NCBI GenBank assembly: GCA_965195285.1
Contig: CBDAFS010000031.1
Location: 125,262-189,261 of the forward strand
Origin: an uncultured Aminicenantes bacterium
GTDB taxonomy: Bacteria; Acidobacteriota; Aminicenantia; UBA2199
Direction of reading: 5' to 3'
Length of the DNA: 64,000 nt
Shown: piece after piece, positions 1 to 64,000 of the stretch
How the letters are laid out: each line of letters opens with the position of its first letter
How positions within the stretch are numbered: position 1 is the stretch's first letter
Made by a program: the position numbers and the translations under genes
The notes under the pieces: model-generated
What the model was told of the DNA's origin: nothing
What the model saw: the letters and a program-made list of their open reading frames with translations, nothing else
Database searches by the model: none

Positions 1-300
1 GTGGCCAAAATCGAGGGTCCCAACCGCCACCCGGGAATGATGCCCGGAGTCAAATTGCACAAACTCAAGCTGGTTTTTGAAAAAACCACGGGAGTATTAT
101 TAGGGGGTCAGGTATTGGGTGGAGAAAGTACCGGGGAAATATCGAATATCATTTCTGCCTGCATTATCTCCCGTATGACGACCAATGATATTTCCATGTT
201 CCAGGTCGGAACTCACCCGGCTTTGACATCTTCACCGGTGGCATATCCCCTGATCAATGCGGCCGAGATGGCCATCGGGCAGATGAAAAAAACCAAATAA
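1..300 (+). CDS. FAD-dependent pyridine nucleotide-disulfide oxidoreductase (NADH oxidase/CoA-disulfide reductase-like), C-terminal part only
   Basis: KLVFEKTTGVLLGGQVLGG...EISNIISACI...THPALT matches the dimerisation domain; the gene runs off the window start. Confidence 0.8.
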   Translation: MAKIEGPNRHPGMMPGVKLHKLKLVFEKTTGVLLGGQVLGGESTGEISNIISACIISRMTTNDISMFQVGTHPALTSSPVAYPLINAAEMAIGQMKKTK

Positions 301-323
301 ATGACCCTGTCCAGAGGTGGATT

Positions 324-734
324 ATGTTAAAAATTTTATTGATAGACGATGATTTGGATTGCATCGAGCCCCTGAAGATTGTACTGACTTCAGAGGGATT
401 CGGGGTAGAAACAGCTTTATCTCCCCAGGAAGGAATCGAAAAGGTAAAACAGACAAACCCTGATCTGGTGGTCCTGGATGTCATGATGCCCAATGATTAC
501 GAGGGTTTTGAAGTGGCTAAGCATATACGGGAAAATTTGGGATTAAAGGAATTGCCCATCCTGATACTCTCCAATGTACACAATGTTAAAAAAGTTCCTT
601 ACCGGTTTGCCCCGGATAAGGATTTTTTACCGGTGGATGTTTTCATCGACAAACCGGTTGATCCTGATATTTTACTTGATACGGTGAATAAACTGCTTGG
701 CGAAAAACGTGAAGATCCCAGGACCCCCCTATAG
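324..734 (+). CDS. Single-domain response regulator (receiver)
   Basis: ILLIDDD, LVVLDVMMP and FIDKP receiver motifs; GAGGTGG RBS. Confidence 0.9.
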   Translation: MLKILLIDDDLDCIEPLKIVLTSEGFGVETALSPQEGIEKVKQTNPDLVVLDVMMPNDYEGFEVAKHIRENLGLKELPILILSNVHNVKKVPYRFAPDKDFLPVDVFIDKPVDPDILLDTVNKLLGEKREDPRTPL

Positions 735-810
735 AGGGAATCTGATTTCCGGCATCATTCCATTATAACCCGGTGCAGGATCACTTCAGCTGTAAAATTT
801 CAGATTTGGA

Positions 811-2133
811 TTAAATTCCGGAAACCACCACGTCGGTAAATACCAGGCTGGGTGTGCGCCAGCTGGAATAGATCCAGGGATCGTTGGCCGCTTCAGACAG
901 TTTCTGCCAGAATTCCAGATGATTGTAAGCAATATTCATTTCCACCACGGTTTGAACCGGTAGGCCCTTGTCAAAGAGTTTTCCGATGATGCCTACCGAG
1001 GCATCCCCGGTGATGGAGTTGGAATTACCACCGATAAATCCGGTAATGAAAATTCCCCGGCCCAGGTCTTTCATGATCTCTGACACCGATCGTTTCCCCG
1101 GGGGGATGATAATATTGGAAGGCCGTCCGGCGGTCGGTTCCCAGCCCAGTTTCCGGCTGTAATACCAATCCAGATAAAATTCCTTTAAAACGCCCTTTTC
1201 AACCATGGTTCTTTTCTTGGCGGCAAATCCGTCACCATCATACAAACGGCTGCCCAGGCCCCCTTGCATCAGGGGATCATCGATTAGGGTAAACCAATCG
1301 CTGCCTATTTTCTGTCCCTTTTTCTCAGCCAGGAATGAACGTTTTTGTTGAATGCTTCGTCCGAACAGGGGAGACAAGAATCCATACATGATGCGGGGAA
1401 CGTTACGGTTTTCAATGATGATGGGCAGGGTTTCGGTTTTGATTTTTTTGCCTCCCAAAAGGTCAAAGGTGCGTTTGGCTGCCACTTTTCCGATTTCCTC
1501 TGCTGGGGGAAGTCCCTTTTGATTGACCGAGGCCACATAGTTGTACCCATTGGGCCGGCGGTCTCCCTCATCCTGCATGGTTATTTCCGCTCCGGCCCAG
1601 TAAATGGTGGCCTGCCTGTATCCTTCGAAGCCGTTACTGGCCATCATGACCGATTCATAACGGTTGTCATATTCCATGGCCGTTACTGAAATTGTTTTTT
1701 CCCCGCCTTTTTTCAGGCAGGCATTTTCAATGGCCTTAGCCATTTTATGCCGTCCTTCGGCAGTCAGATTCTTATAATCCGGATCATTGATTTCCAGATC
1801 CACATTGGCTCTGCCCTGATAATATTTGGGGTCCGGCAAGATTCTGAAAGGGTCCTCGGCCAGAAGTTTGGTGGCACTAACCGCATTGGTAATAAAGGTT
1901 TTCAGCGCATTCATTCTCAAATCGGATGTCCATTGGCGGGAATAACGCTTGTTGACAAAAATTTCGACCGAGAGTTGCATTTTAGAGGCTTCTTTTATAT
2001 TTTCCGGCTTCTGATTGCGGTAGCTGATTTCAACAAATCGTTCACTGTCAATATTAACCCGGCATTCATCTGCTCCGGCTGCCTTGGCTGTTTTTATTGA
2101 AAATTCAGACAAATCACACATTTCTTTTTTCAT
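811..2133 (-). CDS. pmbA: TldE/PmbA family protein
   Basis: LGSRLYDGDG, FIGGNSNSITGDASVG and TPSLVFTDVVVSG motifs; directly downstream of tldD. Confidence 0.9.
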   Translation of the reverse strand: MKKEMCDLSEFSIKTAKAAGADECRVNIDSERFVEISYRNQKPENIKEASKMQLSVEIFVNKRYSRQWTSDLRMNALKTFITNAVSATKLLAEDPFRILPDPKYYQGRANVDLEINDPDYKNLTAEGRHKMAKAIENACLKKGGEKTISVTAMEYDNRYESVMMASNGFEGYRQATIYWAGAEITMQDEGDRRPNGYNYVASVNQKGLPPAEEIGKVAAKRTFDLLGGKKIKTETLPIIIENRNVPRIMYGFLSPLFGRSIQQKRSFLAEKKGQKIGSDWFTLIDDPLMQGGLGSRLYDGDGFAAKKRTMVEKGVLKEFYLDWYYSRKLGWEPTAGRPSNIIIPPGKRSVSEIMKDLGRGIFITGFIGGNSNSITGDASVGIIGKLFDKGLPVQTVVEMNIAYNHLEFWQKLSEAANDPWIYSSWRTPSLVFTDVVVSGI

Positions 2134-2148
2134 GGTTACCTCCCTGAT

Positions 2149-3684
2149 TTAGGCTTTTCGCCCGCCAACCGTCATTGATTTGACCAGAACCGTAGGCATC
2201 CCAAAACCAACCGGAACTCTCTGACCGTCTTTGCCGCAATATCCGGTACCGCCTTTGGACATCTCCAGATCGTTGGCCACCATGGTCATATTTTTCAGCA
2301 TCTTGGGGCCATTTCCCATGATATTCATGTCTTTTATAGGGGCGGTCAATTTTCCGTTTTCGATCATGAGTCCCTGGGACACATAGAAGGCAAAATCTCC
2401 CTCGCCAATTTTAACCTGGCCATTGCTAACGTCTTTTACATAGATTCCCTTTTTAACACTCTTGATAATTTCTTCGGGTGTGGATGGCCCTGCCAGCATA
2501 TAAGTGTTTCTCATTCGAGGGACTACATAGTGTTCATAGCTTTGACGGCGGCCGTTTCCGGTGGGTTTCACCTGGTAGTGTCTGGCTGAAATTTTGTCAT
2601 GCATATAGCTGGTCAAAATTCCATTTTCTACCAGAATGGTTTTTTGACCCGGTGTTCCTTCATCGTCTACATTCAGTGCACCCAGTAATTTTGGAATGGT
2701 CCCATCATCGATAATGGTCACAAAGGGTTCGGCCACTTTTTTCCCGATCATGGTGGTGTAGGTGGAAATCTTTTTCCGGTTGAAATCGGCTTCCATCCCG
2801 TGCCCGATGGCTTCGTGAAGCAGTATGGCCGGTATACCCGGACCCAGTACCACCGGCATTTCACCAGCCGGTGCCGGGACGGCATCAAAAAGAACCAGGA
2901 CCCGGTCAACAGCGGTTTTACAGATTTCTTTCACCACGTCCATGGTGTAATAAGAGAAGTCATGACGTCCGCCTAGATTCCAGCCCGAACGTTCCCGCTT
3001 ACCGTTCTTTTCCGCGACAACCGAGGCGTAAAGATAATTTTTCGGAATCAGGTCTTCGGTTTTAACCCCGTCACTGGTGACCACCAGTATGCGTTTTTGA
3101 CGGTCGTGAAATCCTGCACTGACCTTTATAATATGTGGTGAGAGGGCAAAACACCTGTCATTGGCTGCCTGGACCAGTGGAAGCTTGGATTCCAGGGGAA
3201 CCGAAGTCAGGAGTCTTTTCAAGGGATAGTAGTTTTTGGTCTCCTGCCGTATTAATTTATCGGCCGGTTTTTTTGCGGTTCCGGATGCGATAGTGGCAGC
3301 TGTGGCTGCGGCATCCAGCATTGATTTTTCATTGAGTATCTGGGTAAATCCATAACCCACCTGATCCCCTTTTACCGTCCGGATACCGACTCCCAGCTGG
3401 ACCACGCTGTAGGCTTGATTGACTTTTCCGTCTTCAAGATTAACCCAGTTTCCGATGGAATGCTCGAAAAATAAATCGGCAAAATCACCCCCTCTGGAAA
3501 GGGCTTTGGTAAGTACCCTCTGGCAAAGCAGGTCATTAATCCCGAATTCCTTTTCAAAATAACCGGTAGTTTTTACAGCGCCAGGGCCGGCTAAACTCCG
3601 GGGGATTAATGGAACTGATGCCATTGCAATTGACGTCATGGCAGAGCTCTTCAGAAACGAACGCCTGCTTATTTTTTTCATCAT
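2149..3684 (-). CDS. tldD: TldD family metalloprotease with Tat signal peptide
   Basis: LLHEAIGHGMEAD zinc motif, PRMRNTY, CGKDGQRVPV; N-terminal SRRSFLK twin-arginine motif. Confidence 0.92.
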   Translation of the reverse strand: MMKKISRRSFLKSSAMTSIAMASVPLIPRSLAGPGAVKTTGYFEKEFGINDLLCQRVLTKALSRGGDFADLFFEHSIGNWVNLEDGKVNQAYSVVQLGVGIRTVKGDQVGYGFTQILNEKSMLDAAATAATIASGTAKKPADKLIRQETKNYYPLKRLLTSVPLESKLPLVQAANDRCFALSPHIIKVSAGFHDRQKRILVVTSDGVKTEDLIPKNYLYASVVAEKNGKRERSGWNLGGRHDFSYYTMDVVKEICKTAVDRVLVLFDAVPAPAGEMPVVLGPGIPAILLHEAIGHGMEADFNRKKISTYTTMIGKKVAEPFVTIIDDGTIPKLLGALNVDDEGTPGQKTILVENGILTSYMHDKISARHYQVKPTGNGRRQSYEHYVVPRMRNTYMLAGPSTPEEIIKSVKKGIYVKDVSNGQVKIGEGDFAFYVSQGLMIENGKLTAPIKDMNIMGNGPKMLKNMTMVANDLEMSKGGTGYCGKDGQRVPVGFGMPTVLVKSMTVGGRKA

Positions 3685-3851
3685 TACCTCCTTAAAATTC
3701 GGATAAAAAACATTTTTCTGTTTTTATGGTAGCAAAATAATTTTTAATTTTCAACAGTGATCTTTAGATGATTTATTTTACTAACCAGATTCATTTTTGA
3801 TGATTTTAATTCGGAATAAAAAATATTTTTCCCTATGACATTATTAAAGGC

Positions 3852-3880
3852 TTGACCCCTTGTTTCCTGGAAGGTAAGAT
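3852..3880 (+). promoter_or_regulatory. Sigma70-type promoter, probably giving a leaderless mRNA
   Basis: TTGACC-17 bp-TAAGAT, with the ATG 5 nt after the -10 box. Confidence 0.6.
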
Positions 3881-3885
3881 GGGGT

Positions 3886-5406
3886 ATGAAAAAAAAAATT
3901 GGTTTTGATAATGAAAAATATTTGAAAGAACAGACAAAAGCTATTTTTCAGAGAATGGAAAGGTTCAGTGATAAATTGTATCTGGAATTTGGCGGCAAAC
4001 TTCTATATGATTACCATGCGGCCCGGGTTTTACCGGGTTTTGATCCAAATGTTAAGATTAAATTGCTGCAAGAAATAAAAGACCAGACCGATGTGATTCT
4101 GTGTATATATGCCGGTGATATCGAAAGAAAAAAGATTCGGGCAGATTTCGGTATCACCTATGATTCCGATGTTTTAAAACTAATTGATGATCTAAAGGAA
4201 TGGGGGATTTCATTATCTGCTGTGGTTATTACCCGTTTTGAAAATCAAATAGCTGCCCAGGTGTTTAAAAATAAGCTGGAGCGCCGGGATATCAAGGTCT
4301 TTACCCATAAATATACCAGAGGATATCCCACTGATATTGATGTGGTTGTTAGTGATGAAGGATATGGTAATAACCCGTATATTCAAACCGACAAACCCAT
4401 CGTGGTGGTCGCCGGCCCGGGGCCTGGCAGCGGGAAACTGGCCACCTGTCTCTCTCAGATGTATCATGACCACAAGAAAGGAATTCAGGCCGGTTATGCA
4501 AAGTTTGAAACCTTTCCCATCTGGAATCTTCCCCTCAAGCATGAGGTAAATGTGGCCTATGAAGCGGCCACGGCAGATATCAAAGATTTTAATTTAATTG
4601 ATCATTTTCATCTGGATGCCTACAATCAGAAAACAGTGAATTACAATCGGGACATTGAGGCATTTCCTTTACTTAAACGAATCATGGAAAAGATTTCCGG
4701 AAATGTTTTGCCCTATAAATCCCCTACTGATATGGGAGTAAATCAGGTTGGATTCGGGATAACCAATCATGAAATCATTAGAGAAGCCTCTACCCAGGAG
4801 GTTATCAGACGCTACTTTCGTTATGCTTGTGAATATTCCATGGGTTTAGCAGAAAAAGAAACAGTTCAGAGATTGGAATTGTTGATGGAAAATTTAGGGG
4901 TCACTGTAGTGGATCGCCAGGTGGTAACCCCTGCACGGAAGGCTGCGGCTGAAGCTCAGAAAACCGAGGGAAAGGGAAGTAGCGGTATTTTCTGTGGGGC
5001 TGCGATTCAGTTCCCTGATGGGAGCATTGTAACCGGGAAAAATTCTCCTCTGATGCATGCGGCATCCAGCCTTATTTTAAATGCGACAAAAGAACTGGCT
5101 GCCATTCCGGATGAAATCCCATTATTACCTCAAAATATTATTGAATCTCTGAGTTATTTAAAAAAAGATGTTTTAAATGGAAGCAAAGTGAGTTTGAATC
5201 TGGATGAAACCCTGATTGCACTGGGAATTAGTGCCACCAGTAATCCAGCTGCCCGGGTAGCAGTGGAAAAATTAAAAGAGCTCAGAAATTGTGAGGCTCA
5301 CATGACCCATATGCCCTCACCCGGAGATGAGGCCGGTCTGAAAAAATTGGGAATTAATCTCACCAGCGATCCCAACTTTTCCTCAAAAAACCTTTTTATT
5401 AATTAA
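3886..5406 (+). CDS. DUF1846 domain protein (P-loop-like)
   Basis: KLYLEFGGKL, GPGSGKLATCLSQ and GYAKFETFPIWNLPLKH are characteristic of DUF1846. Confidence 0.88.
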   Translation: MKKKIGFDNEKYLKEQTKAIFQRMERFSDKLYLEFGGKLLYDYHAARVLPGFDPNVKIKLLQEIKDQTDVILCIYAGDIERKKIRADFGITYDSDVLKLIDDLKEWGISLSAVVITRFENQIAAQVFKNKLERRDIKVFTHKYTRGYPTDIDVVVSDEGYGNNPYIQTDKPIVVVAGPGPGSGKLATCLSQMYHDHKKGIQAGYAKFETFPIWNLPLKHEVNVAYEAATADIKDFNLIDHFHLDAYNQKTVNYNRDIEAFPLLKRIMEKISGNVLPYKSPTDMGVNQVGFGITNHEIIREASTQEVIRRYFRYACEYSMGLAEKETVQRLELLMENLGVTVVDRQVVTPARKAAAEAQKTEGKGSSGIFCGAAIQFPDGSIVTGKNSPLMHAASSLILNATKELAAIPDEIPLLPQNIIESLSYLKKDVLNGSKVSLNLDETLIALGISATSNPAARVAVEKLKELRNCEAHMTHMPSPGDEAGLKKLGINLTSDPNFSSKNLFIN

Positions 5407-5451
5407 TATTTGATTGTTATTTCTTGTCCAAAAGAAACGCTTCAATCCGGG

Positions 5452-5871
5452 CTAATTCAGCTGGATGTCCTTTTCCTTTAAAAAATTTCCGAATTGAACA
5501 TCTATGCCCTTGATGTGTTTGACCAGCCAGTTATTGAGAAAACTATTGAGGGCATCGGCCAGCTGAAAGGTGGCTCCTTCCTCTTTGAAATCCCGCTCCA
5601 GATCATTCAAGGTGTTGACCAATTCCCGGTGGCTGGTCTGGTGGGCTTCCAAACCCGGGTAGTTATTGGATTGCATGTGGTTTTCTTCGGTTGAAAAATG
5701 AAAGTGGGTATAGTCGATCAGAAAATCCAGCGTTTTGATGATTTGAGTTAATGCCTGGCCATTGTCAATGGCCAGGGAAACATCATTGGCCCGCTGAAAC
5801 AGCATTTTATGTTGTTCATCGATCAATGCTATCCTGACTGCCAGGTCCTGGGTCCATTCAAATGTGGGCAT
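5452..5871 (-). CDS. Bacteriohemerythrin
   Basis: IDEQHKMLF, HFSTEE, HQTSH and WLVKHIKGID di-iron ligand pattern. Confidence 0.92.
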   Translation of the reverse strand: MPTFEWTQDLAVRIALIDEQHKMLFQRANDVSLAIDNGQALTQIIKTLDFLIDYTHFHFSTEENHMQSNNYPGLEAHQTSHRELVNTLNDLERDFKEEGATFQLADALNSFLNNWLVKHIKGIDVQFGNFLKEKDIQLN

Positions 5872-5906
5872 GTTTTTCCCTCCCTGAAAGGTGGCTTGGT
5901 GATGAA

Positions 5907-7202
5907 TTAACTGTCCGGTGTCCAGTTTTCCATTTCATCAAACACCTCTTTGATTATGTTCGTGCAACGGTCCATATGTTTCTTGGTATGGCTGGATGAG
6001 ATGGATAAACGCAGGCGTGTGCGTTTCTTGGATACTGCCGGGAAGGTTACCACGCCCGTATAGAGCCCTTTCTCCATAATTCGTTTGCTGACTTCCCGGA
6101 GTCGGATGTCCTCTCCGGTCATGACCGGAATTACATGAGACTTGGTATCACCGATGTCCAGGCCCGCCTCATTGAGTTTCTTATGCATATAGTGGATGTT
6201 TTCCCAGAGTTTTTCCTTAGGGGATTTATCCTGTCGGTAGAGATCCATTACCTTCAAAATACCGGCCGCGGTATGAGGGGCCATGGCACAGGAAAATACA
6301 TAAGACCGGGCAGCCATTTTCAGATACCACATCAATTTCAGTTTGCCGGCGGCAAAACCACCGATGGCTCCGAAAGCCTTGCTGAAGGTTCCGATGGTGA
6401 TGTCAATCTCACCCTCAACTCCGAAGTGTTCACCGACACCGCCGCCCCTCTCACCGAAAATAAGGGTGGCATGGGCCTCATCCAGGAGAATTTTAGCCCC
6501 GTATTTCTTGCAGACCGGGACAATTTCCGGTAAATTAGCCAGGTCACCATCCATGCTGTATATACCTTCTACGCAGACGATTACCCGTCTTCCCTTCAAT
6601 GACTGCAGGATCTTTTCCAGGTGTCTGGCACTGTTATGGGAAAAAACCTTAATCTCAGCGCCGGACAGTAGTACGCCGTCATATATCGAGGCATGGGACA
6701 GGATATCCAGTACCGCCACATCCCCGGGTCTCAATATGCCGGACAAGGCCCCCAGATTGGCGCTGTATCCGGTCGGGAAAACCACTGCCGCTTCCTGACC
6801 CTTGAATTGGGCAATGGTTTCTTCCAGTTGATAGGTCAAATCATAATATCCGCTGAGTAACGGAGCCGAAACCGCACCGGTGCCGTATTTGGCAACGGCA
6901 TCCTGTACCGCTTTTTTGACTTCGGGATGAAAGGAATATCCCAGATAATTATAGGAACAAAAGTTTAAGAATTTCCGGATTTTATTAGTATATCGGTCGA
7001 GCACGTCGAATTCCGGGGTGGGAGCGCTGGAAATGGGTTGGCCGTAAACCATGTATTTTTTTCTGTCCCAGTCCCGAATATATTCAAAAAAGTATTCAGA
7101 GGCCTCAAACATGTCATCGCTCTTGAAATTGACAAAATCAAAAGTGGTATAATCATTTGAATTGAGATTCTTCAAGTCCATATCTTTTTTGTTTAGTGTC
7201 AT
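5907..7202 (-). CDS. Alpha-oxoamine synthase family PLP enzyme (BioF/Kbl/serine palmitoyltransferase-like)
   Basis: FCSYNYLG, HASIYDG, GIYSMDGD, DEAH and GTFSKAFG motifs; substrate cannot be assigned. Confidence 0.85.
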   Translation of the reverse strand: MTLNKKDMDLKNLNSNDYTTFDFVNFKSDDMFEASEYFFEYIRDWDRKKYMVYGQPISSAPTPEFDVLDRYTNKIRKFLNFCSYNYLGYSFHPEVKKAVQDAVAKYGTGAVSAPLLSGYYDLTYQLEETIAQFKGQEAAVVFPTGYSANLGALSGILRPGDVAVLDILSHASIYDGVLLSGAEIKVFSHNSARHLEKILQSLKGRRVIVCVEGIYSMDGDLANLPEIVPVCKKYGAKILLDEAHATLIFGERGGGVGEHFGVEGEIDITIGTFSKAFGAIGGFAAGKLKLMWYLKMAARSYVFSCAMAPHTAAGILKVMDLYRQDKSPKEKLWENIHYMHKKLNEAGLDIGDTKSHVIPVMTGEDIRLREVSKRIMEKGLYTGVVTFPAVSKKRTRLRLSISSSHTKKHMDRCTNIIKEVFDEMENWTPDS

Positions 7203-7367
7203 GGTTTTTACCTCATTTTCAGTTTATTATATTTCCTAATCATATTTAAATACCATTATATGATAAAAATTTCAAATATTTTCTCATTAAAAAGTAAAAT
7301 ACTTTGTAATAGATGAACCGGCTAAAATTCTGGTTTCGTTCGGTAAGAAAAGGTTGAAAGCCAATGA

Positions 7368-8057
7368 TTACAGGTTCATTAAATGGCCCTGGTGTTTTAA
7401 CCAGTTTCTCTGTTCCCGGTAGTTTGGGATTAATTGTTCGACCCGGTCCCAGAAAGCTCTGGAATGGTTGTTTTCACGAATATGGACCAATTCATGAACC
7501 ACGACATAATCAATGACTTTCAGGGGGGCCATGATCAGGCGCCAGTTCAGGAATAGATTGCCCCTGGTGCTACAGGACCCCCATCTTTTACGGGCATTGG
7601 AAATGTTTAGCTGACGGCAGTGGATACCCGAAAGTCGATAATAAAGGGATATCCTATCTGTAAATATATCCATGGCCTGTTTCCGGTACCAGACCTTGAA
7701 TAATTCACGGGCCTCGGACAGAGATTTCGGGGTAATGTGGAATTTGTTCTCCCGGTAGAGGAACGGAATCTCCTGGCCTTGGGCCAGGATCAGTGGGTAT
7801 TCATTTCCCAGAAATAGAAATTTTTCACCGGGGATATATTTTTTCTGTGGAACCTGGGCCAGCCTCTTTCTGGCTTCCTGTTGTTTGCGTAAAATCCAGA
7901 TCTTTTTTTCAATCACGATTCGGTTGATTTGCCGGGTTGATACCAATAAAGGTGCGCGTACAATCAGGCGGGCATTACCGGAAATCTCCAGTCCTATGCT
8001 TCTTCTTCTGGATCTGATTATCTGATCAATCTGAATTTTCGAGTGGGATGAATCCAT
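7368..8057 (-). CDS. YgjP/DUF45 (M48/SprT-like) metal-dependent hydrolase
   Basis: RWGSCS...LNWRL...DYVVVHELVHIRENNHS..FW. Confidence 0.88.
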   Translation of the reverse strand: MDSSHSKIQIDQIIRSRRRSIGLEISGNARLIVRAPLLVSTRQINRIVIEKKIWILRKQQEARKRLAQVPQKKYIPGEKFLFLGNEYPLILAQGQEIPFLYRENKFHITPKSLSEARELFKVWYRKQAMDIFTDRISLYYRLSGIHCRQLNISNARKRWGSCSTRGNLFLNWRLIMAPLKVIDYVVVHELVHIRENNHSRAFWDRVEQLIPNYREQRNWLKHQGHLMNL

Positions 8058-8113
8058 CTTATTTTTCCATTATATATTTTATCCTAAAATTTTGATTTTT
8101 CAATCCTAAAAAT

Positions 8114-8884
8114 TTATTGATACTGCTTCCAGATGGCATCCAGGGCAGCGGCTGCGCCCTGATTGATTTTGATATCCACCAGATCGGATATCTCGGTCCT
8201 GCCGGGATTAATTTCAATGGTCGGACGGCCCTGATGCCGGGCCAGCATAACCGGTTGCATGATATAGGGGAATACACTGGTGGTTCCAATGGAAAAGGTC
8301 AGGTCAAAACCCATCTCCAGCTGGCTTGATAACATTGCCAGGCTGGGAGCGGGAAGTATCTCACCGAAGAATACCACATCCGGCCTTATCAGGGCCTGGC
8401 ATTCGGGGCAAAGAGGGGGTATGGACAGGCCGTCAAAATCTTTCACCCGCTGCTTCCAGTTACAATTCGAACAGATCAGTTGATGGATATCACCGTGAAT
8501 ATTGATCACATTCCGGGAACCGGCGTCCTGGTGGAAGCCATCCACATTCTGGGTCAGGACCCACACCCGCTCAAAACAGGTTTCCATTTTGGCAATTATT
8601 TCATGCCCGCGGTTGAAGTGGGCTCCCCGGCATTTTTTTTCAATCTGGGATATGTATTTCCAGGTCAATTCGGGCCGGGTCCGAAGGGTGCAGACAGACA
8701 AAGCTGTCTCAATTGACATTCCATCCTCGGTAGTCTGGCTGTCATAGAGTCCCCCGATTCCCCGGTAGGTGGGTAGTCCGGAATCCGCTGAAATACCGGC
8801 GCCGGTAATGAAAAGGATGCTGCGACAACTTTTCAAGAGGCTGGCAGCCTGGCTGATTTTTTCCGGTTCACTCATCTCAGACAT
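8114..8884 (-). CDS. cobB: NAD-dependent protein deacylase (sirtuin)
   Basis: GAGISADSGLPTYRG, TQNVDGFHQDAGS, HG, CxxC...CxxC and RPDVVFFGE; start uncertain (ORF extends to 8965). Confidence 0.88.
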   Translation of the reverse strand: MSEMSEPEKISQAASLLKSCRSILFITGAGISADSGLPTYRGIGGLYDSQTTEDGMSIETALSVCTLRTRPELTWKYISQIEKKCRGAHFNRGHEIIAKMETCFERVWVLTQNVDGFHQDAGSRNVINIHGDIHQLICSNCNWKQRVKDFDGLSIPPLCPECQALIRPDVVFFGEILPAPSLAMLSSQLEMGFDLTFSIGTTSVFPYIMQPVMLARHQGRPTIEINPGRTEISDLVDIKINQGAAAALDAIWKQYQ

Positions 8885-9240
8885 GTCATTGTTAGGTGAT
8901 ATCCGGTCTATTTTATCCCCTGCTGATAAAAATAGCAAGGCCTGGTTTCTGGTGAGCCCGCCCACTACTTTTTTAAAAATGTGACCAAAGTCACATTGAA
9001 AAAAACCCTGTCTTATAATATTTATATTTATGTGATTCGGCTGAAATTCAGATGTCGAATATAAAAAAAGAAAATGAAAAAAATTATCATTTACTTCCTT
9101 TTGTTTTTATTCTTGCTGTTCTTTGCCTGGTGAATGCGATCGGGGAAACGGATTAAAACAGCATTTTTGTTTGCCGGATTGTTTTCTGGTTTCCCATCAA
9201 TTTTTCCGATATTATCTTTTTGCTAAAAGTCAGGCTTCAA

Positions 9241-9771
9241 TTATTTTTTTTTTACCGGGATTTCAATGCGGGTCAACAACTCCTCCGGTTTTGTCTGCAT
9301 GGGGCTATTGAGGTAAAATTCATAGGTGGGCAGGGCCATTTCATACTGGTTGGCCTGGATGTAGGCTGCCAGTTTTTTATAGACTGTTGGAAGTAAATCG
9401 TAACTTCCCTTGTGGATAAACTCCAGCACGGTTTTCTTTTCATAAGTGGCCATTTGCAACGGTGATTTTACCTGGATGTCAGTAGAGACCGGGAATCCGA
9501 TATCCCACTTCAACTCGCTCTCCTCCACCATCTCCGGTGAATTGTGATAAACGGAAATCAGAGCTCCGGCGGGTTGCAGTCCCTGTTTGAAGAATTCTCC
9601 CATAAATGCCATTATGTTCTGGGACATGGTTTTAAAGGAACCGCTGAAAGACATATAAGCATAGGAAAAAGCCGGTTTTTCCTTGACCTGAATCGGGGTT
9701 TCGCCCGAGGTAAATGAAAAAGTGGCCAGTATCGTCAGACTCAAAAATACAAAAAATGTAATTTTCTTCAT
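9241..9771 (-). CDS. Secreted GyrI-like small-molecule-binding protein
   Basis: Signal peptide; HKGSYDLL...YEFYLNSP...TRIEIPV GyrI-like pattern. Confidence 0.8.
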   Translation of the reverse strand: MKKITFFVFLSLTILATFSFTSGETPIQVKEKPAFSYAYMSFSGSFKTMSQNIMAFMGEFFKQGLQPAGALISVYHNSPEMVEESELKWDIGFPVSTDIQVKSPLQMATYEKKTVLEFIHKGSYDLLPTVYKKLAAYIQANQYEMALPTYEFYLNSPMQTKPEELLTRIEIPVKKK

Positions 9772-9874
9772 TTTTTCCTCCTGTTCGCTGATTGTTCGCC
9801 TTTATTATATTCGCTGAAATCCAAAACGTCAAGTGAAAAATATTTTTTCTATTATTTTATGGTAATATTTTTGT

Positions 9875-11002
9875 ATGAAAAAAACAGAAAAGTTTATCTG
9901 GCGGCACTTTTTTTGCAGGCCTCTGATTTTTTTAATGATTTCTGTCCTGGTTATTTCATGTTCTACTGAAAACAGCATGGAGATTGACATTACCCCCCTG
10001 CAATTGAATGATGGATGGAAAATATCCACACCGGAAGCACAGGGAATGAGTTCGAGTGAATTAATAGAGGCTTTTGATAAAGCATCAGACATGTCCTTCT
10101 TATACAGCATAATTATTGTCAGGAATGGGTTTTTAGTGGCAGAGAAGTATTATAACGGTGCAGGTGTTGATCAGGCTAAATATGTGGCTTCTGTTACCAA
10201 AAGTTATCTTTCAGCTCTTATTGGCATTGCCCTGGATAAAGGCTTTATTCAAAGTCTGGATCAGAAAATGATGTCCTTTTTTCCCGAATATGATTCAATA
10301 GATATTGAATCGGCAAAATATGAAATCACTCTCAGACAATTGCTACAAATGCAAGCAGGATACTGGCATGACAGTGAAACCAGCCGATGGCTGGCATGGG
10401 TGAATAGCCCGGATTGGATTGCATATATGATCAATCTGCTTTTGGAAAATTCCCCGGGCACTCAATGGAATTACTCAACCGGTTCTTCTCATATTTTATC
10501 GGCAATATTAACAAAGACCTCCGGAATGAGTGGTGAAGATTTTGCCAGACAATATCTTTTTGAACCGCTGGATACGGAACTTGTCCATTGGGGTGAAGAT
10601 CCGCAGGGCTACAATTACGGTGGTTTTGATATGCATATTACCCCGCGAGATATGGCGCGTTTTGGATTGCTTTATCTTGGCAAGGGACAATACCAGGGTC
10701 AGCAAATTGTGCCGGAAGACTGGATACGGAAATCAACTTCAGCCTATAGTGACGTATCCTGGTTTTTCGGGGTTATCCAAAATCCACAGTACGGTTATCA
10801 CTGGTGGATCGGAAGTATGGAGGGTCATAACATTTTTTTCGCCCAGGGGCATGGCGGTCAGAATATTATTGTGTTCCCGGGACTTGAGATGGTTGTGGTC
10901 ACTACCACAAATCCTGATCTCGGCTTTGAAGACAGCTGGCTACAATCCATTTCCACATTCCATTTCATTGCCAAGGATATTCTTGTTGCTGTGAAAGAAT
11001 AG
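9875..11002 (+). CDS. Serine hydrolase (beta-lactamase class C-like) lipoprotein
   Basis: SVTK (SxxK), WNYS, AQGHGGQ; lipobox-like VISC. Confidence 0.85.
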   Translation: MKKTEKFIWRHFFCRPLIFLMISVLVISCSTENSMEIDITPLQLNDGWKISTPEAQGMSSSELIEAFDKASDMSFLYSIIIVRNGFLVAEKYYNGAGVDQAKYVASVTKSYLSALIGIALDKGFIQSLDQKMMSFFPEYDSIDIESAKYEITLRQLLQMQAGYWHDSETSRWLAWVNSPDWIAYMINLLLENSPGTQWNYSTGSSHILSAILTKTSGMSGEDFARQYLFEPLDTELVHWGEDPQGYNYGGFDMHITPRDMARFGLLYLGKGQYQGQQIVPEDWIRKSTSAYSDVSWFFGVIQNPQYGYHWWIGSMEGHNIFFAQGHGGQNIIVFPGLEMVVVTTTNPDLGFEDSWLQSISTFHFIAKDILVAVKE

Positions 11003-11188
11003 TTATTTTCATTTATTATACACTTTGTCCTTTCCCTCTTAATTTTGAATTAATTGTTTTTTATTCGGGAAAAATATCCCGGCTGGGTTTTTTTATCCTC
11101 CAGGAACTGGGAAAAGGTCAACATCTATTGGTAAGCAGGGAAAAATAACATTATTTCAGATCGGGAAAATATTTTATATTTCTTTTTA

Positions 11189-11587
11189 TTATCGGGTGCA
11201 GACCCAAGTACCTGGGGTGCCTTCCTCATCCAGGGTTCCGTTCATGGTATTGTCTGTGGTTATGGTTCCGGTGCAGATGTCGGTTACATCAGCACTGGGC
11301 CAGTAAACCGTCCAATTAACCGTTGAACCACTGACCGTATAAGTCCCAGGACCTGTATAGGTACCGGTTGTCCAGTCCGGGCTTACCGTACAGGTTACCG
11401 CTCCGGAAGTATCGGATCCGGCAAAAGTAATCGTACCAGTATAGGTCCAGGTGCCCGAATAGGTCATGGTGATATTCCAGTTTCCGAGAATACTGAAGGT
11501 GTCTTCCTCTTCACTGGTTTTACATGACGTGTTGAATGTCAAAAAAGCAAAAAGTAGCATACAAATCCAAATTGATGTTTTTTTCAT
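11189..11587 (-). CDS. Hypothetical Thr/Gly-rich beta-strand lipoprotein
   Basis: GGAGG RBS, signal peptide with NTSC lipobox. Confidence 0.65.
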   Translation of the reverse strand: MKKTSIWICMLLFAFLTFNTSCKTSEEEDTFSILGNWNITMTYSGTWTYTGTITFAGSDTSGAVTCTVSPDWTTGTYTGPGTYTVSGSTVNWTVYWPSADVTDICTGTITTDNTMNGTLDEEGTPGTWVCTR

Positions 11588-11728
11588 GATAACCTCCGCT
11601 CTGTTTTTACTATATGGGAAATTGAAAGTCAACCTCAATTCATTTAAATATACCTATTTTGGTCAAGATTAGAATTTTATCCGATAAGGTTACTACCGGG
11701 GTGTTATAATTACTCTATTTTTCAAATT

Positions 11729-12067
11729 CTAAATATTCAGAATCGAACCTTCTTTGATGATGATCATTTTTCGTTTTATGGGGAAAAATAGAAAATAAAA
11801 AACTCGGTGATAATGAACTTCGACACGAAAAGTACCCGCTTCCTTGTTTTCAGTGATGATGATGTCATCGGATTTTACACGTAGTCTGTCATCCCGGTAG
11901 ATCCCCATTATCTTCTCTTTGAAGGCCTTTTCGCCTATGGTGTTGTAATCATTTAAAATGGTTCCTAAATTCAAATTTAAGCTGACTTTCTGGTTACTGT
12001 GATTAAACAATTGAATGGCTAAAAATACCAGGTAGATCACCACCAAAATCAGAATAATCTTTTTCAT
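11729..12067 (-). CDS. Hypothetical protein with N-terminal membrane anchor
   Basis: GAGG RBS, hydrophobic N-terminus. Confidence 0.6.
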   Translation of the reverse strand: MKKIILILVVIYLVFLAIQLFNHSNQKVSLNLNLGTILNDYNTIGEKAFKEKIMGIYRDDRLRVKSDDIIITENKEAGTFRVEVHYHRVFYFLFFPIKRKMIIIKEGSILNI

Positions 12068-12342
12068 GGTTAATCCTCTCTTTTCTCCTGGTTACACAAT
12101 GCTTGTCTATATATTATATTAAATCATAATAAAAAAAAATCAACTGGTATAACAAAATATGAAATGACCGACCGAACCACTATCCGGAATCCCCCGGATC
12201 CGTTTTGCCTATAGAGTATCGAAACAAAAGTCAATGGTTGCGGAATTCGGGAAACTTTTTGGCCGCTGAATCCGTTATTATAAATATGATAGGAGATTTG
12301 TATTTGTCTCCCCACTTATTCATTTTTAAAGGAGTGATATCA

Positions 12343-13299
12343 ATGCTTTTACCCGAAAAAAGAATAATTGATTATCAAGTCAAATTTTTAAGCTGGTTTT
12401 TTCTGACATTCTTTCTGACTTCGAGCTGGATTTTTCCGGCCCGGGCTCTGACCGTTCCGTCCCGAACCTGGGGGATCTGTTTCGGGAATTCTCCCCGCTT
12501 TACCGGATTGCGCTTCAATTTTATCGACCGCAATATCCAGACTATCAACGGCATCAATCTAACCTTGTGGAAGCCTTCGGATAAACTGGCCAGCGGAACC
12601 GTAAACGGTTTTTCTCTGGGATTGATACCATATGCCAATCATTTGAATGGGATTCAAATCGGGTTGCTAGGTGCGGGGGCCAAAGAAAACATCACCGGGA
12701 TTACCATTGGTTTGATCGGTGCCGGTTGTGGTAGTGATATGAAAGGCATTAACATCGGTGGAATCGGGGTGGGGGCCGGTGGCAGTATGGTCGGTCTCAA
12801 TCTGGGCCTGGTGGGAGTCGGTGCCGGAGAGAATGTCATCGGCATTAATATCGGTGGCCTGGGTGTCGGAGCAGGTCAGAATTTGATTGGTTTGAATATC
12901 GGCCTGCTGGGTGTGGGAGCCGGTGAAAATGTGACCGGGATCACTATTGCCGGACTGGGAGCCGGTGCCGGAGAGAAATTGACCGGGCTGACCATCTGCG
13001 GGTTGGCGGCCGGTGCTCCAATGATTAAAGGAATTACCATTGCCGGATTTGGACTTGGCGGAAAGTCCATATCCGGACTCTCAATTGCATTGGGAACGGT
13101 GCAGGTAACGGATGACGGCATCATCAGCGGCTTGAGCATCAGTGCTTTCAATTATATCCGGGGTACCCAGAGAGGAGTGGCCATCGGTATTGTCAATTAC
13201 GCCTACCGGTTGAAGGGATTGCAGATCGGACTGGTGAACATTGTCCGGGATAATCCCAAAGGAAGAGTGGTTCTTCCCATCATCAATTTTTGCTTTTGA
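12343..13299 (+). CDS. Secreted glycine-rich repeat protein (LA_2272-like surface repeats)
   Basis: About 15-aa repeats of type GINIGGLGVGAGENL and a GLQIGLVN C-terminus; AAGGAG RBS before ATG 12343. Confidence 0.75.
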   Translation: MLLPEKRIIDYQVKFLSWFFLTFFLTSSWIFPARALTVPSRTWGICFGNSPRFTGLRFNFIDRNIQTINGINLTLWKPSDKLASGTVNGFSLGLIPYANHLNGIQIGLLGAGAKENITGITIGLIGAGCGSDMKGINIGGIGVGAGGSMVGLNLGLVGVGAGENVIGINIGGLGVGAGQNLIGLNIGLLGVGAGENVTGITIAGLGAGAGEKLTGLTICGLAAGAPMIKGITIAGFGLGGKSISGLSIALGTVQVTDDGIISGLSISAFNYIRGTQRGVAIGIVNYAYRLKGLQIGLVNIVRDNPKGRVVLPIINFCF

Positions 13300-13307
13300 C
13301 GGTTACT

Positions 13308-13463
13308 TCAGGTTTTATAAATTGTATTGACCCAGTTCCGGAACCAGGGAGGCTTTTCCAGGATCACATAGATCAGCAGGATGGCCATGAAGGGAATGGG
13401 AATAATCATATCAAATACGGCAAAAACGATCAGGAATATCAAAAGAGTTGTTTTTAATTTCAT
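13308..13463 (-). CDS. Small membrane protein (51 aa)
   Basis: MKLKTTLLIFLIVFAVFDMIIPIPF...; ATGA overlap with the upstream methyltransferase stop. Confidence 0.6.
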   Translation of the reverse strand: MKLKTTLLIFLIVFAVFDMIIPIPFMAILLIYVILEKPPWFRNWVNTIYKT

Positions 13464-14113
13464 CTTAATTTCCTTGTTTTTGATTCCGGTTGGCACAACC
13501 AGACGTTGCCGAAGCTCGAGGTGGGGAAAGATTTTTTGATTTTCAGGCCGGCAGCACCAAATTCCGCTTCCCGGGAAGTGGAAATAAATTCGGGATAATT
13601 TGGGCCCTCGATCCATTCGATCAGGCGTACAAACCAGCCTCCCTCACAGCAGTAGTCAAAAATCACCACATATTCGGCGGCAATACGGGATATGTTATTC
13701 AAAATGGTTTTTCTGAATTCCGGGGAAAGTCCGTGGAGGAAGTAACCGGATGAAACAATCCCGAAACTAGTGGAGGGGATTTCAGGAAGGTCAACCAGGT
13801 CAAATTTTTTAAAATCGATCCGGGGAAATTTTTTTCTTGCCCTTTTCAGCAGTCGTTGCGAAAAGTCGAATCCGGTTACCGGGTGGCCCTGACGGGCAAA
13901 AGCTGCCGCCAGTATCCCGCTGCCCGTGGCCACATCCAGGACCGATAGTTCGGGGTGAAGCCCCAGTTTCCTGATGACTTCTTCATAGCGGGGAAACAGA
14001 TGCCATTCGATCAGGGGATACAGAATGGCTGTCAAATTGAAAAAAATTTGGGCCCGCTTTCTTTCCGATAAAAAATCTTTGGTTTGACCCGGGTCCGGGT
14101 TGCCTTTTTTCAT
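13460..14113 (-). CDS. Class I SAM-dependent methyltransferase
   Basis: VLDVATGSG motif I, GFDFS motif II. Confidence 0.88.
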   Translation of the reverse strand: MKKGNPDPGQTKDFLSERKRAQIFFNLTAILYPLIEWHLFPRYEEVIRKLGLHPELSVLDVATGSGILAAAFARQGHPVTGFDFSQRLLKRARKKFPRIDFKKFDLVDLPEIPSTSFGIVSSGYFLHGLSPEFRKTILNNISRIAAEYVVIFDYCCEGGWFVRLIEWIEGPNYPEFISTSREAEFGAAGLKIKKSFPTSSFGNVWLCQPESKTRKLR

Positions 14114-14177
14114 CCATCTATTTTGCCAAAAAACCGAAAAAAAGTAAAAGATAAATAGTAAATCCGACTTCTCTAAT

Positions 14178-14290
14178 TCATTTTGTACTTAATGACCACG
14201 GGATTGTAATGTATTTCCCGTTGTGATCAAATACATCCACCAGGACCCGCTTCTGTGTATTCATGGCCGAAGTAACGACCATTAACTTTC
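14178..14290 (-). pseudogene. Probable remnant of a 6-bladed propeller protein C-terminus
   Basis: LMVVTSAMNTQKRVLVDVFDHNGKYI resembles the xxVDIFNPKGEFI blade of ORF 46767-47885; no proper start. Confidence 0.35.
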
Positions 14291-14444
14291 TCTTGGTAAG
14301 ACGCCTTTCTTTTAAAAAAAGTTTACCAGAAAGCAACCGGAATTTGAATATAAATGACCGGGATTTGATTTTTTCATCCCGACTTGTCATTAATTTAGAA
14401 ATGGAATATAATCAATATGAGGACAGGGTAAAAGGAGGAACAAG

Positions 14445-14549
14445 ATGCCCAAAGGAAGGGAAAAACCCAAATCCAGTGATAAGAAACCCCCAAAACTATC
14501 TTTAAAGGAAAAACGGAAAAAAAAGAAAGAAAAAAAAGAAAACAGATAA
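14445..14549 (+). CDS. Small lysine-rich protein (34 aa), absent from the ORF track
   Basis: AGGAGG RBS then MPKGREKPKSSDKKPPKLSLKEKRKKKKEKKENR*. Confidence 0.6.
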   Translation: MPKGREKPKSSDKKPPKLSLKEKRKKKKEKKENR

Positions 14550-14559
14550 TCTCCTGCTA

Positions 14560-14634
14560 TCAGGGCAGGAACCAGTGGATGTAACGGCAGGTGTCGCACA
14601 CGTAGTACCTGGCATTCCGGTTGGCCCAGTCCAG
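14560..14634 (-). pseudogene. 3' remnant of a small zinc-ribbon protein gene
   Basis: Frame reads LDWANRNARYYVCDTCRYIHWFLP* (CxxC); in-frame stop just upstream and no start. Confidence 0.55.
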
Positions 14635-14711
14635 GGTTTTGCTGAATATTAAATCTTAAAGTCCGGTTTGTTTCGTTCCGGAGAATTCATTTTATTTCTG
14701 GAGGTAATCAA

Positions 14712-17279
14712 ATGAGATCAAAATTTGCTGTTTTACTGATACTGTTAATGATCGTTCCCGTATTGGCAGTCGATACCGCCAAAGAAGCGGAAAAGGAAAA
14801 AACCATAGAGAACTGGCTGATGCTGGGTCCCGGTCCGGTGACGGGGCTGGAACAGGCGGTTTATAAATCGAACCGGGATATTGCCAATCACCGGTTTCTT
14901 GATATCTCCGCACTCTGGCCCCGGGCCGGCCAGGAGGTGGTCTGGAGCCATGGCCGGGTACTCCAATGGAATCCGGTTAACCAGTATAGCATTACCCCGA
15001 CAGGCGATTCGCTCTATTATTTTGTCAGCTTTGTGGATGCCCATAAATTCCTGAAGGCCAGACTGGTGGTCAACGGAATCCATAAGGCCATGGTCAACCT
15101 GTACCTGAACGGCCAGGAGGTAAAGAAGCAATGTGACCAGAAAACCGGGAAGGTAACGGCAGACCTGACCCTGCTGAACAAAAAACATGTACTCCTGCTC
15201 AAGGTGTTTATCCCTCAAGGAGAAAACTTTATCCTGGATGTCCGGGTGTCTGATGCCCGTCAGGTGGAATCCGGAGAGCTTGCTTTTTCAAATTCCCGGA
15301 CCAGGCGGGTTGATTTCAACCAGATTTTGAAGGTGAAAGGCGTATACTCCCTGAAGGTCTCTCCTGACGGCCGGTATGTGGCGGTTTCGCTGGGGCAGAC
15401 CGGACCGGATGGCAGCACCGGCCGCTGGATCGAGATCCTCAAAATCGCTGATGGCTCTAAAATCCTGACTACCGAAGGTCGGGGAAGTTTTTCCAATCTG
15501 ACCTGGCTGAAAAACTCCAGGGGCTTTCTCTACAGTGTCGAGAGCAAAAAGAAAACCACCATCTATCAATACAACCTGCAGTCCGGGGAAAGAACAGCGG
15601 TCATCTCCGGAATCAAGGACCTTTCCAATTTTCGCCTGTCTCCGGACAACTCTTTTATCATGTACTGGACCTATAAGAAAAAAGACACGGGGAGTGGGTA
15701 CAAGTATATCGAAACCATACCCGACCGGGCCGCTTCCGGGCGCTATGACTACGAACTGTGCCTCCGCTACCTGAGGGGGGGAGCCGCTCACAAGATTCGT
15801 TCCTTCACCGAAAACCTCTATTCGGTGATGATCAGCCCGGACAGCAGCAAGGTGCTCTTCTCCACCCTGGTCCCGGATCCCCGGAAAAGGCCCTATTACA
15901 AAAGTGTTTTCCATATATTGGATCTGAAAGACCATAGCATTAAAAAGCTATTTGAAAGCAACCTGGTTTTTCCGGCCGCCTGGGCACCGGACTCCTCCCG
16001 GCTTTTGTTCACCGGAGGCCCGTCCTCATTCGGGGGGATCAGTAATACCCTTAAGGAGGGTGTGATTCCCAACGAATACGACACCCAGGTGTTTATTTAC
16101 GATATCGCCACCCGCAAGGCCAGCACCATCACCCGGGATTTCACTCCCTCGGTGGAGGATGTGTTATGGAGCCAGTGGGACGGGAATATTTATCTGCGGG
16201 TCACGGATCGGTCCTTTATCAAATTGTACCGCTACCAGACCAAACGGAATACCTTTAGCGAGATCCGGATGCCGGTAGAGGCGATCCGGCGTTTTGATGT
16301 TTCTTCCAGAGGAGGGTTTGCAGCCTTCTGGGGTTCCGGGGCTGCCAATCCCCACAAGCTTTACCGGGTGGACCTGTCCCGGCTGCGAGTGTCACTGCTG
16401 AAGGACTACAATGCCCGGTATTTTCGCCATATCCGGTTCGGAAAGGTGAAAGACTGGGATTACCGGACCCCGGAGGGGAAATACATCATTGGCCGTATCC
16501 ATTATCCCCTGGATTTTGATGCCAGTAAAAAATATCCCTGCATTGTCTATTATTACGGCGGTACCTCGCCGGTGGAGAAAAGTTTCGGCGGCCGTTATCC
16601 CTTCAACTGGTATGCGGCCAACGGCTATGTGGTGTACGTGCTGCAGCCCAGTGGTGCCGTGGGTTTCGGCCAGGCCTTTTCAGCGTTGCATGTCAATGAT
16701 TGGGGCAAGGTCACTTCCCGGGAGATCATCGGGGCTACCAGAGAGCTGATCAAGGCCCATCCCTATATCGATCCCCAACGGCTGGGGGCCATGGGTGCCT
16801 CTTATGGTGGTTTCCTGACCCAGTATCTGGCCACCCGGACCGATATCTTCGCGGCCTTCATCTCCCATGCCGGTATCAGTTCCCTATCCAGTTACTGGGG
16901 AATTGGCGATTTTGGCTATACCTACAGCGGGGTAGCCACAGCCGGAAGCTTCCCCTGGAACCGCCGGGATATCTATGTGGACCAGAGTCCGCTGTTCCTG
17001 GCTGACAAAATCACCACCCCCCTGCTGCTGCTTCACGGCGAAAAGGATAACAATGTGCCCCCGGGTGAGAGTTACCAGATGTTTGCCGCCCTGAAGCTGC
17101 TGGGCAAGGAGGTCGCCCTGGTAACCGTCAGCGATCAGGCCCACTGGATCATGAAATATGAAAAGCGGCTCCACTGGATGAAGACCATCATGGCCTGGTT
17201 TGACAAATGGCTCAAGGGGGAAACCCTTTACTGGGATGACCTGTACGGAAAATACCAGACCAAAAAAGAGAAAAAATAA
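14712..17279 (+). CDS. S9 family (prolyl oligopeptidase/acylaminoacyl) peptidase, secreted
   Basis: Signal peptide, propeller region, GASYGG nucleophile, LLLHGEKDNNVP Asp and AHWI His. Confidence 0.92.
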   Translation: MRSKFAVLLILLMIVPVLAVDTAKEAEKEKTIENWLMLGPGPVTGLEQAVYKSNRDIANHRFLDISALWPRAGQEVVWSHGRVLQWNPVNQYSITPTGDSLYYFVSFVDAHKFLKARLVVNGIHKAMVNLYLNGQEVKKQCDQKTGKVTADLTLLNKKHVLLLKVFIPQGENFILDVRVSDARQVESGELAFSNSRTRRVDFNQILKVKGVYSLKVSPDGRYVAVSLGQTGPDGSTGRWIEILKIADGSKILTTEGRGSFSNLTWLKNSRGFLYSVESKKKTTIYQYNLQSGERTAVISGIKDLSNFRLSPDNSFIMYWTYKKKDTGSGYKYIETIPDRAASGRYDYELCLRYLRGGAAHKIRSFTENLYSVMISPDSSKVLFSTLVPDPRKRPYYKSVFHILDLKDHSIKKLFESNLVFPAAWAPDSSRLLFTGGPSSFGGISNTLKEGVIPNEYDTQVFIYDIATRKASTITRDFTPSVEDVLWSQWDGNIYLRVTDRSFIKLYRYQTKRNTFSEIRMPVEAIRRFDVSSRGGFAAFWGSGAANPHKLYRVDLSRLRVSLLKDYNARYFRHIRFGKVKDWDYRTPEGKYIIGRIHYPLDFDASKKYPCIVYYYGGTSPVEKSFGGRYPFNWYAANGYVVYVLQPSGAVGFGQAFSALHVNDWGKVTSREIIGATRELIKAHPYIDPQRLGAMGASYGGFLTQYLATRTDIFAAFISHAGISSLSSYWGIGDFGYTYSGVATAGSFPWNRRDIYVDQSPLFLADKITTPLLLLHGEKDNNVPPGESYQMFAALKLLGKEVALVTVSDQAHWIMKYEKRLHWMKTIMAWFDKWLKGETLYWDDLYGKYQTKKEKK

Positions 17280-17447
17280 AACACGTAAAAAGTAAAATCT
17301 AAATGGTAAGGTTTCTTGTCCTGAATATAGATTTATATTTAAATTGAAAGAAAGAGAAAATTATATTATTTATTTGTTAGGAATAATATCACAATGATAT
17401 GGAGAGTTAGAACATTAAGATAAAAATCAAAAATAAATAACAAAAAA

Positions 17448-20400
17448 ATGAATGACTCAATAAAAATTTTTGTCATCATTTTGTTGATTTTATTTCTCAA
17501 CTTATCTGCTCAACAACTACACATAAAAAATTATACAACCGATAATGGTCTCCCATCATCACAAGTATGGTGCAGTTTACAGGACAGTAAAGGTTATATC
17601 TGGTTTGGAACATCTAATGGCCTGGTAAAATATAACGGGAAGAGATTTTTCACATACAAGGTCTCGGACGGACTTGTCAGTAGTGTTGTGCTGGCATTAT
17701 TGGAAGAAAATGGTAATATCTGGATTGCAACTGATAACGGGATAAGCTGTTATAATGGTAAAAGTTTTACCAATCATATATCAAATAATGATTTAAATTT
17801 TGGAATAGTTTGGTGTATCTCAAAATTTCAGGGTTGTTTGTGGTTCGGAACAAAAAGACAGGGGTTGTTTAAATTTGACCCTGCCGGGGCTGAAGATAAT
17901 GTTTTTTCAAATTATTCTGCAAAAGAAGGCTTATACCTTTCCAGTATTTTTTCCTTGGCTGCGGATGATAACCATTTGTGGATTGCCAATGCCCATACCG
18001 GATTATTCATGTATGATGGGAAAAATTTTTTAGATTATACAAAAAGTTTTAACCTGGAAAATAAAACATTAACAAACTTATTAATAGTTGACTCTACATT
18101 ACTGGTAGGAACGGCAAAGAATGGCTTATTCGAATTGGATCTTAATAGATTGCCTGATAGAATGGCTAAATCAAAAAAAGTTGCCAACTACTTTCCTACT
18201 GATTACATTTATTACTTGGCAGCAAAAAAGGAAAACCTGTTTTTGGGAACTCGTGGTAGCGGTCTTATTCATTATAAAGACAGACCAATCAGGTATACAA
18301 CGGCAAACGGTTTAATAAATAATTTCATTTATTCAATATTAATAGACAAGGAAAATTCCGTATGGATTACCACCAACAAAGGAATCAGCAAAATTATTTC
18401 TCATAAATTTATAAAATATGTAGATAATATGTCGGTATTATCTGCTTGTGAATTTAAGAGTGCAATCTGGCTGGGAACGTTTGAAAACGGTTTGATAAGA
18501 ATAGAAGGTGATAAGATTACTACTTATAACCAAAATGGTTTCTTTAACCCCAGCCATATATGGGTGCTGGGTGTGTTCGATAACAAGCTGTGGATAGGGG
18601 GTATGAGTGGATTATATAGTTATGATGGTAATAAGTTTAAAAAATACAGAAGAAAAAATGGAATTGCTGAAGAAGGCGTATTAAGCCTCTTACCTACCGT
18701 GAAATCTTTGTGGGTTGGAACTGTAAATAAAGTATACAAATTCGAACCTCATAAATTAAAAGATAAATTTTTAACTTATGGATCAGAAGACGGTCTAACC
18801 AACACCTATTTTCAGACTATCTGTCAGGATGGGAATAAAATATGGGTTGGTTCCCCTGGCGGTGCCTTCTGTCTTGACCTAAAAGAGGGGGGGGGATTTA
18901 AAAAGTTCTCAAAAAAAGATGGGCTGTCTTCTAATTGTATAAATGTGATTTTTAAGGACAACAAGGGAATATTATGGTTCGGAACTTCAAATGGGCTGAA
19001 TAAATATGAACCAGACAAAGAAAAGAAATTTAGCGTTTACACTATTGAAAATGGATTAAGTGACAATCATATAGTATCTATTATTCAAAAAGGTAAATAT
19101 TTATGGCTCGGGACCAGTAATGGATTAAATAAATTTGATGGCGAAAATGTCATAAAAATATTTACCCAGAAGAGTGGCTTAATTGGTAATGAGTCATCAT
19201 CACCAAACGCAATGTTTCTTGACAGCAATAATCATATCTGGATCGGTTCTCCAAAAGGGGTAACAAAATATATTCCTGAGAATGATATTCCCAATAAAGT
19301 GCCTCCACCGGTATATATTGAGAATTTTTTTATGAATAATTCACTGGTTGGTGATGAACAAGATCTTGAGTTTGAATATAAAAAAAACACAGTAAAATTT
19401 TCTTATATAGGTCTTTCCTTTCAAAATGAAGACGACGTGCGGTACAAATACAAATTAGAAGGATACGATAAAGAGTGGTCGGAAGTAACTGAAAAAGATG
19501 AAGTTAGATATACCAATTTAAATAACGGGACTTACACTTTCATGGTATTTGCTCGAAACGGGGATGGTTTTTGGTCAAAAACTCCGGCAGAAATATCTTT
19601 TAAAATACTTCCCCCTTTCTGGAAATCCTGGTGGTTTGTAATTATTGTGGCACTCATGCTGGTTGGGATAGTATATGTTGTTTTTATATTGAAGACCACT
19701 CAAATGAGGAATAGGGCAAAAAAGTTAGAGCAAAAAATTGATGAAAGAACAAAAGTGCTAAAGGACTCAGAAGAAAAATACAGAACATTAATTGAACATT
19801 CAAACGATATGATATGGACCCTGGACGAAAAGGGAAATTTCAGCTACTTTAACAAAAAGTCAGAAGAGATAACAGGCCACCAAATTGAAGAAGGGATCGG
19901 AGGGTCATTTGCTCCCATAATTCTTGAAGAAGATTTAGAAAAGGTTCAGAAGGTTTTTATTGGAGCAATGCAGGGAAAACCTCAACATTATGAAGTAAGA
20001 ATTTATGACAGTAAAAAAAGAATATTATTTTTATCTGTAAATACCGCGCCCATTTTTAAAAACGGAAAGGTTATTGGAACTATTAGTTTTGGAAGAGACA
20101 TAACGAAACAAAAGAAAATGGAGGAAGAACTTCTGAAAGCAAGCAAACTCGAATCACTCGGGATCCTTGCCGGGGGTATAGCTCACGATTTCAATAACAC
20201 CCTTACTGCAGTTATTGGTAATTTATCACTGGCAAAATTACAAGTAGATTCAAAAGACAAACTCAATAATACGTTGATGAAAATCGAAAAATCCTCACAG
20301 CAGGCAAGGGATTTAACTCAGCAATTACTAACTTTTGCCAGAGGTGGTACTCCGATTAAGAAAAAAATCTTTGTTAATGATTTGCTAAAAGATTCCGCTT

Positions 20401-21263
20401 CATTTGCCCTGCGAGGTTCCAATGTCAGATGTAAGTTTTTGATTTCTGATGATACATGGCCTGTGGAAGTTGATGAAGGACAGATTAGTCAAGTTATAAA
20501 TAACCTAACTATGAATGCTGACCAGGCCATGCCAGCAGGAGGAGTATTAAATATATCTGCAGAGAATATAAGCATTGACATAGAAGAATCTCTTCCTATT
20601 AAAAAAGGAAACTATGTAAAAATAACCATCAAAGACATAGGCGCCGGTATACCGGATGACTGTATACAAAAAATATTTGATCCCTATTTCACAACAAAAC
20701 AAGAGGGAAGCGGACTGGGGTTGACAATTACTTACTCAATTATTAAAAAGCATAACGGGTATATTACTGTAAAATCAAAACCGGGAGTTGGAACAACATT
20801 TTTTGTTTATCTTCCGGCTTCTGAAGAAAAAGAACCATCAAAAGAAAAAAAGAAAAAAATACCACTTCAAGTTGGAAAAGGGAAAGTCCTGGTAATGGAT
20901 GATGAAGAGTCGGTTAGAGATATTGCCGGGGAAATGCTAAAACATATTGGCTATACGGTGGAGTTTGCAGAAGATGGAAAAGAAGCTTTAAAACTATTCA
21001 TGAAGGCTAAAGACTCCGGAGCTCCATACGAGGTTATGATTTTAGATTTAACGGTAGCCGGTGGGATGGGAGGCAAGGAAACGATTAAGGAACTAAAAAA
21101 GATTGATCCCAACGTAAAAGCAATAGTATCCAGCGGTTATTCGGATGATCCGGTTCTGTCAAATTTCAGAAAGTATGGTTTTTCAGAAGTAGTCTCAAAG
21201 CCATACACTATTCAAGAACTCAGCGCTGTATTGAATAAAGTTTATCAAAAAAAATCCATATGA
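17448..21263 (+). CDS. Hybrid sensor histidine kinase: periplasmic Reg_prop propellers, Y_Y_Y, TM, PAS, HisKA, HATPase, REC
   Basis: QDSKGYIWFGT repeats, YKYKLEGYDKEW..YTNL, GGIAHDFNN, GSGLGL, VLVMDDE. Confidence 0.93.
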   Translation: MNDSIKIFVIILLILFLNLSAQQLHIKNYTTDNGLPSSQVWCSLQDSKGYIWFGTSNGLVKYNGKRFFTYKVSDGLVSSVVLALLEENGNIWIATDNGISCYNGKSFTNHISNNDLNFGIVWCISKFQGCLWFGTKRQGLFKFDPAGAEDNVFSNYSAKEGLYLSSIFSLAADDNHLWIANAHTGLFMYDGKNFLDYTKSFNLENKTLTNLLIVDSTLLVGTAKNGLFELDLNRLPDRMAKSKKVANYFPTDYIYYLAAKKENLFLGTRGSGLIHYKDRPIRYTTANGLINNFIYSILIDKENSVWITTNKGISKIISHKFIKYVDNMSVLSACEFKSAIWLGTFENGLIRIEGDKITTYNQNGFFNPSHIWVLGVFDNKLWIGGMSGLYSYDGNKFKKYRRKNGIAEEGVLSLLPTVKSLWVGTVNKVYKFEPHKLKDKFLTYGSEDGLTNTYFQTICQDGNKIWVGSPGGAFCLDLKEGGGFKKFSKKDGLSSNCINVIFKDNKGILWFGTSNGLNKYEPDKEKKFSVYTIENGLSDNHIVSIIQKGKYLWLGTSNGLNKFDGENVIKIFTQKSGLIGNESSSPNAMFLDSNNHIWIGSPKGVTKYIPENDIPNKVPPPVYIENFFMNNSLVGDEQDLEFEYKKNTVKFSYIGLSFQNEDDVRYKYKLEGYDKEWSEVTEKDEVRYTNLNNGTYTFMVFARNGDGFWSKTPAEISFKILPPFWKSWWFVIIVALMLVGIVYVVFILKTTQMRNRAKKLEQKIDERTKVLKDSEEKYRTLIEHSNDMIWTLDEKGNFSYFNKKSEEITGHQIEEGIGGSFAPIILEEDLEKVQKVFIGAMQGKPQHYEVRIYDSKKRILFLSVNTAPIFKNGKVIGTISFGRDITKQKKMEEELLKASKLESLGILAGGIAHDFNNTLTAVIGNLSLAKLQVDSKDKLNNTLMKIEKSSQQARDLTQQLLTFARGGTPIKKKIFVNDLLKDSASFALRGSNVRCKFLISDDTWPVEVDEGQISQVINNLTMNADQAMPAGGVLNISAENISIDIEESLPIKKGNYVKITIKDIGAGIPDDCIQKIFDPYFTTKQEGSGLGLTITYSIIKKHNGYITVKSKPGVGTTFFVYLPASEEKEPSKEKKKKIPLQVGKGKVLVMDDEESVRDIAGEMLKHIGYTVEFAEDGKEALKLFMKAKDSGAPYEVMILDLTVAGGMGGKETIKELKKIDPNVKAIVSSGYSDDPVLSNFRKYGFSEVVSKPYTIQELSAVLNKVYQKKSI

Positions 21264-23464
21264 AAAAACATAACTATTTTTTAATTCCTTTTCTTATTTT
21301 AAGTATTAATCTGTTCTCTCAGACCAATATCGATAGTCTGGAAAAAAGATTATCCCGATTTACCGGGACGAATGAGGAAAAAGTTAATATTTTAAATAAA
21401 TTGGCAAAAGAGTATCTGAGTACATCACCTGAAAAATCAATAGAATACGGACAACAAGCCTTGACATTATCAAAACAATTAAATTTCCTTAAAGGACAAG
21501 CAAAATCTTTAGAAAACATTGGAATAGGGCATTCTTATCTGGGCAATTACAATAAGGCTTTGGAATATCTTACCAAATCATTAACAATAAGTGAAAAAGC
21601 AGGATATATAAAAGGGGTTGCCGACACGGCAAAAAATATTGGAATTAATTATCGAAAATTAAGCAATTATGATATGTCGTTAGAGTATTATTTAAAATCG
21701 TTAAAAAAATATGAACAAATTAAAGATAAAAATGGGGTTACCGATGTTTTAAACAACATAGGAATTGTATATGGAAAATTAAGTAATTTTGATAAGGCGT
21801 TAGAATATTTTCTTAAATCATTAAAAATGTATGAAGAAATGGGTAATAAAAAAGGTATTTCTTTTTCTTCAATTAATATTGGGAATGTCTATTATTTCTC
21901 AAAGAAGTATAACAAGGCATTGGATTATTTTCTAAAGTCCTTGAAGATTTTAAAAGAGCTCGGGAACAAATTCGGTATTGCCAGTTCTATGAGTAATATC
22001 GGAGAAATTTATCAACAATTAGGTGATTACGATAGGGCTTTGGAATATTATTTGAAATCATTAAAAATAGTAAAGGAAATCGGAGATAAGAACATCATTG
22101 TCATTAACTTAATCGGTATTGGAAATCTTTACTTAGAAAAGAAAAAGTATGACAAATCATTACAATATCTTGAGCAAGGGTTGACATTAGCAAATGAAAT
22201 TGGAGCAAAAGATTTAATTCAGGAAATCTATAAGGTCTTTTCTGATTTGTATTCGAGAAAATCCAATTACAAAAAGGCTTTAAAATATTATTTGCTTTAT
22301 TCGGAAGTAAAAGACAGTATTTTTACCAAAGAAAGCAACAATAAAATTGCAGAAATGCAGACTAAATATGAGACGGAAAAGAAAGAAAAAGAAATCGAAA
22401 TATTGCGCAAAGACAAAGAAATTCAAAATTTCGAGATAATTCGCCAGAAAAATGTTCGCAACTCATTTATTGCTATTTCGGGATTAATTTTGGTTTTAGT
22501 TTTAGTGATTTACAGTCGTTATCATACCAAAAAGAAAGCAAATAAAATGCTTTCAGAAAAAAATATTCAAATTACCAAGCAAAAAAATCAGCTATCTCAA
22601 ACTTTAGCCGAATTACAAGAGACTCAGAAAATATTAGTTGATACTGCACATCGAGCGGGAATGGCCGAGATTGCCAGCGGATTGCTCCATAATATAGGAA
22701 ATGTACTAAACAGCGTTAAGGTATCCTCTCAACTTATTCAAGAAAAAATAGAAAAATCAAAGGTTAATGAATTACAAAAGGTGCTTGACTTGATGAAGCA
22801 GCACACAACCGATCTCAGTAATTATATGACTTCAGATGAAAAGGGGAAAATGCTTCCGGCTTATTTAATAAAAGTAGGAAAAATACTGAATGATGAACAA
22901 AATAGCCACCTGAATGAACTATCCATTTTAGGCAGTGGTTTAAATCACATCGAGGAAATTGTAACTGTTCAGCAAAATTATGCAGGTGTCTCAGGTGTTG
23001 TGGAATTAATCACTTTATCAAATATAATGGACGATGTTTTAAAGATGTATCAAGACACTTTTAAAAAACATATGATTGAAGTGGTCAAGCACTATAAGGA
23101 GCTTCCCCCTGTTCTGGTTGAGAAAGGAAAATTAATGCAGGTTTTTGTCAATCTCCTGAAAAACGCGCAGGAATCTCTGGTTTCAAAAGGTGATAAAAAG
23201 AAGGTAATTACCATAAACATTTCAGAAGACGAAGAAAGGAAACATCAGATAGTTGAAATCGTTGATAATGGAACTGGAATAAAAAAAGACCATGTTAAGC
23301 AAATATTTTCTTTTGGGTTTACTACTAAAAAAGGCAGTCAGGGTTTAGGCCTTCATACCGGTGCTTTGACAATGGCTGAGATGGGAGGTAAAATAGTCGC
23401 ATTCAGTGAGGGAGAAGGACGGGGGGTTACATTTACTGTGATCTTACCGGAAAACAAACAATAA
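21260..23464 (+). CDS. TPR-repeat membrane sensor histidine kinase
   Basis: Multiple ALEYYLKSL TPRs, TM segment, GLLHNIGNVLNS H-box, FTTKKGSQGLGLH. Confidence 0.9.
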   Translation: MKKHNYFLIPFLILSINLFSQTNIDSLEKRLSRFTGTNEEKVNILNKLAKEYLSTSPEKSIEYGQQALTLSKQLNFLKGQAKSLENIGIGHSYLGNYNKALEYLTKSLTISEKAGYIKGVADTAKNIGINYRKLSNYDMSLEYYLKSLKKYEQIKDKNGVTDVLNNIGIVYGKLSNFDKALEYFLKSLKMYEEMGNKKGISFSSINIGNVYYFSKKYNKALDYFLKSLKILKELGNKFGIASSMSNIGEIYQQLGDYDRALEYYLKSLKIVKEIGDKNIIVINLIGIGNLYLEKKKYDKSLQYLEQGLTLANEIGAKDLIQEIYKVFSDLYSRKSNYKKALKYYLLYSEVKDSIFTKESNNKIAEMQTKYETEKKEKEIEILRKDKEIQNFEIIRQKNVRNSFIAISGLILVLVLVIYSRYHTKKKANKMLSEKNIQITKQKNQLSQTLAELQETQKILVDTAHRAGMAEIASGLLHNIGNVLNSVKVSSQLIQEKIEKSKVNELQKVLDLMKQHTTDLSNYMTSDEKGKMLPAYLIKVGKILNDEQNSHLNELSILGSGLNHIEEIVTVQQNYAGVSGVVELITLSNIMDDVLKMYQDTFKKHMIEVVKHYKELPPVLVEKGKLMQVFVNLLKNAQESLVSKGDKKKVITINISEDEERKHQIVEIVDNGTGIKKDHVKQIFSFGFTTKKGSQGLGLHTGALTMAEMGGKIVAFSEGEGRGVTFTVILPENKQ

Positions 23465-23473
23465 TAAGGAAAA

Positions 23474-25927
23474 ATGGTTATAAATAAAAGTATAAAAAAT
23501 AAAAGAATATTAATCATCGATGATAATAAACAAATTCATCTGGATTTCAAAAAAATATTACTTATTTCCAAAAGGGAGGAAAGTGACCTGGTCAGACTGG
23601 AAGAAGCTATACTGGGAAAAGAAGAAAAGAAAGAAGATGAAACATTCATCATCGATTGTGCATTTCAGGGGGAAGATGGTTTAAAGAAGGTTAAAGAGTC
23701 GCTTAAGAAAAACGAACCCTATGCCGTTGTATTTGTGGATGTGAGGATGCCGCCGGGTTGGGATGGCATCGAGACAATATCCAGGATCTGGAAAGTGTAT
23801 CCCGATTTGCAGGTTGTAATCTGTACAGCTTATTCCGATTATTCTTGGGAAGAGATAATAAAAAAATTAGGTTATTCAGACAAACTTTTTATTTTAAAGA
23901 AGCCTTTTGACAACATAGAAGTCCGGCAACTAACCTATGCCCTCAGTAAAAAATGGGAACTCACCATGATCGCCAATTTAAATATGTCTGAACTGAATAA
24001 AAATATTGAAATGAGAACAAAAGAGTTGAGTGACTCAGAAGAAAAATACAGAACATTAATTGAGCATTCCAATGATATGATTTGGACTCTGGATAATAAA
24101 GGTCACTTTGCTTATATAAATAAAAAATCAGAAAATATAACCGGGCATAAGGTTAAAGATGCGATCGGTGAGTCATTTGTACCTTTAATTTTTGAAGAGG
24201 ATCTACCAAAAGTTGAGAAAGTCTTTAAAAAAACACTGCAGGGGAAGCCCCAGCATTACGATGTTAGGATTTATGACAGTAAAAAAAGACTGTTATTCTT
24301 ATCTGTAAACACAGCACCAATTTTTAAAAAAGGAAAAATGATAGGAACTGTCAGCTTTGGAAGAGACATAACCGAGCAAAAGCAGGCAGTGGAAAACCTT
24401 CGTAAAAATGAAGAAAAATATCGCTTGATAAGCGAAAATACCAGTGATTTAATTATAAAATCTACATTCACATTAAATCCGGTTTTCACCTATGTCAGTA
24501 ATTCAGTAAAAAGTTTTGGTTATGAACCTGAAGAACTGATTGGAACGCCATGTTTTGATATTATTCATCCTGATGATAAAAAAAACCTATTTCCCCTGTT
24601 AAAAAAATATATTAAAAAAATGGGAAAAGATTTTTTTGGTATTAAGGGTTCAGAGATCTTTGAAAAGGTTGAATTCAGGTCGAAAGACAAATCAGGGAAC
24701 TGGCATTTTATGGAAAGCACGGTAAATTTCATAGACTCTGAAATATTATATATTGCCAGAGATATTACAGAGCGTAAACAACTCCAGGAAGAAATGTTTA
24801 AGGCACAGAAACTCGAATCCATTGGTATTCTTGCCGGAGGCATAGCTCATGATTTTAATAACATTCTAACCTCAATTATCGGGAATTTATCCCTGGCAAA
24901 ATTGGAAGTAGATTCAAAAAATAAACTCGATAATATTTTGACAAAAATTGAAAAATCCTCACAGCAGGCACAGAATTTAACTCAGCAATTACTCACATTT
25001 GCCAGAGGAGGAGTACCGTTAAAAAAAGTGATTTCACTGATTAACTTAATAAAAAATTCAACACTATTTGCCTTGAGAGGATCCAATGTCAGTGGCGAGT
25101 TTTTGATTTCTGACCATCTCTGGCCTGTAGATGTTGATGAAGGACAGATTAATCAAGTCATAAATAACCTAATTATTAATGCTGACCAGGCAATGCCCGG
25201 AGGAGGGGTAATAAAAGTTGGTGCCGAAAATATTGTTATTGATGCCACACAAACTATCCTTATTAAAAAAGGAAAATATGTAAAAATAACCATAGAAGAT
25301 CATGGAATCGGAATTTCAGAAGATCATCTGCAGAAAATATTTGATCCCTATTTCACCACAAAACAAAAGGGAAGCGGGCTGGGATTGGCCATAACTTACT
25401 CAATTATAAAAAGGCATGACGGGTACATAACTCTTGAGTCACAAATTGGAGTTGGAACAACATTTCACATTTTCCTTCCGGCATCGAAAAAAAAGTTGTT
25501 TGCAAAAGAAGTGCAAAAGAAAAAGTCACTCCAGGTTGGGAAAGGGAAAGTCCTGGTAATGGATGATGAAGAGTCGGTTAGAGATGTTGCAGGAGAGATG
25601 CTAAGACGTATTGGCTGTACTGTTGAGCTTGCAAAGAATGGCAGAGAAGCTTCAGAATTCTTCATGGAGGCAAAAAACTCCGGGATTCCATTTGATATTG
25701 TAATTTTAGATTTGACTGTTCCTGGTAGCCTGGGAGGCGAGGAAACAATTAAGGAATTGATTAAGATTGATCCCAAAGCAAAAGTAATAGTTTCCAGCGG
25801 TTATTCGGATGATCCGGTCCTGTCAAATTTCAGAAAGTATGGTTTTTCAGGAATGATCTCAAAACCATACAGGATTCAGGAACTTAGTAAAGTTATAAAT
25901 GAAGTCTTAAAGGTTAACAAAGAATGA
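23474..25927 (+). CDS. Cytoplasmic hybrid kinase REC-PAS-PAS-HisKA-HATPase-REC
   Basis: FVDVRMPPGWDG receiver, two PAS domains, GGIAHDFNN, C-terminal receiver. Confidence 0.92.
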   Translation: MVINKSIKNKRILIIDDNKQIHLDFKKILLISKREESDLVRLEEAILGKEEKKEDETFIIDCAFQGEDGLKKVKESLKKNEPYAVVFVDVRMPPGWDGIETISRIWKVYPDLQVVICTAYSDYSWEEIIKKLGYSDKLFILKKPFDNIEVRQLTYALSKKWELTMIANLNMSELNKNIEMRTKELSDSEEKYRTLIEHSNDMIWTLDNKGHFAYINKKSENITGHKVKDAIGESFVPLIFEEDLPKVEKVFKKTLQGKPQHYDVRIYDSKKRLLFLSVNTAPIFKKGKMIGTVSFGRDITEQKQAVENLRKNEEKYRLISENTSDLIIKSTFTLNPVFTYVSNSVKSFGYEPEELIGTPCFDIIHPDDKKNLFPLLKKYIKKMGKDFFGIKGSEIFEKVEFRSKDKSGNWHFMESTVNFIDSEILYIARDITERKQLQEEMFKAQKLESIGILAGGIAHDFNNILTSIIGNLSLAKLEVDSKNKLDNILTKIEKSSQQAQNLTQQLLTFARGGVPLKKVISLINLIKNSTLFALRGSNVSGEFLISDHLWPVDVDEGQINQVINNLIINADQAMPGGGVIKVGAENIVIDATQTILIKKGKYVKITIEDHGIGISEDHLQKIFDPYFTTKQKGSGLGLAITYSIIKRHDGYITLESQIGVGTTFHIFLPASKKKLFAKEVQKKKSLQVGKGKVLVMDDEESVRDVAGEMLRRIGCTVELAKNGREASEFFMEAKNSGIPFDIVILDLTVPGSLGGEETIKELIKIDPKAKVIVSSGYSDDPVLSNFRKYGFSGMISKPYRIQELSKVINEVLKVNKE

Positions 25928-27432
25928 TTTATTCTAAATTTAAATCAATATTATTTCTTTTCTTTTTTTTGGGAGTCTTTTCTGTTATTGAGGCAAGAGA
26001 TACCATTATTTACCTGCAACCTTCGGATGTGATCACACTCGATCCAGGGGAAGCCACCGATTTCTATTCTGCAGAGGTGATTTCAAATATTTTTGAAGGA
26101 CTTGTTAGATTTAAAGCAAATTCCTTTGTTATTGAACCTTGTTTGGCAAGCCGGTGGGAAATCAAAGAAAATGGTAGAAAATGGGTTTTTTATTTGAGAA
26201 AAGGAATAGAGTTCCATAATGGAGAAACTTTTAATTCCGATTCGGTTGTCTATTCATTTTTAATTCGAATGAAAAAAAAAGAAAGAGATTATAATAAATG
26301 GAATTTTTTATACTCTTTTATTTCCAGCGTAAAAGCTTTAGATGAATATAAAATAGAAATCACGCTTGTTAAGCCCTTTATACCCTTCCTGACCATTTTA
26401 GCAGAAACCACCAATTTTATCATTTCGACTGATTCTTACAGGGATAAAGCTTTTATTCCGATAGGTACCGGACCATTTAAATTTTCAAAGTGGACAAAAG
26501 GTGAATCTTTAGTAATTGAGAAAAACAATAATTACTGGAGTGAGAGTGCAAAAATTTCCAAGGTGGTTTTCAAGGTTGTAAAGGATCCTCAGTGGAGAAT
26601 CCTTCAAATAAAAAATAAAAATGCTGATATTATTTCTATTGGATCAGCAAAAGAATATGATGAATTGGTAAGAAATAAAGAAATTAAATTTAAATCTATC
26701 ACTTCCCTATCTGTACATTATTTAGCCTTTAATACAAGTAAAAAGCCTTTTGATAAGCTTGAAGTAAGAAAAGCTATCGCTCATATAATAAATAAAAAAA
26801 TACTGATTACTTCAATTTTTCAAAACTTGGCAATCAATGCAACAACACCTTTACCGCCTCATCTCTTCGGGTTTAATAAAAACATCAAAGACTACAGTTT
26901 TGATATAAAGAGAGCAAAAACCTTACTTGAAAAAGTTGGTTATCAAAAAGGATTTGCAACCACTCTCCATTTTTCAGGTGAGACAAATTTCTTAGATAAG
27001 TTCATAAATAGACTCATTTTAAATACAAAATTAATTGATGTAAAAATAATCAAAAAAAGGCATTCTTTTTCTGAATTAAGAGAAATTGCCAACAGGGGAG
27101 AACATAATATGCTGATTTTAGGATGGACAGCAAGTCCTGATCCTGATCTGTTTCTATTTCCACAATTCACCATGAAAAAAGGAAATTTTAACAGAGCCTT
27201 TTATGAGAACCCTATACTGACTGAAATCCTTGAAAAAGCCAGAGAAACACTTTCTATACCTGAGAGAGCGCGACTTTATATGAAGGCACAGGAGATCATT
27301 CATAGAGATGTCCCATGGATTCCCCTCTTTCACTTATGTATTACAAAGGCATATAATAATCAAATTATTGATTTAAATATAAATCGATTGGGATTTCTTG
27401 TTTTTAAAGATTCCTATTTCAAAAACCAATAG
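25924..27432 (+). CDS. ABC transporter substrate-binding protein, family 5 (DppA/OppA-like), with no adjacent permease
   Basis: TLDP, IFEGLV, FYLRKGIEFHNG, PIGTGPFKF, VRKAIAH motifs. Confidence 0.88.
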   Translation: MIYSKFKSILFLFFFLGVFSVIEARDTIIYLQPSDVITLDPGEATDFYSAEVISNIFEGLVRFKANSFVIEPCLASRWEIKENGRKWVFYLRKGIEFHNGETFNSDSVVYSFLIRMKKKERDYNKWNFLYSFISSVKALDEYKIEITLVKPFIPFLTILAETTNFIISTDSYRDKAFIPIGTGPFKFSKWTKGESLVIEKNNNYWSESAKISKVVFKVVKDPQWRILQIKNKNADIISIGSAKEYDELVRNKEIKFKSITSLSVHYLAFNTSKKPFDKLEVRKAIAHIINKKILITSIFQNLAINATTPLPPHLFGFNKNIKDYSFDIKRAKTLLEKVGYQKGFATTLHFSGETNFLDKFINRLILNTKLIDVKIIKKRHSFSELREIANRGEHNMLILGWTASPDPDLFLFPQFTMKKGNFNRAFYENPILTEILEKARETLSIPERARLYMKAQEIIHRDVPWIPLFHLCITKAYNNQIIDLNINRLGFLVFKDSYFKNQ

Positions 27433-27433
27433 G

Positions 27434-27544
27434 GGATCGGTATACATCTATGATCCGGAAACCGGTGAGTGGAAAGTGATCAATCCCTCCGGCTCCTTGG
27501 CCTACAATTACCTGTCCCGTGATGAGTGGGGCTGGCTGGATTGA
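27434..27544 (+). pseudogene. Probable C-terminal gene remnant
   Basis: GC-richer frame GSVYIYDPETGEWKVINPSGSLAYNYLSRDEWGWLD* starting right after the AT-rich SBP stop. Confidence 0.4.
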
Positions 27545-28212
27545 AGCGTATGGTGTCTCTGGAATTCCGGGTTATTTTTAAGGATTTTGATGATGAATTC
27601 CACCCGTCTGTTTTTTTGTCTGCCTGCGGGATTGTCCGATCCGTCCTCTTTCTGGTTGGGTGCAATCGGTTTGGTCTCACCGTATCCGAATATCCCGAAC
27701 GAGTTCCCGGGTAGTGTCGAATTTTTGATGATCCAGTCTTTTACCGATTGTGCTCTTTTCAGCGATAATTTGTGGTTATAGGCTTCGCTTCCCCTGGAAT
27801 CGGTATGCCCGCTGATGTTGATTCCAGTGCTTTTATAGGCATTGATTAATTTAACCACTTTTTTCAATTCGGCTTCGGCATCTTTTCTGATGTTCCACCG
27901 GTCAAAGTCAAACAACACATCCCCGGACATGGCGATCTTTATCTCGGTATCGGTTATGGTTGCATTCAGGTCTTTCAGATTTTTATTTATTTCCTTTTGA
28001 TCAAAATTCAATTCGGAAACAACTCCGATTATGGCCACCACTTTGGATGATAAGGTCAATGCCCCCCGGTCCGGTCCCAGTGTTTTTAAGGCCTTTATGG
28101 CTTTGGGGTGGGCATCCGGGGGTATCAAAGAATCCTGTTCTGCTTTTGTGTTGATGGTGATACAGATGATGAGAATAAAAATTAATCCGATCAACCGTAG
28201 TTTGTTTTCCAT
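27508..28212 (-). CDS. OmpA-like peptidoglycan-binding domain protein
   Basis: VLFDFD, GHTDSRGSEAYNHKLSLKRA, GYGETKPIAPN, NRRVE. Confidence 0.9.
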   Translation of the reverse strand: MENKLRLIGLIFILIICITINTKAEQDSLIPPDAHPKAIKALKTLGPDRGALTLSSKVVAIIGVVSELNFDQKEINKNLKDLNATITDTEIKIAMSGDVLFDFDRWNIRKDAEAELKKVVKLINAYKSTGINISGHTDSRGSEAYNHKLSLKRAQSVKDWIIKNSTLPGNSFGIFGYGETKPIAPNQKEDGSDNPAGRQKNRRVEFIIKILKNNPEFQRHHTLQSSQPHSSRDR

Positions 28213-28226
28213 TTTATTTGTTATTT

Positions 28227-28682
28227 TTAAGTCAGTTTTATTTCCTCAAAGGGTAAAAAACCGGGAATTGAAATGGATATTGATTCGGGGTTGTCAACGG
28301 GCAACGGAAACTTGGCCCAGATATTTTTTATTTTCTGTGGCTTGATCCAGGATTCGAACCGGCCGCCCGAGCCATCGGAACTGAAGGGGCCGCCAATGCA
28401 TTTGGCTTCCGAATCTTTCAAGATATAGTATTTTTTTTGATTGGCTTCATCGATGATATAAAAATCTTTAAAATGAAAATCCAGTTTTACACTTTCATTA
28501 CCGTTGTTTCTAATCTTGATCTTGACAGTAATGATGTTGTTTTTAATCGTCAGTCCGGTGAGTTCGGCAACAATATCTTCATTATCGGTTGATTCCTGGG
28601 TCTGAATGATACCGGCGTTGAGAGAGCCGAATCCGAAAACCAGAATAAACATCAGCCATAGGACTCCGTTTTTTAAATTCAT
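28227..28682 (-). CDS. Secreted hypothetical protein co-transcribed with the OmpA-domain gene
   Basis: GAGGAGG RBS, signal peptide, WAKFPLP...ISISIPGFLPF; Ig-like beta pattern. Confidence 0.7.
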   Translation of the reverse strand: MNLKNGVLWLMFILVFGFGSLNAGIIQTQESTDNEDIVAELTGLTIKNNIITVKIKIRNNGNESVKLDFHFKDFYIIDEANQKKYYILKDSEAKCIGGPFSSDGSGGRFESWIKPQKIKNIWAKFPLPVDNPESISISIPGFLPFEEIKLT

Positions 28683-28868
28683 TTTACCTCCTCTATGGAA
28701 ATTCATATTTGATAAATATTCAATCGGGTCATTATTCCCATAATAAAGTATAGATCATTGCCTGTCAAGAGCAAGCGTGTGGGGCAGAAACCGTCCCCTG
28801 TTTTCAACTTAGGATTCACTGGTACTAATTACTGGCCCCCAAATCCCATTGAAATATTATGTCGTGGA

Positions 28869-29828
28869 TTAAAATTCTATGGTTTTTGATTTTTCGTGTG
28901 GTTGAGCGGCTTTTGAACCGGCTGTAGCTGCGGCAATCTTTCCGCCCCCGAAACTGTCCATGGGATAAATAATAATGGTTGAACTTTCTTCTTTGGAAAT
29001 CTCCAGGAGTGCCTGAATCTGCCTCAACTCCATGGTTCCCTCCTGGGTTGACAGTATTTGACTGGCTTCTGAAAGTGAAGTGGCTACCTTTTTTTCAGCT
29101 TCTGCTTGAATTTGTTTTGCCTGGGAGCTGCGCTCTGCCCGGGCCATAACGGCTAATTCCTCAATAAGAGAAGGGGGAGCAAAAATATCGGTTATCCGCA
29201 CTGCCCTGACATTCACACCATAATCCTTTGCCGCTCCATCGATCTCACTCTTCAAACTGGAAGCAATAGTTTCGGTTTCGCTGAGCAGGGGTCTCAGGTC
29301 ATTTTTACCGATAGTACTTTTTAATGCCTCCATAGAAGCCCATTCGGTGGTTTTCCAGTAATCTTTAACCCGGATGGCCGCTTTTTCCGAATCTTCAATT
29401 TCCATTTCCACGGCAGCCGTCACATCAATCGGGACATTATCCTTGGTCAGTGTTTTGGTCGCTTTTACCTCATAGGTAGTGATTCGAATATCGATAATAC
29501 GGGCAATGGAGTAGATAAATGGCGGTATAATAAAAAAGCCCGGGCCTCTGACACCCACAGATTTTCCCAGGCGAAGCAAAACCAGCCTCTCCCATTCGGG
29601 CAGGATATAAAACATGCGGGCAATGGTATTGGCCACCCAGAGGATAACCAGGGTTATGACCACACCAGCAAAAATCCGACCGGGAGAAGGTTCTTCTCCA
29701 ATTTGCTTAAAGCTGGAAAAAATATTCCTGAAAATCGGCCAGGCAAATATGTACCATAAGGGGATAGCAATTCCCCAGCGAAAAACATTACGGATAAATG
29801 TTTGAACGGGATTACGTTTTTGTAACAT
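28869..29828 (-). CDS. SPFH/Band 7 (stomatin/slipin) family protein
   Basis: WERLVLLRLGK..GPGFF, IDIRI, TLTKDNVPIDV. Confidence 0.9.
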   Translation of the reverse strand: MLQKRNPVQTFIRNVFRWGIAIPLWYIFAWPIFRNIFSSFKQIGEEPSPGRIFAGVVITLVILWVANTIARMFYILPEWERLVLLRLGKSVGVRGPGFFIIPPFIYSIARIIDIRITTYEVKATKTLTKDNVPIDVTAAVEMEIEDSEKAAIRVKDYWKTTEWASMEALKSTIGKNDLRPLLSETETIASSLKSEIDGAAKDYGVNVRAVRITDIFAPPSLIEELAVMARAERSSQAKQIQAEAEKKVATSLSEASQILSTQEGTMELRQIQALLEISKEESSTIIIYPMDSFGGGKIAAATAGSKAAQPHEKSKTIEF

Positions 29829-29973
29829 TTTTTCCTCCTTTTCCTTTTTTGTACTGTTCTTTTAGGAAATTCAAATGTTATTATGTTACCGCATAAAAAA
29901 TACTCGATTTATTCATAGATCTATTTTAAGAGGAAATCAAACCAAAATCAACCCAAACACTGCCCCCCATTAC

Positions 29974-30002
29974 TTGACAAAAAATTATATTTGGTGTAAT
30001 TT
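29974..30002 (+). promoter_or_regulatory. Sigma70-type promoter for the riboswitch/TBDR operon
   Basis: TTGACA-17 bp-TAATTT directly upstream of the riboswitch. Confidence 0.6.
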
Positions 30003-30004
30003 TA

Positions 30005-30112
30005 AAATTCATACTCCGAGCCTTGTTTGCTAACGCATCCCTGCCAGGCAACTGGGCCGATAGGGCATAAAGGGAAACCTTTATCGCCTGCCGTGTTTGC
30101 AAAGGAGGATTT
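30005..30112 (+). promoter_or_regulatory. Moco-class (molybdenum/tungsten cofactor) riboswitch
   Basis: CTCCGAG 5' end, CCAG-GCAA-CTGG GNRA hairpin, GGGCATAAAGG-GAAA-CCTTTATCGCCT stem, and 3' GCCTGCCGTGTTTGCAAAGGAG (consensus GCCTCCCGT...GGAAAGGAG with a compensatory change); P1 CTCC/GGAG sequesters the RBS. Confidence 0.78.
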
Positions 30113-30113
30113 T

Positions 30114-32048
30114 ATGATTAAGAGAGTTATTTTTTTATTTTTTTTCTCATTTTTTTCATCCTTATTCCTTTTTCCGGATTCAAAAGATGATGACAAACAA
30201 CCGGTATCACACCCCTCTTTTACCGAAGAGATTGTGGTTGAAGGTGAGATTGTATCTAAAACCGCAACGGTATCTACTATAACCGCAAAGGAAATTGAAG
30301 AAAAAGGTGTGAAAAATGTTGCTGAAGCTTTGGAATTGATACCCGGGGGTTTTGTTCGGGTCGGTGGAAGCGGAGAGGCTTATATCCGCATCCGCGGTTT
30401 TCGTCAAAGGGAAATTGCCCTGTTAATTGATGGTATACTCATTAGTTCGCCTTATAATGGTCAATTGGATTTGAGCAGTATCCCGGTCAATACCATTGAC
30501 CGTATTGAGTTGGTAAGAGGCGCATCTTCACTGATGTATGGGCCCAATACCATGGGTGGGGTAATTAACATTATCACCAAGAAAAGCAGTGGTGCTACCG
30601 AGTTTAGTATGACCAATGAATACGGGAGCGGAGATACCGGCAAGGTGGGGGCTTATCTTCAAGGTGGAATCGGTTCCCTTCGTTATATGGTTGCGGGTAG
30701 CTACTTTAATCAGAATGAATATCTGCTTTCAAGGAGTTATGAAGAACAAGAAAATCAGGGAAGTGGAGCCAGAGCCAATAGTGACCGGAAAATTTGGAAT
30801 TCTTCGGTTAGTCTGGGCTGGGATATGGGTAAGAAGAGTCGGGCAACCTTTCATTTCAGTCACATTGACCAGGTTCGGGGCCTGCCGCATCATGAGAGTG
30901 ACCCCAGGGCAAAATTTCGACGATATACTGATTGGCAGCAGGGAATGGTCGATTTTATTTTTGATACCCATTTTGGCAACAGTTCATTAAAGGCAAAAGT
31001 TTATTACGAATATTTAAATCACACCCTGGATAACTATGATGATATGAGCTATTCAACTCAAGACAATCAGAAATCGACAACAGAAAGCATGAAAAATTAT
31101 GCCATGGGAGGTGATCTGTTTTACCGCTATCATTTTAACCAACGGCTGCTCTTTAAATCGGCACTTCGCTTCCGCTATGACCATAACAAATCCCGCCCCG
31201 ATTTCTCCGATCCCTGGGGAAGTCATGCATATAATATATTTTCAATCCCTCTGGAAATAGAATGGAGAGGAACAGATATACTCCTCATTTCAGGAGGTGC
31301 GTCTTTTGATCTGATGAGTTTTGATAAAGGCCAAGATTTAGGATCCCGCACCACAAATAGCTTTAATCCTCAACTTGCCCTCATGGTATTTCCCATCAAA
31401 ACCTTGAGTTTTAAAGCCACGGCCTCCCACAAGACCCGTTTTCCAACAATCAGGGAACTGTTCTCGCTGGATTCGGGAAATCCTGATTTAGAACCCATGA
31501 CTGCAGATATCTTTGAATTGGGGGCTGAATGGAGAATTAACCCGAAATGGTCAGTTTCACTTTTGGGTTTTTACAATAACATCAATGATCTGATTGGTCG
31601 CTCCAGCAAAGACGATCCCTATGATAATATTGACAAAGCCGTTTTCAAGGGATTTGAAGCCGGCATGGAATGGGATAACCAAAATTGGATTATACTCAAA
31701 CTTTTTTATACCTATCTTGAGGCTATTGATAAATCACCAACAAGTTCAGGGTATATTGAACATAGACCGCGGCATAAGATCGATACTTCCATAGCGATTA
31801 AGTTGCCGTCTCAGTTCTACATAAGCGCAGATATCGGTTATGTGTCATCACAGCTCTATTATAGTGATGAAGAAGAAGAACATCTGGATCCTTTTACCCT
31901 TATTGATTTGTGCCTGACTAAAAAAGTAGGGCGCTTCATGGAGTTTTTTGTGACGATTCGTAATCTATTCGATGTAATTTATTATGAAAGTGAAGGATAT
32001 CCCAGAGAAGGGAGAATAATCCTTGGTGGCTTTCGTTTAACCCTATAA
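30114..32048 (+). CDS. TonB-dependent outer-membrane receptor
   Basis: Signal peptide, EEIVV TonB box-like, plug IRIRGF..IDRIELVRGASSLMYGPNTMGGVINIITK, GNPDLEP, RNLFD; ATG 30114 follows AAGGAGG. Confidence 0.92.
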   Translation: MIKRVIFLFFFSFFSSLFLFPDSKDDDKQPVSHPSFTEEIVVEGEIVSKTATVSTITAKEIEEKGVKNVAEALELIPGGFVRVGGSGEAYIRIRGFRQREIALLIDGILISSPYNGQLDLSSIPVNTIDRIELVRGASSLMYGPNTMGGVINIITKKSSGATEFSMTNEYGSGDTGKVGAYLQGGIGSLRYMVAGSYFNQNEYLLSRSYEEQENQGSGARANSDRKIWNSSVSLGWDMGKKSRATFHFSHIDQVRGLPHHESDPRAKFRRYTDWQQGMVDFIFDTHFGNSSLKAKVYYEYLNHTLDNYDDMSYSTQDNQKSTTESMKNYAMGGDLFYRYHFNQRLLFKSALRFRYDHNKSRPDFSDPWGSHAYNIFSIPLEIEWRGTDILLISGGASFDLMSFDKGQDLGSRTTNSFNPQLALMVFPIKTLSFKATASHKTRFPTIRELFSLDSGNPDLEPMTADIFELGAEWRINPKWSVSLLGFYNNINDLIGRSSKDDPYDNIDKAVFKGFEAGMEWDNQNWIILKLFYTYLEAIDKSPTSSGYIEHRPRHKIDTSIAIKLPSQFYISADIGYVSSQLYYSDEEEEHLDPFTLIDLCLTKKVGRFMEFFVTIRNLFDVIYYESEGYPREGRIILGGFRLTL

Positions 32049-32060
32049 GGAGAAATTCAT

Positions 32061-33329
32061 ATGTCATTAAAAATTTTGGTTATGTTGTCTTTGTTATTGT
32101 TTCAAAACATTTCTGCAGCGGAAAAGGAATTATTGGTACAAAACGCCCGCTTTTATTCAGCCAATACAGTTGATATTAACCGGGATGGTATAGTTGAAGT
32201 TATTGCTGCCGGTCAATTGAATCATGGGAATGAAAAAAACCATTCGGCCTATATTGCTGTTTTCAAAAGAGATAACGGTTCATTTAAAAAAGTGTCCGAG
32301 TTATCCTTCCGCATCTCTCATAAAGGGGCAAATATTTCTACAAGAATCCGCAACATCCAGATCATTCCGGAGAAAAGCACGGGGAGTTTATTTTTTGTTA
32401 CCTCCGGTCGGGCAGGCGAGGATGAAGGCGGAATCGGTTTTATCCAGTATGGTAAACTTCAACAAGATCAGATTTCCATGGACGGGTATCATAAATTTGT
32501 TGATACCCAGGCAAAATATACCCATGGTTATCCCCTGGCTATTGGAGACCTGAACGGTGACCGGAAGCCTGAAATTGTTTATGGAGGGTTTGTGGGAACT
32601 GAAAAAGGAGATCGAGCCGATATTCATGTCTTTAGATTCGAAAAGGGTAAACTTAAAGAAGATAAAATTGCTTTTTCTTCTCTCAAAATTCCCCTGCGGG
32701 TAAATGCCATCGTGATTGGTGATCTGGATGGTGACAGTAAAAATGATATTGTTATCGCAGGCAGAACTTTAAAACCAAACGGCAAGGAGTATGCTTCCTT
32801 TGCCTGGGATTCTCAGGGTAAAACCTACCATCATATATTCAATGATGGGTTTCCCAGTCGATTAAGAACTCTGCTGATAATTGATATTGATCAGGATGGA
32901 AAAAATGAATTGGTTACCGGAGGAAGACAAGAATTCGGTAAAATCTGGGTGGCGGACCTTCAAATCTGGAATATCAATGATAATGATGCTAACTTATCCG
33001 ATCGTTTCTTCTGGAGCTCTGGTCATCAAATAAGATTGCGGGCAATCTCGCCAATAAAAAACCAGCCCAACCATTTCAGGGTCGCCGGAAGAGTTGAGTA
33101 TAGAAGAAAAGATGGAAGTGTTGGATGGTCCGGTTTTATCAGGTCTTTTGGAAAAGAGAATGGCTCTTTTCAGCCGGTTTCTGGTTTAGAGTTGTTTGAT
33201 TTTGGCCATGAAACTCGTATCCGGGATCTTCATCTGGCCGAAAGTGGTGATACGGTTCTTGCCGGTTTTGGTAAAACCAAAGCAGGACAAAACTTCGGAT
33301 TCATCCGTTTCATAACTGCCAACAAGTAA
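32061..33329 (+). CDS. Secreted FG-GAP/VCBS repeat beta-propeller protein
   Basis: DINRDGIVE, DLNGDRKPE, DLDGDSKND and DIDQDGKNE Ca-binding repeats; 12 bp after the TBDR. Confidence 0.8.
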   Translation: MSLKILVMLSLLLFQNISAAEKELLVQNARFYSANTVDINRDGIVEVIAAGQLNHGNEKNHSAYIAVFKRDNGSFKKVSELSFRISHKGANISTRIRNIQIIPEKSTGSLFFVTSGRAGEDEGGIGFIQYGKLQQDQISMDGYHKFVDTQAKYTHGYPLAIGDLNGDRKPEIVYGGFVGTEKGDRADIHVFRFEKGKLKEDKIAFSSLKIPLRVNAIVIGDLDGDSKNDIVIAGRTLKPNGKEYASFAWDSQGKTYHHIFNDGFPSRLRTLLIIDIDQDGKNELVTGGRQEFGKIWVADLQIWNINDNDANLSDRFFWSSGHQIRLRAISPIKNQPNHFRVAGRVEYRRKDGSVGWSGFIRSFGKENGSFQPVSGLELFDFGHETRIRDLHLAESGDTVLAGFGKTKAGQNFGFIRFITANK

Positions 33330-33339
33330 AACCTGATTT

Positions 33340-34083
33340 TTATTCTTTGTTTTTGACATAAATAAGTTTAAATCTTCCCTTTTGACTCTCCCGGGTTTCG
33401 ATGTCGAATTTACCGATGGAAGCAATCAGGGGGGTTAACTTTTCAAAACCATAATTTCTGGAATCAAAATTGGGTTGTTTCTTCTGCAAAAGGCTTCCCA
33501 CATCTCCTAAAAAAGCCCAGCTATCATCATCAGCCAGGTCAGATATGGTTGATGAAATTAACTGGATGATTTCAGGGGTAATTTCTTCGACCGTACTTTT
33601 CCGGGAAGGTTTATTCTTATTGATACTGGATTCACTTCTCTTTGATCGGTTCTTGAGGATTTCAATGTAGATAAATTTATCACAGGCCACTATAAACGGG
33701 TTGGGAGTCTTTTTTTCTCCGATTCCAAACACCTTCATCCCGGCTTCCCGCAACCGGGTGGCCAGCCGGGTAAAATCGCTATCGCTGGATACCAGGCAAA
33801 ATCCGTTGACCTGACCGGAATACAAAATATCCATGGCATCAATAATCATGGCAGAGTCAGTGGCATTTTTACCGGAAGTATATGCATATTGCTGGATCGG
33901 GATGATGGCATTTTTTAAAAGGACTTTTTTCCATTTGGCCAGAGTGGGTTTGGTCCAGTCTCCAAAGATCCTTTTGATAGTGGGATTTCCATATTTGGCA
34001 ATTTCCTCCATCATTTCTTTTACATAATCAGAGGCGATATTGTCCCCGTCGATCAATACGGCAAATTTTATTTCCTTTTCCAT
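33340..34083 (-). CDS. NYN domain + OST-HTH/LOTUS protein
   Basis: AVLIDGDN, GKNATDSAMIIDAMD, SSDSDF, FDSRNYGFEKL. Confidence 0.9.
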   Translation of the reverse strand: MEKEIKFAVLIDGDNIASDYVKEMMEEIAKYGNPTIKRIFGDWTKPTLAKWKKVLLKNAIIPIQQYAYTSGKNATDSAMIIDAMDILYSGQVNGFCLVSSDSDFTRLATRLREAGMKVFGIGEKKTPNPFIVACDKFIYIEILKNRSKRSESSINKNKPSRKSTVEEITPEIIQLISSTISDLADDDSWAFLGDVGSLLQKKQPNFDSRNYGFEKLTPLIASIGKFDIETRESQKGRFKLIYVKNKE

Positions 34084-34204
34084 TTTATTTCCTCATTTTA
34101 TCATTCCATTGTTTAATGCTTTTGCATTTGCCTTAACTATACAAGAAAACAACAACATAATCAAAAATATAAACTCTTTTTTCACTAATCCCTTTTATTG
34201 TATT

Positions 34205-35254
34205 TCAATCTATATTCTTGGTGTATACCGTTCTGGTGGGAAATGGAATCCCGATATTTGCTTTGTTTAAGGCCTTATAAATTTCATCGGTTATATTGAG
34301 CTTGGTTGAAAAGGCTTCCGTATAGTTCTTGACCCAGGCCCTGGCAACAAAATCCAGGGAAAAATCAGACATTTTTAAAAACAGGACATCAGGCGGAGGT
34401 TCTTCAAGGACTGATTCCACCTTCTTTATGGCTTCTAAAACAACATGCTTAACCTGGTCAGAATCTGATCCGTATTCGACACCAAAATCAATGTTTACCC
34501 GGATAGTAAGATCAGGCATCGTAAAATTTTTAACCTTAGCATTGGCTAGATAACCATTGGGGATATATATAACCTCATTGTCGTAAGTCTTCAATTTTGT
34601 ACTTCTTAGCCCAATGTCAAGAATGACTCCCATTTCACCCGATTCTAACTGAACCTTATCTCCAACTTTAAAAGTTCTATCTAAGACAAGCTGAATCCCA
34701 CCCAGGATATTAGACAAACTGTCTTTTACAGCCAGGCCAATAGCAAGACCGGCGATTCCTGCCGTAGCAAGAAGAGGGCTAATGTTTATCTGCCAGGCAT
34801 TAAAAATAAAAATTACAGCCAGAACTAAAATGACAACCTTTAAGATTTTCTCGATTAAAGGAATTAACCTGTCATCCGCAGTGGACTTTGTTTTGGATGC
34901 CCATTCATTCAACCAGTGTTGAGAAAAATCATGGAGAATTCTAATGATAAAGATTGTCACAATAACGATTAAAAGACTATCGATTAAGTTGTTTGAAATC
35001 TTGGATTCGAATTTGATTTTCTGAAAACCGATTTTCAAACCCAAAATAAGGAAAATATAAAAAATTATCGAAGAAAGACTCTTTACGATTAAATCGTCGA
35101 TTTTGGTCTTTGTCTTTTGTGCCAAAGGCTTCAACACTGATTTTAGTATAACTTTTGCTAAATAGGCAAGTATGAGGGTAATGACTAAAATCAACAAAAA
35201 TCTCAGATAGAGATTTTCTAAAATAAACTGAAAAATATCGGATACAGTCTTCAT
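34205..35254 (-). CDS. Small-conductance mechanosensitive channel (MscS family)
   Basis: GIAGLAIGLAVKDSLSN, FKVGD, IGLRSTKL, IPFP. Confidence 0.92.
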   Translation of the reverse strand: MKTVSDIFQFILENLYLRFLLILVITLILAYLAKVILKSVLKPLAQKTKTKIDDLIVKSLSSIIFYIFLILGLKIGFQKIKFESKISNNLIDSLLIVIVTIFIIRILHDFSQHWLNEWASKTKSTADDRLIPLIEKILKVVILVLAVIFIFNAWQINISPLLATAGIAGLAIGLAVKDSLSNILGGIQLVLDRTFKVGDKVQLESGEMGVILDIGLRSTKLKTYDNEVIYIPNGYLANAKVKNFTMPDLTIRVNIDFGVEYGSDSDQVKHVVLEAIKKVESVLEEPPPDVLFLKMSDFSLDFVARAWVKNYTEAFSTKLNITDEIYKALNKANIGIPFPTRTVYTKNID

Positions 35255-35268
35255 TTGAATTTCTCCTT

Positions 35269-36747
35269 TTAAAAAAGTTGTCTTAACCCATCAAGGAGTA
35301 CCCGGGTGGCGATGCAATCATCTTCATTGTATTCTAAAATGCGTTTTTTGATGCTTTCATCCTTTTCTTCAACCCAGCGATGATACCATTCGATGGACGA
35401 TGCACCGGAGGGATCTTCATCTCTCCAGGTAAACCCCAGATATTGAGCCAGTGTTTTTATTGAGAAATTATTGGTTGGCCATTCGGTTTTTTTCATAACC
35501 ACATCATAATACAAATCAACTGAAGATTCGGGTGAAAATATAGCCTCGACTTCCTCCGGACTGATAATAACCGGATACTTTTGCTGCAGTTTTCTCCATA
35601 TGGTGCGCTCATATTTTGAATAAAAATACAGGATGCAGGGCTGGTTTGATTTTATGAAATTAACAGCTTCAGAGAATGATTTTTTTTCTTCGTTTTCATT
35701 CGGTTTATTTGCAAAAAAAGCATGGTATTTCTCGGTTGAATTGTCGCCATTATATCTGACAACAAAGCCATGCAGGTAACAGGTGTCCCTCATCGGATCC
35801 GTCTCAATATCAAAAAACAATTCAGTTTTTGATTCCGGTAATTCGATTTTTTCAGTAGCAATTGGCTTTGAACCGGGAGTGGATAATAATTTCGCCCGGG
35901 TTTGATACTTCAATAATGAATTCAGACCCACACCTTTTATTTTTATTTCTCGGCTAAAAATATTTAAATCCAGTGATGCCATATCTTTAACCGTGCTGAT
36001 AGTGGTCATGAGTTTATCCCTGGTTGACCGGCCCAGTTCCGGAATCAGGGTTAAATCATTCAATCGATCTATTTCATTTTTGCAGAATGTATGCCAGTGA
36101 CATAGTTTGCAGGTGGCTGTGAGTGCCGGTGTGGTCGTTATTTTCTTTTCAACTATCTGCTCGACCGCTTCCAAAGAATCCTGATACACACTCCAGAGTG
36201 ATACCGGATTTCGGATTCCTTGAAATTCATCCAGATTGTATTCAATTTCTCGGTTGTTTATATCCCATACAAAGGGAATCCGCTCTGATAGATAACCGGA
36301 TTGTTCCAGGATGTCTGTATATAATGCCAGTTGCACCGCATAATGTTTTTTTGGTTTCCCATCTTCAAGATCAGAATCGCCCTCCAATCCTTTTCCACTT
36401 TTAATATCGCCGGGAATATAGCCATTTTTATGTTTTTTCAAAAGATCAGGCACACCCAGGAGATTTTTATACCGGATACGACCACTATATATCAGCTCAT
36501 CACTCCGGTTCATGGCCTCTATCGTAGCCTTTTCTTTTTCCTCCCCTTTAAAAACACTCAGGTCTGTAAACGGTATTTCCAGATTTCCCATCACTTCCTT
36601 TTCATAAAAATTACCCTTTTCCCAGAGGAGTTTTACGAATACACTTATTTCATCCCTTTTACTTTCATCCCCGAATAAATCCAGACTCACCCGGTGCGGA
36701 CACTGTACCCAATCATAAAGCATGGTAGCGGTAATATTTTTTTTCAT
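35269..36747 (-). CDS. TM0106 family RecB-like nuclease with C-terminal RNase H-like domain
   Basis: GVPDLL..PGDIKS...QLALY, FFDIETDP, ILEYNEDDCIAT. Confidence 0.85.
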   Translation of the reverse strand: MKKNITATMLYDWVQCPHRVSLDLFGDESKRDEISVFVKLLWEKGNFYEKEVMGNLEIPFTDLSVFKGEEKEKATIEAMNRSDELIYSGRIRYKNLLGVPDLLKKHKNGYIPGDIKSGKGLEGDSDLEDGKPKKHYAVQLALYTDILEQSGYLSERIPFVWDINNREIEYNLDEFQGIRNPVSLWSVYQDSLEAVEQIVEKKITTTPALTATCKLCHWHTFCKNEIDRLNDLTLIPELGRSTRDKLMTTISTVKDMASLDLNIFSREIKIKGVGLNSLLKYQTRAKLLSTPGSKPIATEKIELPESKTELFFDIETDPMRDTCYLHGFVVRYNGDNSTEKYHAFFANKPNENEEKKSFSEAVNFIKSNQPCILYFYSKYERTIWRKLQQKYPVIISPEEVEAIFSPESSVDLYYDVVMKKTEWPTNNFSIKTLAQYLGFTWRDEDPSGASSIEWYHRWVEEKDESIKKRILEYNEDDCIATRVLLDGLRQLF

Positions 36748-36812
36748 TTTTTTACCTTCCCGGCATTTTGCCCCCCGGGTTTGCTAAAGGATTATTCTAT
36801 CTATAATTCAGG

Positions 36813-36851
36813 AAATTTTCAAATGTTAAAATGAAAGAACTGACCTCCGTT
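36813..36851 (+). repeat. Flank family A: AAATTTTCAAATGYTAAAATGAAAGAACTGACCYCG
   Basis: Near-identical copy at 44771-44808, partial copy at 39973-39990. Confidence 0.85.
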
Positions 36852-36871
36852 ACAACCAACCGTCCCCCCGT

Positions 36872-38572
36872 TTATTTCACTTTTTCGAATTTGAGGTTTC
36901 TGAGGCGTCCCGTATTTACATAGAATCCGGTAATTTTACCCTCTTTGTCTCTCTGAAAACTGAGAGTGGAGTAACCGCCCCTGCTACCGAAGATATCTTT
37001 TATCAGCGGCTGCAGGTGGTTATCATCATCCTGTTTTTTAAAATCGACAAACAAACCCCTCTCATCGACTGCTAATTTAAACATAACCTCAAGTTCATCC
37101 GATTCGTATCGGCCGGTGTATTCTTTTAGATCCTCAGTAGTGGGATTAAACAGCTCAACCCGGTTGCCGTCGATCACATCATTACCAACAGTAACCTTAA
37201 TTTTTCCGGATTTACCATTCTCCATTTCAAAAAATTCCACCGTAACATTGGGGAACTCTTTCATATAAAAGGCTGTTTTAGCGAAAGGAATCAACTCACT
37301 CTTGTTTTCGGGTGACCGCACATAAAAAAGTTTTTTTCCTTCCCGTTTCATGGTGCGCAGCAAACGTGACCGGGACAGCCAGTAAGGGCCGGTAAATCCT
37401 TGAATTTTTTTCAATGACAGTTTTATCGCTTTCCGCACCGGTTGTTGGGTTTGATCCGGTCCGGTTTTTATTTTTTCGGTCAGGTAAATATCAATGATTT
37501 GCTGTGTCAGCAGACCGGGATTGAATTGAGCCAGGTTTGAAAGCACCACCACCCCGAATTTTTCATCGGGGAAATAACGCATGTAGGAGCGGAACCCGGC
37601 ATCAGCTCCTCCGTGGCCAATATACTTCAAACCCTTGTACTCGCCAACACCCAGGCCGCGGGCGTAATTGATTTTTTCTCCATTGTTCAGCACGCCCCGT
37701 TCAAACATAGGGGCGATCGCCTGTTCACCACCCACCCGTTTTTCCGAATAATTCCTCATCCAGTTGGCCATGTCCTCAACCGTGGTAAACAGGCTGGTTG
37801 CGCCGACATTGGCGTAGTTAAGTATGCTCCTGACCAGTCCTCGTTTACGGTCCTGTCGGTAGGAATAGGCACGGTTTTTGACAATTTGCTGGTGGTCGAT
37901 GTGAAAGTGGGTTAAATTCATGCCCAGCGGTTTAAAGATGTTTTCATCTACCCATTCAACAAAAGGCTGTCCGGTGATCCGGGAAATGATTTCGGTCAGC
38001 AGCGTAAAACCGCTGTTGGAATACATATACTGCTCCCCCGGTTTGAAATTGAGTTCACGCTGCCGCTTTAAAAGGTAAAGAATATCTTTCTGGGTAATAA
38101 CATCCTCCATCCTCCAGCCGGAGAAAATCAACAACTCCCACTGGTCACGGATTCCGGAGGTGTGGTTCAATAGATGACGAATGGTAATCGTGTGGCCGAA
38201 ATCAGACATCCATGGCAGGTATTTGCGGATGTCATCGTCGACAGAAAGCTTTCCCTGCTTCTCGAGCATGGTGATTGCAAAGGCCGGAAATTGTTTTGAT
38301 ACCGAAGCCACATGAAAGATGGTTGACGGTGTAATCGGCACATTGTACTCCATCTGAGCACAGCCAAAACCGTTTCGGTAAACAACCATTCCGTCCTTAA
38401 TGACGGCAACCGCTGCACCGGGCGAGGCGGGGTTGTCCCATTTTTCAAAGAGTTTGGTGACTTTCTCTTCAACAGTGAGTGGTTTTTCTGTGGTGGCCTT
38501 CTCGGTTGCGTACAGGCCGACCAGGAGAACTGCCGTGACAATATAGATGGCGATAAAAATCTGTTTTCTCAT
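36872..38572 (-). CDS. Secreted serine hydrolase (beta-lactamase/D-aminopeptidase-like)
   Basis: ASVSKQF (SxxK), YSNSG, GHGGADAG. Confidence 0.9.
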   Translation of the reverse strand: MRKQIFIAIYIVTAVLLVGLYATEKATTEKPLTVEEKVTKLFEKWDNPASPGAAVAVIKDGMVVYRNGFGCAQMEYNVPITPSTIFHVASVSKQFPAFAITMLEKQGKLSVDDDIRKYLPWMSDFGHTITIRHLLNHTSGIRDQWELLIFSGWRMEDVITQKDILYLLKRQRELNFKPGEQYMYSNSGFTLLTEIISRITGQPFVEWVDENIFKPLGMNLTHFHIDHQQIVKNRAYSYRQDRKRGLVRSILNYANVGATSLFTTVEDMANWMRNYSEKRVGGEQAIAPMFERGVLNNGEKINYARGLGVGEYKGLKYIGHGGADAGFRSYMRYFPDEKFGVVVLSNLAQFNPGLLTQQIIDIYLTEKIKTGPDQTQQPVRKAIKLSLKKIQGFTGPYWLSRSRLLRTMKREGKKLFYVRSPENKSELIPFAKTAFYMKEFPNVTVEFFEMENGKSGKIKVTVGNDVIDGNRVELFNPTTEDLKEYTGRYESDELEVMFKLAVDERGLFVDFKKQDDDNHLQPLIKDIFGSRGGYSTLSFQRDKEGKITGFYVNTGRLRNLKFEKVK

Positions 38573-38700
38573 ACTATCTCCTCCTTGGAATTCGTTAATC
38601 GGTACAATAGCATATTTATTCTTACGTGGATGTGAAGCGGATTGTTCTCAAAATTCCGTAAGACGGTTGTCCCCATCACCCCCATTCGAATCCCGCAGAT

Positions 38701-39663
38701 TCACTCAACTTGTCGATTTCGCACCATCTTATACACAATTTCCAGTGTCTCCAAAAATATGATTAGGGTGATCAAAACAATGAGGCCAATCTTGATTTTT
38801 TCCAGGGTAAAGGGGAGTTTCAGCCAGGAGATTTCCAGGATCTCCCCGCCGATACTGATGTTCATCAATCCCCAGAGTGTAAGCAGGAAAACCAGGTTTT
38901 TGGCCAGCTCCAGGGTGAAGGTGTTGGTCAGATAGCGCATGGTGTGGAACACGATTTCCAGACCGATCCAGATGATGATCACCAGGGAGTAGACAACGGA
39001 TGCGGGTTCGCTGAGCAGAGGCTCCACTTTGTCGAAATTGAGGGATTTGAAAAAGATGGTGCCGTGTTGTAAAAAGAAATAGAGGAGGCCGGTAAACAGG
39101 GCGGTCATGAGGAGCAGGGGCACTACGTGCGGCTTGGGCGGGACGTATGTCTCTTTCCGGACCTTCTTTTTCTTTTTGCCTCCGAACACGGGCCAGGGCA
39201 GGCTCACTTTTTTTTTGGACTGGGTGATAAAAAAGAGGAACAGGGCTACCAGGCCGAAGTCGTACACCCAGATCATGGGCAGCTGGTTGAGGAAGTTGAA
39301 GAAGGTCTCCATGCGGGGAATTGCGAACAGGGGAGGGAATAAAGTGAGCTTGCTCTTGAGAAGAAACAATAGCGCTGCCAGGCCGGCATGGAACACGAAC
39401 ACGATCCAGGTGTAGCGAAAGAGGTATTTGCGAAAGGCGGGAGCGATGATGTGGGTCTCTTCCAGGTATTTTTCCGCCACTTCGCGGGCGCTTCCGTAGC
39501 CGGCGATGGTATTGTTAACGTTCTCCCCGCTCAACTCGCCGTATTCTTCTTTGGTCTTGTCCAGGATGTGGCTCTCGATCTCGAATAAAATGTCACTTGC
39601 TCCGGAGGGAACCACCAGGTAGCGGTCGATCTCCTGTAAATATTGCTCCAAAACTTCGTACAT
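38701..39663 (-). CDS. Membrane protein with N-terminal HAAS-like domain (PadR partner)
   Basis: YLQEIDRYL...DILFEIESHILD...YGSAREVAEKY followed by several TM segments. Confidence 0.75.
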   Translation of the reverse strand: MYEVLEQYLQEIDRYLVVPSGASDILFEIESHILDKTKEEYGELSGENVNNTIAGYGSAREVAEKYLEETHIIAPAFRKYLFRYTWIVFVFHAGLAALLFLLKSKLTLFPPLFAIPRMETFFNFLNQLPMIWVYDFGLVALFLFFITQSKKKVSLPWPVFGGKKKKKVRKETYVPPKPHVVPLLLMTALFTGLLYFFLQHGTIFFKSLNFDKVEPLLSEPASVVYSLVIIIWIGLEIVFHTMRYLTNTFTLELAKNLVFLLTLWGLMNISIGGEILEISWLKLPFTLEKIKIGLIVLITLIIFLETLEIVYKMVRNRQVE

Positions 39664-39664
39664 A

Positions 39665-39968
39665 TTAACTCTCCTCTTGTTGTTTTGATAGTTCGGCCAG
39701 TATGGCGTCCTGGTGTTTCCATTTGGCGAGTAGTTTTTTCCGCACGGTTCGACCCGCGGCCGAAACGATGTAGTATTTTTTGGGCCGGTCGTCCGTCACC
39801 TGCCAGCGGCTCCTGACCAGGCCGTATTTTTCCAGCCGGCGCAGCAGGGGGTAGAGGGTACTCTCCTCCACCCGGTAGCCCGACTCCTCCAGAAAGCGGA
39901 GAATCAGGTAGCCGTACATCTCTCGCTCCAGCACCACCAGGACCAGTACCTGCAGAAAGCCCCGGTTT
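39665..39968 (-). pseudogene. PadR family regulator, 5'-truncated
   Basis: Frame reads NRGFLQVLVLVVLEREMYGY...STLYPLLRRLEK...RPKKYY; upstream it meets a TAA at the family-A flank, with no RBS or start for the first helix. Confidence 0.7.
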
Positions 39969-40001
39969 TTTTAAATGAAAGAACTGACCATGGTTTTTTA
40001 G

Positions 40002-40547
40002 TTATTCGGTTACCCTTTGAATGAAATTGTCAAATCTTTTTTGAATGTCACCGGTAAAATTATGATCGGATAAACGGGTTTTCATGATCGCATCATTGTC
40101 CTTCTGTTTATCCTCCGGCAGCACCAGGCCGATGGGGAATGCTTGGCAGTGGATACACTTGGCTCCGAGCATATCCTTAACCAGTTGAAAGACGGTGCCA
40201 TGTCCGAATTTATCGTTTTTTACTGCATCACCGCTTCCGCAGCAGCTGATAAAATACAGATTTTTAATGCGTTTATGATATTTATTGATAAAACCACGCA
40301 GCGGTGAGATAAACTTACCCATCCAGATGGGACCGCATAAAACGATGCGATTGTATTCATCCAGATTATGCTTGAGGGATTTGATTCCCATGCTCATTTT
40401 CATTAACGAAAAGAGCAGCAAAAAGGGAAAAATAGTCAGCCTCGGTTTGATGGCCTCAATATCACACTCCAGACTTTGAGCGATTTTTTCCGCCAGGTAC
40501 TTATTACTACCGGTATTCGAATAATAAACGACAATTGTTTTTTTCAT
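40002..40547 (-). CDS. Flavodoxin-like protein
   Basis: VVYYSNTGSNKYLAEKIA, LCGPIWMG. Confidence 0.85.
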   Translation of the reverse strand: MKKTIVVYYSNTGSNKYLAEKIAQSLECDIEAIKPRLTIFPFLLLFSLMKMSMGIKSLKHNLDEYNRIVLCGPIWMGKFISPLRGFINKYHKRIKNLYFISCCGSGDAVKNDKFGHGTVFQLVKDMLGAKCIHCQAFPIGLVLPEDKQKDNDAIMKTRLSDHNFTGDIQKRFDNFIQRVTE

Positions 40548-40873
40548 TTTAATCCTGTGTCCACCATAATTAGAAATTTTGTTTTTCTCAAACATGAAAT
40601 ATACGCGGAACCACGGTTCATTGTCAATAGACGAGTGAAAAAATGGAGGTTATGTTATCTCGTAACCTGAATATCCTTTAAGTTCAGGATATACGATATG
40701 TGGATTCCCAAAATAAAGAGAAGAATATATTAAAAAGAGAACCGTCCCTCTTTTTTTATAATTTGAAATAATTAAAAAATTAAAATCCCGTCCCTGGTTC
40801 AGCTCAAAAGACCGTCTCCGGTTTTCTAATGAAAAATTCAGCTTTTTTTTATATCCTTGAAAAATAAATATAA

Positions 40874-41611
40874 TCAAATATGCCTTGGGCATAATTGAAA
40901 TAAGTAACAATTTTCACATCTTGGATTTTTTGGTTTACACCAATTAGCGCCAATTTCGTAACATGATAAATCAAATATACCAGGATATTTGGGATTTAGA
41001 TCTCTTGCTATATATATTATTGTTTCACGTTTGTCATTTTTTTGAGCAAAGCCAATTCGTTTGAATACTCTATCAACATGCCTATCGGGAGATATGTCAA
41101 TTGAGTAACAATCTTTCATGGGTATTTTAAATTCGCGATATAATATGTTTGCTGCCATTGTCGAAATTTTTGGTCCGCTACCATAAAACTCAAGAAATTT
41201 TCTTACTACAGTTGCACTGCTCGGATTCTTTTCCCAGATTTTAGATGCATTCCCATCGTATTTATGTTGAATCTTCTCAATTGCCAAATAAAATATTTTT
41301 GCCATATCCTCATTTAATCGATGAAAAGTATTTGTTTTAAATATTTCTCTAACGTCACTCAGTTTCAATTGATATAAATCTTGTATTTTGAATCCGTTTA
41401 AAATTTTTTTTATTTTATATGGGATTAACCAAGCCCTGTTGGCTCTTATTTGTCGATCCATTAAACATCCAATTACAAATGCATGTGGATATCTCTCTAA
41501 ATCATTCAATAAATTATCAGATTCTTCATTTTTCGTGAATTCAATTTTTTTATAAGGTTGAGAAACCAAATCATGTCCTCTTTTTTTTAGTGTTTGCAAT
41601 AATTTATCCAT
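40874..41611 (-). CDS. HhH-GPD / endonuclease III-related DNA glycosylase with Fe-S loop
   Basis: FYGSGPKISTMAANIL HhH, DRHVDRVFKRIG, C-terminal CKPKNPRCENCYLFQLC; GAGGTG RBS before 41611. Confidence 0.82.
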   Translation of the reverse strand: MDKLLQTLKKRGHDLVSQPYKKIEFTKNEESDNLLNDLERYPHAFVIGCLMDRQIRANRAWLIPYKIKKILNGFKIQDLYQLKLSDVREIFKTNTFHRLNEDMAKIFYLAIEKIQHKYDGNASKIWEKNPSSATVVRKFLEFYGSGPKISTMAANILYREFKIPMKDCYSIDISPDRHVDRVFKRIGFAQKNDKRETIIYIARDLNPKYPGIFDLSCYEIGANWCKPKNPRCENCYLFQLCPRHI

Positions 41612-41654
41612 TTTTTTCACCTCACCACCCAAAACTCATAACTCAACATTAAAC

Positions 41655-41735
41655 TTCTTCCCCTTTTCCCAAATTCAATTTTCGCCAATCAAAAACAAAA
41701 TGTCAAATTGTCAATCACCATCACCCCTGGTTTTT
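41655..41735 (+). repeat. Flank family E: TTCCC..CAAA(A)TT.AATT.TCCGCAAT.AAGAAAAAA.TGTCAAATTGTCAA
   Basis: Diverged copies at about 50194-50267 and 54574-54640. Confidence 0.7.
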
Positions 41736-41843
41736 TTATTTCCCCTCTTTTCAAGTGCATTTTTTGGTGATAAAATCTATTTATCCTTTTTCGGAGTATA
41801 TATCCATATGGGTGGTTTTACCAGAATGTCAAAAGGAGGTCCC

Positions 41844-42449
41844 ATGAGAAAAGGTAAACTTTTGATTTTTGGTATTTTTTTTATCTTTATTACTCTGTCG
41901 AGTGAAATGCCGGGAATGGCACTGCCGGAAAATGAGAACCCAAAAACCATGATTCAGTCTATTCTGGTTATTTGTCCTTTTCCCGAGGTAGAAAAGCGAC
42001 AAATCGTAGAAACCGCATTCGTTAAAGCATTGACCAAGATAACCGGATCAGAAGCGATATATCCCTATATCGGCACCCTGACCCGTGGTGAAGAAATAAC
42101 CCGGGAGGAATTCATAAAGCGGGTAAATGAGAAAAAGATCGAAGCGCTTCTCTTTATCCAGATCAAGGGCATTGCCTCCAACCTGGATAATATGGGCGGG
42201 TCGCCCGATCCTTTCAGCTTGACCAGTACGGCGGATGAACCTCATGGGGGCGTTTACGTTCCCAAAGGCCGGGCGGCCAAAACCTGGTATCAGGCAAACC
42301 TGGTGGATTTCAAGAGTGGAAAATCCCTGTGGAAAAAGGCGACCAAGGTACTGGGCGACATCTGGCTCAGCCTGAACAGCATATCCAAATCAATGGCCAA
42401 GAAAACAGCCAAGCAGTTGAAAAAAACCGGTCTGCTGGTATCCAAATAA
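41844..42449 (+). CDS. Secreted hypothetical protein
   Basis: AAGGAGGT RBS before MRKGKLLIF; signal peptide. Confidence 0.7.
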   Translation: MRKGKLLIFGIFFIFITLSSEMPGMALPENENPKTMIQSILVICPFPEVEKRQIVETAFVKALTKITGSEAIYPYIGTLTRGEEITREEFIKRVNEKKIEALLFIQIKGIASNLDNMGGSPDPFSLTSTADEPHGGVYVPKGRAAKTWYQANLVDFKSGKSLWKKATKVLGDIWLSLNSISKSMAKKTAKQLKKTGLLVSK

Positions 42450-42555
42450 TCTGGAAATATTTCGTTTTAGTTGGGCTGTATTTTCGGGTTATGGTTTTTC
42501 AACTACTTATCTTCTCAAGTTCTTTTTAAAGTTTTACTTTCACTTTAAATCTGAA

Positions 42556-42736
42556 GCAGGCTTTCGCAGCAATCTCCTTCACTACGAGAAGAAAATGATT
42601 AATCATTTTCTTCAGGCGTTCCACTATTTTTCGATATTCGAGAAAAAATGAAAACGCATTTACGTTTACCCAAATTTCACCCCTTGCTTTGGGTGAAATT
42701 CACAAGCCGCTTCGGAGATTGAGTTGCTACGCCTGC
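42556..42736. repeat. Multi-hairpin palindromic element (MITE/REP-like or structured ncRNA)
   Basis: Ends GCAGGC..CAATCTCC and GGAGATTG..GCCTGC pair; internal perfect 26-bp palindrome at 42588-42613 and AATTTCACCC/GGGTGAAATT hairpin. Confidence 0.6.
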
Positions 42737-43027
42737 CCAGTTTTTAAACTTTACCTTAACCTTTGCCTTTACCTGATTTCTTTACCATACACCGCCCCTG
42801 TTTTTTTTGTTTTGAATTTTGATCATTTGGATTTTGTGCTTGTTTCGGATTTAGAATTTCGTGCTTCGGATTTTCTTTTTTCTTACTTCTGTTTAATAGA
42901 GAATCAATACTTCAAAAGACCATCCCCCATTTTTCCAGCGGAAAGCAGGCCCGAATTTTTTTCCACTTAAATTCCGTGATATGGTACAATCGGTTTGGAT
43001 CAAGCAAGATCCATAAAGGAGTGAAAA

Positions 43028-43351
43028 ATGGCCTTCAAAGCCCTCTGTCTCACCCATGCCCCGGATGGAGATCCGGAAAAACACCGGTGCGTTATAGACA
43101 CCGGTTGTTATAAACTGATCACCGTGGTGGTCAGCAACCAGGCCCAGGCCCTGCGGGTGGCCCGGGATACCCACAAAAAAGAGCGTATCCACGCCGTCAT
43201 GCTCTGCCCCGGTTTCACCCACCGGGATACTGCGGAACTGTTCGAGGTCCTGAAAGGGGAGGTGTCGGTCAGCGTCTGCCGGGGCGACGGTCCCGGCAAC
43301 CGGATCGTCCAGCCGGTAATTCAAAGAGAGTATTACGGTCTGCCGGATTAA
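43028..43351 (+). CDS. DUF6506-like small protein
   Basis: APDGDPEKHR...AVMLCPGFTH...VSVCRGDGP; AAGGAG RBS. Confidence 0.65.
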   Translation: MAFKALCLTHAPDGDPEKHRCVIDTGCYKLITVVVSNQAQALRVARDTHKKERIHAVMLCPGFTHRDTAELFEVLKGEVSVSVCRGDGPGNRIVQPVIQREYYGLPD

Positions 43352-43389
43352 CGTACAGGAGTCCCGTCCCCGGTCCCTGGTTTCCCGGT

Positions 43390-44706
43390 TTAAAACTTTT
43401 TTGGAGTAAAGCGGATTTCCAGATTTTTATGAGAAATCGACCCATGCGGTTCTTTTAAATCCAGCGTAAATGGTTCTCCGGCCAGAATTTTTTCTTTGGG
43501 AAATTTAATGCGCAACTTAAAGCTGACCGGCCAGGGTGTTTTTACCCCGGCCTTTTCATTGATTGAAACCATGACCGAGCCCGGTTTCATCTTCACCATG
43601 ATAAACATGTTGATACCTTCTTCTTCCTCTGAAAAATCAAGTTTCTCAGCCTGTACTCCAATTCCCAGTATCCATTCCGGCTTGCCGCCGGGTCTTCCGT
43701 AATGAAGCGTTTCTCCATCGTAAACCGTGAATCGGGTGTCGGTGAAGGTGTCGGTATTTCCATAAACCTTCTTGATTTTCAGCCACTTCAAATAGATCTT
43801 GACATTTTCGGGGTTTTCAGACGATTCAGGATATCCGGCTGTAAAATCCGCTTTCGTCAGTTGGGTCAGCGGAATATCCTTGAAGTATACTGTGGATCGC
43901 CAGCGGTCATTATAACCGCTATTTAAATCCGGATATTTGGGATGGTATTGATAAAAATGTATATGGCAGTCCATATTCCAGAGTAAATAGGGCCGGGTTA
44001 TGATTTCAATTTTTTTACTCTGTTTCTGATAAAGGGCCTCTATTTTGGTTCTGCCCTCTTCCTCAGCTTTGAATTGCACTTTTGCTTTTCCGTTTTCATC
44101 TGTTACAGCGCTGTTGGGTAAAGTCCCCGGGCCCTGTTTTTTAAGGGTAATGGTTTTACCTTTTAACGGACAATTAGCCTGGCTTAGTTTTACAGAAATA
44201 GTTGCACTCTCCTCCGGTTTGATGACGGTTTTATCAGCATTTATATCTATATTGTTTTCATCGATCTCTTCCAGAAAGATGTGGACGGATACCGTGCCAT
44301 AGTAATCTCCTGCTTTCCCTTCGTCATTATTCTGACAGGACTTGACTAGAATGACATCACGGTTTTGATGATCGCCCAGGTCGATTAATTTATCCAGTAA
44401 TACTTTTTTTTCTGACTCGCAAAAAAGAGTGATCTGGATGCGGCTGACCCGGTAGCCCTTTTCTAGTCCGAAGGTCCCTTTATCCCCGATATTCACCTTA
44501 CTCAGTACTGCTTGAACCACCTGCTCGGCTACCGATTCCGGTGCCTTATCAATCTTAAAACCGGAAATCATGCGGTCGCATTGTTTCTTTATCTCTTCTT
44601 CGGACAGGGGATTATCACAAATTGTTCTCCCCTGAATCAAAGTGATTAAAGATAACAAAAATATCAGTAAAAAAAACTTTCTGCCAGATTTAATTATCCA
44701 GATCAT
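43390..44706 (-). CDS. Secreted protein with central Ig-like (Big_1-type) domain
   Basis: Signal peptide; ATISVKL...TITLK...VTDENGKAKVQF. Confidence 0.65.
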   Translation of the reverse strand: MIWIIKSGRKFFLLIFLLSLITLIQGRTICDNPLSEEEIKKQCDRMISGFKIDKAPESVAEQVVQAVLSKVNIGDKGTFGLEKGYRVSRIQITLFCESEKKVLLDKLIDLGDHQNRDVILVKSCQNNDEGKAGDYYGTVSVHIFLEEIDENNIDINADKTVIKPEESATISVKLSQANCPLKGKTITLKKQGPGTLPNSAVTDENGKAKVQFKAEEEGRTKIEALYQKQSKKIEIITRPYLLWNMDCHIHFYQYHPKYPDLNSGYNDRWRSTVYFKDIPLTQLTKADFTAGYPESSENPENVKIYLKWLKIKKVYGNTDTFTDTRFTVYDGETLHYGRPGGKPEWILGIGVQAEKLDFSEEEEGINMFIMVKMKPGSVMVSINEKAGVKTPWPVSFKLRIKFPKEKILAGEPFTLDLKEPHGSISHKNLEIRFTPKKF

Positions 44707-44807
44707 GATCTCCCTCCAAGCACTTTTTCCTGTATTACTTCTTAAAAGATTATATTACAAAGAATTTATGAAATTTTCAAATGCTAAAATGAAAGAACTG
44801 ACCCCGT

Positions 44808-45323
44808 TTATACACCGTCTCCCATACTCTTAAGTATCGTAAGAATCCTTCCGAAGAAGATCCGGTGATAGTCCTGATCAGGATAATTCCTCTGAATCTT
44901 ATCATCCAGAAAATGTTTGGGATCCATGTCCTGCCAGTAGATCTTTTTACATTCCAGAATCAGGTCCGCCTCCTTAAAGGCCGGGGCCTCCACCTTTGTT
45001 GACGGGATGACGGTGAGGCCGGATTCTTTGATCTTATCGCTATTCCGCCCGGACCTGGTGCCCAGAAAATTCACCGCCTCACGGTACTGCTCAGGAAAAG
45101 TGCAGAGGGTGAAGGTGTCATACTTGTTGATAAATTCATAGGTAAACCGGGAGGGCCGTACCACCACCTGTACAAAGGGCCGGTTCCACATCCCCCCCAT
45201 GCTCCCCCAGGCCACGGCCATGGTATTGTAGTGTTCACGGTCCCCGGCGGTCAGTAGAAACCACTTCTTAAGCCATGTATCAACCGGCTGAGTAGTAAAA
45301 TCCAGTACCTTGATCTCTTTCAT
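44808..45323 (-). CDS. Flavin reductase-like FMN-binding protein
   Basis: WFLLTAG..YNTMAVAWG, VRPSRFT, GTRSGR, YHRIFFGRI. Confidence 0.88.
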   Translation of the reverse strand: MKEIKVLDFTTQPVDTWLKKWFLLTAGDREHYNTMAVAWGSMGGMWNRPFVQVVVRPSRFTYEFINKYDTFTLCTFPEQYREAVNFLGTRSGRNSDKIKESGLTVIPSTKVEAPAFKEADLILECKKIYWQDMDPKHFLDDKIQRNYPDQDYHRIFFGRILTILKSMGDGV

Positions 45324-45417
45324 CGTTTTACTCCTTGGTAAAAATATCTTGATCCTTTTTCTGTTGTCTTTAATCTATTTTAAATTTTCAAATTGTAAAG
45401 TACAATCCCCATTTTTT

Positions 45418-45445
45418 TAAAGTCAAGAAGTCAAGCAACGTCCCT
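45418..45445 (+). repeat. Flank family B: TAAAGTCAAGAAGTCAAGCAMCGTCCCT
   Basis: Copy at 48063-48090 differs at one base. Confidence 0.85.
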
Positions 45446-45458
45446 ATTTTCATATAAA

Positions 45459-46451
45459 TTAGAGAATCAATGCTTCAAAAGACCGTCCCCGGTTTTCCGG
45501 TTTTTTATTTAACGCTTCATAAACAGCTTTCGAGATCTGAATGTCCTGAACGGCTACTCCGGTTAGATCTGCAATTGTGATCTGGTCATCCGACAACCTT
45601 TGCAGTTTTTTACTGGCAATCACATTTCCCAGTTCAACAACATCCTCTTTACTGATTACACCGGCTGAAATGGCCTTGAATATTTCTCCCCGGACAAGAC
45701 ACTGGCTAATGCTGTCGGCAGCAATGATGTCAGCTCTTTGAAGAATTTCCGGGTCCAACTCGATTTTTGTCAGGGTATCAGAACCCATTGCAGTGATGTG
45801 TGTTCCTTTTTGAAGTGTTTCCGCTTTTAACAACGGTTTCTTTGAGGGCGTAGCCGTAACGATTAAATTGCAGGAAGAAAGTACTTCATCGGTATTCAAG
45901 GTTGTTTCAATATTAAATCCCTCCGGTTCCATATCCGTTCTATATAAATCCAATTCTTTTTGATTCATTCCCCAGACAATAACATCTTTACATTCTACGA
46001 CAGGCTTTAAGTATTTAAGCTGTAAACGTCCCTGCACACCCGCGCCGACAATACCAATACGGTGAACAGAATCAGGGGCCAGATATTTTGCAGACACTGC
46101 TCCTGCCGCTGCTGTCCGAATCTCCGTCAGGTAGCATTCATCTAATAAAACTGACAGGAGCTCTCCGGATCTCTGGTTAAAAACAAGCATTAATCCGCTG
46201 CCTGTAGGGAGACCGAACTTATGGTTTTCGTAAAAACCGGAAGCGATTTTTATCACATAATAATCATCATTTTTTATGTAGCCATATTTAATGTGAACTT
46301 CGCCGGGGGGATTGTCAAATGTCATTTCTCCTACCGGGGGAACAACAACTTTCCCCTGCGAATAATTGACAAACCCTTCTTCCACCGCTTTAACAACATC
46401 AATATTTTTTAAAGCTCTCTTTATCTGGTTCAATTTATATATTTTAACCAT
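45459..46451 (-). CDS. Ornithine cyclodeaminase / mu-crystallin family protein
   Basis: LTEIRTAAAGA, GAGVQG, HITAMGSD, DLTGVAVQDIQI. Confidence 0.9.
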   Translation of the reverse strand: MVKIYKLNQIKRALKNIDVVKAVEEGFVNYSQGKVVVPPVGEMTFDNPPGEVHIKYGYIKNDDYYVIKIASGFYENHKFGLPTGSGLMLVFNQRSGELLSVLLDECYLTEIRTAAAGAVSAKYLAPDSVHRIGIVGAGVQGRLQLKYLKPVVECKDVIVWGMNQKELDLYRTDMEPEGFNIETTLNTDEVLSSCNLIVTATPSKKPLLKAETLQKGTHITAMGSDTLTKIELDPEILQRADIIAADSISQCLVRGEIFKAISAGVISKEDVVELGNVIASKKLQRLSDDQITIADLTGVAVQDIQISKAVYEALNKKPENRGRSFEALIL

Positions 46452-46562
46452 TAAATACTCCTGTGTGCATTTTGCCTGTTTTGAAAATAAATCAAATACA
46501 AAGAAATATTGCCAGAAAACAGTTAAAATTACAAAGAAAATATTAAAAATGCAACGCCCGTA

Positions 46563-46614
46563 CCCGGGTTTTTGTTGAAGATGAGATGATGGGAGGATGA
46601 GAAGATGAGGGGAA
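46563..46614 (+). repeat. Purine-rich direct repeat of about 50 bp (family F)
   Basis: CCGGGTTTTTGTTGAAGATGAGATGATGGGAGGATGAGAAGATGAGGGGAAA also at 47991-48042. Confidence 0.9.
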
Positions 46615-46680
46615 AAATGTTTTTTTTGTTTTCCTTAACCTTTACCTTTGCCTTTACCTGAGCACCGTCTCCCATTTTCT

Positions 46681-46711
46681 ATAAAGTCATAAAGTAAGGC
46701 ACCGTCCCTCG
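46681..46711 (+). repeat. Flank family C: ATAAAGTCATAAAGTAAGGCACCGTCCCTCG
   Basis: Identical copy at 50858-50888, partial copy at 47930-47950. Confidence 0.88.
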
Positions 46712-46766
46712 GTTTCCGTAACTTTTTTGCTTTTTTATTCGTCTTATACAGAAGAAGGAGTGACTC

Positions 46767-47885
46767 ATGAAAAAATCACTGATATTTATTTTAATTTCCG
46801 GCTTTTTTTTATGTTTCCAATTCCCTGAAGTTATCAATAAGGACAGGCCGTTGAACGGGGAATGGGATTTCAGTCCGGAACTGACATGGGAAGTTGAAGA
46901 GGCGGGGCAGGACCTGTTCGGGGAAATTCAGAACCTGGCCGTTGACAGCAAGCAGAAGGTATTTATCGCTGACTTGAAGCATTCATATATTTTTATTTTT
47001 GATCAGAAGGGCAGGTACCTGAAAAGATTCGGAAAAAAGGGAGAAGGCCCGGGCGAGATACGCGAATATTTTGGAGGAGATCAGCTTCACATAGTGGGCG
47101 ATAAAGTCCTGTTCACCGAACGGACCATGATTCATTATTTCGATACCGATGGAAACTATTTAAAAACCGTTCAGTTTTCCCTGAATTTAAAACCCAGGGC
47201 ATTCATCGATGAACACACCTTCATCTCTGCCCCAGCGACGAACGATAAGCGGTCCAAAGAGCCATCCCAAATAACGGTTTATGATCTCGATACCGGAAAG
47301 CGGACGACCATAGCTTCGTTCAGGCCGTTTGATAAAGCCACCAGCACTGAGGAAAACGGCAGCCGCCAGGTTACGATCGGAATCGTGATCGGGGATATAA
47401 CGCCTCTCATGCTGGTTCATGCCTCAGGTGACCGGATTTATTACGGTATGAACAATACCTACCGGCTTAATATTTCTGATCTGGACAGAAAAAAAATCTT
47501 AAGCTTCAGTATCCCTGATCGGAAGGCGAATCCCGTATCTGATGAATATAAAAAGGAGCTTAAAGCTAGCCTGGGTGAAATACCTGCTAATTTTCTGAAG
47601 AGTATCATCGACGGGCTTCCTTCGCATGCCTCTTTTTTTTCGGCCATCCATGTCGATAAAATAGGTAATATTTATCTCTTTGAATCCGATCCGGACAGCA
47701 GGTCAAGGAAGAGTGTTGACATATTCAATCCCAAAGGTGAATTCATCTACCGGGGAGCTTTTGCGGCCGGGAATGGAGAATCGATCGAAAACATACAAAT
47801 CGGCGATGGGTTTGTTCTTATTGTGAAAGAGGATGAAGAGGGGACGGTCAGTTTGTCGAGGTATTCGGTAAAATTGCCGCAATAA
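46767..47885 (+). CDS. Secreted 6-bladed beta-propeller (NHL-like) protein
   Basis: Signal peptide; IFDQKGRYLKRFGKKGEGPGEI; VDIFNPKGEFI. Confidence 0.85.
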   Translation: MKKSLIFILISGFFLCFQFPEVINKDRPLNGEWDFSPELTWEVEEAGQDLFGEIQNLAVDSKQKVFIADLKHSYIFIFDQKGRYLKRFGKKGEGPGEIREYFGGDQLHIVGDKVLFTERTMIHYFDTDGNYLKTVQFSLNLKPRAFIDEHTFISAPATNDKRSKEPSQITVYDLDTGKRTTIASFRPFDKATSTEENGSRQVTIGIVIGDITPLMLVHASGDRIYYGMNNTYRLNISDLDRKKILSFSIPDRKANPVSDEYKKELKASLGEIPANFLKSIIDGLPSHASFFSAIHVDKIGNIYLFESDPDSRSRKSVDIFNPKGEFIYRGAFAAGNGESIENIQIGDGFVLIVKEDEEGTVSLSRYSVKLPQ

Positions 47886-48237
47886 GGCCAATTTATTGAA
47901 AAAAATGGGAAAAACAAAAACCTTGAATGATAAAGTAATGCACCGTCCCTATTTTTCTTCGAGTAATTGTAATGCTCTGGAATCCTGTCACCGGGTTTTT
48001 GTTGAAGATGAGATGATGGGAGGATGAGAAGATGAGGGGAAAGAAAAATGTCCCCATTTTCATAAAGTCAAGAAGTCAAGCACCGTCCCTCGTTTCTCCG
48101 TCCCTCGTTTCTCTGTTTTGGGCGATATGTTTTTTGAGGATGGTAATGAACTGTTAATCGGCGTCTACCATTTAAAAAAACTCTTTTTGCACCCGATACT
48201 ATGTTTCTTCTTAAATAATAATTCTTTTAAAAAAAAC

Positions 48238-48266
48238 TTGACAATGCATTTTGACTTTGATAACAT
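48238..48266 (+). promoter_or_regulatory. Sigma70-type promoter of the NYN gene
   Basis: TTGACA-17 bp-TAACAT. Confidence 0.65.
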
Positions 48267-48316
48267 AAATGAAATCAACTCCCCATTTTTGTTTTGCAAG
48301 AATGGGTTATTATCTC

Positions 48317-48350
48317 CAGAGGGTTGCTCGTTCAACCCTCTGTTTTATTT
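48317..48350 (+). terminator. Intrinsic terminator-like hairpin in the NYN 5' leader
   Basis: CAGAGGGTTG-ctcgtt-CAACCCTCTG followed by TTTTATTT, just before the ATG. Confidence 0.65.
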
Positions 48351-48358
48351 AGAAATTC

Positions 48359-48976
48359 ATGTCTGAGATAAAAAAAGAAAGAGTAGCAATTTTTATTGAT
48401 GGCAGCAACTTCTATCATAGTCTTAAGGCTTGTATAGGTAATACAAAAATTGATTTTTCAAAATTCTCTAAACTGCTTTCTATAAATAGAGAACTTATTA
48501 GAACTTATTATTATAATGCTCCTGTCGATCAACAAGAGTTGCCTGATATTTATAAAGATCAGCAGAGATTTTTTGATAGCCTCAGAGCTTTACCATATTT
48601 TGTATTAAAGTTAGGTAGGCTTGAGAAGAGAATAATAAAAGTTAATAAAAAAAAGTTAATTGATACTTTTGGAAGTGATACAGCTAAGATAATTATTGAC
48701 AAATGGGGAGATAGTATTGTTACACATGTGGAAAAAGGTGTAGACATCGACCTAGCTACGGATATGTTGAAGCTTGCTTATAATAATGTATATGATACAG
48801 CAATTATAGTAACTGGAGATGGAGATTTTGTATCTGCTGTAAACGGCGTAAAGGATTTGGGTAAGCATGTTGAGAATGCAAATTTTAAGGATAGTAAAGG
48901 ATACCATATTCGTACTGTTTGTGATAAATTCATTCCGCTAGATAAAAATTTCCTTAAATCTTGTTTTAGAAAATAA
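48359..48976 (+). CDS. NYN domain (LabA/DUF88, PIN-like) putative RNase
   Basis: AIFIDGSNFY, EKGVDIDLATDM, IVTGDGDF, GKHVE. Confidence 0.9.
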   Translation: MSEIKKERVAIFIDGSNFYHSLKACIGNTKIDFSKFSKLLSINRELIRTYYYNAPVDQQELPDIYKDQQRFFDSLRALPYFVLKLGRLEKRIIKVNKKKLIDTFGSDTAKIIIDKWGDSIVTHVEKGVDIDLATDMLKLAYNNVYDTAIIVTGDGDFVSAVNGVKDLGKHVENANFKDSKGYHIRTVCDKFIPLDKNFLKSCFRK

Positions 48977-49135
48977 TGGTTATATAGGTGTACTCTGAAT
49001 TAATCTTATTTAATCAATAAAGGTCAAAAGTTGATTTTTTTAAAACGATGATTGTTACTACCTTTAACTAAGACATTACCTAATTTTATTATATATATCT
49101 TGATCCTGATGGACGTCCCTGGTTTTCTTTTTTAA

Positions 49136-50134
49136 TTATTTTTCCTTCGGCGAAGTATCATTATATGATTCCACCATAATTTTATAGTATCCCATTTCAT
49201 TAATTTTTTTGACAAGCATTAAAACTTCGGAATAGGGTAATGATTTAGAGGCTCGTATGGAAATAGCTTGATCCGGTTTCAGTTTCAATTCCTGTTTTAA
49301 CCAGTATTCAATTTTTTCCGTTTTAGATGGAGAACCATCCAGTAGAATCTCACTATTTTCTTTTATGGTGATCACATGCTTTTTTACTTTGGTTTCAGAA
49401 GTTATGTCCCTGTTTAAGGGAGTAATGCGCCGGGCAAACTCTCGAAATTTTTCTATTGCTTCTTTTATTTTGGGATTGGTTGAATATTGCATTACTTTCC
49501 ACACGGCAGTATAGAATTCTGGCATTACATCCTGATCCATTCTTCTCTGCAACTCTTTCAATTCTTCCGGCACTTTACAGGTAATGATTTTACTGAGTTC
49601 AGTATGTTTCTCCTTGAATTTGAAAGTAAGCTCCTTGCTCTGATTTACCATTTCGTCTGTTTTGTTCTGAGTTTTTTTCAGGGAAGTATCCAATTCATTA
49701 ATAGCGGTTTTTATGTCTCTATCACTTTCAGTTTTGTTTATTTCATTTTCAAATGAATCTATAGATTTTCCCAATCCTTCTGATATATTCGAATTTGCTT
49801 TCTCACTTAAAATTTCAATCTCATCTTTCAATGCCTTCATTTCTTCTATGGCTATGAAATATGCTGGTACTTGGTTCACCAGGCAATTAAGTTCCGGAAA
49901 TTTTATTTTTATTTCGGTTATATCCGTTTCCAGATTTTCCATGTTTTTGGTGTACCATTCAAGTGTCGATTTTATGTTCTTGTTTTCATCGTCCTGCAAT
50001 TTTGACGAAAATGATTCGGTTAAGTTGATATACTGACTTATAACTTTTTTGGCGTTGGCGTATTCTCCACCATTGCATTTAATTAACCCCAGTACGATTG
50101 CTGCTAATGTTGAAACCCATAATAATTTTTTCAT
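49136..50134 (-). CDS. Putative lipoprotein: helical body plus C-terminal ExbD/TolR-like periplasmic domain
   Basis: Signal peptide with LIKC; C-terminal ITIKENSEILLDG...ISIRASKSLPYSEVLMLVKKINEMGY. Confidence 0.6.
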   Translation of the reverse strand: MKKLLWVSTLAAIVLGLIKCNGGEYANAKKVISQYINLTESFSSKLQDDENKNIKSTLEWYTKNMENLETDITEIKIKFPELNCLVNQVPAYFIAIEEMKALKDEIEILSEKANSNISEGLGKSIDSFENEINKTESDRDIKTAINELDTSLKKTQNKTDEMVNQSKELTFKFKEKHTELSKIITCKVPEELKELQRRMDQDVMPEFYTAVWKVMQYSTNPKIKEAIEKFREFARRITPLNRDITSETKVKKHVITIKENSEILLDGSPSKTEKIEYWLKQELKLKPDQAISIRASKSLPYSEVLMLVKKINEMGYYKIMVESYNDTSPKEK

Positions 50135-50402
50135 GATCTCCTCTCCTGAAAAATTACCTCTCCCTGTTATGTTTGAGGGAAACTGCGAATTCTTTCCCTT
50201 CTTCAAATTCAATTTTCCGCAATTAAGAAAAAAATGTCAAATTTCCAAGTTTCAAGGCAACGTCCCTCTTTTTTACCATGATACCTTTAATATTCAACCT
50301 GGTAGTCAAAATATAAATGTAGACAAACGCAGATCACCTCGAGAGAGTATTTTTTTAAGATGGAATTGAATTCTAAGAATTAAGTATGGTGTCCCTGGGA
50401 TT

Positions 50403-50792
50403 TTACTCTTTCAAGAGCAGCACCGCCAGGGAGACTTCCGCCGTTCCCAGGGCGAAGTAGAGGATCTGGAGCCAGTGGCCTCCGCCGATCATGTTCACCT
50501 GTACGAAGAGCCAGATGATCAGACCCAGGCCCATGGCCGCCGCAGCCGGTTCAAACAGGCGGTGGCGTTTCAAACCCATGACCAGGGCCAGGAAATGGCC
50601 CAGGCCGATAACTCCGGAGAGTATGAGACCCGGCCAGAAAAAATCAGTGAAGGGCGAGCCCTCCAGCATGGAGACCGGCATCTCCTTTACAATTCCCCGG
50701 GGAAAGACCATCATTATTATCCCGCTGACAATGGCGCTCAGGGCCACAAAACCCAGAAGCCCGATTTCAATGATCCGTACTGTTTTTTTCAT
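50403..50792 (-). CDS. Hypothetical membrane protein
   Basis: Four hydrophobic segments, LEGSPFTDFFWPGLIL; GAGGAG RBS. Confidence 0.75.
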   Translation of the reverse strand: MKKTVRIIEIGLLGFVALSAIVSGIIMMVFPRGIVKEMPVSMLEGSPFTDFFWPGLILSGVIGLGHFLALVMGLKRHRLFEPAAAAMGLGLIIWLFVQVNMIGGGHWLQILYFALGTAEVSLAVLLLKE

Positions 50793-50920
50793 GAACACTC
50801 CTCAGCAAAAAAAAAATGTAAATCCCGTTCCCGGGTTTTTGTAAATAGGTGATTACCATAAAGTCATAAAGTAAGGCACCGTCCCTCGTTTTTTGTTACG
50901 ACTATGCACGGTTTTTTCAA

Positions 50921-52048
50921 TCATTCTTCAAATTTCTTTAGAATCCAATCCAAGGCTGAAATGAATTTTTTAAACTCAGATTCTTTATCAAGTAAGTGTA
51001 ATTGAAAGCTTGGATATTTTTCGATTACTTCTTCTGATAAATTTACTCCCTCAATTGTATTAATCATATTAAGGAGTTCTAATCGATTTTTTTCATCCTG
51101 GAATTGTGGATAAGATTTGAAATTTCCGAATTGTAATTCAACATATCCATTATTAAATCCGGTTCTTACTCCTACAGTCCAGTATGTATTGTTTTTACAA
51201 TCAAACATCGGGTAAAAGGATCCATTATGAATCCCTTCTCCCCACCATAATCTCAAATTTTTACTTTTTGCCCAATCAAGAATATTTTTTGCAACTATTG
51301 CCTCATATTTATCTTCTCTTTGTCGCAGTACTTTCATAAATGATTCTTCATCCCATTTTTTCTTTTTTCTTATTCCCTTCTTCACCTGCGCCTGCTGGGT
51401 TTGGCCCACAACGCGGGGAACCATGGATTTGAAGCCTTCGCCCACAAACTGCTTGATCTCGATGGCAATGACCTCGGCTGGATCCATTTGCTCATTGAGA
51501 AATTCCACGATTCTTTTTAATTCGGAGGGGATGATATCAGCCACAAAAACCAGCCTGACTTTTCCGGCCTGGAGGTTGGTCTTGACCTGCTGCCAGAACT
51601 CTTCCGGGTCGTGCTCCTCTCCGATTAAATTCTGGATCTCCTGGTCCGGGTCGGTTTCATTGGCCTGGCAATGGGCTTCGAATTTACTCTGAATTTTTTC
51701 AATGGGCCAGTAGATGATGGCATTGGCAGCATAGTCCAGCATCTGTCCCACCACTTCCCGGCGAATCCGGGTGTCGCTGCTTCGCTTTACTTCCACCAGG
51801 GTAGGGATGCCGTCCTGGTCCAGAAACAGGTGGTCCACACTCCAGCGGTTTTCCGAATCTTCGGAAGAAATTTCCATCTCCCGGGAAATCAGCAGCCACT
51901 GTCTGGGCTCATCCTGATCAATCTGATCCCCGGCCAGAAGGTCCGGATATTTTTCCAGTAGTTCCTGCAGCAATGCCTCCGAATCATAACTGGCCTCTTC
52001 CATCTTTACCAATTTATCATCCTTAATCAAAAAAATCCCTCCGGACAT
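50921..52048 (-). CDS. NucS/EndoMS-like PD-(D/E)XK nuclease domain protein with variable C-terminal domain
   Basis: SEALLQELL, VDHLFLDQDGIPTLVEVKR...REVVGQMLDYA. Confidence 0.72.
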   Translation of the reverse strand: MSGGIFLIKDDKLVKMEEASYDSEALLQELLEKYPDLLAGDQIDQDEPRQWLLISREMEISSEDSENRWSVDHLFLDQDGIPTLVEVKRSSDTRIRREVVGQMLDYAANAIIYWPIEKIQSKFEAHCQANETDPDQEIQNLIGEEHDPEEFWQQVKTNLQAGKVRLVFVADIIPSELKRIVEFLNEQMDPAEVIAIEIKQFVGEGFKSMVPRVVGQTQQAQVKKGIRKKKKWDEESFMKVLRQREDKYEAIVAKNILDWAKSKNLRLWWGEGIHNGSFYPMFDCKNNTYWTVGVRTGFNNGYVELQFGNFKSYPQFQDEKNRLELLNMINTIEGVNLSEEVIEKYPSFQLHLLDKESEFKKFISALDWILKKFEE

Positions 52049-52101
52049 ATAGTACCTTCTTATTTTGGCAATTGTTTGGTTATTTTTATCATAATAATTA
52101 G

Positions 52102-53277
52102 TTAATATACTTTGACATCATATCCGAAAAATCTAAGTCCACTATTCGAATTCCGGTTTATCATAGGATATTTATCAGGGTAAAACCAAGAAATCAACTC
52201 TTGTATTGACGATTTACCAAAATAAGCTAGATTTTTTTTACATTCTTCCATTCTCTCAATAATATTCACCTCTTTATTATGTAATAACTTATTCCATTCA
52301 TTTATTATTCTATCAGCAGAATTATTTAACGGATTTAGAAATCTTGTTTTATTTAATGGAAAACTTTTCATACAATGTAATGATTTCACGACCGCTTCTA
52401 TGTCTGCTTTATCAAGTAGGTCAATACTCTTTTCATTTAATCTTCCTTGAATTATTTTTATTCTATCTAACCTGTAATCTTCAGTATTCGGATTTCTATT
52501 TAACCAGTTTTTAAAAGCAATAACATATTTTTCAATTTCTCTTTCATGTTGTAAATCTGAAAGAGGACGATATGGTTTTACTAAGTACTTTTTGGAAGGA
52601 ATTTTATCATGTTTATGAAAGAGAAAATCGAAAAATGCATCAATTTCATGTAAAACCGAGAGTTCTTTTAAGAGCCTATTAGTTTTTTTAATATATATAA
52701 TTTTAAAATTATTATAAGCATTCAAATATTTCTCATACTCTTTAAAAACTCTTATTTTTTGTGGCAGTTCTGGTAATTCCCAAAGTTTTTTCAATTTTTT
52801 GTTAGAACCGGGTTCCTCTCGTGAATCTTTTTTCTTTTTTTCAATTGGTTTCCAAAGTGGATCAATTATTGGACTTATTTTCCATAAATTTTGAAATAAA
52901 ATTTCAAGTCCTTCAGGAATCTTTTTGAAGAGAAATCCCAATTCATGACGCCTTTCAAATGCCGCTCCTGTTAGATTTGCAGAAGTCAAAATAGCAGATT
53001 CATCAAAAATATATAATTTGGCATGAATTCCATCAAGTGTTCGAATTTCGCCACTCAACCTAAATTTATTAAATGTTTCCTGATCGATATGGGAACTATT
53101 TCTAATATCAGTTATTAGCTTTTTTTCTACTTGAACATTGTATATCCATTTCGTTCCTAATATTCTTTGAACTTGTGTCCAAGATCCGATAAATGGAGAA
53201 ATAATATAAATTCTTTTCTTGGATTTTTCACAAAATTCTCTAACTGTATTTACAAGGCTTTGTCCATATAGAATCAT
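52102..53277 (-). CDS. Phospholipase D-family (single HKD) nuclease, restriction-endonuclease-like
   Basis: IISPFI, IHAKLYIFDESAILTSANLT...ELG. Confidence 0.75.
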   Translation of the reverse strand: MILYGQSLVNTVREFCEKSKKRIYIISPFIGSWTQVQRILGTKWIYNVQVEKKLITDIRNSSHIDQETFNKFRLSGEIRTLDGIHAKLYIFDESAILTSANLTGAAFERRHELGFLFKKIPEGLEILFQNLWKISPIIDPLWKPIEKKKKDSREEPGSNKKLKKLWELPELPQKIRVFKEYEKYLNAYNNFKIIYIKKTNRLLKELSVLHEIDAFFDFLFHKHDKIPSKKYLVKPYRPLSDLQHEREIEKYVIAFKNWLNRNPNTEDYRLDRIKIIQGRLNEKSIDLLDKADIEAVVKSLHCMKSFPLNKTRFLNPLNNSADRIINEWNKLLHNKEVNIIERMEECKKNLAYFGKSSIQELISWFYPDKYPMINRNSNSGLRFFGYDVKVY

Positions 53278-53346
53278 CTCTCTCTCCTATATAAAATCTA
53301 TTATTTATAAAATAATTAACTAAAATTAAATTCAAAGCAATAAATA

Positions 53347-54468
53347 CTATAATTCTTCAGTTTCACATGACTCTGAAATTTCTTCAAGGTATTCCGGTTT
53401 TATGTATCTTATAATAGTTGATATTTTTTTTACTTCATCTTTTAGTGTGGAGAAAGAAATGTATCTGCATATTTCTAAAAGTGGTGTTTTTAATCTAGAA
53501 AAAGTGGGTCTATTTACTTCTGTTATTACCTTATTTCTTCTATCATCTGGGGCAACAAGATATAATGGCATATTTAAATTTGGCTGCATTGTTATTAAAT
53601 CAGACATGCGTAATAATCCTGAATAGATGGATGTAGTGCTTTCAATTTCAAAAGCAGCAACAATAGCATTCCCTTTCAACCAAAGAACATCTATTAGTTC
53701 AATAGTTTTATTGGTTGCATCATCAAATTGTAATGGGAGTTCATTTTTTATTCGAGATATTTCTAATAATTTCTTTCCCTTATAAATTTTATTTCGATCA
53801 TTTCTTGCCACCCAAACATCGAATCCCATATCGCTTCCAAGCTTCAATAAAATTGCTTGGATTTCAGTATGTTCGTTTACCTCTTTTGTTATTTGTTTGG
53901 GTTGATCCATTATTTCATCTTCTTCTTTTTCCAATTCTTTTTCTGGAATTGTAATAGATCCGATTTTTGTTTTAATTGATCTTGGTCTCCTTAACAGTTT
54001 CTTCTGATCAACCGGTCTAATAATTGGATTTTTTTTTGCTTCAAAAAGAGCATTTACAACTGCTTCTCCATCTTCTTTTTTCCATAATGCTGGTGAACCA
54101 CGGAAATGCCCAGTCCATCCCCTTTTTTTTTCTAGATCTAAAAAGAAACTTAGTTTATCTTTCAATTCATAAACTGGGACAGCAGTTTCAGGTGTAAGCT
54201 CTAAAATGATTTTTGCTTTAACTCTGCATGGGAAAATATCATCTTCCCAGATATATGCATCATCTTTGAAGGCCTCTGAAAAAATTTCCAAAACTCCTAT
54301 AAATCGAGAAACTCCGGTTAAATAACAAAGAAAATAATCACCAATTTTTACTTTTTGTAATATTTTCCACCTAGATTCTCTAAAACCAGAAACATGTCCT
54401 CCTGCTTTTTTAAATTCGATCCAGGATTTCCCTGTAAAAAGATCTAACCAATAATTCCTTTCACTCAT
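53347..54468 (-). CDS. EVE domain + PD-(D/E)XK nuclease (putative modification-dependent restriction)
   Basis: NYWLDLFTGKSW...KIGDYFLCYLTG EVE domain; IDVLW...AFEIESTTSIYSGLLR nuclease motif. Confidence 0.78.
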   Translation of the reverse strand: MSERNYWLDLFTGKSWIEFKKAGGHVSGFRESRWKILQKVKIGDYFLCYLTGVSRFIGVLEIFSEAFKDDAYIWEDDIFPCRVKAKIILELTPETAVPVYELKDKLSFFLDLEKKRGWTGHFRGSPALWKKEDGEAVVNALFEAKKNPIIRPVDQKKLLRRPRSIKTKIGSITIPEKELEKEEDEIMDQPKQITKEVNEHTEIQAILLKLGSDMGFDVWVARNDRNKIYKGKKLLEISRIKNELPLQFDDATNKTIELIDVLWLKGNAIVAAFEIESTTSIYSGLLRMSDLITMQPNLNMPLYLVAPDDRRNKVITEVNRPTFSRLKTPLLEICRYISFSTLKDEVKKISTIIRYIKPEYLEEISESCETEEL

Positions 54469-54659
54469 TAAATTTCCAATTTTTTATTGATATTGAATAA
54501 TTAATATAAATTTTATCACAAACATATTATATTAACTCAACATCCAGAACTCAACATAAAAAACTGATTTCCTTTCCCCTTTCTTCAAAATTAATTATCC
54601 GCAATCAAGAAAAAATTGTCAAATTGTCAAGCACCCTTTTTTTCACGCCTTTTTCACTT

Positions 54660-54899
54660 TTACTCCTCCTTTTTATTATTCTTAAAATAGCCATCTCCAA
54701 TTACCTTTTTGAATGCCTTGCGTGCTTCATCCTCTGTTTTTGCAATTACTTTAAATTTCGCTTTGCGACTCCCAGTATCAATTGGTCTTTTAGGTAATGG
54801 TCCAATAGCTTCTGCAGTTTCATCCTCAGGAAAAAATATACAATCGTATTTCTTCCCATCAATGGTGACGTAAGTTCCTAATTCTTTTAAATTTTCCAT
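54660..54899 (-). CDS. Hypothetical protein (79 aa)
   Basis: GGAGG RBS; follows hsdM in the same orientation. Confidence 0.6.
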   Translation of the reverse strand: MENLKELGTYVTIDGKKYDCIFFPEDETAEAIGPLPKRPIDTGSRKAKFKVIAKTEDEARKAFKKVIGDGYFKNNKKEE

Positions 54900-54934
54900 T
54901 CTTCCTCCAAAAAATTATCTTGTTTCTTTTATTT

Positions 54935-56410
54935 TCATATCTCAGAAATATCCTTATAGATAGCATTAAATTGATCTAAAGCAGATTTTAAATTTTCTGC
55001 GATATCTTTTGCTAAGACATCCGGATTGGGTAGGTTTTCGACGTCTTCGAGGGAGTCGTCTTTGAGCCAGAAGATGTCCATGCTGACTTTATCTCGTTTC
55101 ATCAATTCTTCGTAAGTGAATGATTTGAACCGCTCGGATTCTTGTCGCTGGTGGCGGTTTTGGGTATTGTAACACTGGATGAAATCTTTAAGGTCCTCGA
55201 ATTTTAGGGGACTGGTTTTGAGGGTAAAGTGTTTGTTGGTGCGAAGGTCATAGATCCATAACTTTTCGGTCCAGGGTTTTTCTGAGGCTGGCTTGCGATC
55301 AAAAAACAACACATTGGCCTTGACCCCCTGTGCATAAAAAAGTCCGGTGGGTAAGCGGAGTAGGGTATGGACATCGCATTCGTGAAGGATTTTTTTTCTG
55401 ACTGTTTCCCCGGCTCCTCCTTCAAAAAGCACATTATCCGGAACCACGATACCGGCTTTCCCATGCATTTTCAAAATGGTTTTGACATGCTGAAGAAAGT
55501 TAAGTTGCTTGTTGGAAGTGGTTGCCCAGAAATCCTGGCGCTCATAACTGATGGATTCACGGTCTGCTTTTCCCTCGCCATTAAAAATGGTAATACTGCT
55601 CTTCTTTCCAAAAGGAGGATTGGTCAGCACCACCTCAAACCGTTCTCCGGGATCTGAAGCCAGTGAGTCTCCTACCTGAATGGGGACCTGTTCTTCTTCC
55701 CCAAGTCCATCTCCTCCGATTCCATGTAAATACAGGTTCATCAAACACAGCCGGGCCACACCATCCACAATGTCCCAACCCATGAAGGTTTTGTGTTTTA
55801 AGAATTTTTTTTGTTCGATATCAAGATTATATTTGTGAGATAAAAAATCATGGGCAGCGAGAAAAAAACCACCGGTTCCGCTGGCCGGATCGCAAATCTT
55901 CATTCCAGGTTCCGGGCGGATCACTTCCACCATGGCTTTGATCAAAGGGCGTGGAGTGAAATATTGGCCGGCACCGCTCTTGGTATCTTCGGCATTTTTT
56001 TGGAGTAACCCTTCATAGATTTCACCTTTCACATCAATATCCAATCCAATCCAGGTTTCATCATTGATCAACTTGATCAATCGTTTCAATTTGGCCGGAT
56101 CCTGGATGCGGTTCTGGGATTTGCGAAAGATCATACCTAACATGCCGCTTTTTTTCCCCAATGAAATCAGAATATTTCGATATTGATTTTCTAATTCACT
56201 GCCATCTTTTTTTAGTAAACTTTGCCAGTCAAGATCTTCGGGAATGATGGAGGGTTTTTTGAAGGGTGGTTTGGTTTGTTCGTCAGCCATTTTCAAGAAT
56301 AAAAGATAGGTTAACTGTTCAACATAATCTCCATAACTCACACCATCATCACGTAATACATTACAATAATTCCACAATTTTTGAACGATTGAAGCCGATT
56401 CATTCCCCAT
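54935..56410 (-). CDS. hsdM: Type I R-M N6-adenine methyltransferase subunit
   Basis: GAGQYFTPR, DPASGTGGF, TNPPFG. Confidence 0.95.
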   Translation of the reverse strand: MGNESASIVQKLWNYCNVLRDDGVSYGDYVEQLTYLLFLKMADEQTKPPFKKPSIIPEDLDWQSLLKKDGSELENQYRNILISLGKKSGMLGMIFRKSQNRIQDPAKLKRLIKLINDETWIGLDIDVKGEIYEGLLQKNAEDTKSGAGQYFTPRPLIKAMVEVIRPEPGMKICDPASGTGGFFLAAHDFLSHKYNLDIEQKKFLKHKTFMGWDIVDGVARLCLMNLYLHGIGGDGLGEEEQVPIQVGDSLASDPGERFEVVLTNPPFGKKSSITIFNGEGKADRESISYERQDFWATTSNKQLNFLQHVKTILKMHGKAGIVVPDNVLFEGGAGETVRKKILHECDVHTLLRLPTGLFYAQGVKANVLFFDRKPASEKPWTEKLWIYDLRTNKHFTLKTSPLKFEDLKDFIQCYNTQNRHQRQESERFKSFTYEELMKRDKVSMDIFWLKDDSLEDVENLPNPDVLAKDIAENLKSALDQFNAIYKDISEI

Positions 56411-56411
56411 A

Positions 56412-57770
56412 TTAACCTCGGTTAAAATTAATCTTTTTTTGTTTTCCTTTTTCTCGTTCTTTTTTTATCTTTTCCAAAAGGGCTTGCGCAGAATTTTCAC
56501 CACTGATCAATCCCTGATGTTCTTCCCGCCATTTCTTGGTCAAATTTCCATTAAACGCTTCTCTTAAAATACTCTGTCTCAATTGTTTTGCTTTCCCAAG
56601 ACTCTCATCCACCACTTTCTCAACTCCATCAGCTTTCTCAAACTTTCTCTCAATTTCCTCAACTATTATTTTTTGCATTTCCAATGAAGGATATGAGAAC
56701 TTTAGCAATTCAACATATTTTTTGGGAACACGAAGTTGACCTGCAGTACCCGTCATATTATGTTTTGCATCTTTTCTTGTTGCTTTTTGAATCAAATAAT
56801 AAAACAAAAATTTATTATATATTTTATCTATATTTACTCTAATGACATGAAATTCAGTAGAACCGAAACCGACACCATTCATAAGATTTTCAACAATTGC
56901 TATTTTTCCGTTTTCCATGCAGGGTGTTATTTTTGCAAAAATTAGATCGCCATTCTCAAAACTTGTGTATCCCTTCTTAACTTCAGAATACTTTTTTGTG
57001 ATTGACAAATCAATCTTGCCAGTCTCAACTTCAACAGCTTTCATAGGGAGAAAGCTAACTCCAATATCTTCAAGTAATTCAGTTGAAAGTTTTGGATTTA
57101 TATCAGATATATTTTGTAACTCATCTATATTCCATAATGTTTTATCATTATAGTACTGGTCTTCTTCACTCAAAACTCTTAACTCATTACTCAACATTCG
57201 CTGACGCCAGTCAGTGGTAAGCTTTCCCTCAAATGCAGCCTTCAACACCGCCTGCCGATAACGTTTCAGTTGCGTTTTTACCCTCTCCAATCCCTCCACC
57301 CCAGCATCCAGTTTTTCAAACAATTTCTCAATCCTTTCAACAATATTTTTTTGCTCATGAATTGATGCAATTATTATTTTTAATGAATATGCATCATCAC
57401 GATTTAATCCTGGAATAGCTGTTGATTTCTCAAATTGTTTGAATGAAAAATTTTTTAACATATAATATAAAAAAGAAATATTAACTTGGGTTGGTGGAAT
57501 TAAATAATAAGTTGTATCAATAGGCCAGAAAGGAGTTTTTGATAAATGAACTTTCCCAACGGCTCCTTTTCTACCAATTATAATTCCTTTATTCCCGACC
57601 AGATTTTCAGAATGATATCCAACAATTCCATTTGAACCATAAACCGGTACAGTCCCATGTTTTCTTTTCTTTTTTGTAAGACCTTTTCCATATTCAAGTG
57701 AAAGGATTTTTCCAAATTCAATTCTTATCCATGAACTTGAATATTTAAAGTTAGTACTATTTGAAACCAT
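56412..57770 (-). CDS. hsdS: Type I R-M specificity subunit
   Basis: Two TRDs with conserved helices EQKNIVERIE..RQAVLKAAFEGKL and RQSILREAFNGNL; likely start at 57770. Confidence 0.92.
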   Translation of the reverse strand: MVSNSTNFKYSSSWIRIEFGKILSLEYGKGLTKKKRKHGTVPVYGSNGIVGYHSENLVGNKGIIIGRKGAVGKVHLSKTPFWPIDTTYYLIPPTQVNISFLYYMLKNFSFKQFEKSTAIPGLNRDDAYSLKIIIASIHEQKNIVERIEKLFEKLDAGVEGLERVKTQLKRYRQAVLKAAFEGKLTTDWRQRMLSNELRVLSEEDQYYNDKTLWNIDELQNISDINPKLSTELLEDIGVSFLPMKAVEVETGKIDLSITKKYSEVKKGYTSFENGDLIFAKITPCMENGKIAIVENLMNGVGFGSTEFHVIRVNIDKIYNKFLFYYLIQKATRKDAKHNMTGTAGQLRVPKKYVELLKFSYPSLEMQKIIVEEIERKFEKADGVEKVVDESLGKAKQLRQSILREAFNGNLTKKWREEHQGLISGENSAQALLEKIKKEREKGKQKKINFNRG

Positions 57771-60693
57771 ATTTTTTTTCTCTTTTCTCAAAAGCTTCTT
57801 TTCCACCTTCTAAAATTTCACAAACATGTTCTCTTAAACCTTGCTTTTCTAAATCAATACTACCGTTATTATTCTTAAAGGAATTTTCCAAAGAACCACT
57901 TATATAACATATATAGGCTTTCTGTTTAGCCAATCCTCTATCAAAATCTGCAACGATCACTTGTTCAGAATCTGTGTTAACAACTAAATTTGGATTATGT
58001 GTGACAATTATTATCTGTCTTCTTTTTTTAGCATTTCTAAAATATTTAACTAGAGTACAATAGACTGATCTATTATCAAGATTTTCTTCAGGTTGGTCAA
58101 TAAGAATTGGTCTTTTATCCTCTTTATCAAGTTTTAAAAATAAAATAAGAAGTGCTACACCTTTAAGTCCTGGGGATAGGTTATTTAGTTCAATTCCATT
58201 GAACTTAATTGAATAATTGATACGATAATATTTTGTGGCGTAAAGCCAATTGTCAAAATCTCGTTCTGTATATCTTTCTTTTAATTGAGAAAGTATAGTT
58301 ATTTTCTTATTGACAAATAAACCTTTCACATTTTTTATGAAATTATTTATAGATTCCTTATCAGCCTGAAGCAAACTTTTTTCACTTAGATTAAGCTTTA
58401 ATTGTAATTCTTCTAATTTCTCTTCTAGCAATACAGGAGTAGTATGACGAAATACTCCATCTGATCTTAAATCAATCAGTTCATGCCCCTCGTCTCCCAT
58501 AGCATTGAAATCAAAATTAAATTTCACAGTAAAATTGAATAAATTTTCATTCTCCTCTTCACTTTCTTTTAAAAGGTTCTCTAAAGGTGAGTATATATCT
58601 CTCAGTTTTTCTTTTTCCTCAAAAATCAATTCAAAATAATTAAAAAATAGATTTTCTCTATGATTTAATAGATCCATTAAATTCTTTTCTGCCTCTCTAA
58701 TTATTATCAGATCCTGATTCAAAGATTCTTTTTTCTTTTTCAAATTTGATAATGATTCATTTATCTCCTTGATTTTATCTTTTTTCGTTTTTTCAATATT
58801 TATCTTACTGTTCAATCCATTAATCTTTTTATTAAGATTTAATAAATCATCTTTGAGTTTATTAGTCCTATTAAAAATTTCTCTTTTTCGAGTATTAATT
58901 ATTTGTTCTAGATTATCAGGATATAAGGCAATTGTTAAACTCTCAAGGTCATTTTGTGCAATCCCTATCAATTGAAGGTTTTTCTTTAAATTATCTATGA
59001 GTACCTTCGAATCCTCTAAAAATATAGAAATCTCATTTTTTACTTCTTCGATTCTTAATATACTACTATTTAACTTTGAAATTTCATTTTCTAGTTCTGA
59101 TTTTTTTTCTACATAAATGTTAAGCTCTTCCAAGATATTTTTTTGCTCTTCAAAATCTTTTGAAAAATCCATTGACTTTTTCATTTCGTCGTCAAGCTTT
59201 TCTATTTCATTTTCAATTTTCCTTATCTCATCTTGTTTGTTTTTCTTAGAATCAATTAAATTATTATGATCAAATATTGTTGAATTAATTTCCTCTATTT
59301 GTTTTGCTACTCTACTCTCTTTATTTTTTATTACTTTTAATTGAGCATCTCTATAACTGTCAAATTCTACAAAATCAGCCTTATTTTCTACTGGGATTTT
59401 TTGAAAAATGACATTCTCTATCTGTTGTTCAAGCTCACTCTTTCCTAATTCAGTACATAACTGATCAATAAAATCCTGGGGCAAGTATCTTACTTTGCCT
59501 AATCTTCTACTCAAAGGGAATGTGTCACTAATTATTTCATCATCTATATTTCCTTGATCCCACTCTACTCTAATTTTTGTATTTTTCAATTCCTTAAAGG
59601 CTTTTTTTAAAAACGACTTTGATTTAGATTCATCTTTTTCAAAACACCTATAACTTCCAGTAGCATAAGCTACGAGATCTAATATGGCTGTTTTACCAGT
59701 GCCCTTCCCCCCAATAATACTCACTAATCCTTCATTAAGTGGGATTGGTTTGTTATCTTCAAACCATTTGTTTGAATTATATATTGATATTGATTTAATT
59801 ATTTTGCCCCTTTCCAATTTTCGTTCAGGTTCTTCTCCAATAAAAATTCGATCCTCAGGTTCATAAATTATTTGTTTTAAACCTTTAAATGTTGGATCTG
59901 CTTTAATCCAACAAAATTTATCAATAGGTTGAGATTTATTATCTTTCAATTTACCAAACGGGTACGAAATATTATGCGCATCACTACCTTTTATACATGG
60001 AATTTTTCTGTTGTTTAGCCATTTCCCTATTTGGTTTTCGGAATATTTATCACTTTTCCATAAAAAAAATTCCATTTGTTTTCTGTTTGATGATCCAATT
60101 ATATGACTTTCGTTTATTAATCCCAGTTTGAAATATCCATCGCTATCAGGATCAATATTATCAATACCACCATATTCGTCATATGGAAGCCAAACCAAAA
60201 AAAAGTCTTTTAGTTGATTATTCCCCTTAATACTTTTAATAACATCAAAATAATCAAAACTAATATTCGATAAGTGATCTCTATCAGAAATATTTCCAAC
60301 TGTGTCTTTTTCTCCTTTTTCATAAAAACAATCTAAAGAATTAAGCCAATTCTTAATCCTAGAAATGATTTCCCTATCATTATTAAAGATAATATGAAAG
60401 TTTATTTTCACTCCACTTTTTAGGCGTGCATCATTTTTATCTAAAACCATATTGTTCATTCGAAATTCAACCACAGGAAATAGTGTTTTTTTTAAATTGA
60501 AATCAAGTAGCCTTTCATATCCTGATAATGTGCAATAATCATTAATGCCAATTACTTCTGCTTCAGAATTATTAATATTTTCAACAAAATTTGAATAATC
60601 TTCTCCACCAAAAGAAGCCGGGCTATGAACATGTAAATCCCATTTTCTCCATTCTGAACCTCTTGGATATTTAGAATTCGACATTCTTTCCAT
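57757..60693 (-). CDS. PHP phosphoesterase fused to an SMC/ABC-type ATPase (TrlF/Ppl-like defence protein)
   Basis: WRKWDLHVHSP, INDY, GSDAH (PHP); GGKGTGKT Walker A, long coiled coil, LSPG signature, LIDQPEENLD, VTHNPN; start may be 60684. Confidence 0.88.
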   Translation of the reverse strand: MERMSNSKYPRGSEWRKWDLHVHSPASFGGEDYSNFVENINNSEAEVIGINDYCTLSGYERLLDFNLKKTLFPVVEFRMNNMVLDKNDARLKSGVKINFHIIFNNDREIISRIKNWLNSLDCFYEKGEKDTVGNISDRDHLSNISFDYFDVIKSIKGNNQLKDFFLVWLPYDEYGGIDNIDPDSDGYFKLGLINESHIIGSSNRKQMEFFLWKSDKYSENQIGKWLNNRKIPCIKGSDAHNISYPFGKLKDNKSQPIDKFCWIKADPTFKGLKQIIYEPEDRIFIGEEPERKLERGKIIKSISIYNSNKWFEDNKPIPLNEGLVSIIGGKGTGKTAILDLVAYATGSYRCFEKDESKSKSFLKKAFKELKNTKIRVEWDQGNIDDEIISDTFPLSRRLGKVRYLPQDFIDQLCTELGKSELEQQIENVIFQKIPVENKADFVEFDSYRDAQLKVIKNKESRVAKQIEEINSTIFDHNNLIDSKKNKQDEIRKIENEIEKLDDEMKKSMDFSKDFEEQKNILEELNIYVEKKSELENEISKLNSSILRIEEVKNEISIFLEDSKVLIDNLKKNLQLIGIAQNDLESLTIALYPDNLEQIINTRKREIFNRTNKLKDDLLNLNKKINGLNSKINIEKTKKDKIKEINESLSNLKKKKESLNQDLIIIREAEKNLMDLLNHRENLFFNYFELIFEEKEKLRDIYSPLENLLKESEEENENLFNFTVKFNFDFNAMGDEGHELIDLRSDGVFRHTTPVLLEEKLEELQLKLNLSEKSLLQADKESINNFIKNVKGLFVNKKITILSQLKERYTERDFDNWLYATKYYRINYSIKFNGIELNNLSPGLKGVALLILFLKLDKEDKRPILIDQPEENLDNRSVYCTLVKYFRNAKKRRQIIIVTHNPNLVVNTDSEQVIVADFDRGLAKQKAYICYISGSLENSFKNNNGSIDLEKQGLREHVCEILEGGKEAFEKREKKYGFK

Positions 60694-60752
60694 CTCCTAT
60701 ATATTTTTTAAAATCATCAGTTTATAATTCGTGATTAAAAATTCAAAATATT

Positions 60753-63506
60753 CTATGCTACCAACTCCTTATTCAAATCCCTTAAAATTTTGTTTATATC
60801 CTCTCCAAACAACATATAGGCTTTGATTGCTCCTCCTCTTTCATAAAACGGCTCATATTGGAAATGATCCATTTCAATGGAAAGGGAGGTCATGATGTGA
60901 TCTTTGATCATGAGCAGCCATTCCATCTGTTCCGGGGTAAATCGGTGATCGACTTTTTCCTGTTCACGCATCCAGTGTTCAAATTTTTGGTCGATGATAT
61001 CCGAATAAGGTTCCAGATATTTACTCTCTCCAATGGCAAATCTCAATAATGAAATGATATTGGTCAACAACTTCTGAGGCCCGGCCCCTCTGATCTTTGA
61101 TTTTTCCAATTGCTCATAGGCCTTCCAGATCTGATCGGTGGTCAAGGAATAGGGCGGTTTTTCAATGGCTTCGGCCAATTGTTTTATTGAGTCATAGGTC
61201 AAATGACGCTGGCCATAGGGTTTTTCATAGATGATCTGTAAGGCAGTTAATTCATTTTTATTCTCATCTATAAATTTTCTGAAATGATCAATGGTATTTT
61301 TGGCCACGCTCTCGGAGATTTCAGCCGGTCCTGCATATAAAATTTTATCCTGACTGACCGTATCAATGATTTGTTCTTTTCGAGTCTTGATTTCAATGAG
61401 AGTATTTCTTAATTCCGGATCATCAAAGGGTTTACAGGCCTGTTTGGCTATATCATCTTTTGCTTTTTCGATTTCTTCATGGGTGGGATTTTCAGATCTG
61501 AACAATTCTTTGGCTTTTTCAATGCTCTTATCCGGATCACTGGCATCCAGGAGGTCATTGATCACATCTTCCAAAGACTTGATCTGCAAAATGGTGTTGA
61601 TTTTGTCTTTTTCCTTTTCCTCCAGAGTTTGATTGATACTGGCCAAACGGCCGGCCAGACTTCGAATGCTATCTTCATCTCTATTGCCCAGAGCAATATC
61701 TTTCAGTAATTTTTCAAAGGAAACACTCTTTTTTCGCTCTAGAGGCTGGCTATCGGTTTTATCGGTTTCACATACACCCACGGCATCTACAATCATGAAA
61801 TGGGTTTTGTAATTGGCATCGGGTGTCACCCCTTTGAAATCGGTCGGGGATATGGTTCGGGTTCCGCGTCCTTTCATCTGATCAAAGTAAATCCGGGATT
61901 TCACATCCCGCATGAACAGCAGGCATTCCAATGGCTTGATATCGGTTCCGGTGGAGATCATGTCTACGGTAACCGCAATGCGTGGATTATAGGAATTGCG
62001 AAAACTGGCAATCAGGTTTTCGGGCTTTTCTCCGGTGGTTCGATAGGTAATTTTTTTACAGAATTCATTGCCCTTGCCAAATTCCTCCCGGATGATGTGT
62101 ACGATGTCTTCGGCATGGGAGTCATTTTTGGCAAACACCAGGGTTTTTGGGACTTCGGTTCGTTTGGGAAAAATATCGCTGAATAATTTTTCCTTAAAGG
62201 TTTTAATAACGGTTCTGATTTGATCTTTGGCCACTACACTCCTATCCAATTCCGGACCTTGATAATCCAAATCATCTTCCAACAGTTCCCAGCGAACTTT
62301 ACGGGTGGTTTTATCCCGTTTGTCGATATAATAACCGGCATCCACATGACCGCCTTTTTCGGTGATTTCGGTCTGAATCCTGTATATTTCATAGCCTACA
62401 TTTACTCCATCCGCCACAGCCCGCTCATGGTTGTATTCCATGATCAGGTTTTGATGAAAAAATCCCAGGGTTTGTTTACTGGGAGTAGCGGTTAATCCGA
62501 TGATAAAAGCATCAAAATACTCTAACACCTGTCGCCAGAGATTGTATATCGATCGATGGCACTCATCGGTGATGATAAAATCAAAGGTTTCAATGGGAAT
62601 ATTGGGATTGTATACAACTTCCTTGGGTTTATCCTGGAGGGGGAGTTCATCAAAGTGGGATTCCTCTTCCAATTCCGGATCAAATTCTTCCTCTCCCTTC
62701 AACATGGAAAACAGTCTCTGAATGGTAGTGATACAAACCTTGCTCACTTTATCGATGGTATTGGTGGTTAAATGTTGGACATTGTACAATTCAGTAAATT
62801 TGCGGCCATCATCCGGGGTTTCAAATGTGCTGAATTCGGTTTTGGTTTGTCTAGCCAGGTTATTCCGGTCCACTAAAAAGAGGATTCTTTGGGCTTTGGC
62901 AAATTTTATCAATCGATAGACAGAATTAACTGCCATAAAGGTTTTACCTGAACCAGTGGCCATCTGAATGAGGGCTCTGGGGCGATTGGATTTAAAGGAT
63001 TTCTCCAGATTTCCTATGGCTTCCAGTTGACATTCCCATAACCCTTTTTGGGGTAAGGGAGGTAGTTTTTGCAAACGGTTTCGGAGTGTGGTGTCCTGTA
63101 AGACCCACTCCAGGAGGGTTTCCGGTTTGTGAAAAGTAAATATACGCCGGGAACAGGGATCGGGATCCCGCTCATCCCGAAAATAGGTTTCAATACCGGT
63201 ACTCTCAAAGGCAAAAGGTAAAGGTGTTTGATAATGGGGTACATTCTGGGGAATTCCCTGAATATATTTTAGGGTTTGTTCACTCACACCGGATAAGGTG
63301 GTACCTTCTGGTTTGGCTTCAATTACCCCTATGGCCTTTCCATTAACAATGAGAAGATAATCGGGTGTTCCATTTGATAGAGGAAACTCACTGATGGCAA
63401 TACCAGTGGATGCAGAGAGATTGAAATCGGGATATTTTTGTAAAGTCCAGTCGACTTTTTTTAATAAACGATCAATGTTTTTTCTGGCTTTTTCTTCGGG
63501 ATTCAT
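60753..63506 (-). CDS. hsdR: Type I R-M restriction subunit (EcoEI-like)
   Basis: PDYLL..VIEAK nuclease motif, MATGSGKT, DECH, LTATP, QMKGRGTR. Confidence 0.93.
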   Translation of the reverse strand: MNPEEKARKNIDRLLKKVDWTLQKYPDFNLSASTGIAISEFPLSNGTPDYLLIVNGKAIGVIEAKPEGTTLSGVSEQTLKYIQGIPQNVPHYQTPLPFAFESTGIETYFRDERDPDPCSRRIFTFHKPETLLEWVLQDTTLRNRLQKLPPLPQKGLWECQLEAIGNLEKSFKSNRPRALIQMATGSGKTFMAVNSVYRLIKFAKAQRILFLVDRNNLARQTKTEFSTFETPDDGRKFTELYNVQHLTTNTIDKVSKVCITTIQRLFSMLKGEEEFDPELEEESHFDELPLQDKPKEVVYNPNIPIETFDFIITDECHRSIYNLWRQVLEYFDAFIIGLTATPSKQTLGFFHQNLIMEYNHERAVADGVNVGYEIYRIQTEITEKGGHVDAGYYIDKRDKTTRKVRWELLEDDLDYQGPELDRSVVAKDQIRTVIKTFKEKLFSDIFPKRTEVPKTLVFAKNDSHAEDIVHIIREEFGKGNEFCKKITYRTTGEKPENLIASFRNSYNPRIAVTVDMISTGTDIKPLECLLFMRDVKSRIYFDQMKGRGTRTISPTDFKGVTPDANYKTHFMIVDAVGVCETDKTDSQPLERKKSVSFEKLLKDIALGNRDEDSIRSLAGRLASINQTLEEKEKDKINTILQIKSLEDVINDLLDASDPDKSIEKAKELFRSENPTHEEIEKAKDDIAKQACKPFDDPELRNTLIEIKTRKEQIIDTVSQDKILYAGPAEISESVAKNTIDHFRKFIDENKNELTALQIIYEKPYGQRHLTYDSIKQLAEAIEKPPYSLTTDQIWKAYEQLEKSKIRGAGPQKLLTNIISLLRFAIGESKYLEPYSDIIDQKFEHWMREQEKVDHRFTPEQMEWLLMIKDHIMTSLSIEMDHFQYEPFYERGGAIKAYMLFGEDINKILRDLNKELVA

Positions 63507-63647
63507 AGACTGCTATTTTCACCCATATAATTACACCCAAAAATCTCCCGCCATATTAAGAAAAATTGGTCAAATATAAATATAAGGAAAATGAAAATGA
63601 ATGTCAAGTGAGAGATTGAGGGAAGATGGTCATGAAGAGATTAAGAT

Positions 63648-64000
63648 AACTTGTCAGTAGCTCACTTCGTGAGCGTCATTAGCAACCGAAGGTTGCGTCA
63701 TAGGTTCGCTGTGCGAACGTCATAGAGAACTATCACAACTTGTCATTAGCAACCGAAGGTTGCGTCATAGGTTCGCTGTGCGAACGTCAGGAAGAGCGCA
63801 ACAGTTCTTGTCATTAAGTGATTACTGGAGATTGTCATAAAGAGCTAACCGAGCTTGTAAATAATTCTTTTTCTGACAATATAAAGAGAGTTGTTATGAC
63901 AAATTCTTTTGATCTATAATGACAAGCTCTTGTGAGTTGTAATGACCAGCCTATTTAATATCTAATCGAACTTGTCATTTGCTCACTTCGTGAGCGTCAT
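63648..64000 (+). repeat. Cluster of GTCA-linked short hairpin repeats
   Basis: 48-bp exact repeat at 63675-63722 and 63742-63789; AACTTGTCA...GCTCACTTCGTGAGCGTCAT at 63648-63679 and 63969-64000. Confidence 0.85.

Follow-up and report, generated by a model that had tools for sequence, protein, structure and literature searches.

The CGTCCC motif that recurs at gene boundaries in the window (the whole 64-kb stretch of DNA analysed here) is very probably, at about 85%, the outer tip of the terminal repeat of small Y1 (HUH) units of the TIRtron/TIRYT type, which are TnpA-Y1 subclass 2.1-like and related to the REP-associated RAYTs, and the window would then hold a one-way pile of their loose ends. 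CGTCCC is the conserved outer tip of a non-palindromic module of ~35-40 nt that, from inside to outside, is composed of an A-run, two co-varying 8-nt direct repeats, GCAC and CGTCCCC; the tip can take the form CGTCCCC, CGTCACCC or CTGACCCC. Conservation around the core spans about -24 to +14, and similarity between copies ends at about -37/+12. The 8-nt repeats vary among paralogues and agree within one unit. Some of the sequences that a first-pass annotation had listed as variants of a single motif were found to be distinct sub-families: CTGACCCC is the end of another transposase paralogue, and CGTCTCCC at 46666 comes after TTTACC-type repeats.

Across the genome, eight inverted CCGTC-type pairs, 960-976 bp apart (~970), each surround one Y1/HUH ORF, and a ninth Y1 gene lies between a CTGACCCC pair 922 bp apart. 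A complete unit is ~1 kb long, with a single gene between two ends in inverted orientation, the ends being ~25-45 nt from the start or stop codon of the single enclosed ORF of 290-313 aa (~300 aa; frameshifted in the C21 unit). The paralogues within the genome share 42-59% identity. Pfam Y1_Tnp was matched by 13/13 aligned proteins (best E 2.3e-14), with H59/H61 (NHYH), Y118..N122 P123 and W137-S138-S139 invariant. The AlphaFold model (pLDDT 86) has the E. coli REP-associated transposase 4er8_A as its top match (E 4.8e-6, TMt 0.68), followed by the TnpA proteins of IS608 and ISDra2. A model of the C-terminal 98 residues (pLDDT 85) best matched DNA-bound DnaA domain IV (3pvp, 1j1v, 8btg; TM 0.63-0.65, rmsd 2.2-2.4 over 80 columns), a predicted likeness with weak Foldseek E-values of only 0.4-0.8; a PDB search with a sequence profile of the domain gave no meaningful match (E 1.9), and Pfam helix-turn-helix families matched only 1/13 family members. 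The first-pass annotation had guessed that an ssDNA HUH enzyme acts in trans and had proposed looking for Y1_Tnp/RAYT genes carrying the motif at their ends. Because inverted motif pairs surround these nine Y1/HUH genes, that guess was correct. The 64-kb window contains no Y1 transposase gene, and since it holds loose ends only, these must be served in trans.

Loose ends are far more numerous than complete units. The whole genome has about 127 copies of the module on both strands (80 + / 48 -), of which about 110 are loose ends besides the nine complete units, arranged singly, in inverted doublets spaced ~75 nt apart or in head-to-tail stacks. The repeats of resident units were matched, within 4 mismatches, by 50/112 loose ends; the remaining 62/112 represent further families for which this assembly, 95% complete, contains no cognate gene.

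Within the window, CGTCCC occurs 17 times on the + strand and five times on the - strand, TGTCCCC 3/0 (+/-), CGTCTCCC 3/0 and CTGACCCC 1/1. Fifteen of the 16 CGTCCCY matches are on +, and shuffles gave 8.9 +/- 3.2 (3/100 shuffles reached 16); the bare count is weak evidence, and the strand bias and clustering are strong. A position matrix spanning -24..+14 around the core found 14 copies of at least 16 bits at 40743-50880, on the + strand without exception, and no match of at least 8 bits in 1-29.9 kb, in keeping with the earlier statement that intergenic DNA of 1-27 kb is largely motif-free. Twelve copies of at least 20 bits fall within 10.3 kb, compared with 0.4 expected at genome density (P about 2e-14). 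Every gene boundary in the 40.6-50.9 kb stretch (11/11) has a copy, whether full or partial; these copies are all on a single strand, and the units between are mostly single genes. With about 10 partial copies added to the 14 strong ones, all on +, the true family members occupy 36.8-54.6 kb (Table 1). The earlier description of a polar motif clustered at gene boundaries was thus sound in its clustering, strand bias and boundaries, but the motif is not specific to this region, and the figure of about 30 copies from 27.5 kb was too high: the extended motif is missing around the hexamers at 27.5-36 kb. Hexamers at 28792, 34041, 38668, 46027 and 58491 were rejected as family members, either lacking the extended motif or being intragenic. 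The window island has a highly variable gene content, partly of defence type, with loose ends in short spacers. The gene functions first listed were right by Pfam, and the visible differences in GC were real (0.28 to 0.53 per kb).

Table 1. Module copies in the window; C0 positions label the copies, and bits are position-matrix scores.
Feature	Position	Strand	Composition	Setting
CTGACC-type end copy	36813..36869	+	CTGACC 36840-36845, then bare CCGTCCCCCC core 36860-36869; upstream words are those at the ends of the C61 transposase unit	3 nt from stop of gene 36872-38572
Three stacked copies	40719..40830	+	C0 40743 (18 bits), C0 40789 (24.5 bits), partial CCGTCTCC 40812-40819	Downstream of HhH-GPD gene stop (40874-41632, - strand)
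Full copy	41695..41733	+	30.9 bits, TGTCAA-type repeats	Repeat yields a -35-like TTGACA facing HhH-GPD gene
Variant and full copy	42744..42935	+	TTTACC-repeat with core ACACCGCCCC 42789-42798; C0 42921 (33 bits)	
Core-only copy	43360..43380	+	CGTCCCC at 43365	18 nt from stop of gene 43390-44706
CTGACCCC-type copy and adjoining partial core	44775..44822	+	16 bits; CCGTCTCC 44815-44822	Abuts stop of flavin reductase gene (44808-45323)
Head-to-tail triple	45380..45498	+	Full copies C0 45404, 45439, 45484; 31-32 bits each; three different sub-families	
Three-part group	46535..46717	+	Small-hairpin copy C0 46559 (22 bits); TTTACC x5 then CACCGTCTCCC 46635-46672; full C0 46703 (30 bits)	
Two copies	47920..48113	+	C0 47944 (22 bits); full C0 48084 (38.8 bits), tip duplicated in tandem, 15 nt (48083-48113)	
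Core-only copy	49100..49128	+	CGTCCCT at 49114	15 nt from stop of gene 49136-50212
Full copy	50237..50275	+	33.9 bits, TTTCCAAG/TTTCAAGG repeats	
Two copies	50802..50894	+	Weak hairpin-type C0 50826 (10.8 bits); full C0 50880 (37 bits)	C0 50880: 34 nt from stop of gene 50921-52048
Truncated copy	54611..54641	+	Both 8-nt repeats and GCACC kept; CGTCCCC tip absent	Contig of run X6 continues from 54635 with letters completing the tip

One-strand polarity, first proposed as a property of the array, is a genome-wide rule tied to local gene direction and GC skew. CCGTCCCC lies on the negative-GC-skew strand in 28/39 clusters (P = 0.009) and antisense to the local gene majority in 31/39 (P = 0.0003), genes in these statistics being crude longest-ORF calls. 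The cluster-level bias is 72-79% rather than absolute, and copies in one cluster are not independent. In clusters of at least three, 59/69 copies are on their own cluster's majority strand. In the commonest setting, the tip is a median of 88 nt from the stop codon of one neighbour and 281 nt from the start of the other.

Comparison with related genomes indicated that whole units are mobile. The C9 unit is missing at the orthologous site of the closest relative, G003 (~95% identical), where the empty site has ...GCCC and then the same flank; the right junction falls exactly after ...CCGTCCCC. Conversely, a unit 91% identical to the C15 unit is present in G002 at the position corresponding to window 3833/3843, where the studied genome has none. 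In the 240 kb aligned to G003 there were no strong copies against 9.3 expected (P about 9e-5, or 0.03 when counted by clusters), and the window beyond 36.8 kb, like two other clusters, was not found in G003 save for flanks, one gene and short repeat matches. The copy clusters examined lie in islands that were largely not found in same-genus genomes, which have 6-10 pattern matches vs 54 here, low counts that may partly reflect assembly, as these are fragmented MAGs of 270-520 contigs.

This variability raises the question of whether the array captures genes in the manner of an integron, as the first-pass annotation had inferred. Here, same-strand ends would serve an HUH enzyme as initiation/termination or recombination sites, and the DNA between two motifs, usually one gene, would be excised as an ssDNA circle and reinserted at the outer edge of another end, stacking unrelated genes. 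The boundaries of 40.6-50.9 kb have the expected layout, and a cleanly empty site and three strain differences bridged by contigs have their edges no more than 13 nt from the motif's outer edge. With contigs of near-identical strains from one other study included, three alleles start at position 40799, 5 nt beyond the core of copy 40789: 76 nt in the studied genome, 5 letters in X7 and X9, and in X6 an insert of 1,343 nt that ends in a copy of another sub-family, then the same 10 letters as the short allele. As the alleles have these 5 nt in common, the core edge itself may be the point of joining. X6 and X7 have other DNA in place of a ~1.06-kb segment (43753-44812); that DNA ends in a different motif sub-type, and the boundary at 44813 is 8 nt beyond the CTGACCCC core. 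Colinearity with other strains' contigs stops at 50892/50894, 6-8 nt beyond the copy 50880 core. G003 has the HhH-GPD gene at 94% identity between flanks that are unrelated on both sides, with homology stopping at 41711, inside copy 41719 (41695..41733). In G002, two genes that are neighbours in the studied genome are separated by a ~2-kb block; it contains small ORFs and five copies on the same strand, and its right edge is at the tip of a CTGACC-type copy. In rolling-circle plasmids, directly repeated HUH Rep nick sites delete intervening DNA. Nevertheless, we consider such cassettes unlikely. In a 300-kb sample compared with G003, 20/22 gene-sized indels had no copy of at least 12 bits in them or within 150 nt, and one of the two exceptions was a transposase unit itself, contrary to the expectation that units are gained and lost exactly at the motif; the indels at 17310-28830 and 29865-33337, within the range first proposed as the array, do not have their edges at strong copies. 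The motif is absent at the orthologues of the flavin reductase gene in G001 and the HhH-GPD gene in G003, and the beta-propeller gene in G001 has another sub-type in the opposite orientation, so the motif, unlike attC, does not move together with the gene. Many copies form head-to-tail stacks or inverted doublets without genes, and no island unit is duplicated elsewhere in the genome, where shared repeats are all <100 nt. Breaks at a transposon end would likewise be given by ordinary end-adjacent insertions or deletions, and the strain evidence consists of contigs, which break at repeats and in which no circle junction was seen. What stands of the integron-like proposal is a polar junction element tied to an HUH enzyme acting in trans, the variable island and some strain edges near the motif; the loose ends could drive gene stacking.

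Two further readings are less likely still. Classical REP/BIME elements or REPINs of a RAYT, palindromic extragenic hairpins read as ssDNA stem-loops, would fit the closest enzyme fold, the inverted doublets, and repeats that are extragenic, multi-copy, mostly 3' of genes and inverted around the transposase gene. We regard this as highly improbable: when 10 window copies were folded as ssDNA, 9/10 were no stabler than shuffles (z -0.7 to +1.1; 0 to -3.8 kcal/mol) and a single copy reached z = -2.3, the internal repeats are direct rather than inverted, the GTAG tag is absent, and the ~300-aa proteins have an additional DNA-binding tail. It is just as hard to sustain that the motif is an immobile host promoter, terminator or transcription-factor site, polar only through co-oriented genes. 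Copy orientation does track gene direction, TGTCAA-type repeats read TTGACA on the gene strand and supply 3/8 of the best promoter-like matches in 40-55 kb (41706, 50240, 54622), and the tips at 45479 and 46556 are 4-5 bp hairpins followed by T-runs. However, promoter-like sites show only a modest excess (58 vs 44 +/- 6 in shuffles), only 2/20 terminator-like sites coincide with copies, and no Rfam family matched the module copies. Moreover, nine transposase genes (eight CCGTC-type, one CTGACCCC-type) have the identical module, with sub-family-specific repeats, as their inverted ends, whole units vary in presence among relatives, and 240 kb of conserved sequence has no copies.

For the terminal repeats of Y1 units, a likely course of events can be inferred, including what binds the repeats, where the nick falls and which strand is active. 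The DnaA-domain-IV-like helix-turn-helix at the C-terminus would read the 8-nt repeats of its own sub-family, and the N-terminal HUH/Tyr domain would nick a single strand at the outer edge of the common C-rich core. Ends may then be copied or joined beside CCC-ending sequences, including the tip of an earlier copy, which would produce same-direction stacks. The orientation rule may arise because the enzyme acts on whichever strand is exposed as ssDNA at the replication fork, or through selection relative to transcription. If the ends are recombination-prone edges, this would help explain why island differences between strains begin at them; Logan contigs from one other study suggest that loose ends, and not only whole units, are mobile.

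The closest known elements are TIRtrons/TIRYT, TnpA-Y1 subclass 2.1 and the 'Group 1 RAYT' of Bertels et al. 2017, a known yet poorly characterised class of which the elements described here are a further member. As described in the text of Di Nocera et al. 2013 (PMC3733652), TIRYT genes are flanked by long TIRs with a common GGGGWSAS, and TIR families occur as singles, dimers and clusters; the text of Quentin et al. 2018 (PMC6006769) gives subclass 2.1 an NH[YF]H motif, Y---NP and a Bac_DnaA_C-like tail. By these descriptions, the units here share the RAYT-like Y1 gene, the long non-hairpin terminal inverted repeats with a tip at or near GGGGWSAS, the moderate abundance of ends as singles, dimers and clusters, and the NHYH, Y---NP, WSS tail and DnaA-C-like helix-turn-helix. 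Unlike TIRtrons, they comprise eight CCGTC-type paralogous units and one CTGACCCC-type, each with its own 8-nt direct-repeat pair, an architecture not found in the text passages of PMC3733652 and PMC6006769. Their one-way stacking in variable islands is strong, their proteins are ~300 aa vs a subclass 2.1 median given as 238, and their commonest tip, GGGGACGG, is one position off the published GGGGWSAS, with an exact fit only for the GGGGTGAC and GGGGTCAG types. REP/BIME-RAYT systems (REPtrons, REPINs; Proteobacteria) share the 4er8 fold and cognate enzyme-repeat pairs; their single-copy gene likewise lies between inverted repeats, and their extragenic copies number dozens to hundreds, mostly past stop codons. 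Their enzymes cleave at C|T beside the repeat in vitro and perform strand transfer (PMC8266576). In contrast, the elements here have no palindrome and no GTAG, direct repeats replace the stem, a DNA-binding domain is added, and most copies are one-orientation singletons rather than inverted doublets.

More distant systems resemble the units in single features. IS200/IS605 elements (IS608, ISDra2) share the Y1 HUH catalytic core by fold match, insertion beside a short target resembling the element's own end (one case, C9/G003) and an orientation bias as expected for lagging-strand-template elements according to PMC6006769, but their sub-terminal hairpins, lack of terminal inverted repeats, ~150-aa enzymes and high-identity copies are not features of the units here. 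Integrons (IntI, attI, attC) likewise have polar arrays of unrelated, mostly single-gene units between short recombination-prone repeats, with strain-level gain and loss beside the repeat. Here, however, there is no attC-type folded site, genes point both ways, the repeat does not move along with its gene, and the enzyme is an HUH nuclease encoded elsewhere; as the first-pass annotation had stated, there is no integron integrase, with nothing at the TIGR02249 cut-off in the whole assembly. In the double-strand origins of rolling-circle plasmids and viruses and in one-ended HUH elements (IS91/ISCR), protein-binding direct repeats adjoin the nick site, and two direct-orientation nick sites delimit an excisable segment. 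The units here differ in having no evidence of replication, a single catalytic tyrosine (Y1) and complete units with inverted ends.

The same build extends to other lineages. Full-length homologues in their MAGs are 33-81% identical (best tblastn segment), and inverted ends flank 8/8 testable ones, with GGGGACGG or GGTGACGG, a 3-nt spacer and two ~8-nt repeats. A similar one-direction array with opposite-strand genes was found in another genus (G007:C127), and G015 has a head-to-tail triple of copies.

CGTCCC occurs 17 times on the + strand of the window and five times on the - strand, and the longer CGTCCCY 15 times and once. The latter total of 16 compares with 8.9 +/- 3.2 in dinucleotide shuffles, 3 of 100 of which reached 16 (about 2 sd). 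The first-pass annotation had described a one-sided motif at most gene boundaries from 27.5 to 54.6 kb; this is borne out in part, the hexamer being present, one-sided and clustered with an extended module. We rejected chance as its source, and judged the motif real, on the strength of the clustering and of the module around the core rather than the weak hexamer count. Alignment of all 113 intergenic CGTCCC[CT] sites in the whole assembly (3.28 Mb, 62 contigs; crude ORF calls) gave conservation from about -24 to +14 around the core, in the order A-run, two similar 8-nt words, G/C-A-C, core, two free positions and T/C-rich run, and similarity between copies stops at about -37 and +12. A refined position matrix returned 128 sites of at least 20 bits genome-wide (80 on +, 48 on -; 127 once merged), and 76 of 2,084 intergenic gaps (3.6%) hold a copy of this strength. 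Twelve such copies fall in 10.3 kb of the window against 0.4 expected, which upholds the proposed clustering. At 16 bits or more, 14 copies were found in the window, every one on the + strand, between 40743 and 50880, with about ten partial or variant copies beyond these. Upstream of 29.9 kb no match reached even 8 bits, in line with the scarcity first noted for the early window. The hexamers at 28792, 34041, 38668, 46027 and 58491 were rejected as family members, as they lack the module or lie inside genes. An Rfam scan of the window returned only the Moco riboswitch and no family for the motif copies; no tRNAs were found in the window, and a tRNA-fragment reading of the motif was dropped.

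Elsewhere in the genome, inverted copies of this module bracket Y1_Tnp genes, bearing out the suggested link to HUH (Y1)/RAYT enzymes. Eight pairs of ends in '-' then '+' order lie 960-976 bp apart, each around a single ORF (CCGTC-type units), and one further pair, of CTGACCCC type, encloses a single ORF with its ends 922 bp apart (contig C61). The enclosed ORFs encode 290-313 aa, with that on contig C21 frameshifted, and about 25-45 nt separate the repeat from the start or stop codon. The 8-nt words are identical at both ends of a unit and different between units, for example TGTCAAAA/TGTCAAGC, ATACAAGA/ATACAAGC and AAGTAATA/AAGTAAGG. Pfam Y1_Tnp was recovered in 13 of 13 proteins (seven CCGTC-type proteins of this genome, the C61 protein of CTGACCCC type and, from other MAGs, five homologues), the invariant residues being N58, H59 and H61 (NHYH), Y118, N122 and P123 (Y..NP) and W137, S138 and S139 (WSS). 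The CCGTC-type paralogues are 42-59% identical to each other and 27% identical to the C61 protein. Full-length homologues at 33-81% identity (best tblastn segment) occur in MAGs of other lineages, titled Aminicenantes, Acidobacteria, Chrysiogenales, Spirochaetota, 'Clostridia' and others, and inverted ends of the same build flank the homologue gene in all eight testable loci. Separately, we observed about seven further C61-type Y1 genes with no detectable ends in this genome, and 62 of the 112 loose ends (copies outside transposase units) make up at least six repeat sub-families for which this 95% complete assembly contains no transposase unit, chief among them TTTCCAAG/TTTCAAAG (11 copies) and ATCAATAC/TTCAAAAG (9 copies).

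The predicted structure of the enzyme (pLDDT 86.4) was nearest to 4er8_A (E 4.8e-6), the E. coli REP-associated tyrosine transposase in complex with a REP hairpin, followed by the IS608 and ISDra2 transposases. A separate model of the last 98 residues (pLDDT 84.9) came closest to DnaA domain IV on a DnaA box (3pvp/1j1v/8btg; TM 0.63-0.65, rmsd 2.2-2.4 over 80 columns), with weak Foldseek E-values of 0.4-0.8, and a sequence profile of this domain found no match in the PDB.

Together, these features place the system in the TIRtron/TIRYT kind, with an unusually rich internal structure. 'TIRYT' genes within 'TIRtrons' are RAYT-like genes flanked by long TIRs, which have GGGGWSAS in common and form moderately abundant families of singles, dimers and clusters, according to the text passages of Di Nocera et al. 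2013 (PMC3733652). Most TIRYTs were placed in TnpA-Y1 subclass 2.1, described in sections of Quentin et al. 2018 (PMC6006769) as carrying NH[YF]H, Y---NP, a serine-containing tail and a Bac_DnaA_C/HTH tail, with no REP. Here, likewise, a RAYT-like Y1 gene lies between long non-hairpin terminal inverted repeats; NH[YF]H, Y---NP and the serine-containing tail are present, a C-terminal DnaA-C-type HTH is predicted from the fold match, and about 110 loose copies are dispersed as singles, dimers and clusters. The tips GGGGTGAC (C15, C21, C27, C50) and GGGGTCAG (C61) fit GGGGWSAS, and the commonest tip, GGGGACGG, is one position off. In the literature collection searched, TIRYT, TIRtron or GGGGWSAS occurs in only these two papers, and we found no description of the 8-nt repeat pair in the available text of either, whose figures and supplements may show it.

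Other known systems fit less well. REP/RAYT systems (REPtron, REPIN) share a Y1 HUH enzyme of RAYT fold, 4er8_A being the best match, but REPs are imperfect palindromic stem-loops with GTAG and the ends here are neither. When ten window copies were folded as single-stranded DNA, nine were no more structured than shuffles, and the end module is therefore not a palindromic REP; a classical REP hairpin was also rejected on the direct orientation of the internal repeats and the lack of GTAG. IS200/IS605 elements have a TnpA of about 150 aa, sub-terminal hairpins, no TIRs and near-identical copies, whereas the proteins here are divergent and roughly twice that length, between inverted-repeat ends that form no hairpins. 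Nor do the copies resemble integron attC sites, which fold as imperfect inverted repeats, unlike nine of the ten copies, and travel with the cassette, while the motif here does not stay with its gene. The best integron integrase match in the whole assembly (TIGR02249) scored 98 bits against a cut-off of 265, with none on the window's contig, and no recombinase was found among the scanned window ORFs. The initial impression that neither an integrase nor an attC-type structure is visible holds.

Several comparisons located the edges at which DNA differs between genomes. G003, the closest relative (syntenic, with about 95% identity), lacks the C9 unit (a transposase unit on contig C9) at the orthologous site: the unit's right junction comes precisely after ...CCGTCCCC, and in the empty site ...GCCC leads straight into the same flank. 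In G002, of the same genus, a unit sharing 91% identity with the C15 unit sits at window position 3833/3843, where this genome has none, and the break comes after ...CCC. We also aligned contigs of near-identical strains from public runs X6, X7 and X9, all from one study, to the window; run X1 is possibly the source sample and non-independent, and the small-share runs X2-X5 were left out. Joints with short sides (20-42 letters; 40799>54603, 42774>46634, 46701>48098, 48089>50239) were excluded as repeat artefacts, and low depth at 52.1-54.1 kb (X6) or uncovered bins (X7, X9) were not counted as absence. In X7 and X9, 40799 is joined to 40876 with five letters between. One X6 contig carries 1,343 letters at this site, the last 78 of which resemble 42850-42927 (a copy of another sub-family), and then continues with the same ten letters as the short allele. 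In X6 and X7, 43753-44812 is replaced by about 1,081 letters ending in a 50261-type copy, and colinearity resumes at 44813, 8 nt beyond the tip of a CTGACCCC copy. Strain contigs stay colinear up to 50892/50894, which is 6-8 nt beyond the core of copy 50880. Around the HhH-GPD gene, homology with G003 (94%) breaks off within copy 41719. The tip is also often tandemly duplicated, at 48083-48113, at C50 34257/34280 and beside the C12 and G002 units. These data agree with cutting and joining of DNA at a transposon end, and they also fit the stacking of captured genes proposed in the first-pass annotation. They do not separate gene capture from ordinary insertions and deletions beside ends, and they rest on one clean empty site and contigs from one other study.

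The stacking proposal, in full, is that same-strand ends are working nick and join sites for trans-encoded HUH enzymes. Starting at one end and stopping at the next would free the inter-motif unit as a single-stranded circle, and circles or any end-bearing DNA would join at the ...CCC edge of an existing end, giving a growing polar stack of captured genes; Y1 HUH transposases with DnaA-like repeat readers would thereby build the flexible and defence islands of this lineage in an integron-like manner. The strain and relative junctions at or near tips fit this account, which taken as a whole we nevertheless consider unlikely. In a G003 sample of 63 of 520 contigs (300 kb, 240 kb of it aligned), only 2 of 22 internal indels of at least 150 bp had a copy of at least 12 bits inside or beside them, and one of these was the C9 unit itself; gene-sized indels are in general independent of motif copies. 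Moreover, the motif is not bound to orthologous genes: the HhH-GPD orthologue in G003 and the flavin reductase orthologue in G001 lack it, while a different sub-type, in inverted orientation, accompanies the beta-propeller gene in G001. The absence of an IntI and of an attC-type fold likewise counts against the integron analogy, which the tip-associated strain differences support only in part.

The preferred reading is a TIRtron-like family of transposon ends. Across the 240 kb aligned to G003, no copy reaches 20 bits, against 9.3 expected. The window beyond 36.8 kb is mostly not found in G001-G003 (the same-genus genomes), and the clusters at C24 1-12 kb and C62 129-141 kb show the same pattern; motif copies therefore live in the flexible part of the genome. 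The exceptions beyond 36.8 kb are single genes on small separate contigs with unrelated flanks, and matches of about 38 nt to repeats. Window 1-17.3 kb is colinear in G003 and G002. On contig G003:C437, the SPFH gene comes immediately after the gene 14712-17279, with 33338-36339 next in order, so that two extra blocks are present here, 17310-28830 and 29865-33337. No strong copy was found at the edges of either. Relative to G003, the second forms a clean indel flanked by two TTTTA words. The first looks like an acquired island, and iteron-like words at its 17309 junction were too weak to count.

Features in the window and in related loci (window coordinates unless a contig is named)
Feature	Position	Strand	Remarks
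Extra block	17310-28830		11.5 kb; looks acquired; absent from colinear G003:C437; also holds OmpA pair
Five-gene operon within it	17448-27432	+	low GC (31-37%)
Two-gene block	29865-33337		3,473 bp; TonB-dependent receptor and FG-GAP genes
Moco riboswitch (RF01055)	30002-30121	+	64.5 bits; lies ahead of the TonB-dependent receptor and FG-GAP genes
Partial/variant copy	36840	+	CTGACC type
Partial/variant copies	36860, 40812, 42789, 43365, 44815, 46665, 48099, 49114	+	
Partial copy	54631	+	truncated
70-90-nt repeats	42556-42892		common to contigs C16, C30, C42, C44 and relatives G001-G005
8-nt tandem unit GAAGATGA, x4	46577-46609		beside end
8-nt tandem unit GAAGATGA, x4	48004-48036		beside end
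Tip tandem duplication	48083-48113		
Tip tandem duplication	C50 34257/34280		
Promoter-like sites	41706-41678, 54622-54594, 50240-50212	-	-10-like hexamer 17 nt after TTGACA; point at next - strand gene
Defence-type stretch	50921-63506		unknown 375-aa gene, PLD-like nuclease, EVE-domain protein, type I R-M hsdM/hsdS/hsdR, SMC/AAA-like 978-aa ATPase
C21 unit	G000:C21:4997-5965		split into two ORFs (136 + 131 aa), both ends kept; 81% identical to C27 unit (protein)

Copy number was compared using a 13-letter core pattern, with the reversed pattern as control. This genome has 54 matches (control 4), the same-genus genomes G001, G002 and G003 have 10 (4), 6 (3) and 9 (5), and G010, G015 and G017, of other genera in the same family, have 22 (0), 19 (2) and 15 (3). 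A very similar array occurs on G007:C127, again of another genus in the family, where six + copies alternate with - strand genes and two doublets are also present, and G015 has a head-to-tail triple.

The one-strand arrangement described in the first-pass annotation is not peculiar to the window. Genome-wide, loose copies merged into 46 clusters, 39 with a majority strand; CCGTCCCC lies on the negative-GC-skew strand in 28 of the 39 (P = 0.009) and antisense to the local gene majority in 31 (P = 0.0003), and within clusters of at least three, 59 of 69 copies are on the cluster's majority strand. Neighboring copies up to 5 kb apart comprise 47 same-strand, 17 '-+' and 9 '+-' pairs, the '-+' class taking in the transposase units and doublets of about 75 nt. 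Most commonly, the C-rich tip faces a neighbor's stop codon at a median of 88 nt, and at 2-45 nt for several genes in the window.

The mechanism we propose starts from what the analysis established, namely the anatomy of the ends, the enzyme family, cognate pairing, unit presence/absence, the orientation rule and island location. The DnaA-IV-like tail would read the 8-nt repeat pair, and the HUH/Tyr core would nick at the outer edge of the common core, by analogy with TnpA-REP, which in the passages of PMC8266576 cleaves at C|T beside its repeat and transfers strands. New ends would join beside ...CCC, earlier tips included, and would therefore produce same-direction stacks. Orientation might come from use of the fork-exposed strand, as IS608 and ISDra2 do in the relevant text of PMC6006769, or alternatively from selection relative to transcription.

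For the study of how RAYT-like 'domesticated' transposases function and how their repeats spread, this genome is a natural test bed. It combines eight CCGTC-type cognate enzyme/end pairs and one CTGACCCC-type pair that differ in a readable 8-nt code, a predicted DnaA-like reader domain, over 100 loose ends that follow a clear orientation rule, and near-identical strains in public runs whose differences lie at end tips or a few nt from them. If the ends are active joining sites, they would explain single-gene shuffling in the variable islands of these sediment bacteria and provide an HUH-based counterpart to integrons. If not, they nonetheless give a clean and well-delimited view of a repeat class that is poorly known and missed by annotation pipelines.

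A general terminator or promoter role was rejected, as copies overlap only 2 of 20 terminator-like sites and a few promoter-like ones. The TGTCAA-type repeats read as TTGACA toward the next gene and account for three of the eight top promoter-like matches between 40 and 55 kb; judged from sequence, loose ends may act as portable promoters, with promoter delivery as a side effect.

Among minor observations, neither the 70-90-nt repeats nor the GAAGATGA tandem beside ends matched Rfam. None of the defence-type genes was found in G001-G003. Finally, locus L020 of G002 (G002:C104, 1779-3800) is a block of about 2 kb that carries four small ORFs along with five end copies, all on one strand, and is located between the NYN and MscS genes that are adjacent in the window at 34084-34204; the ends of this contig overlap, as if circularly permuted or tandem.
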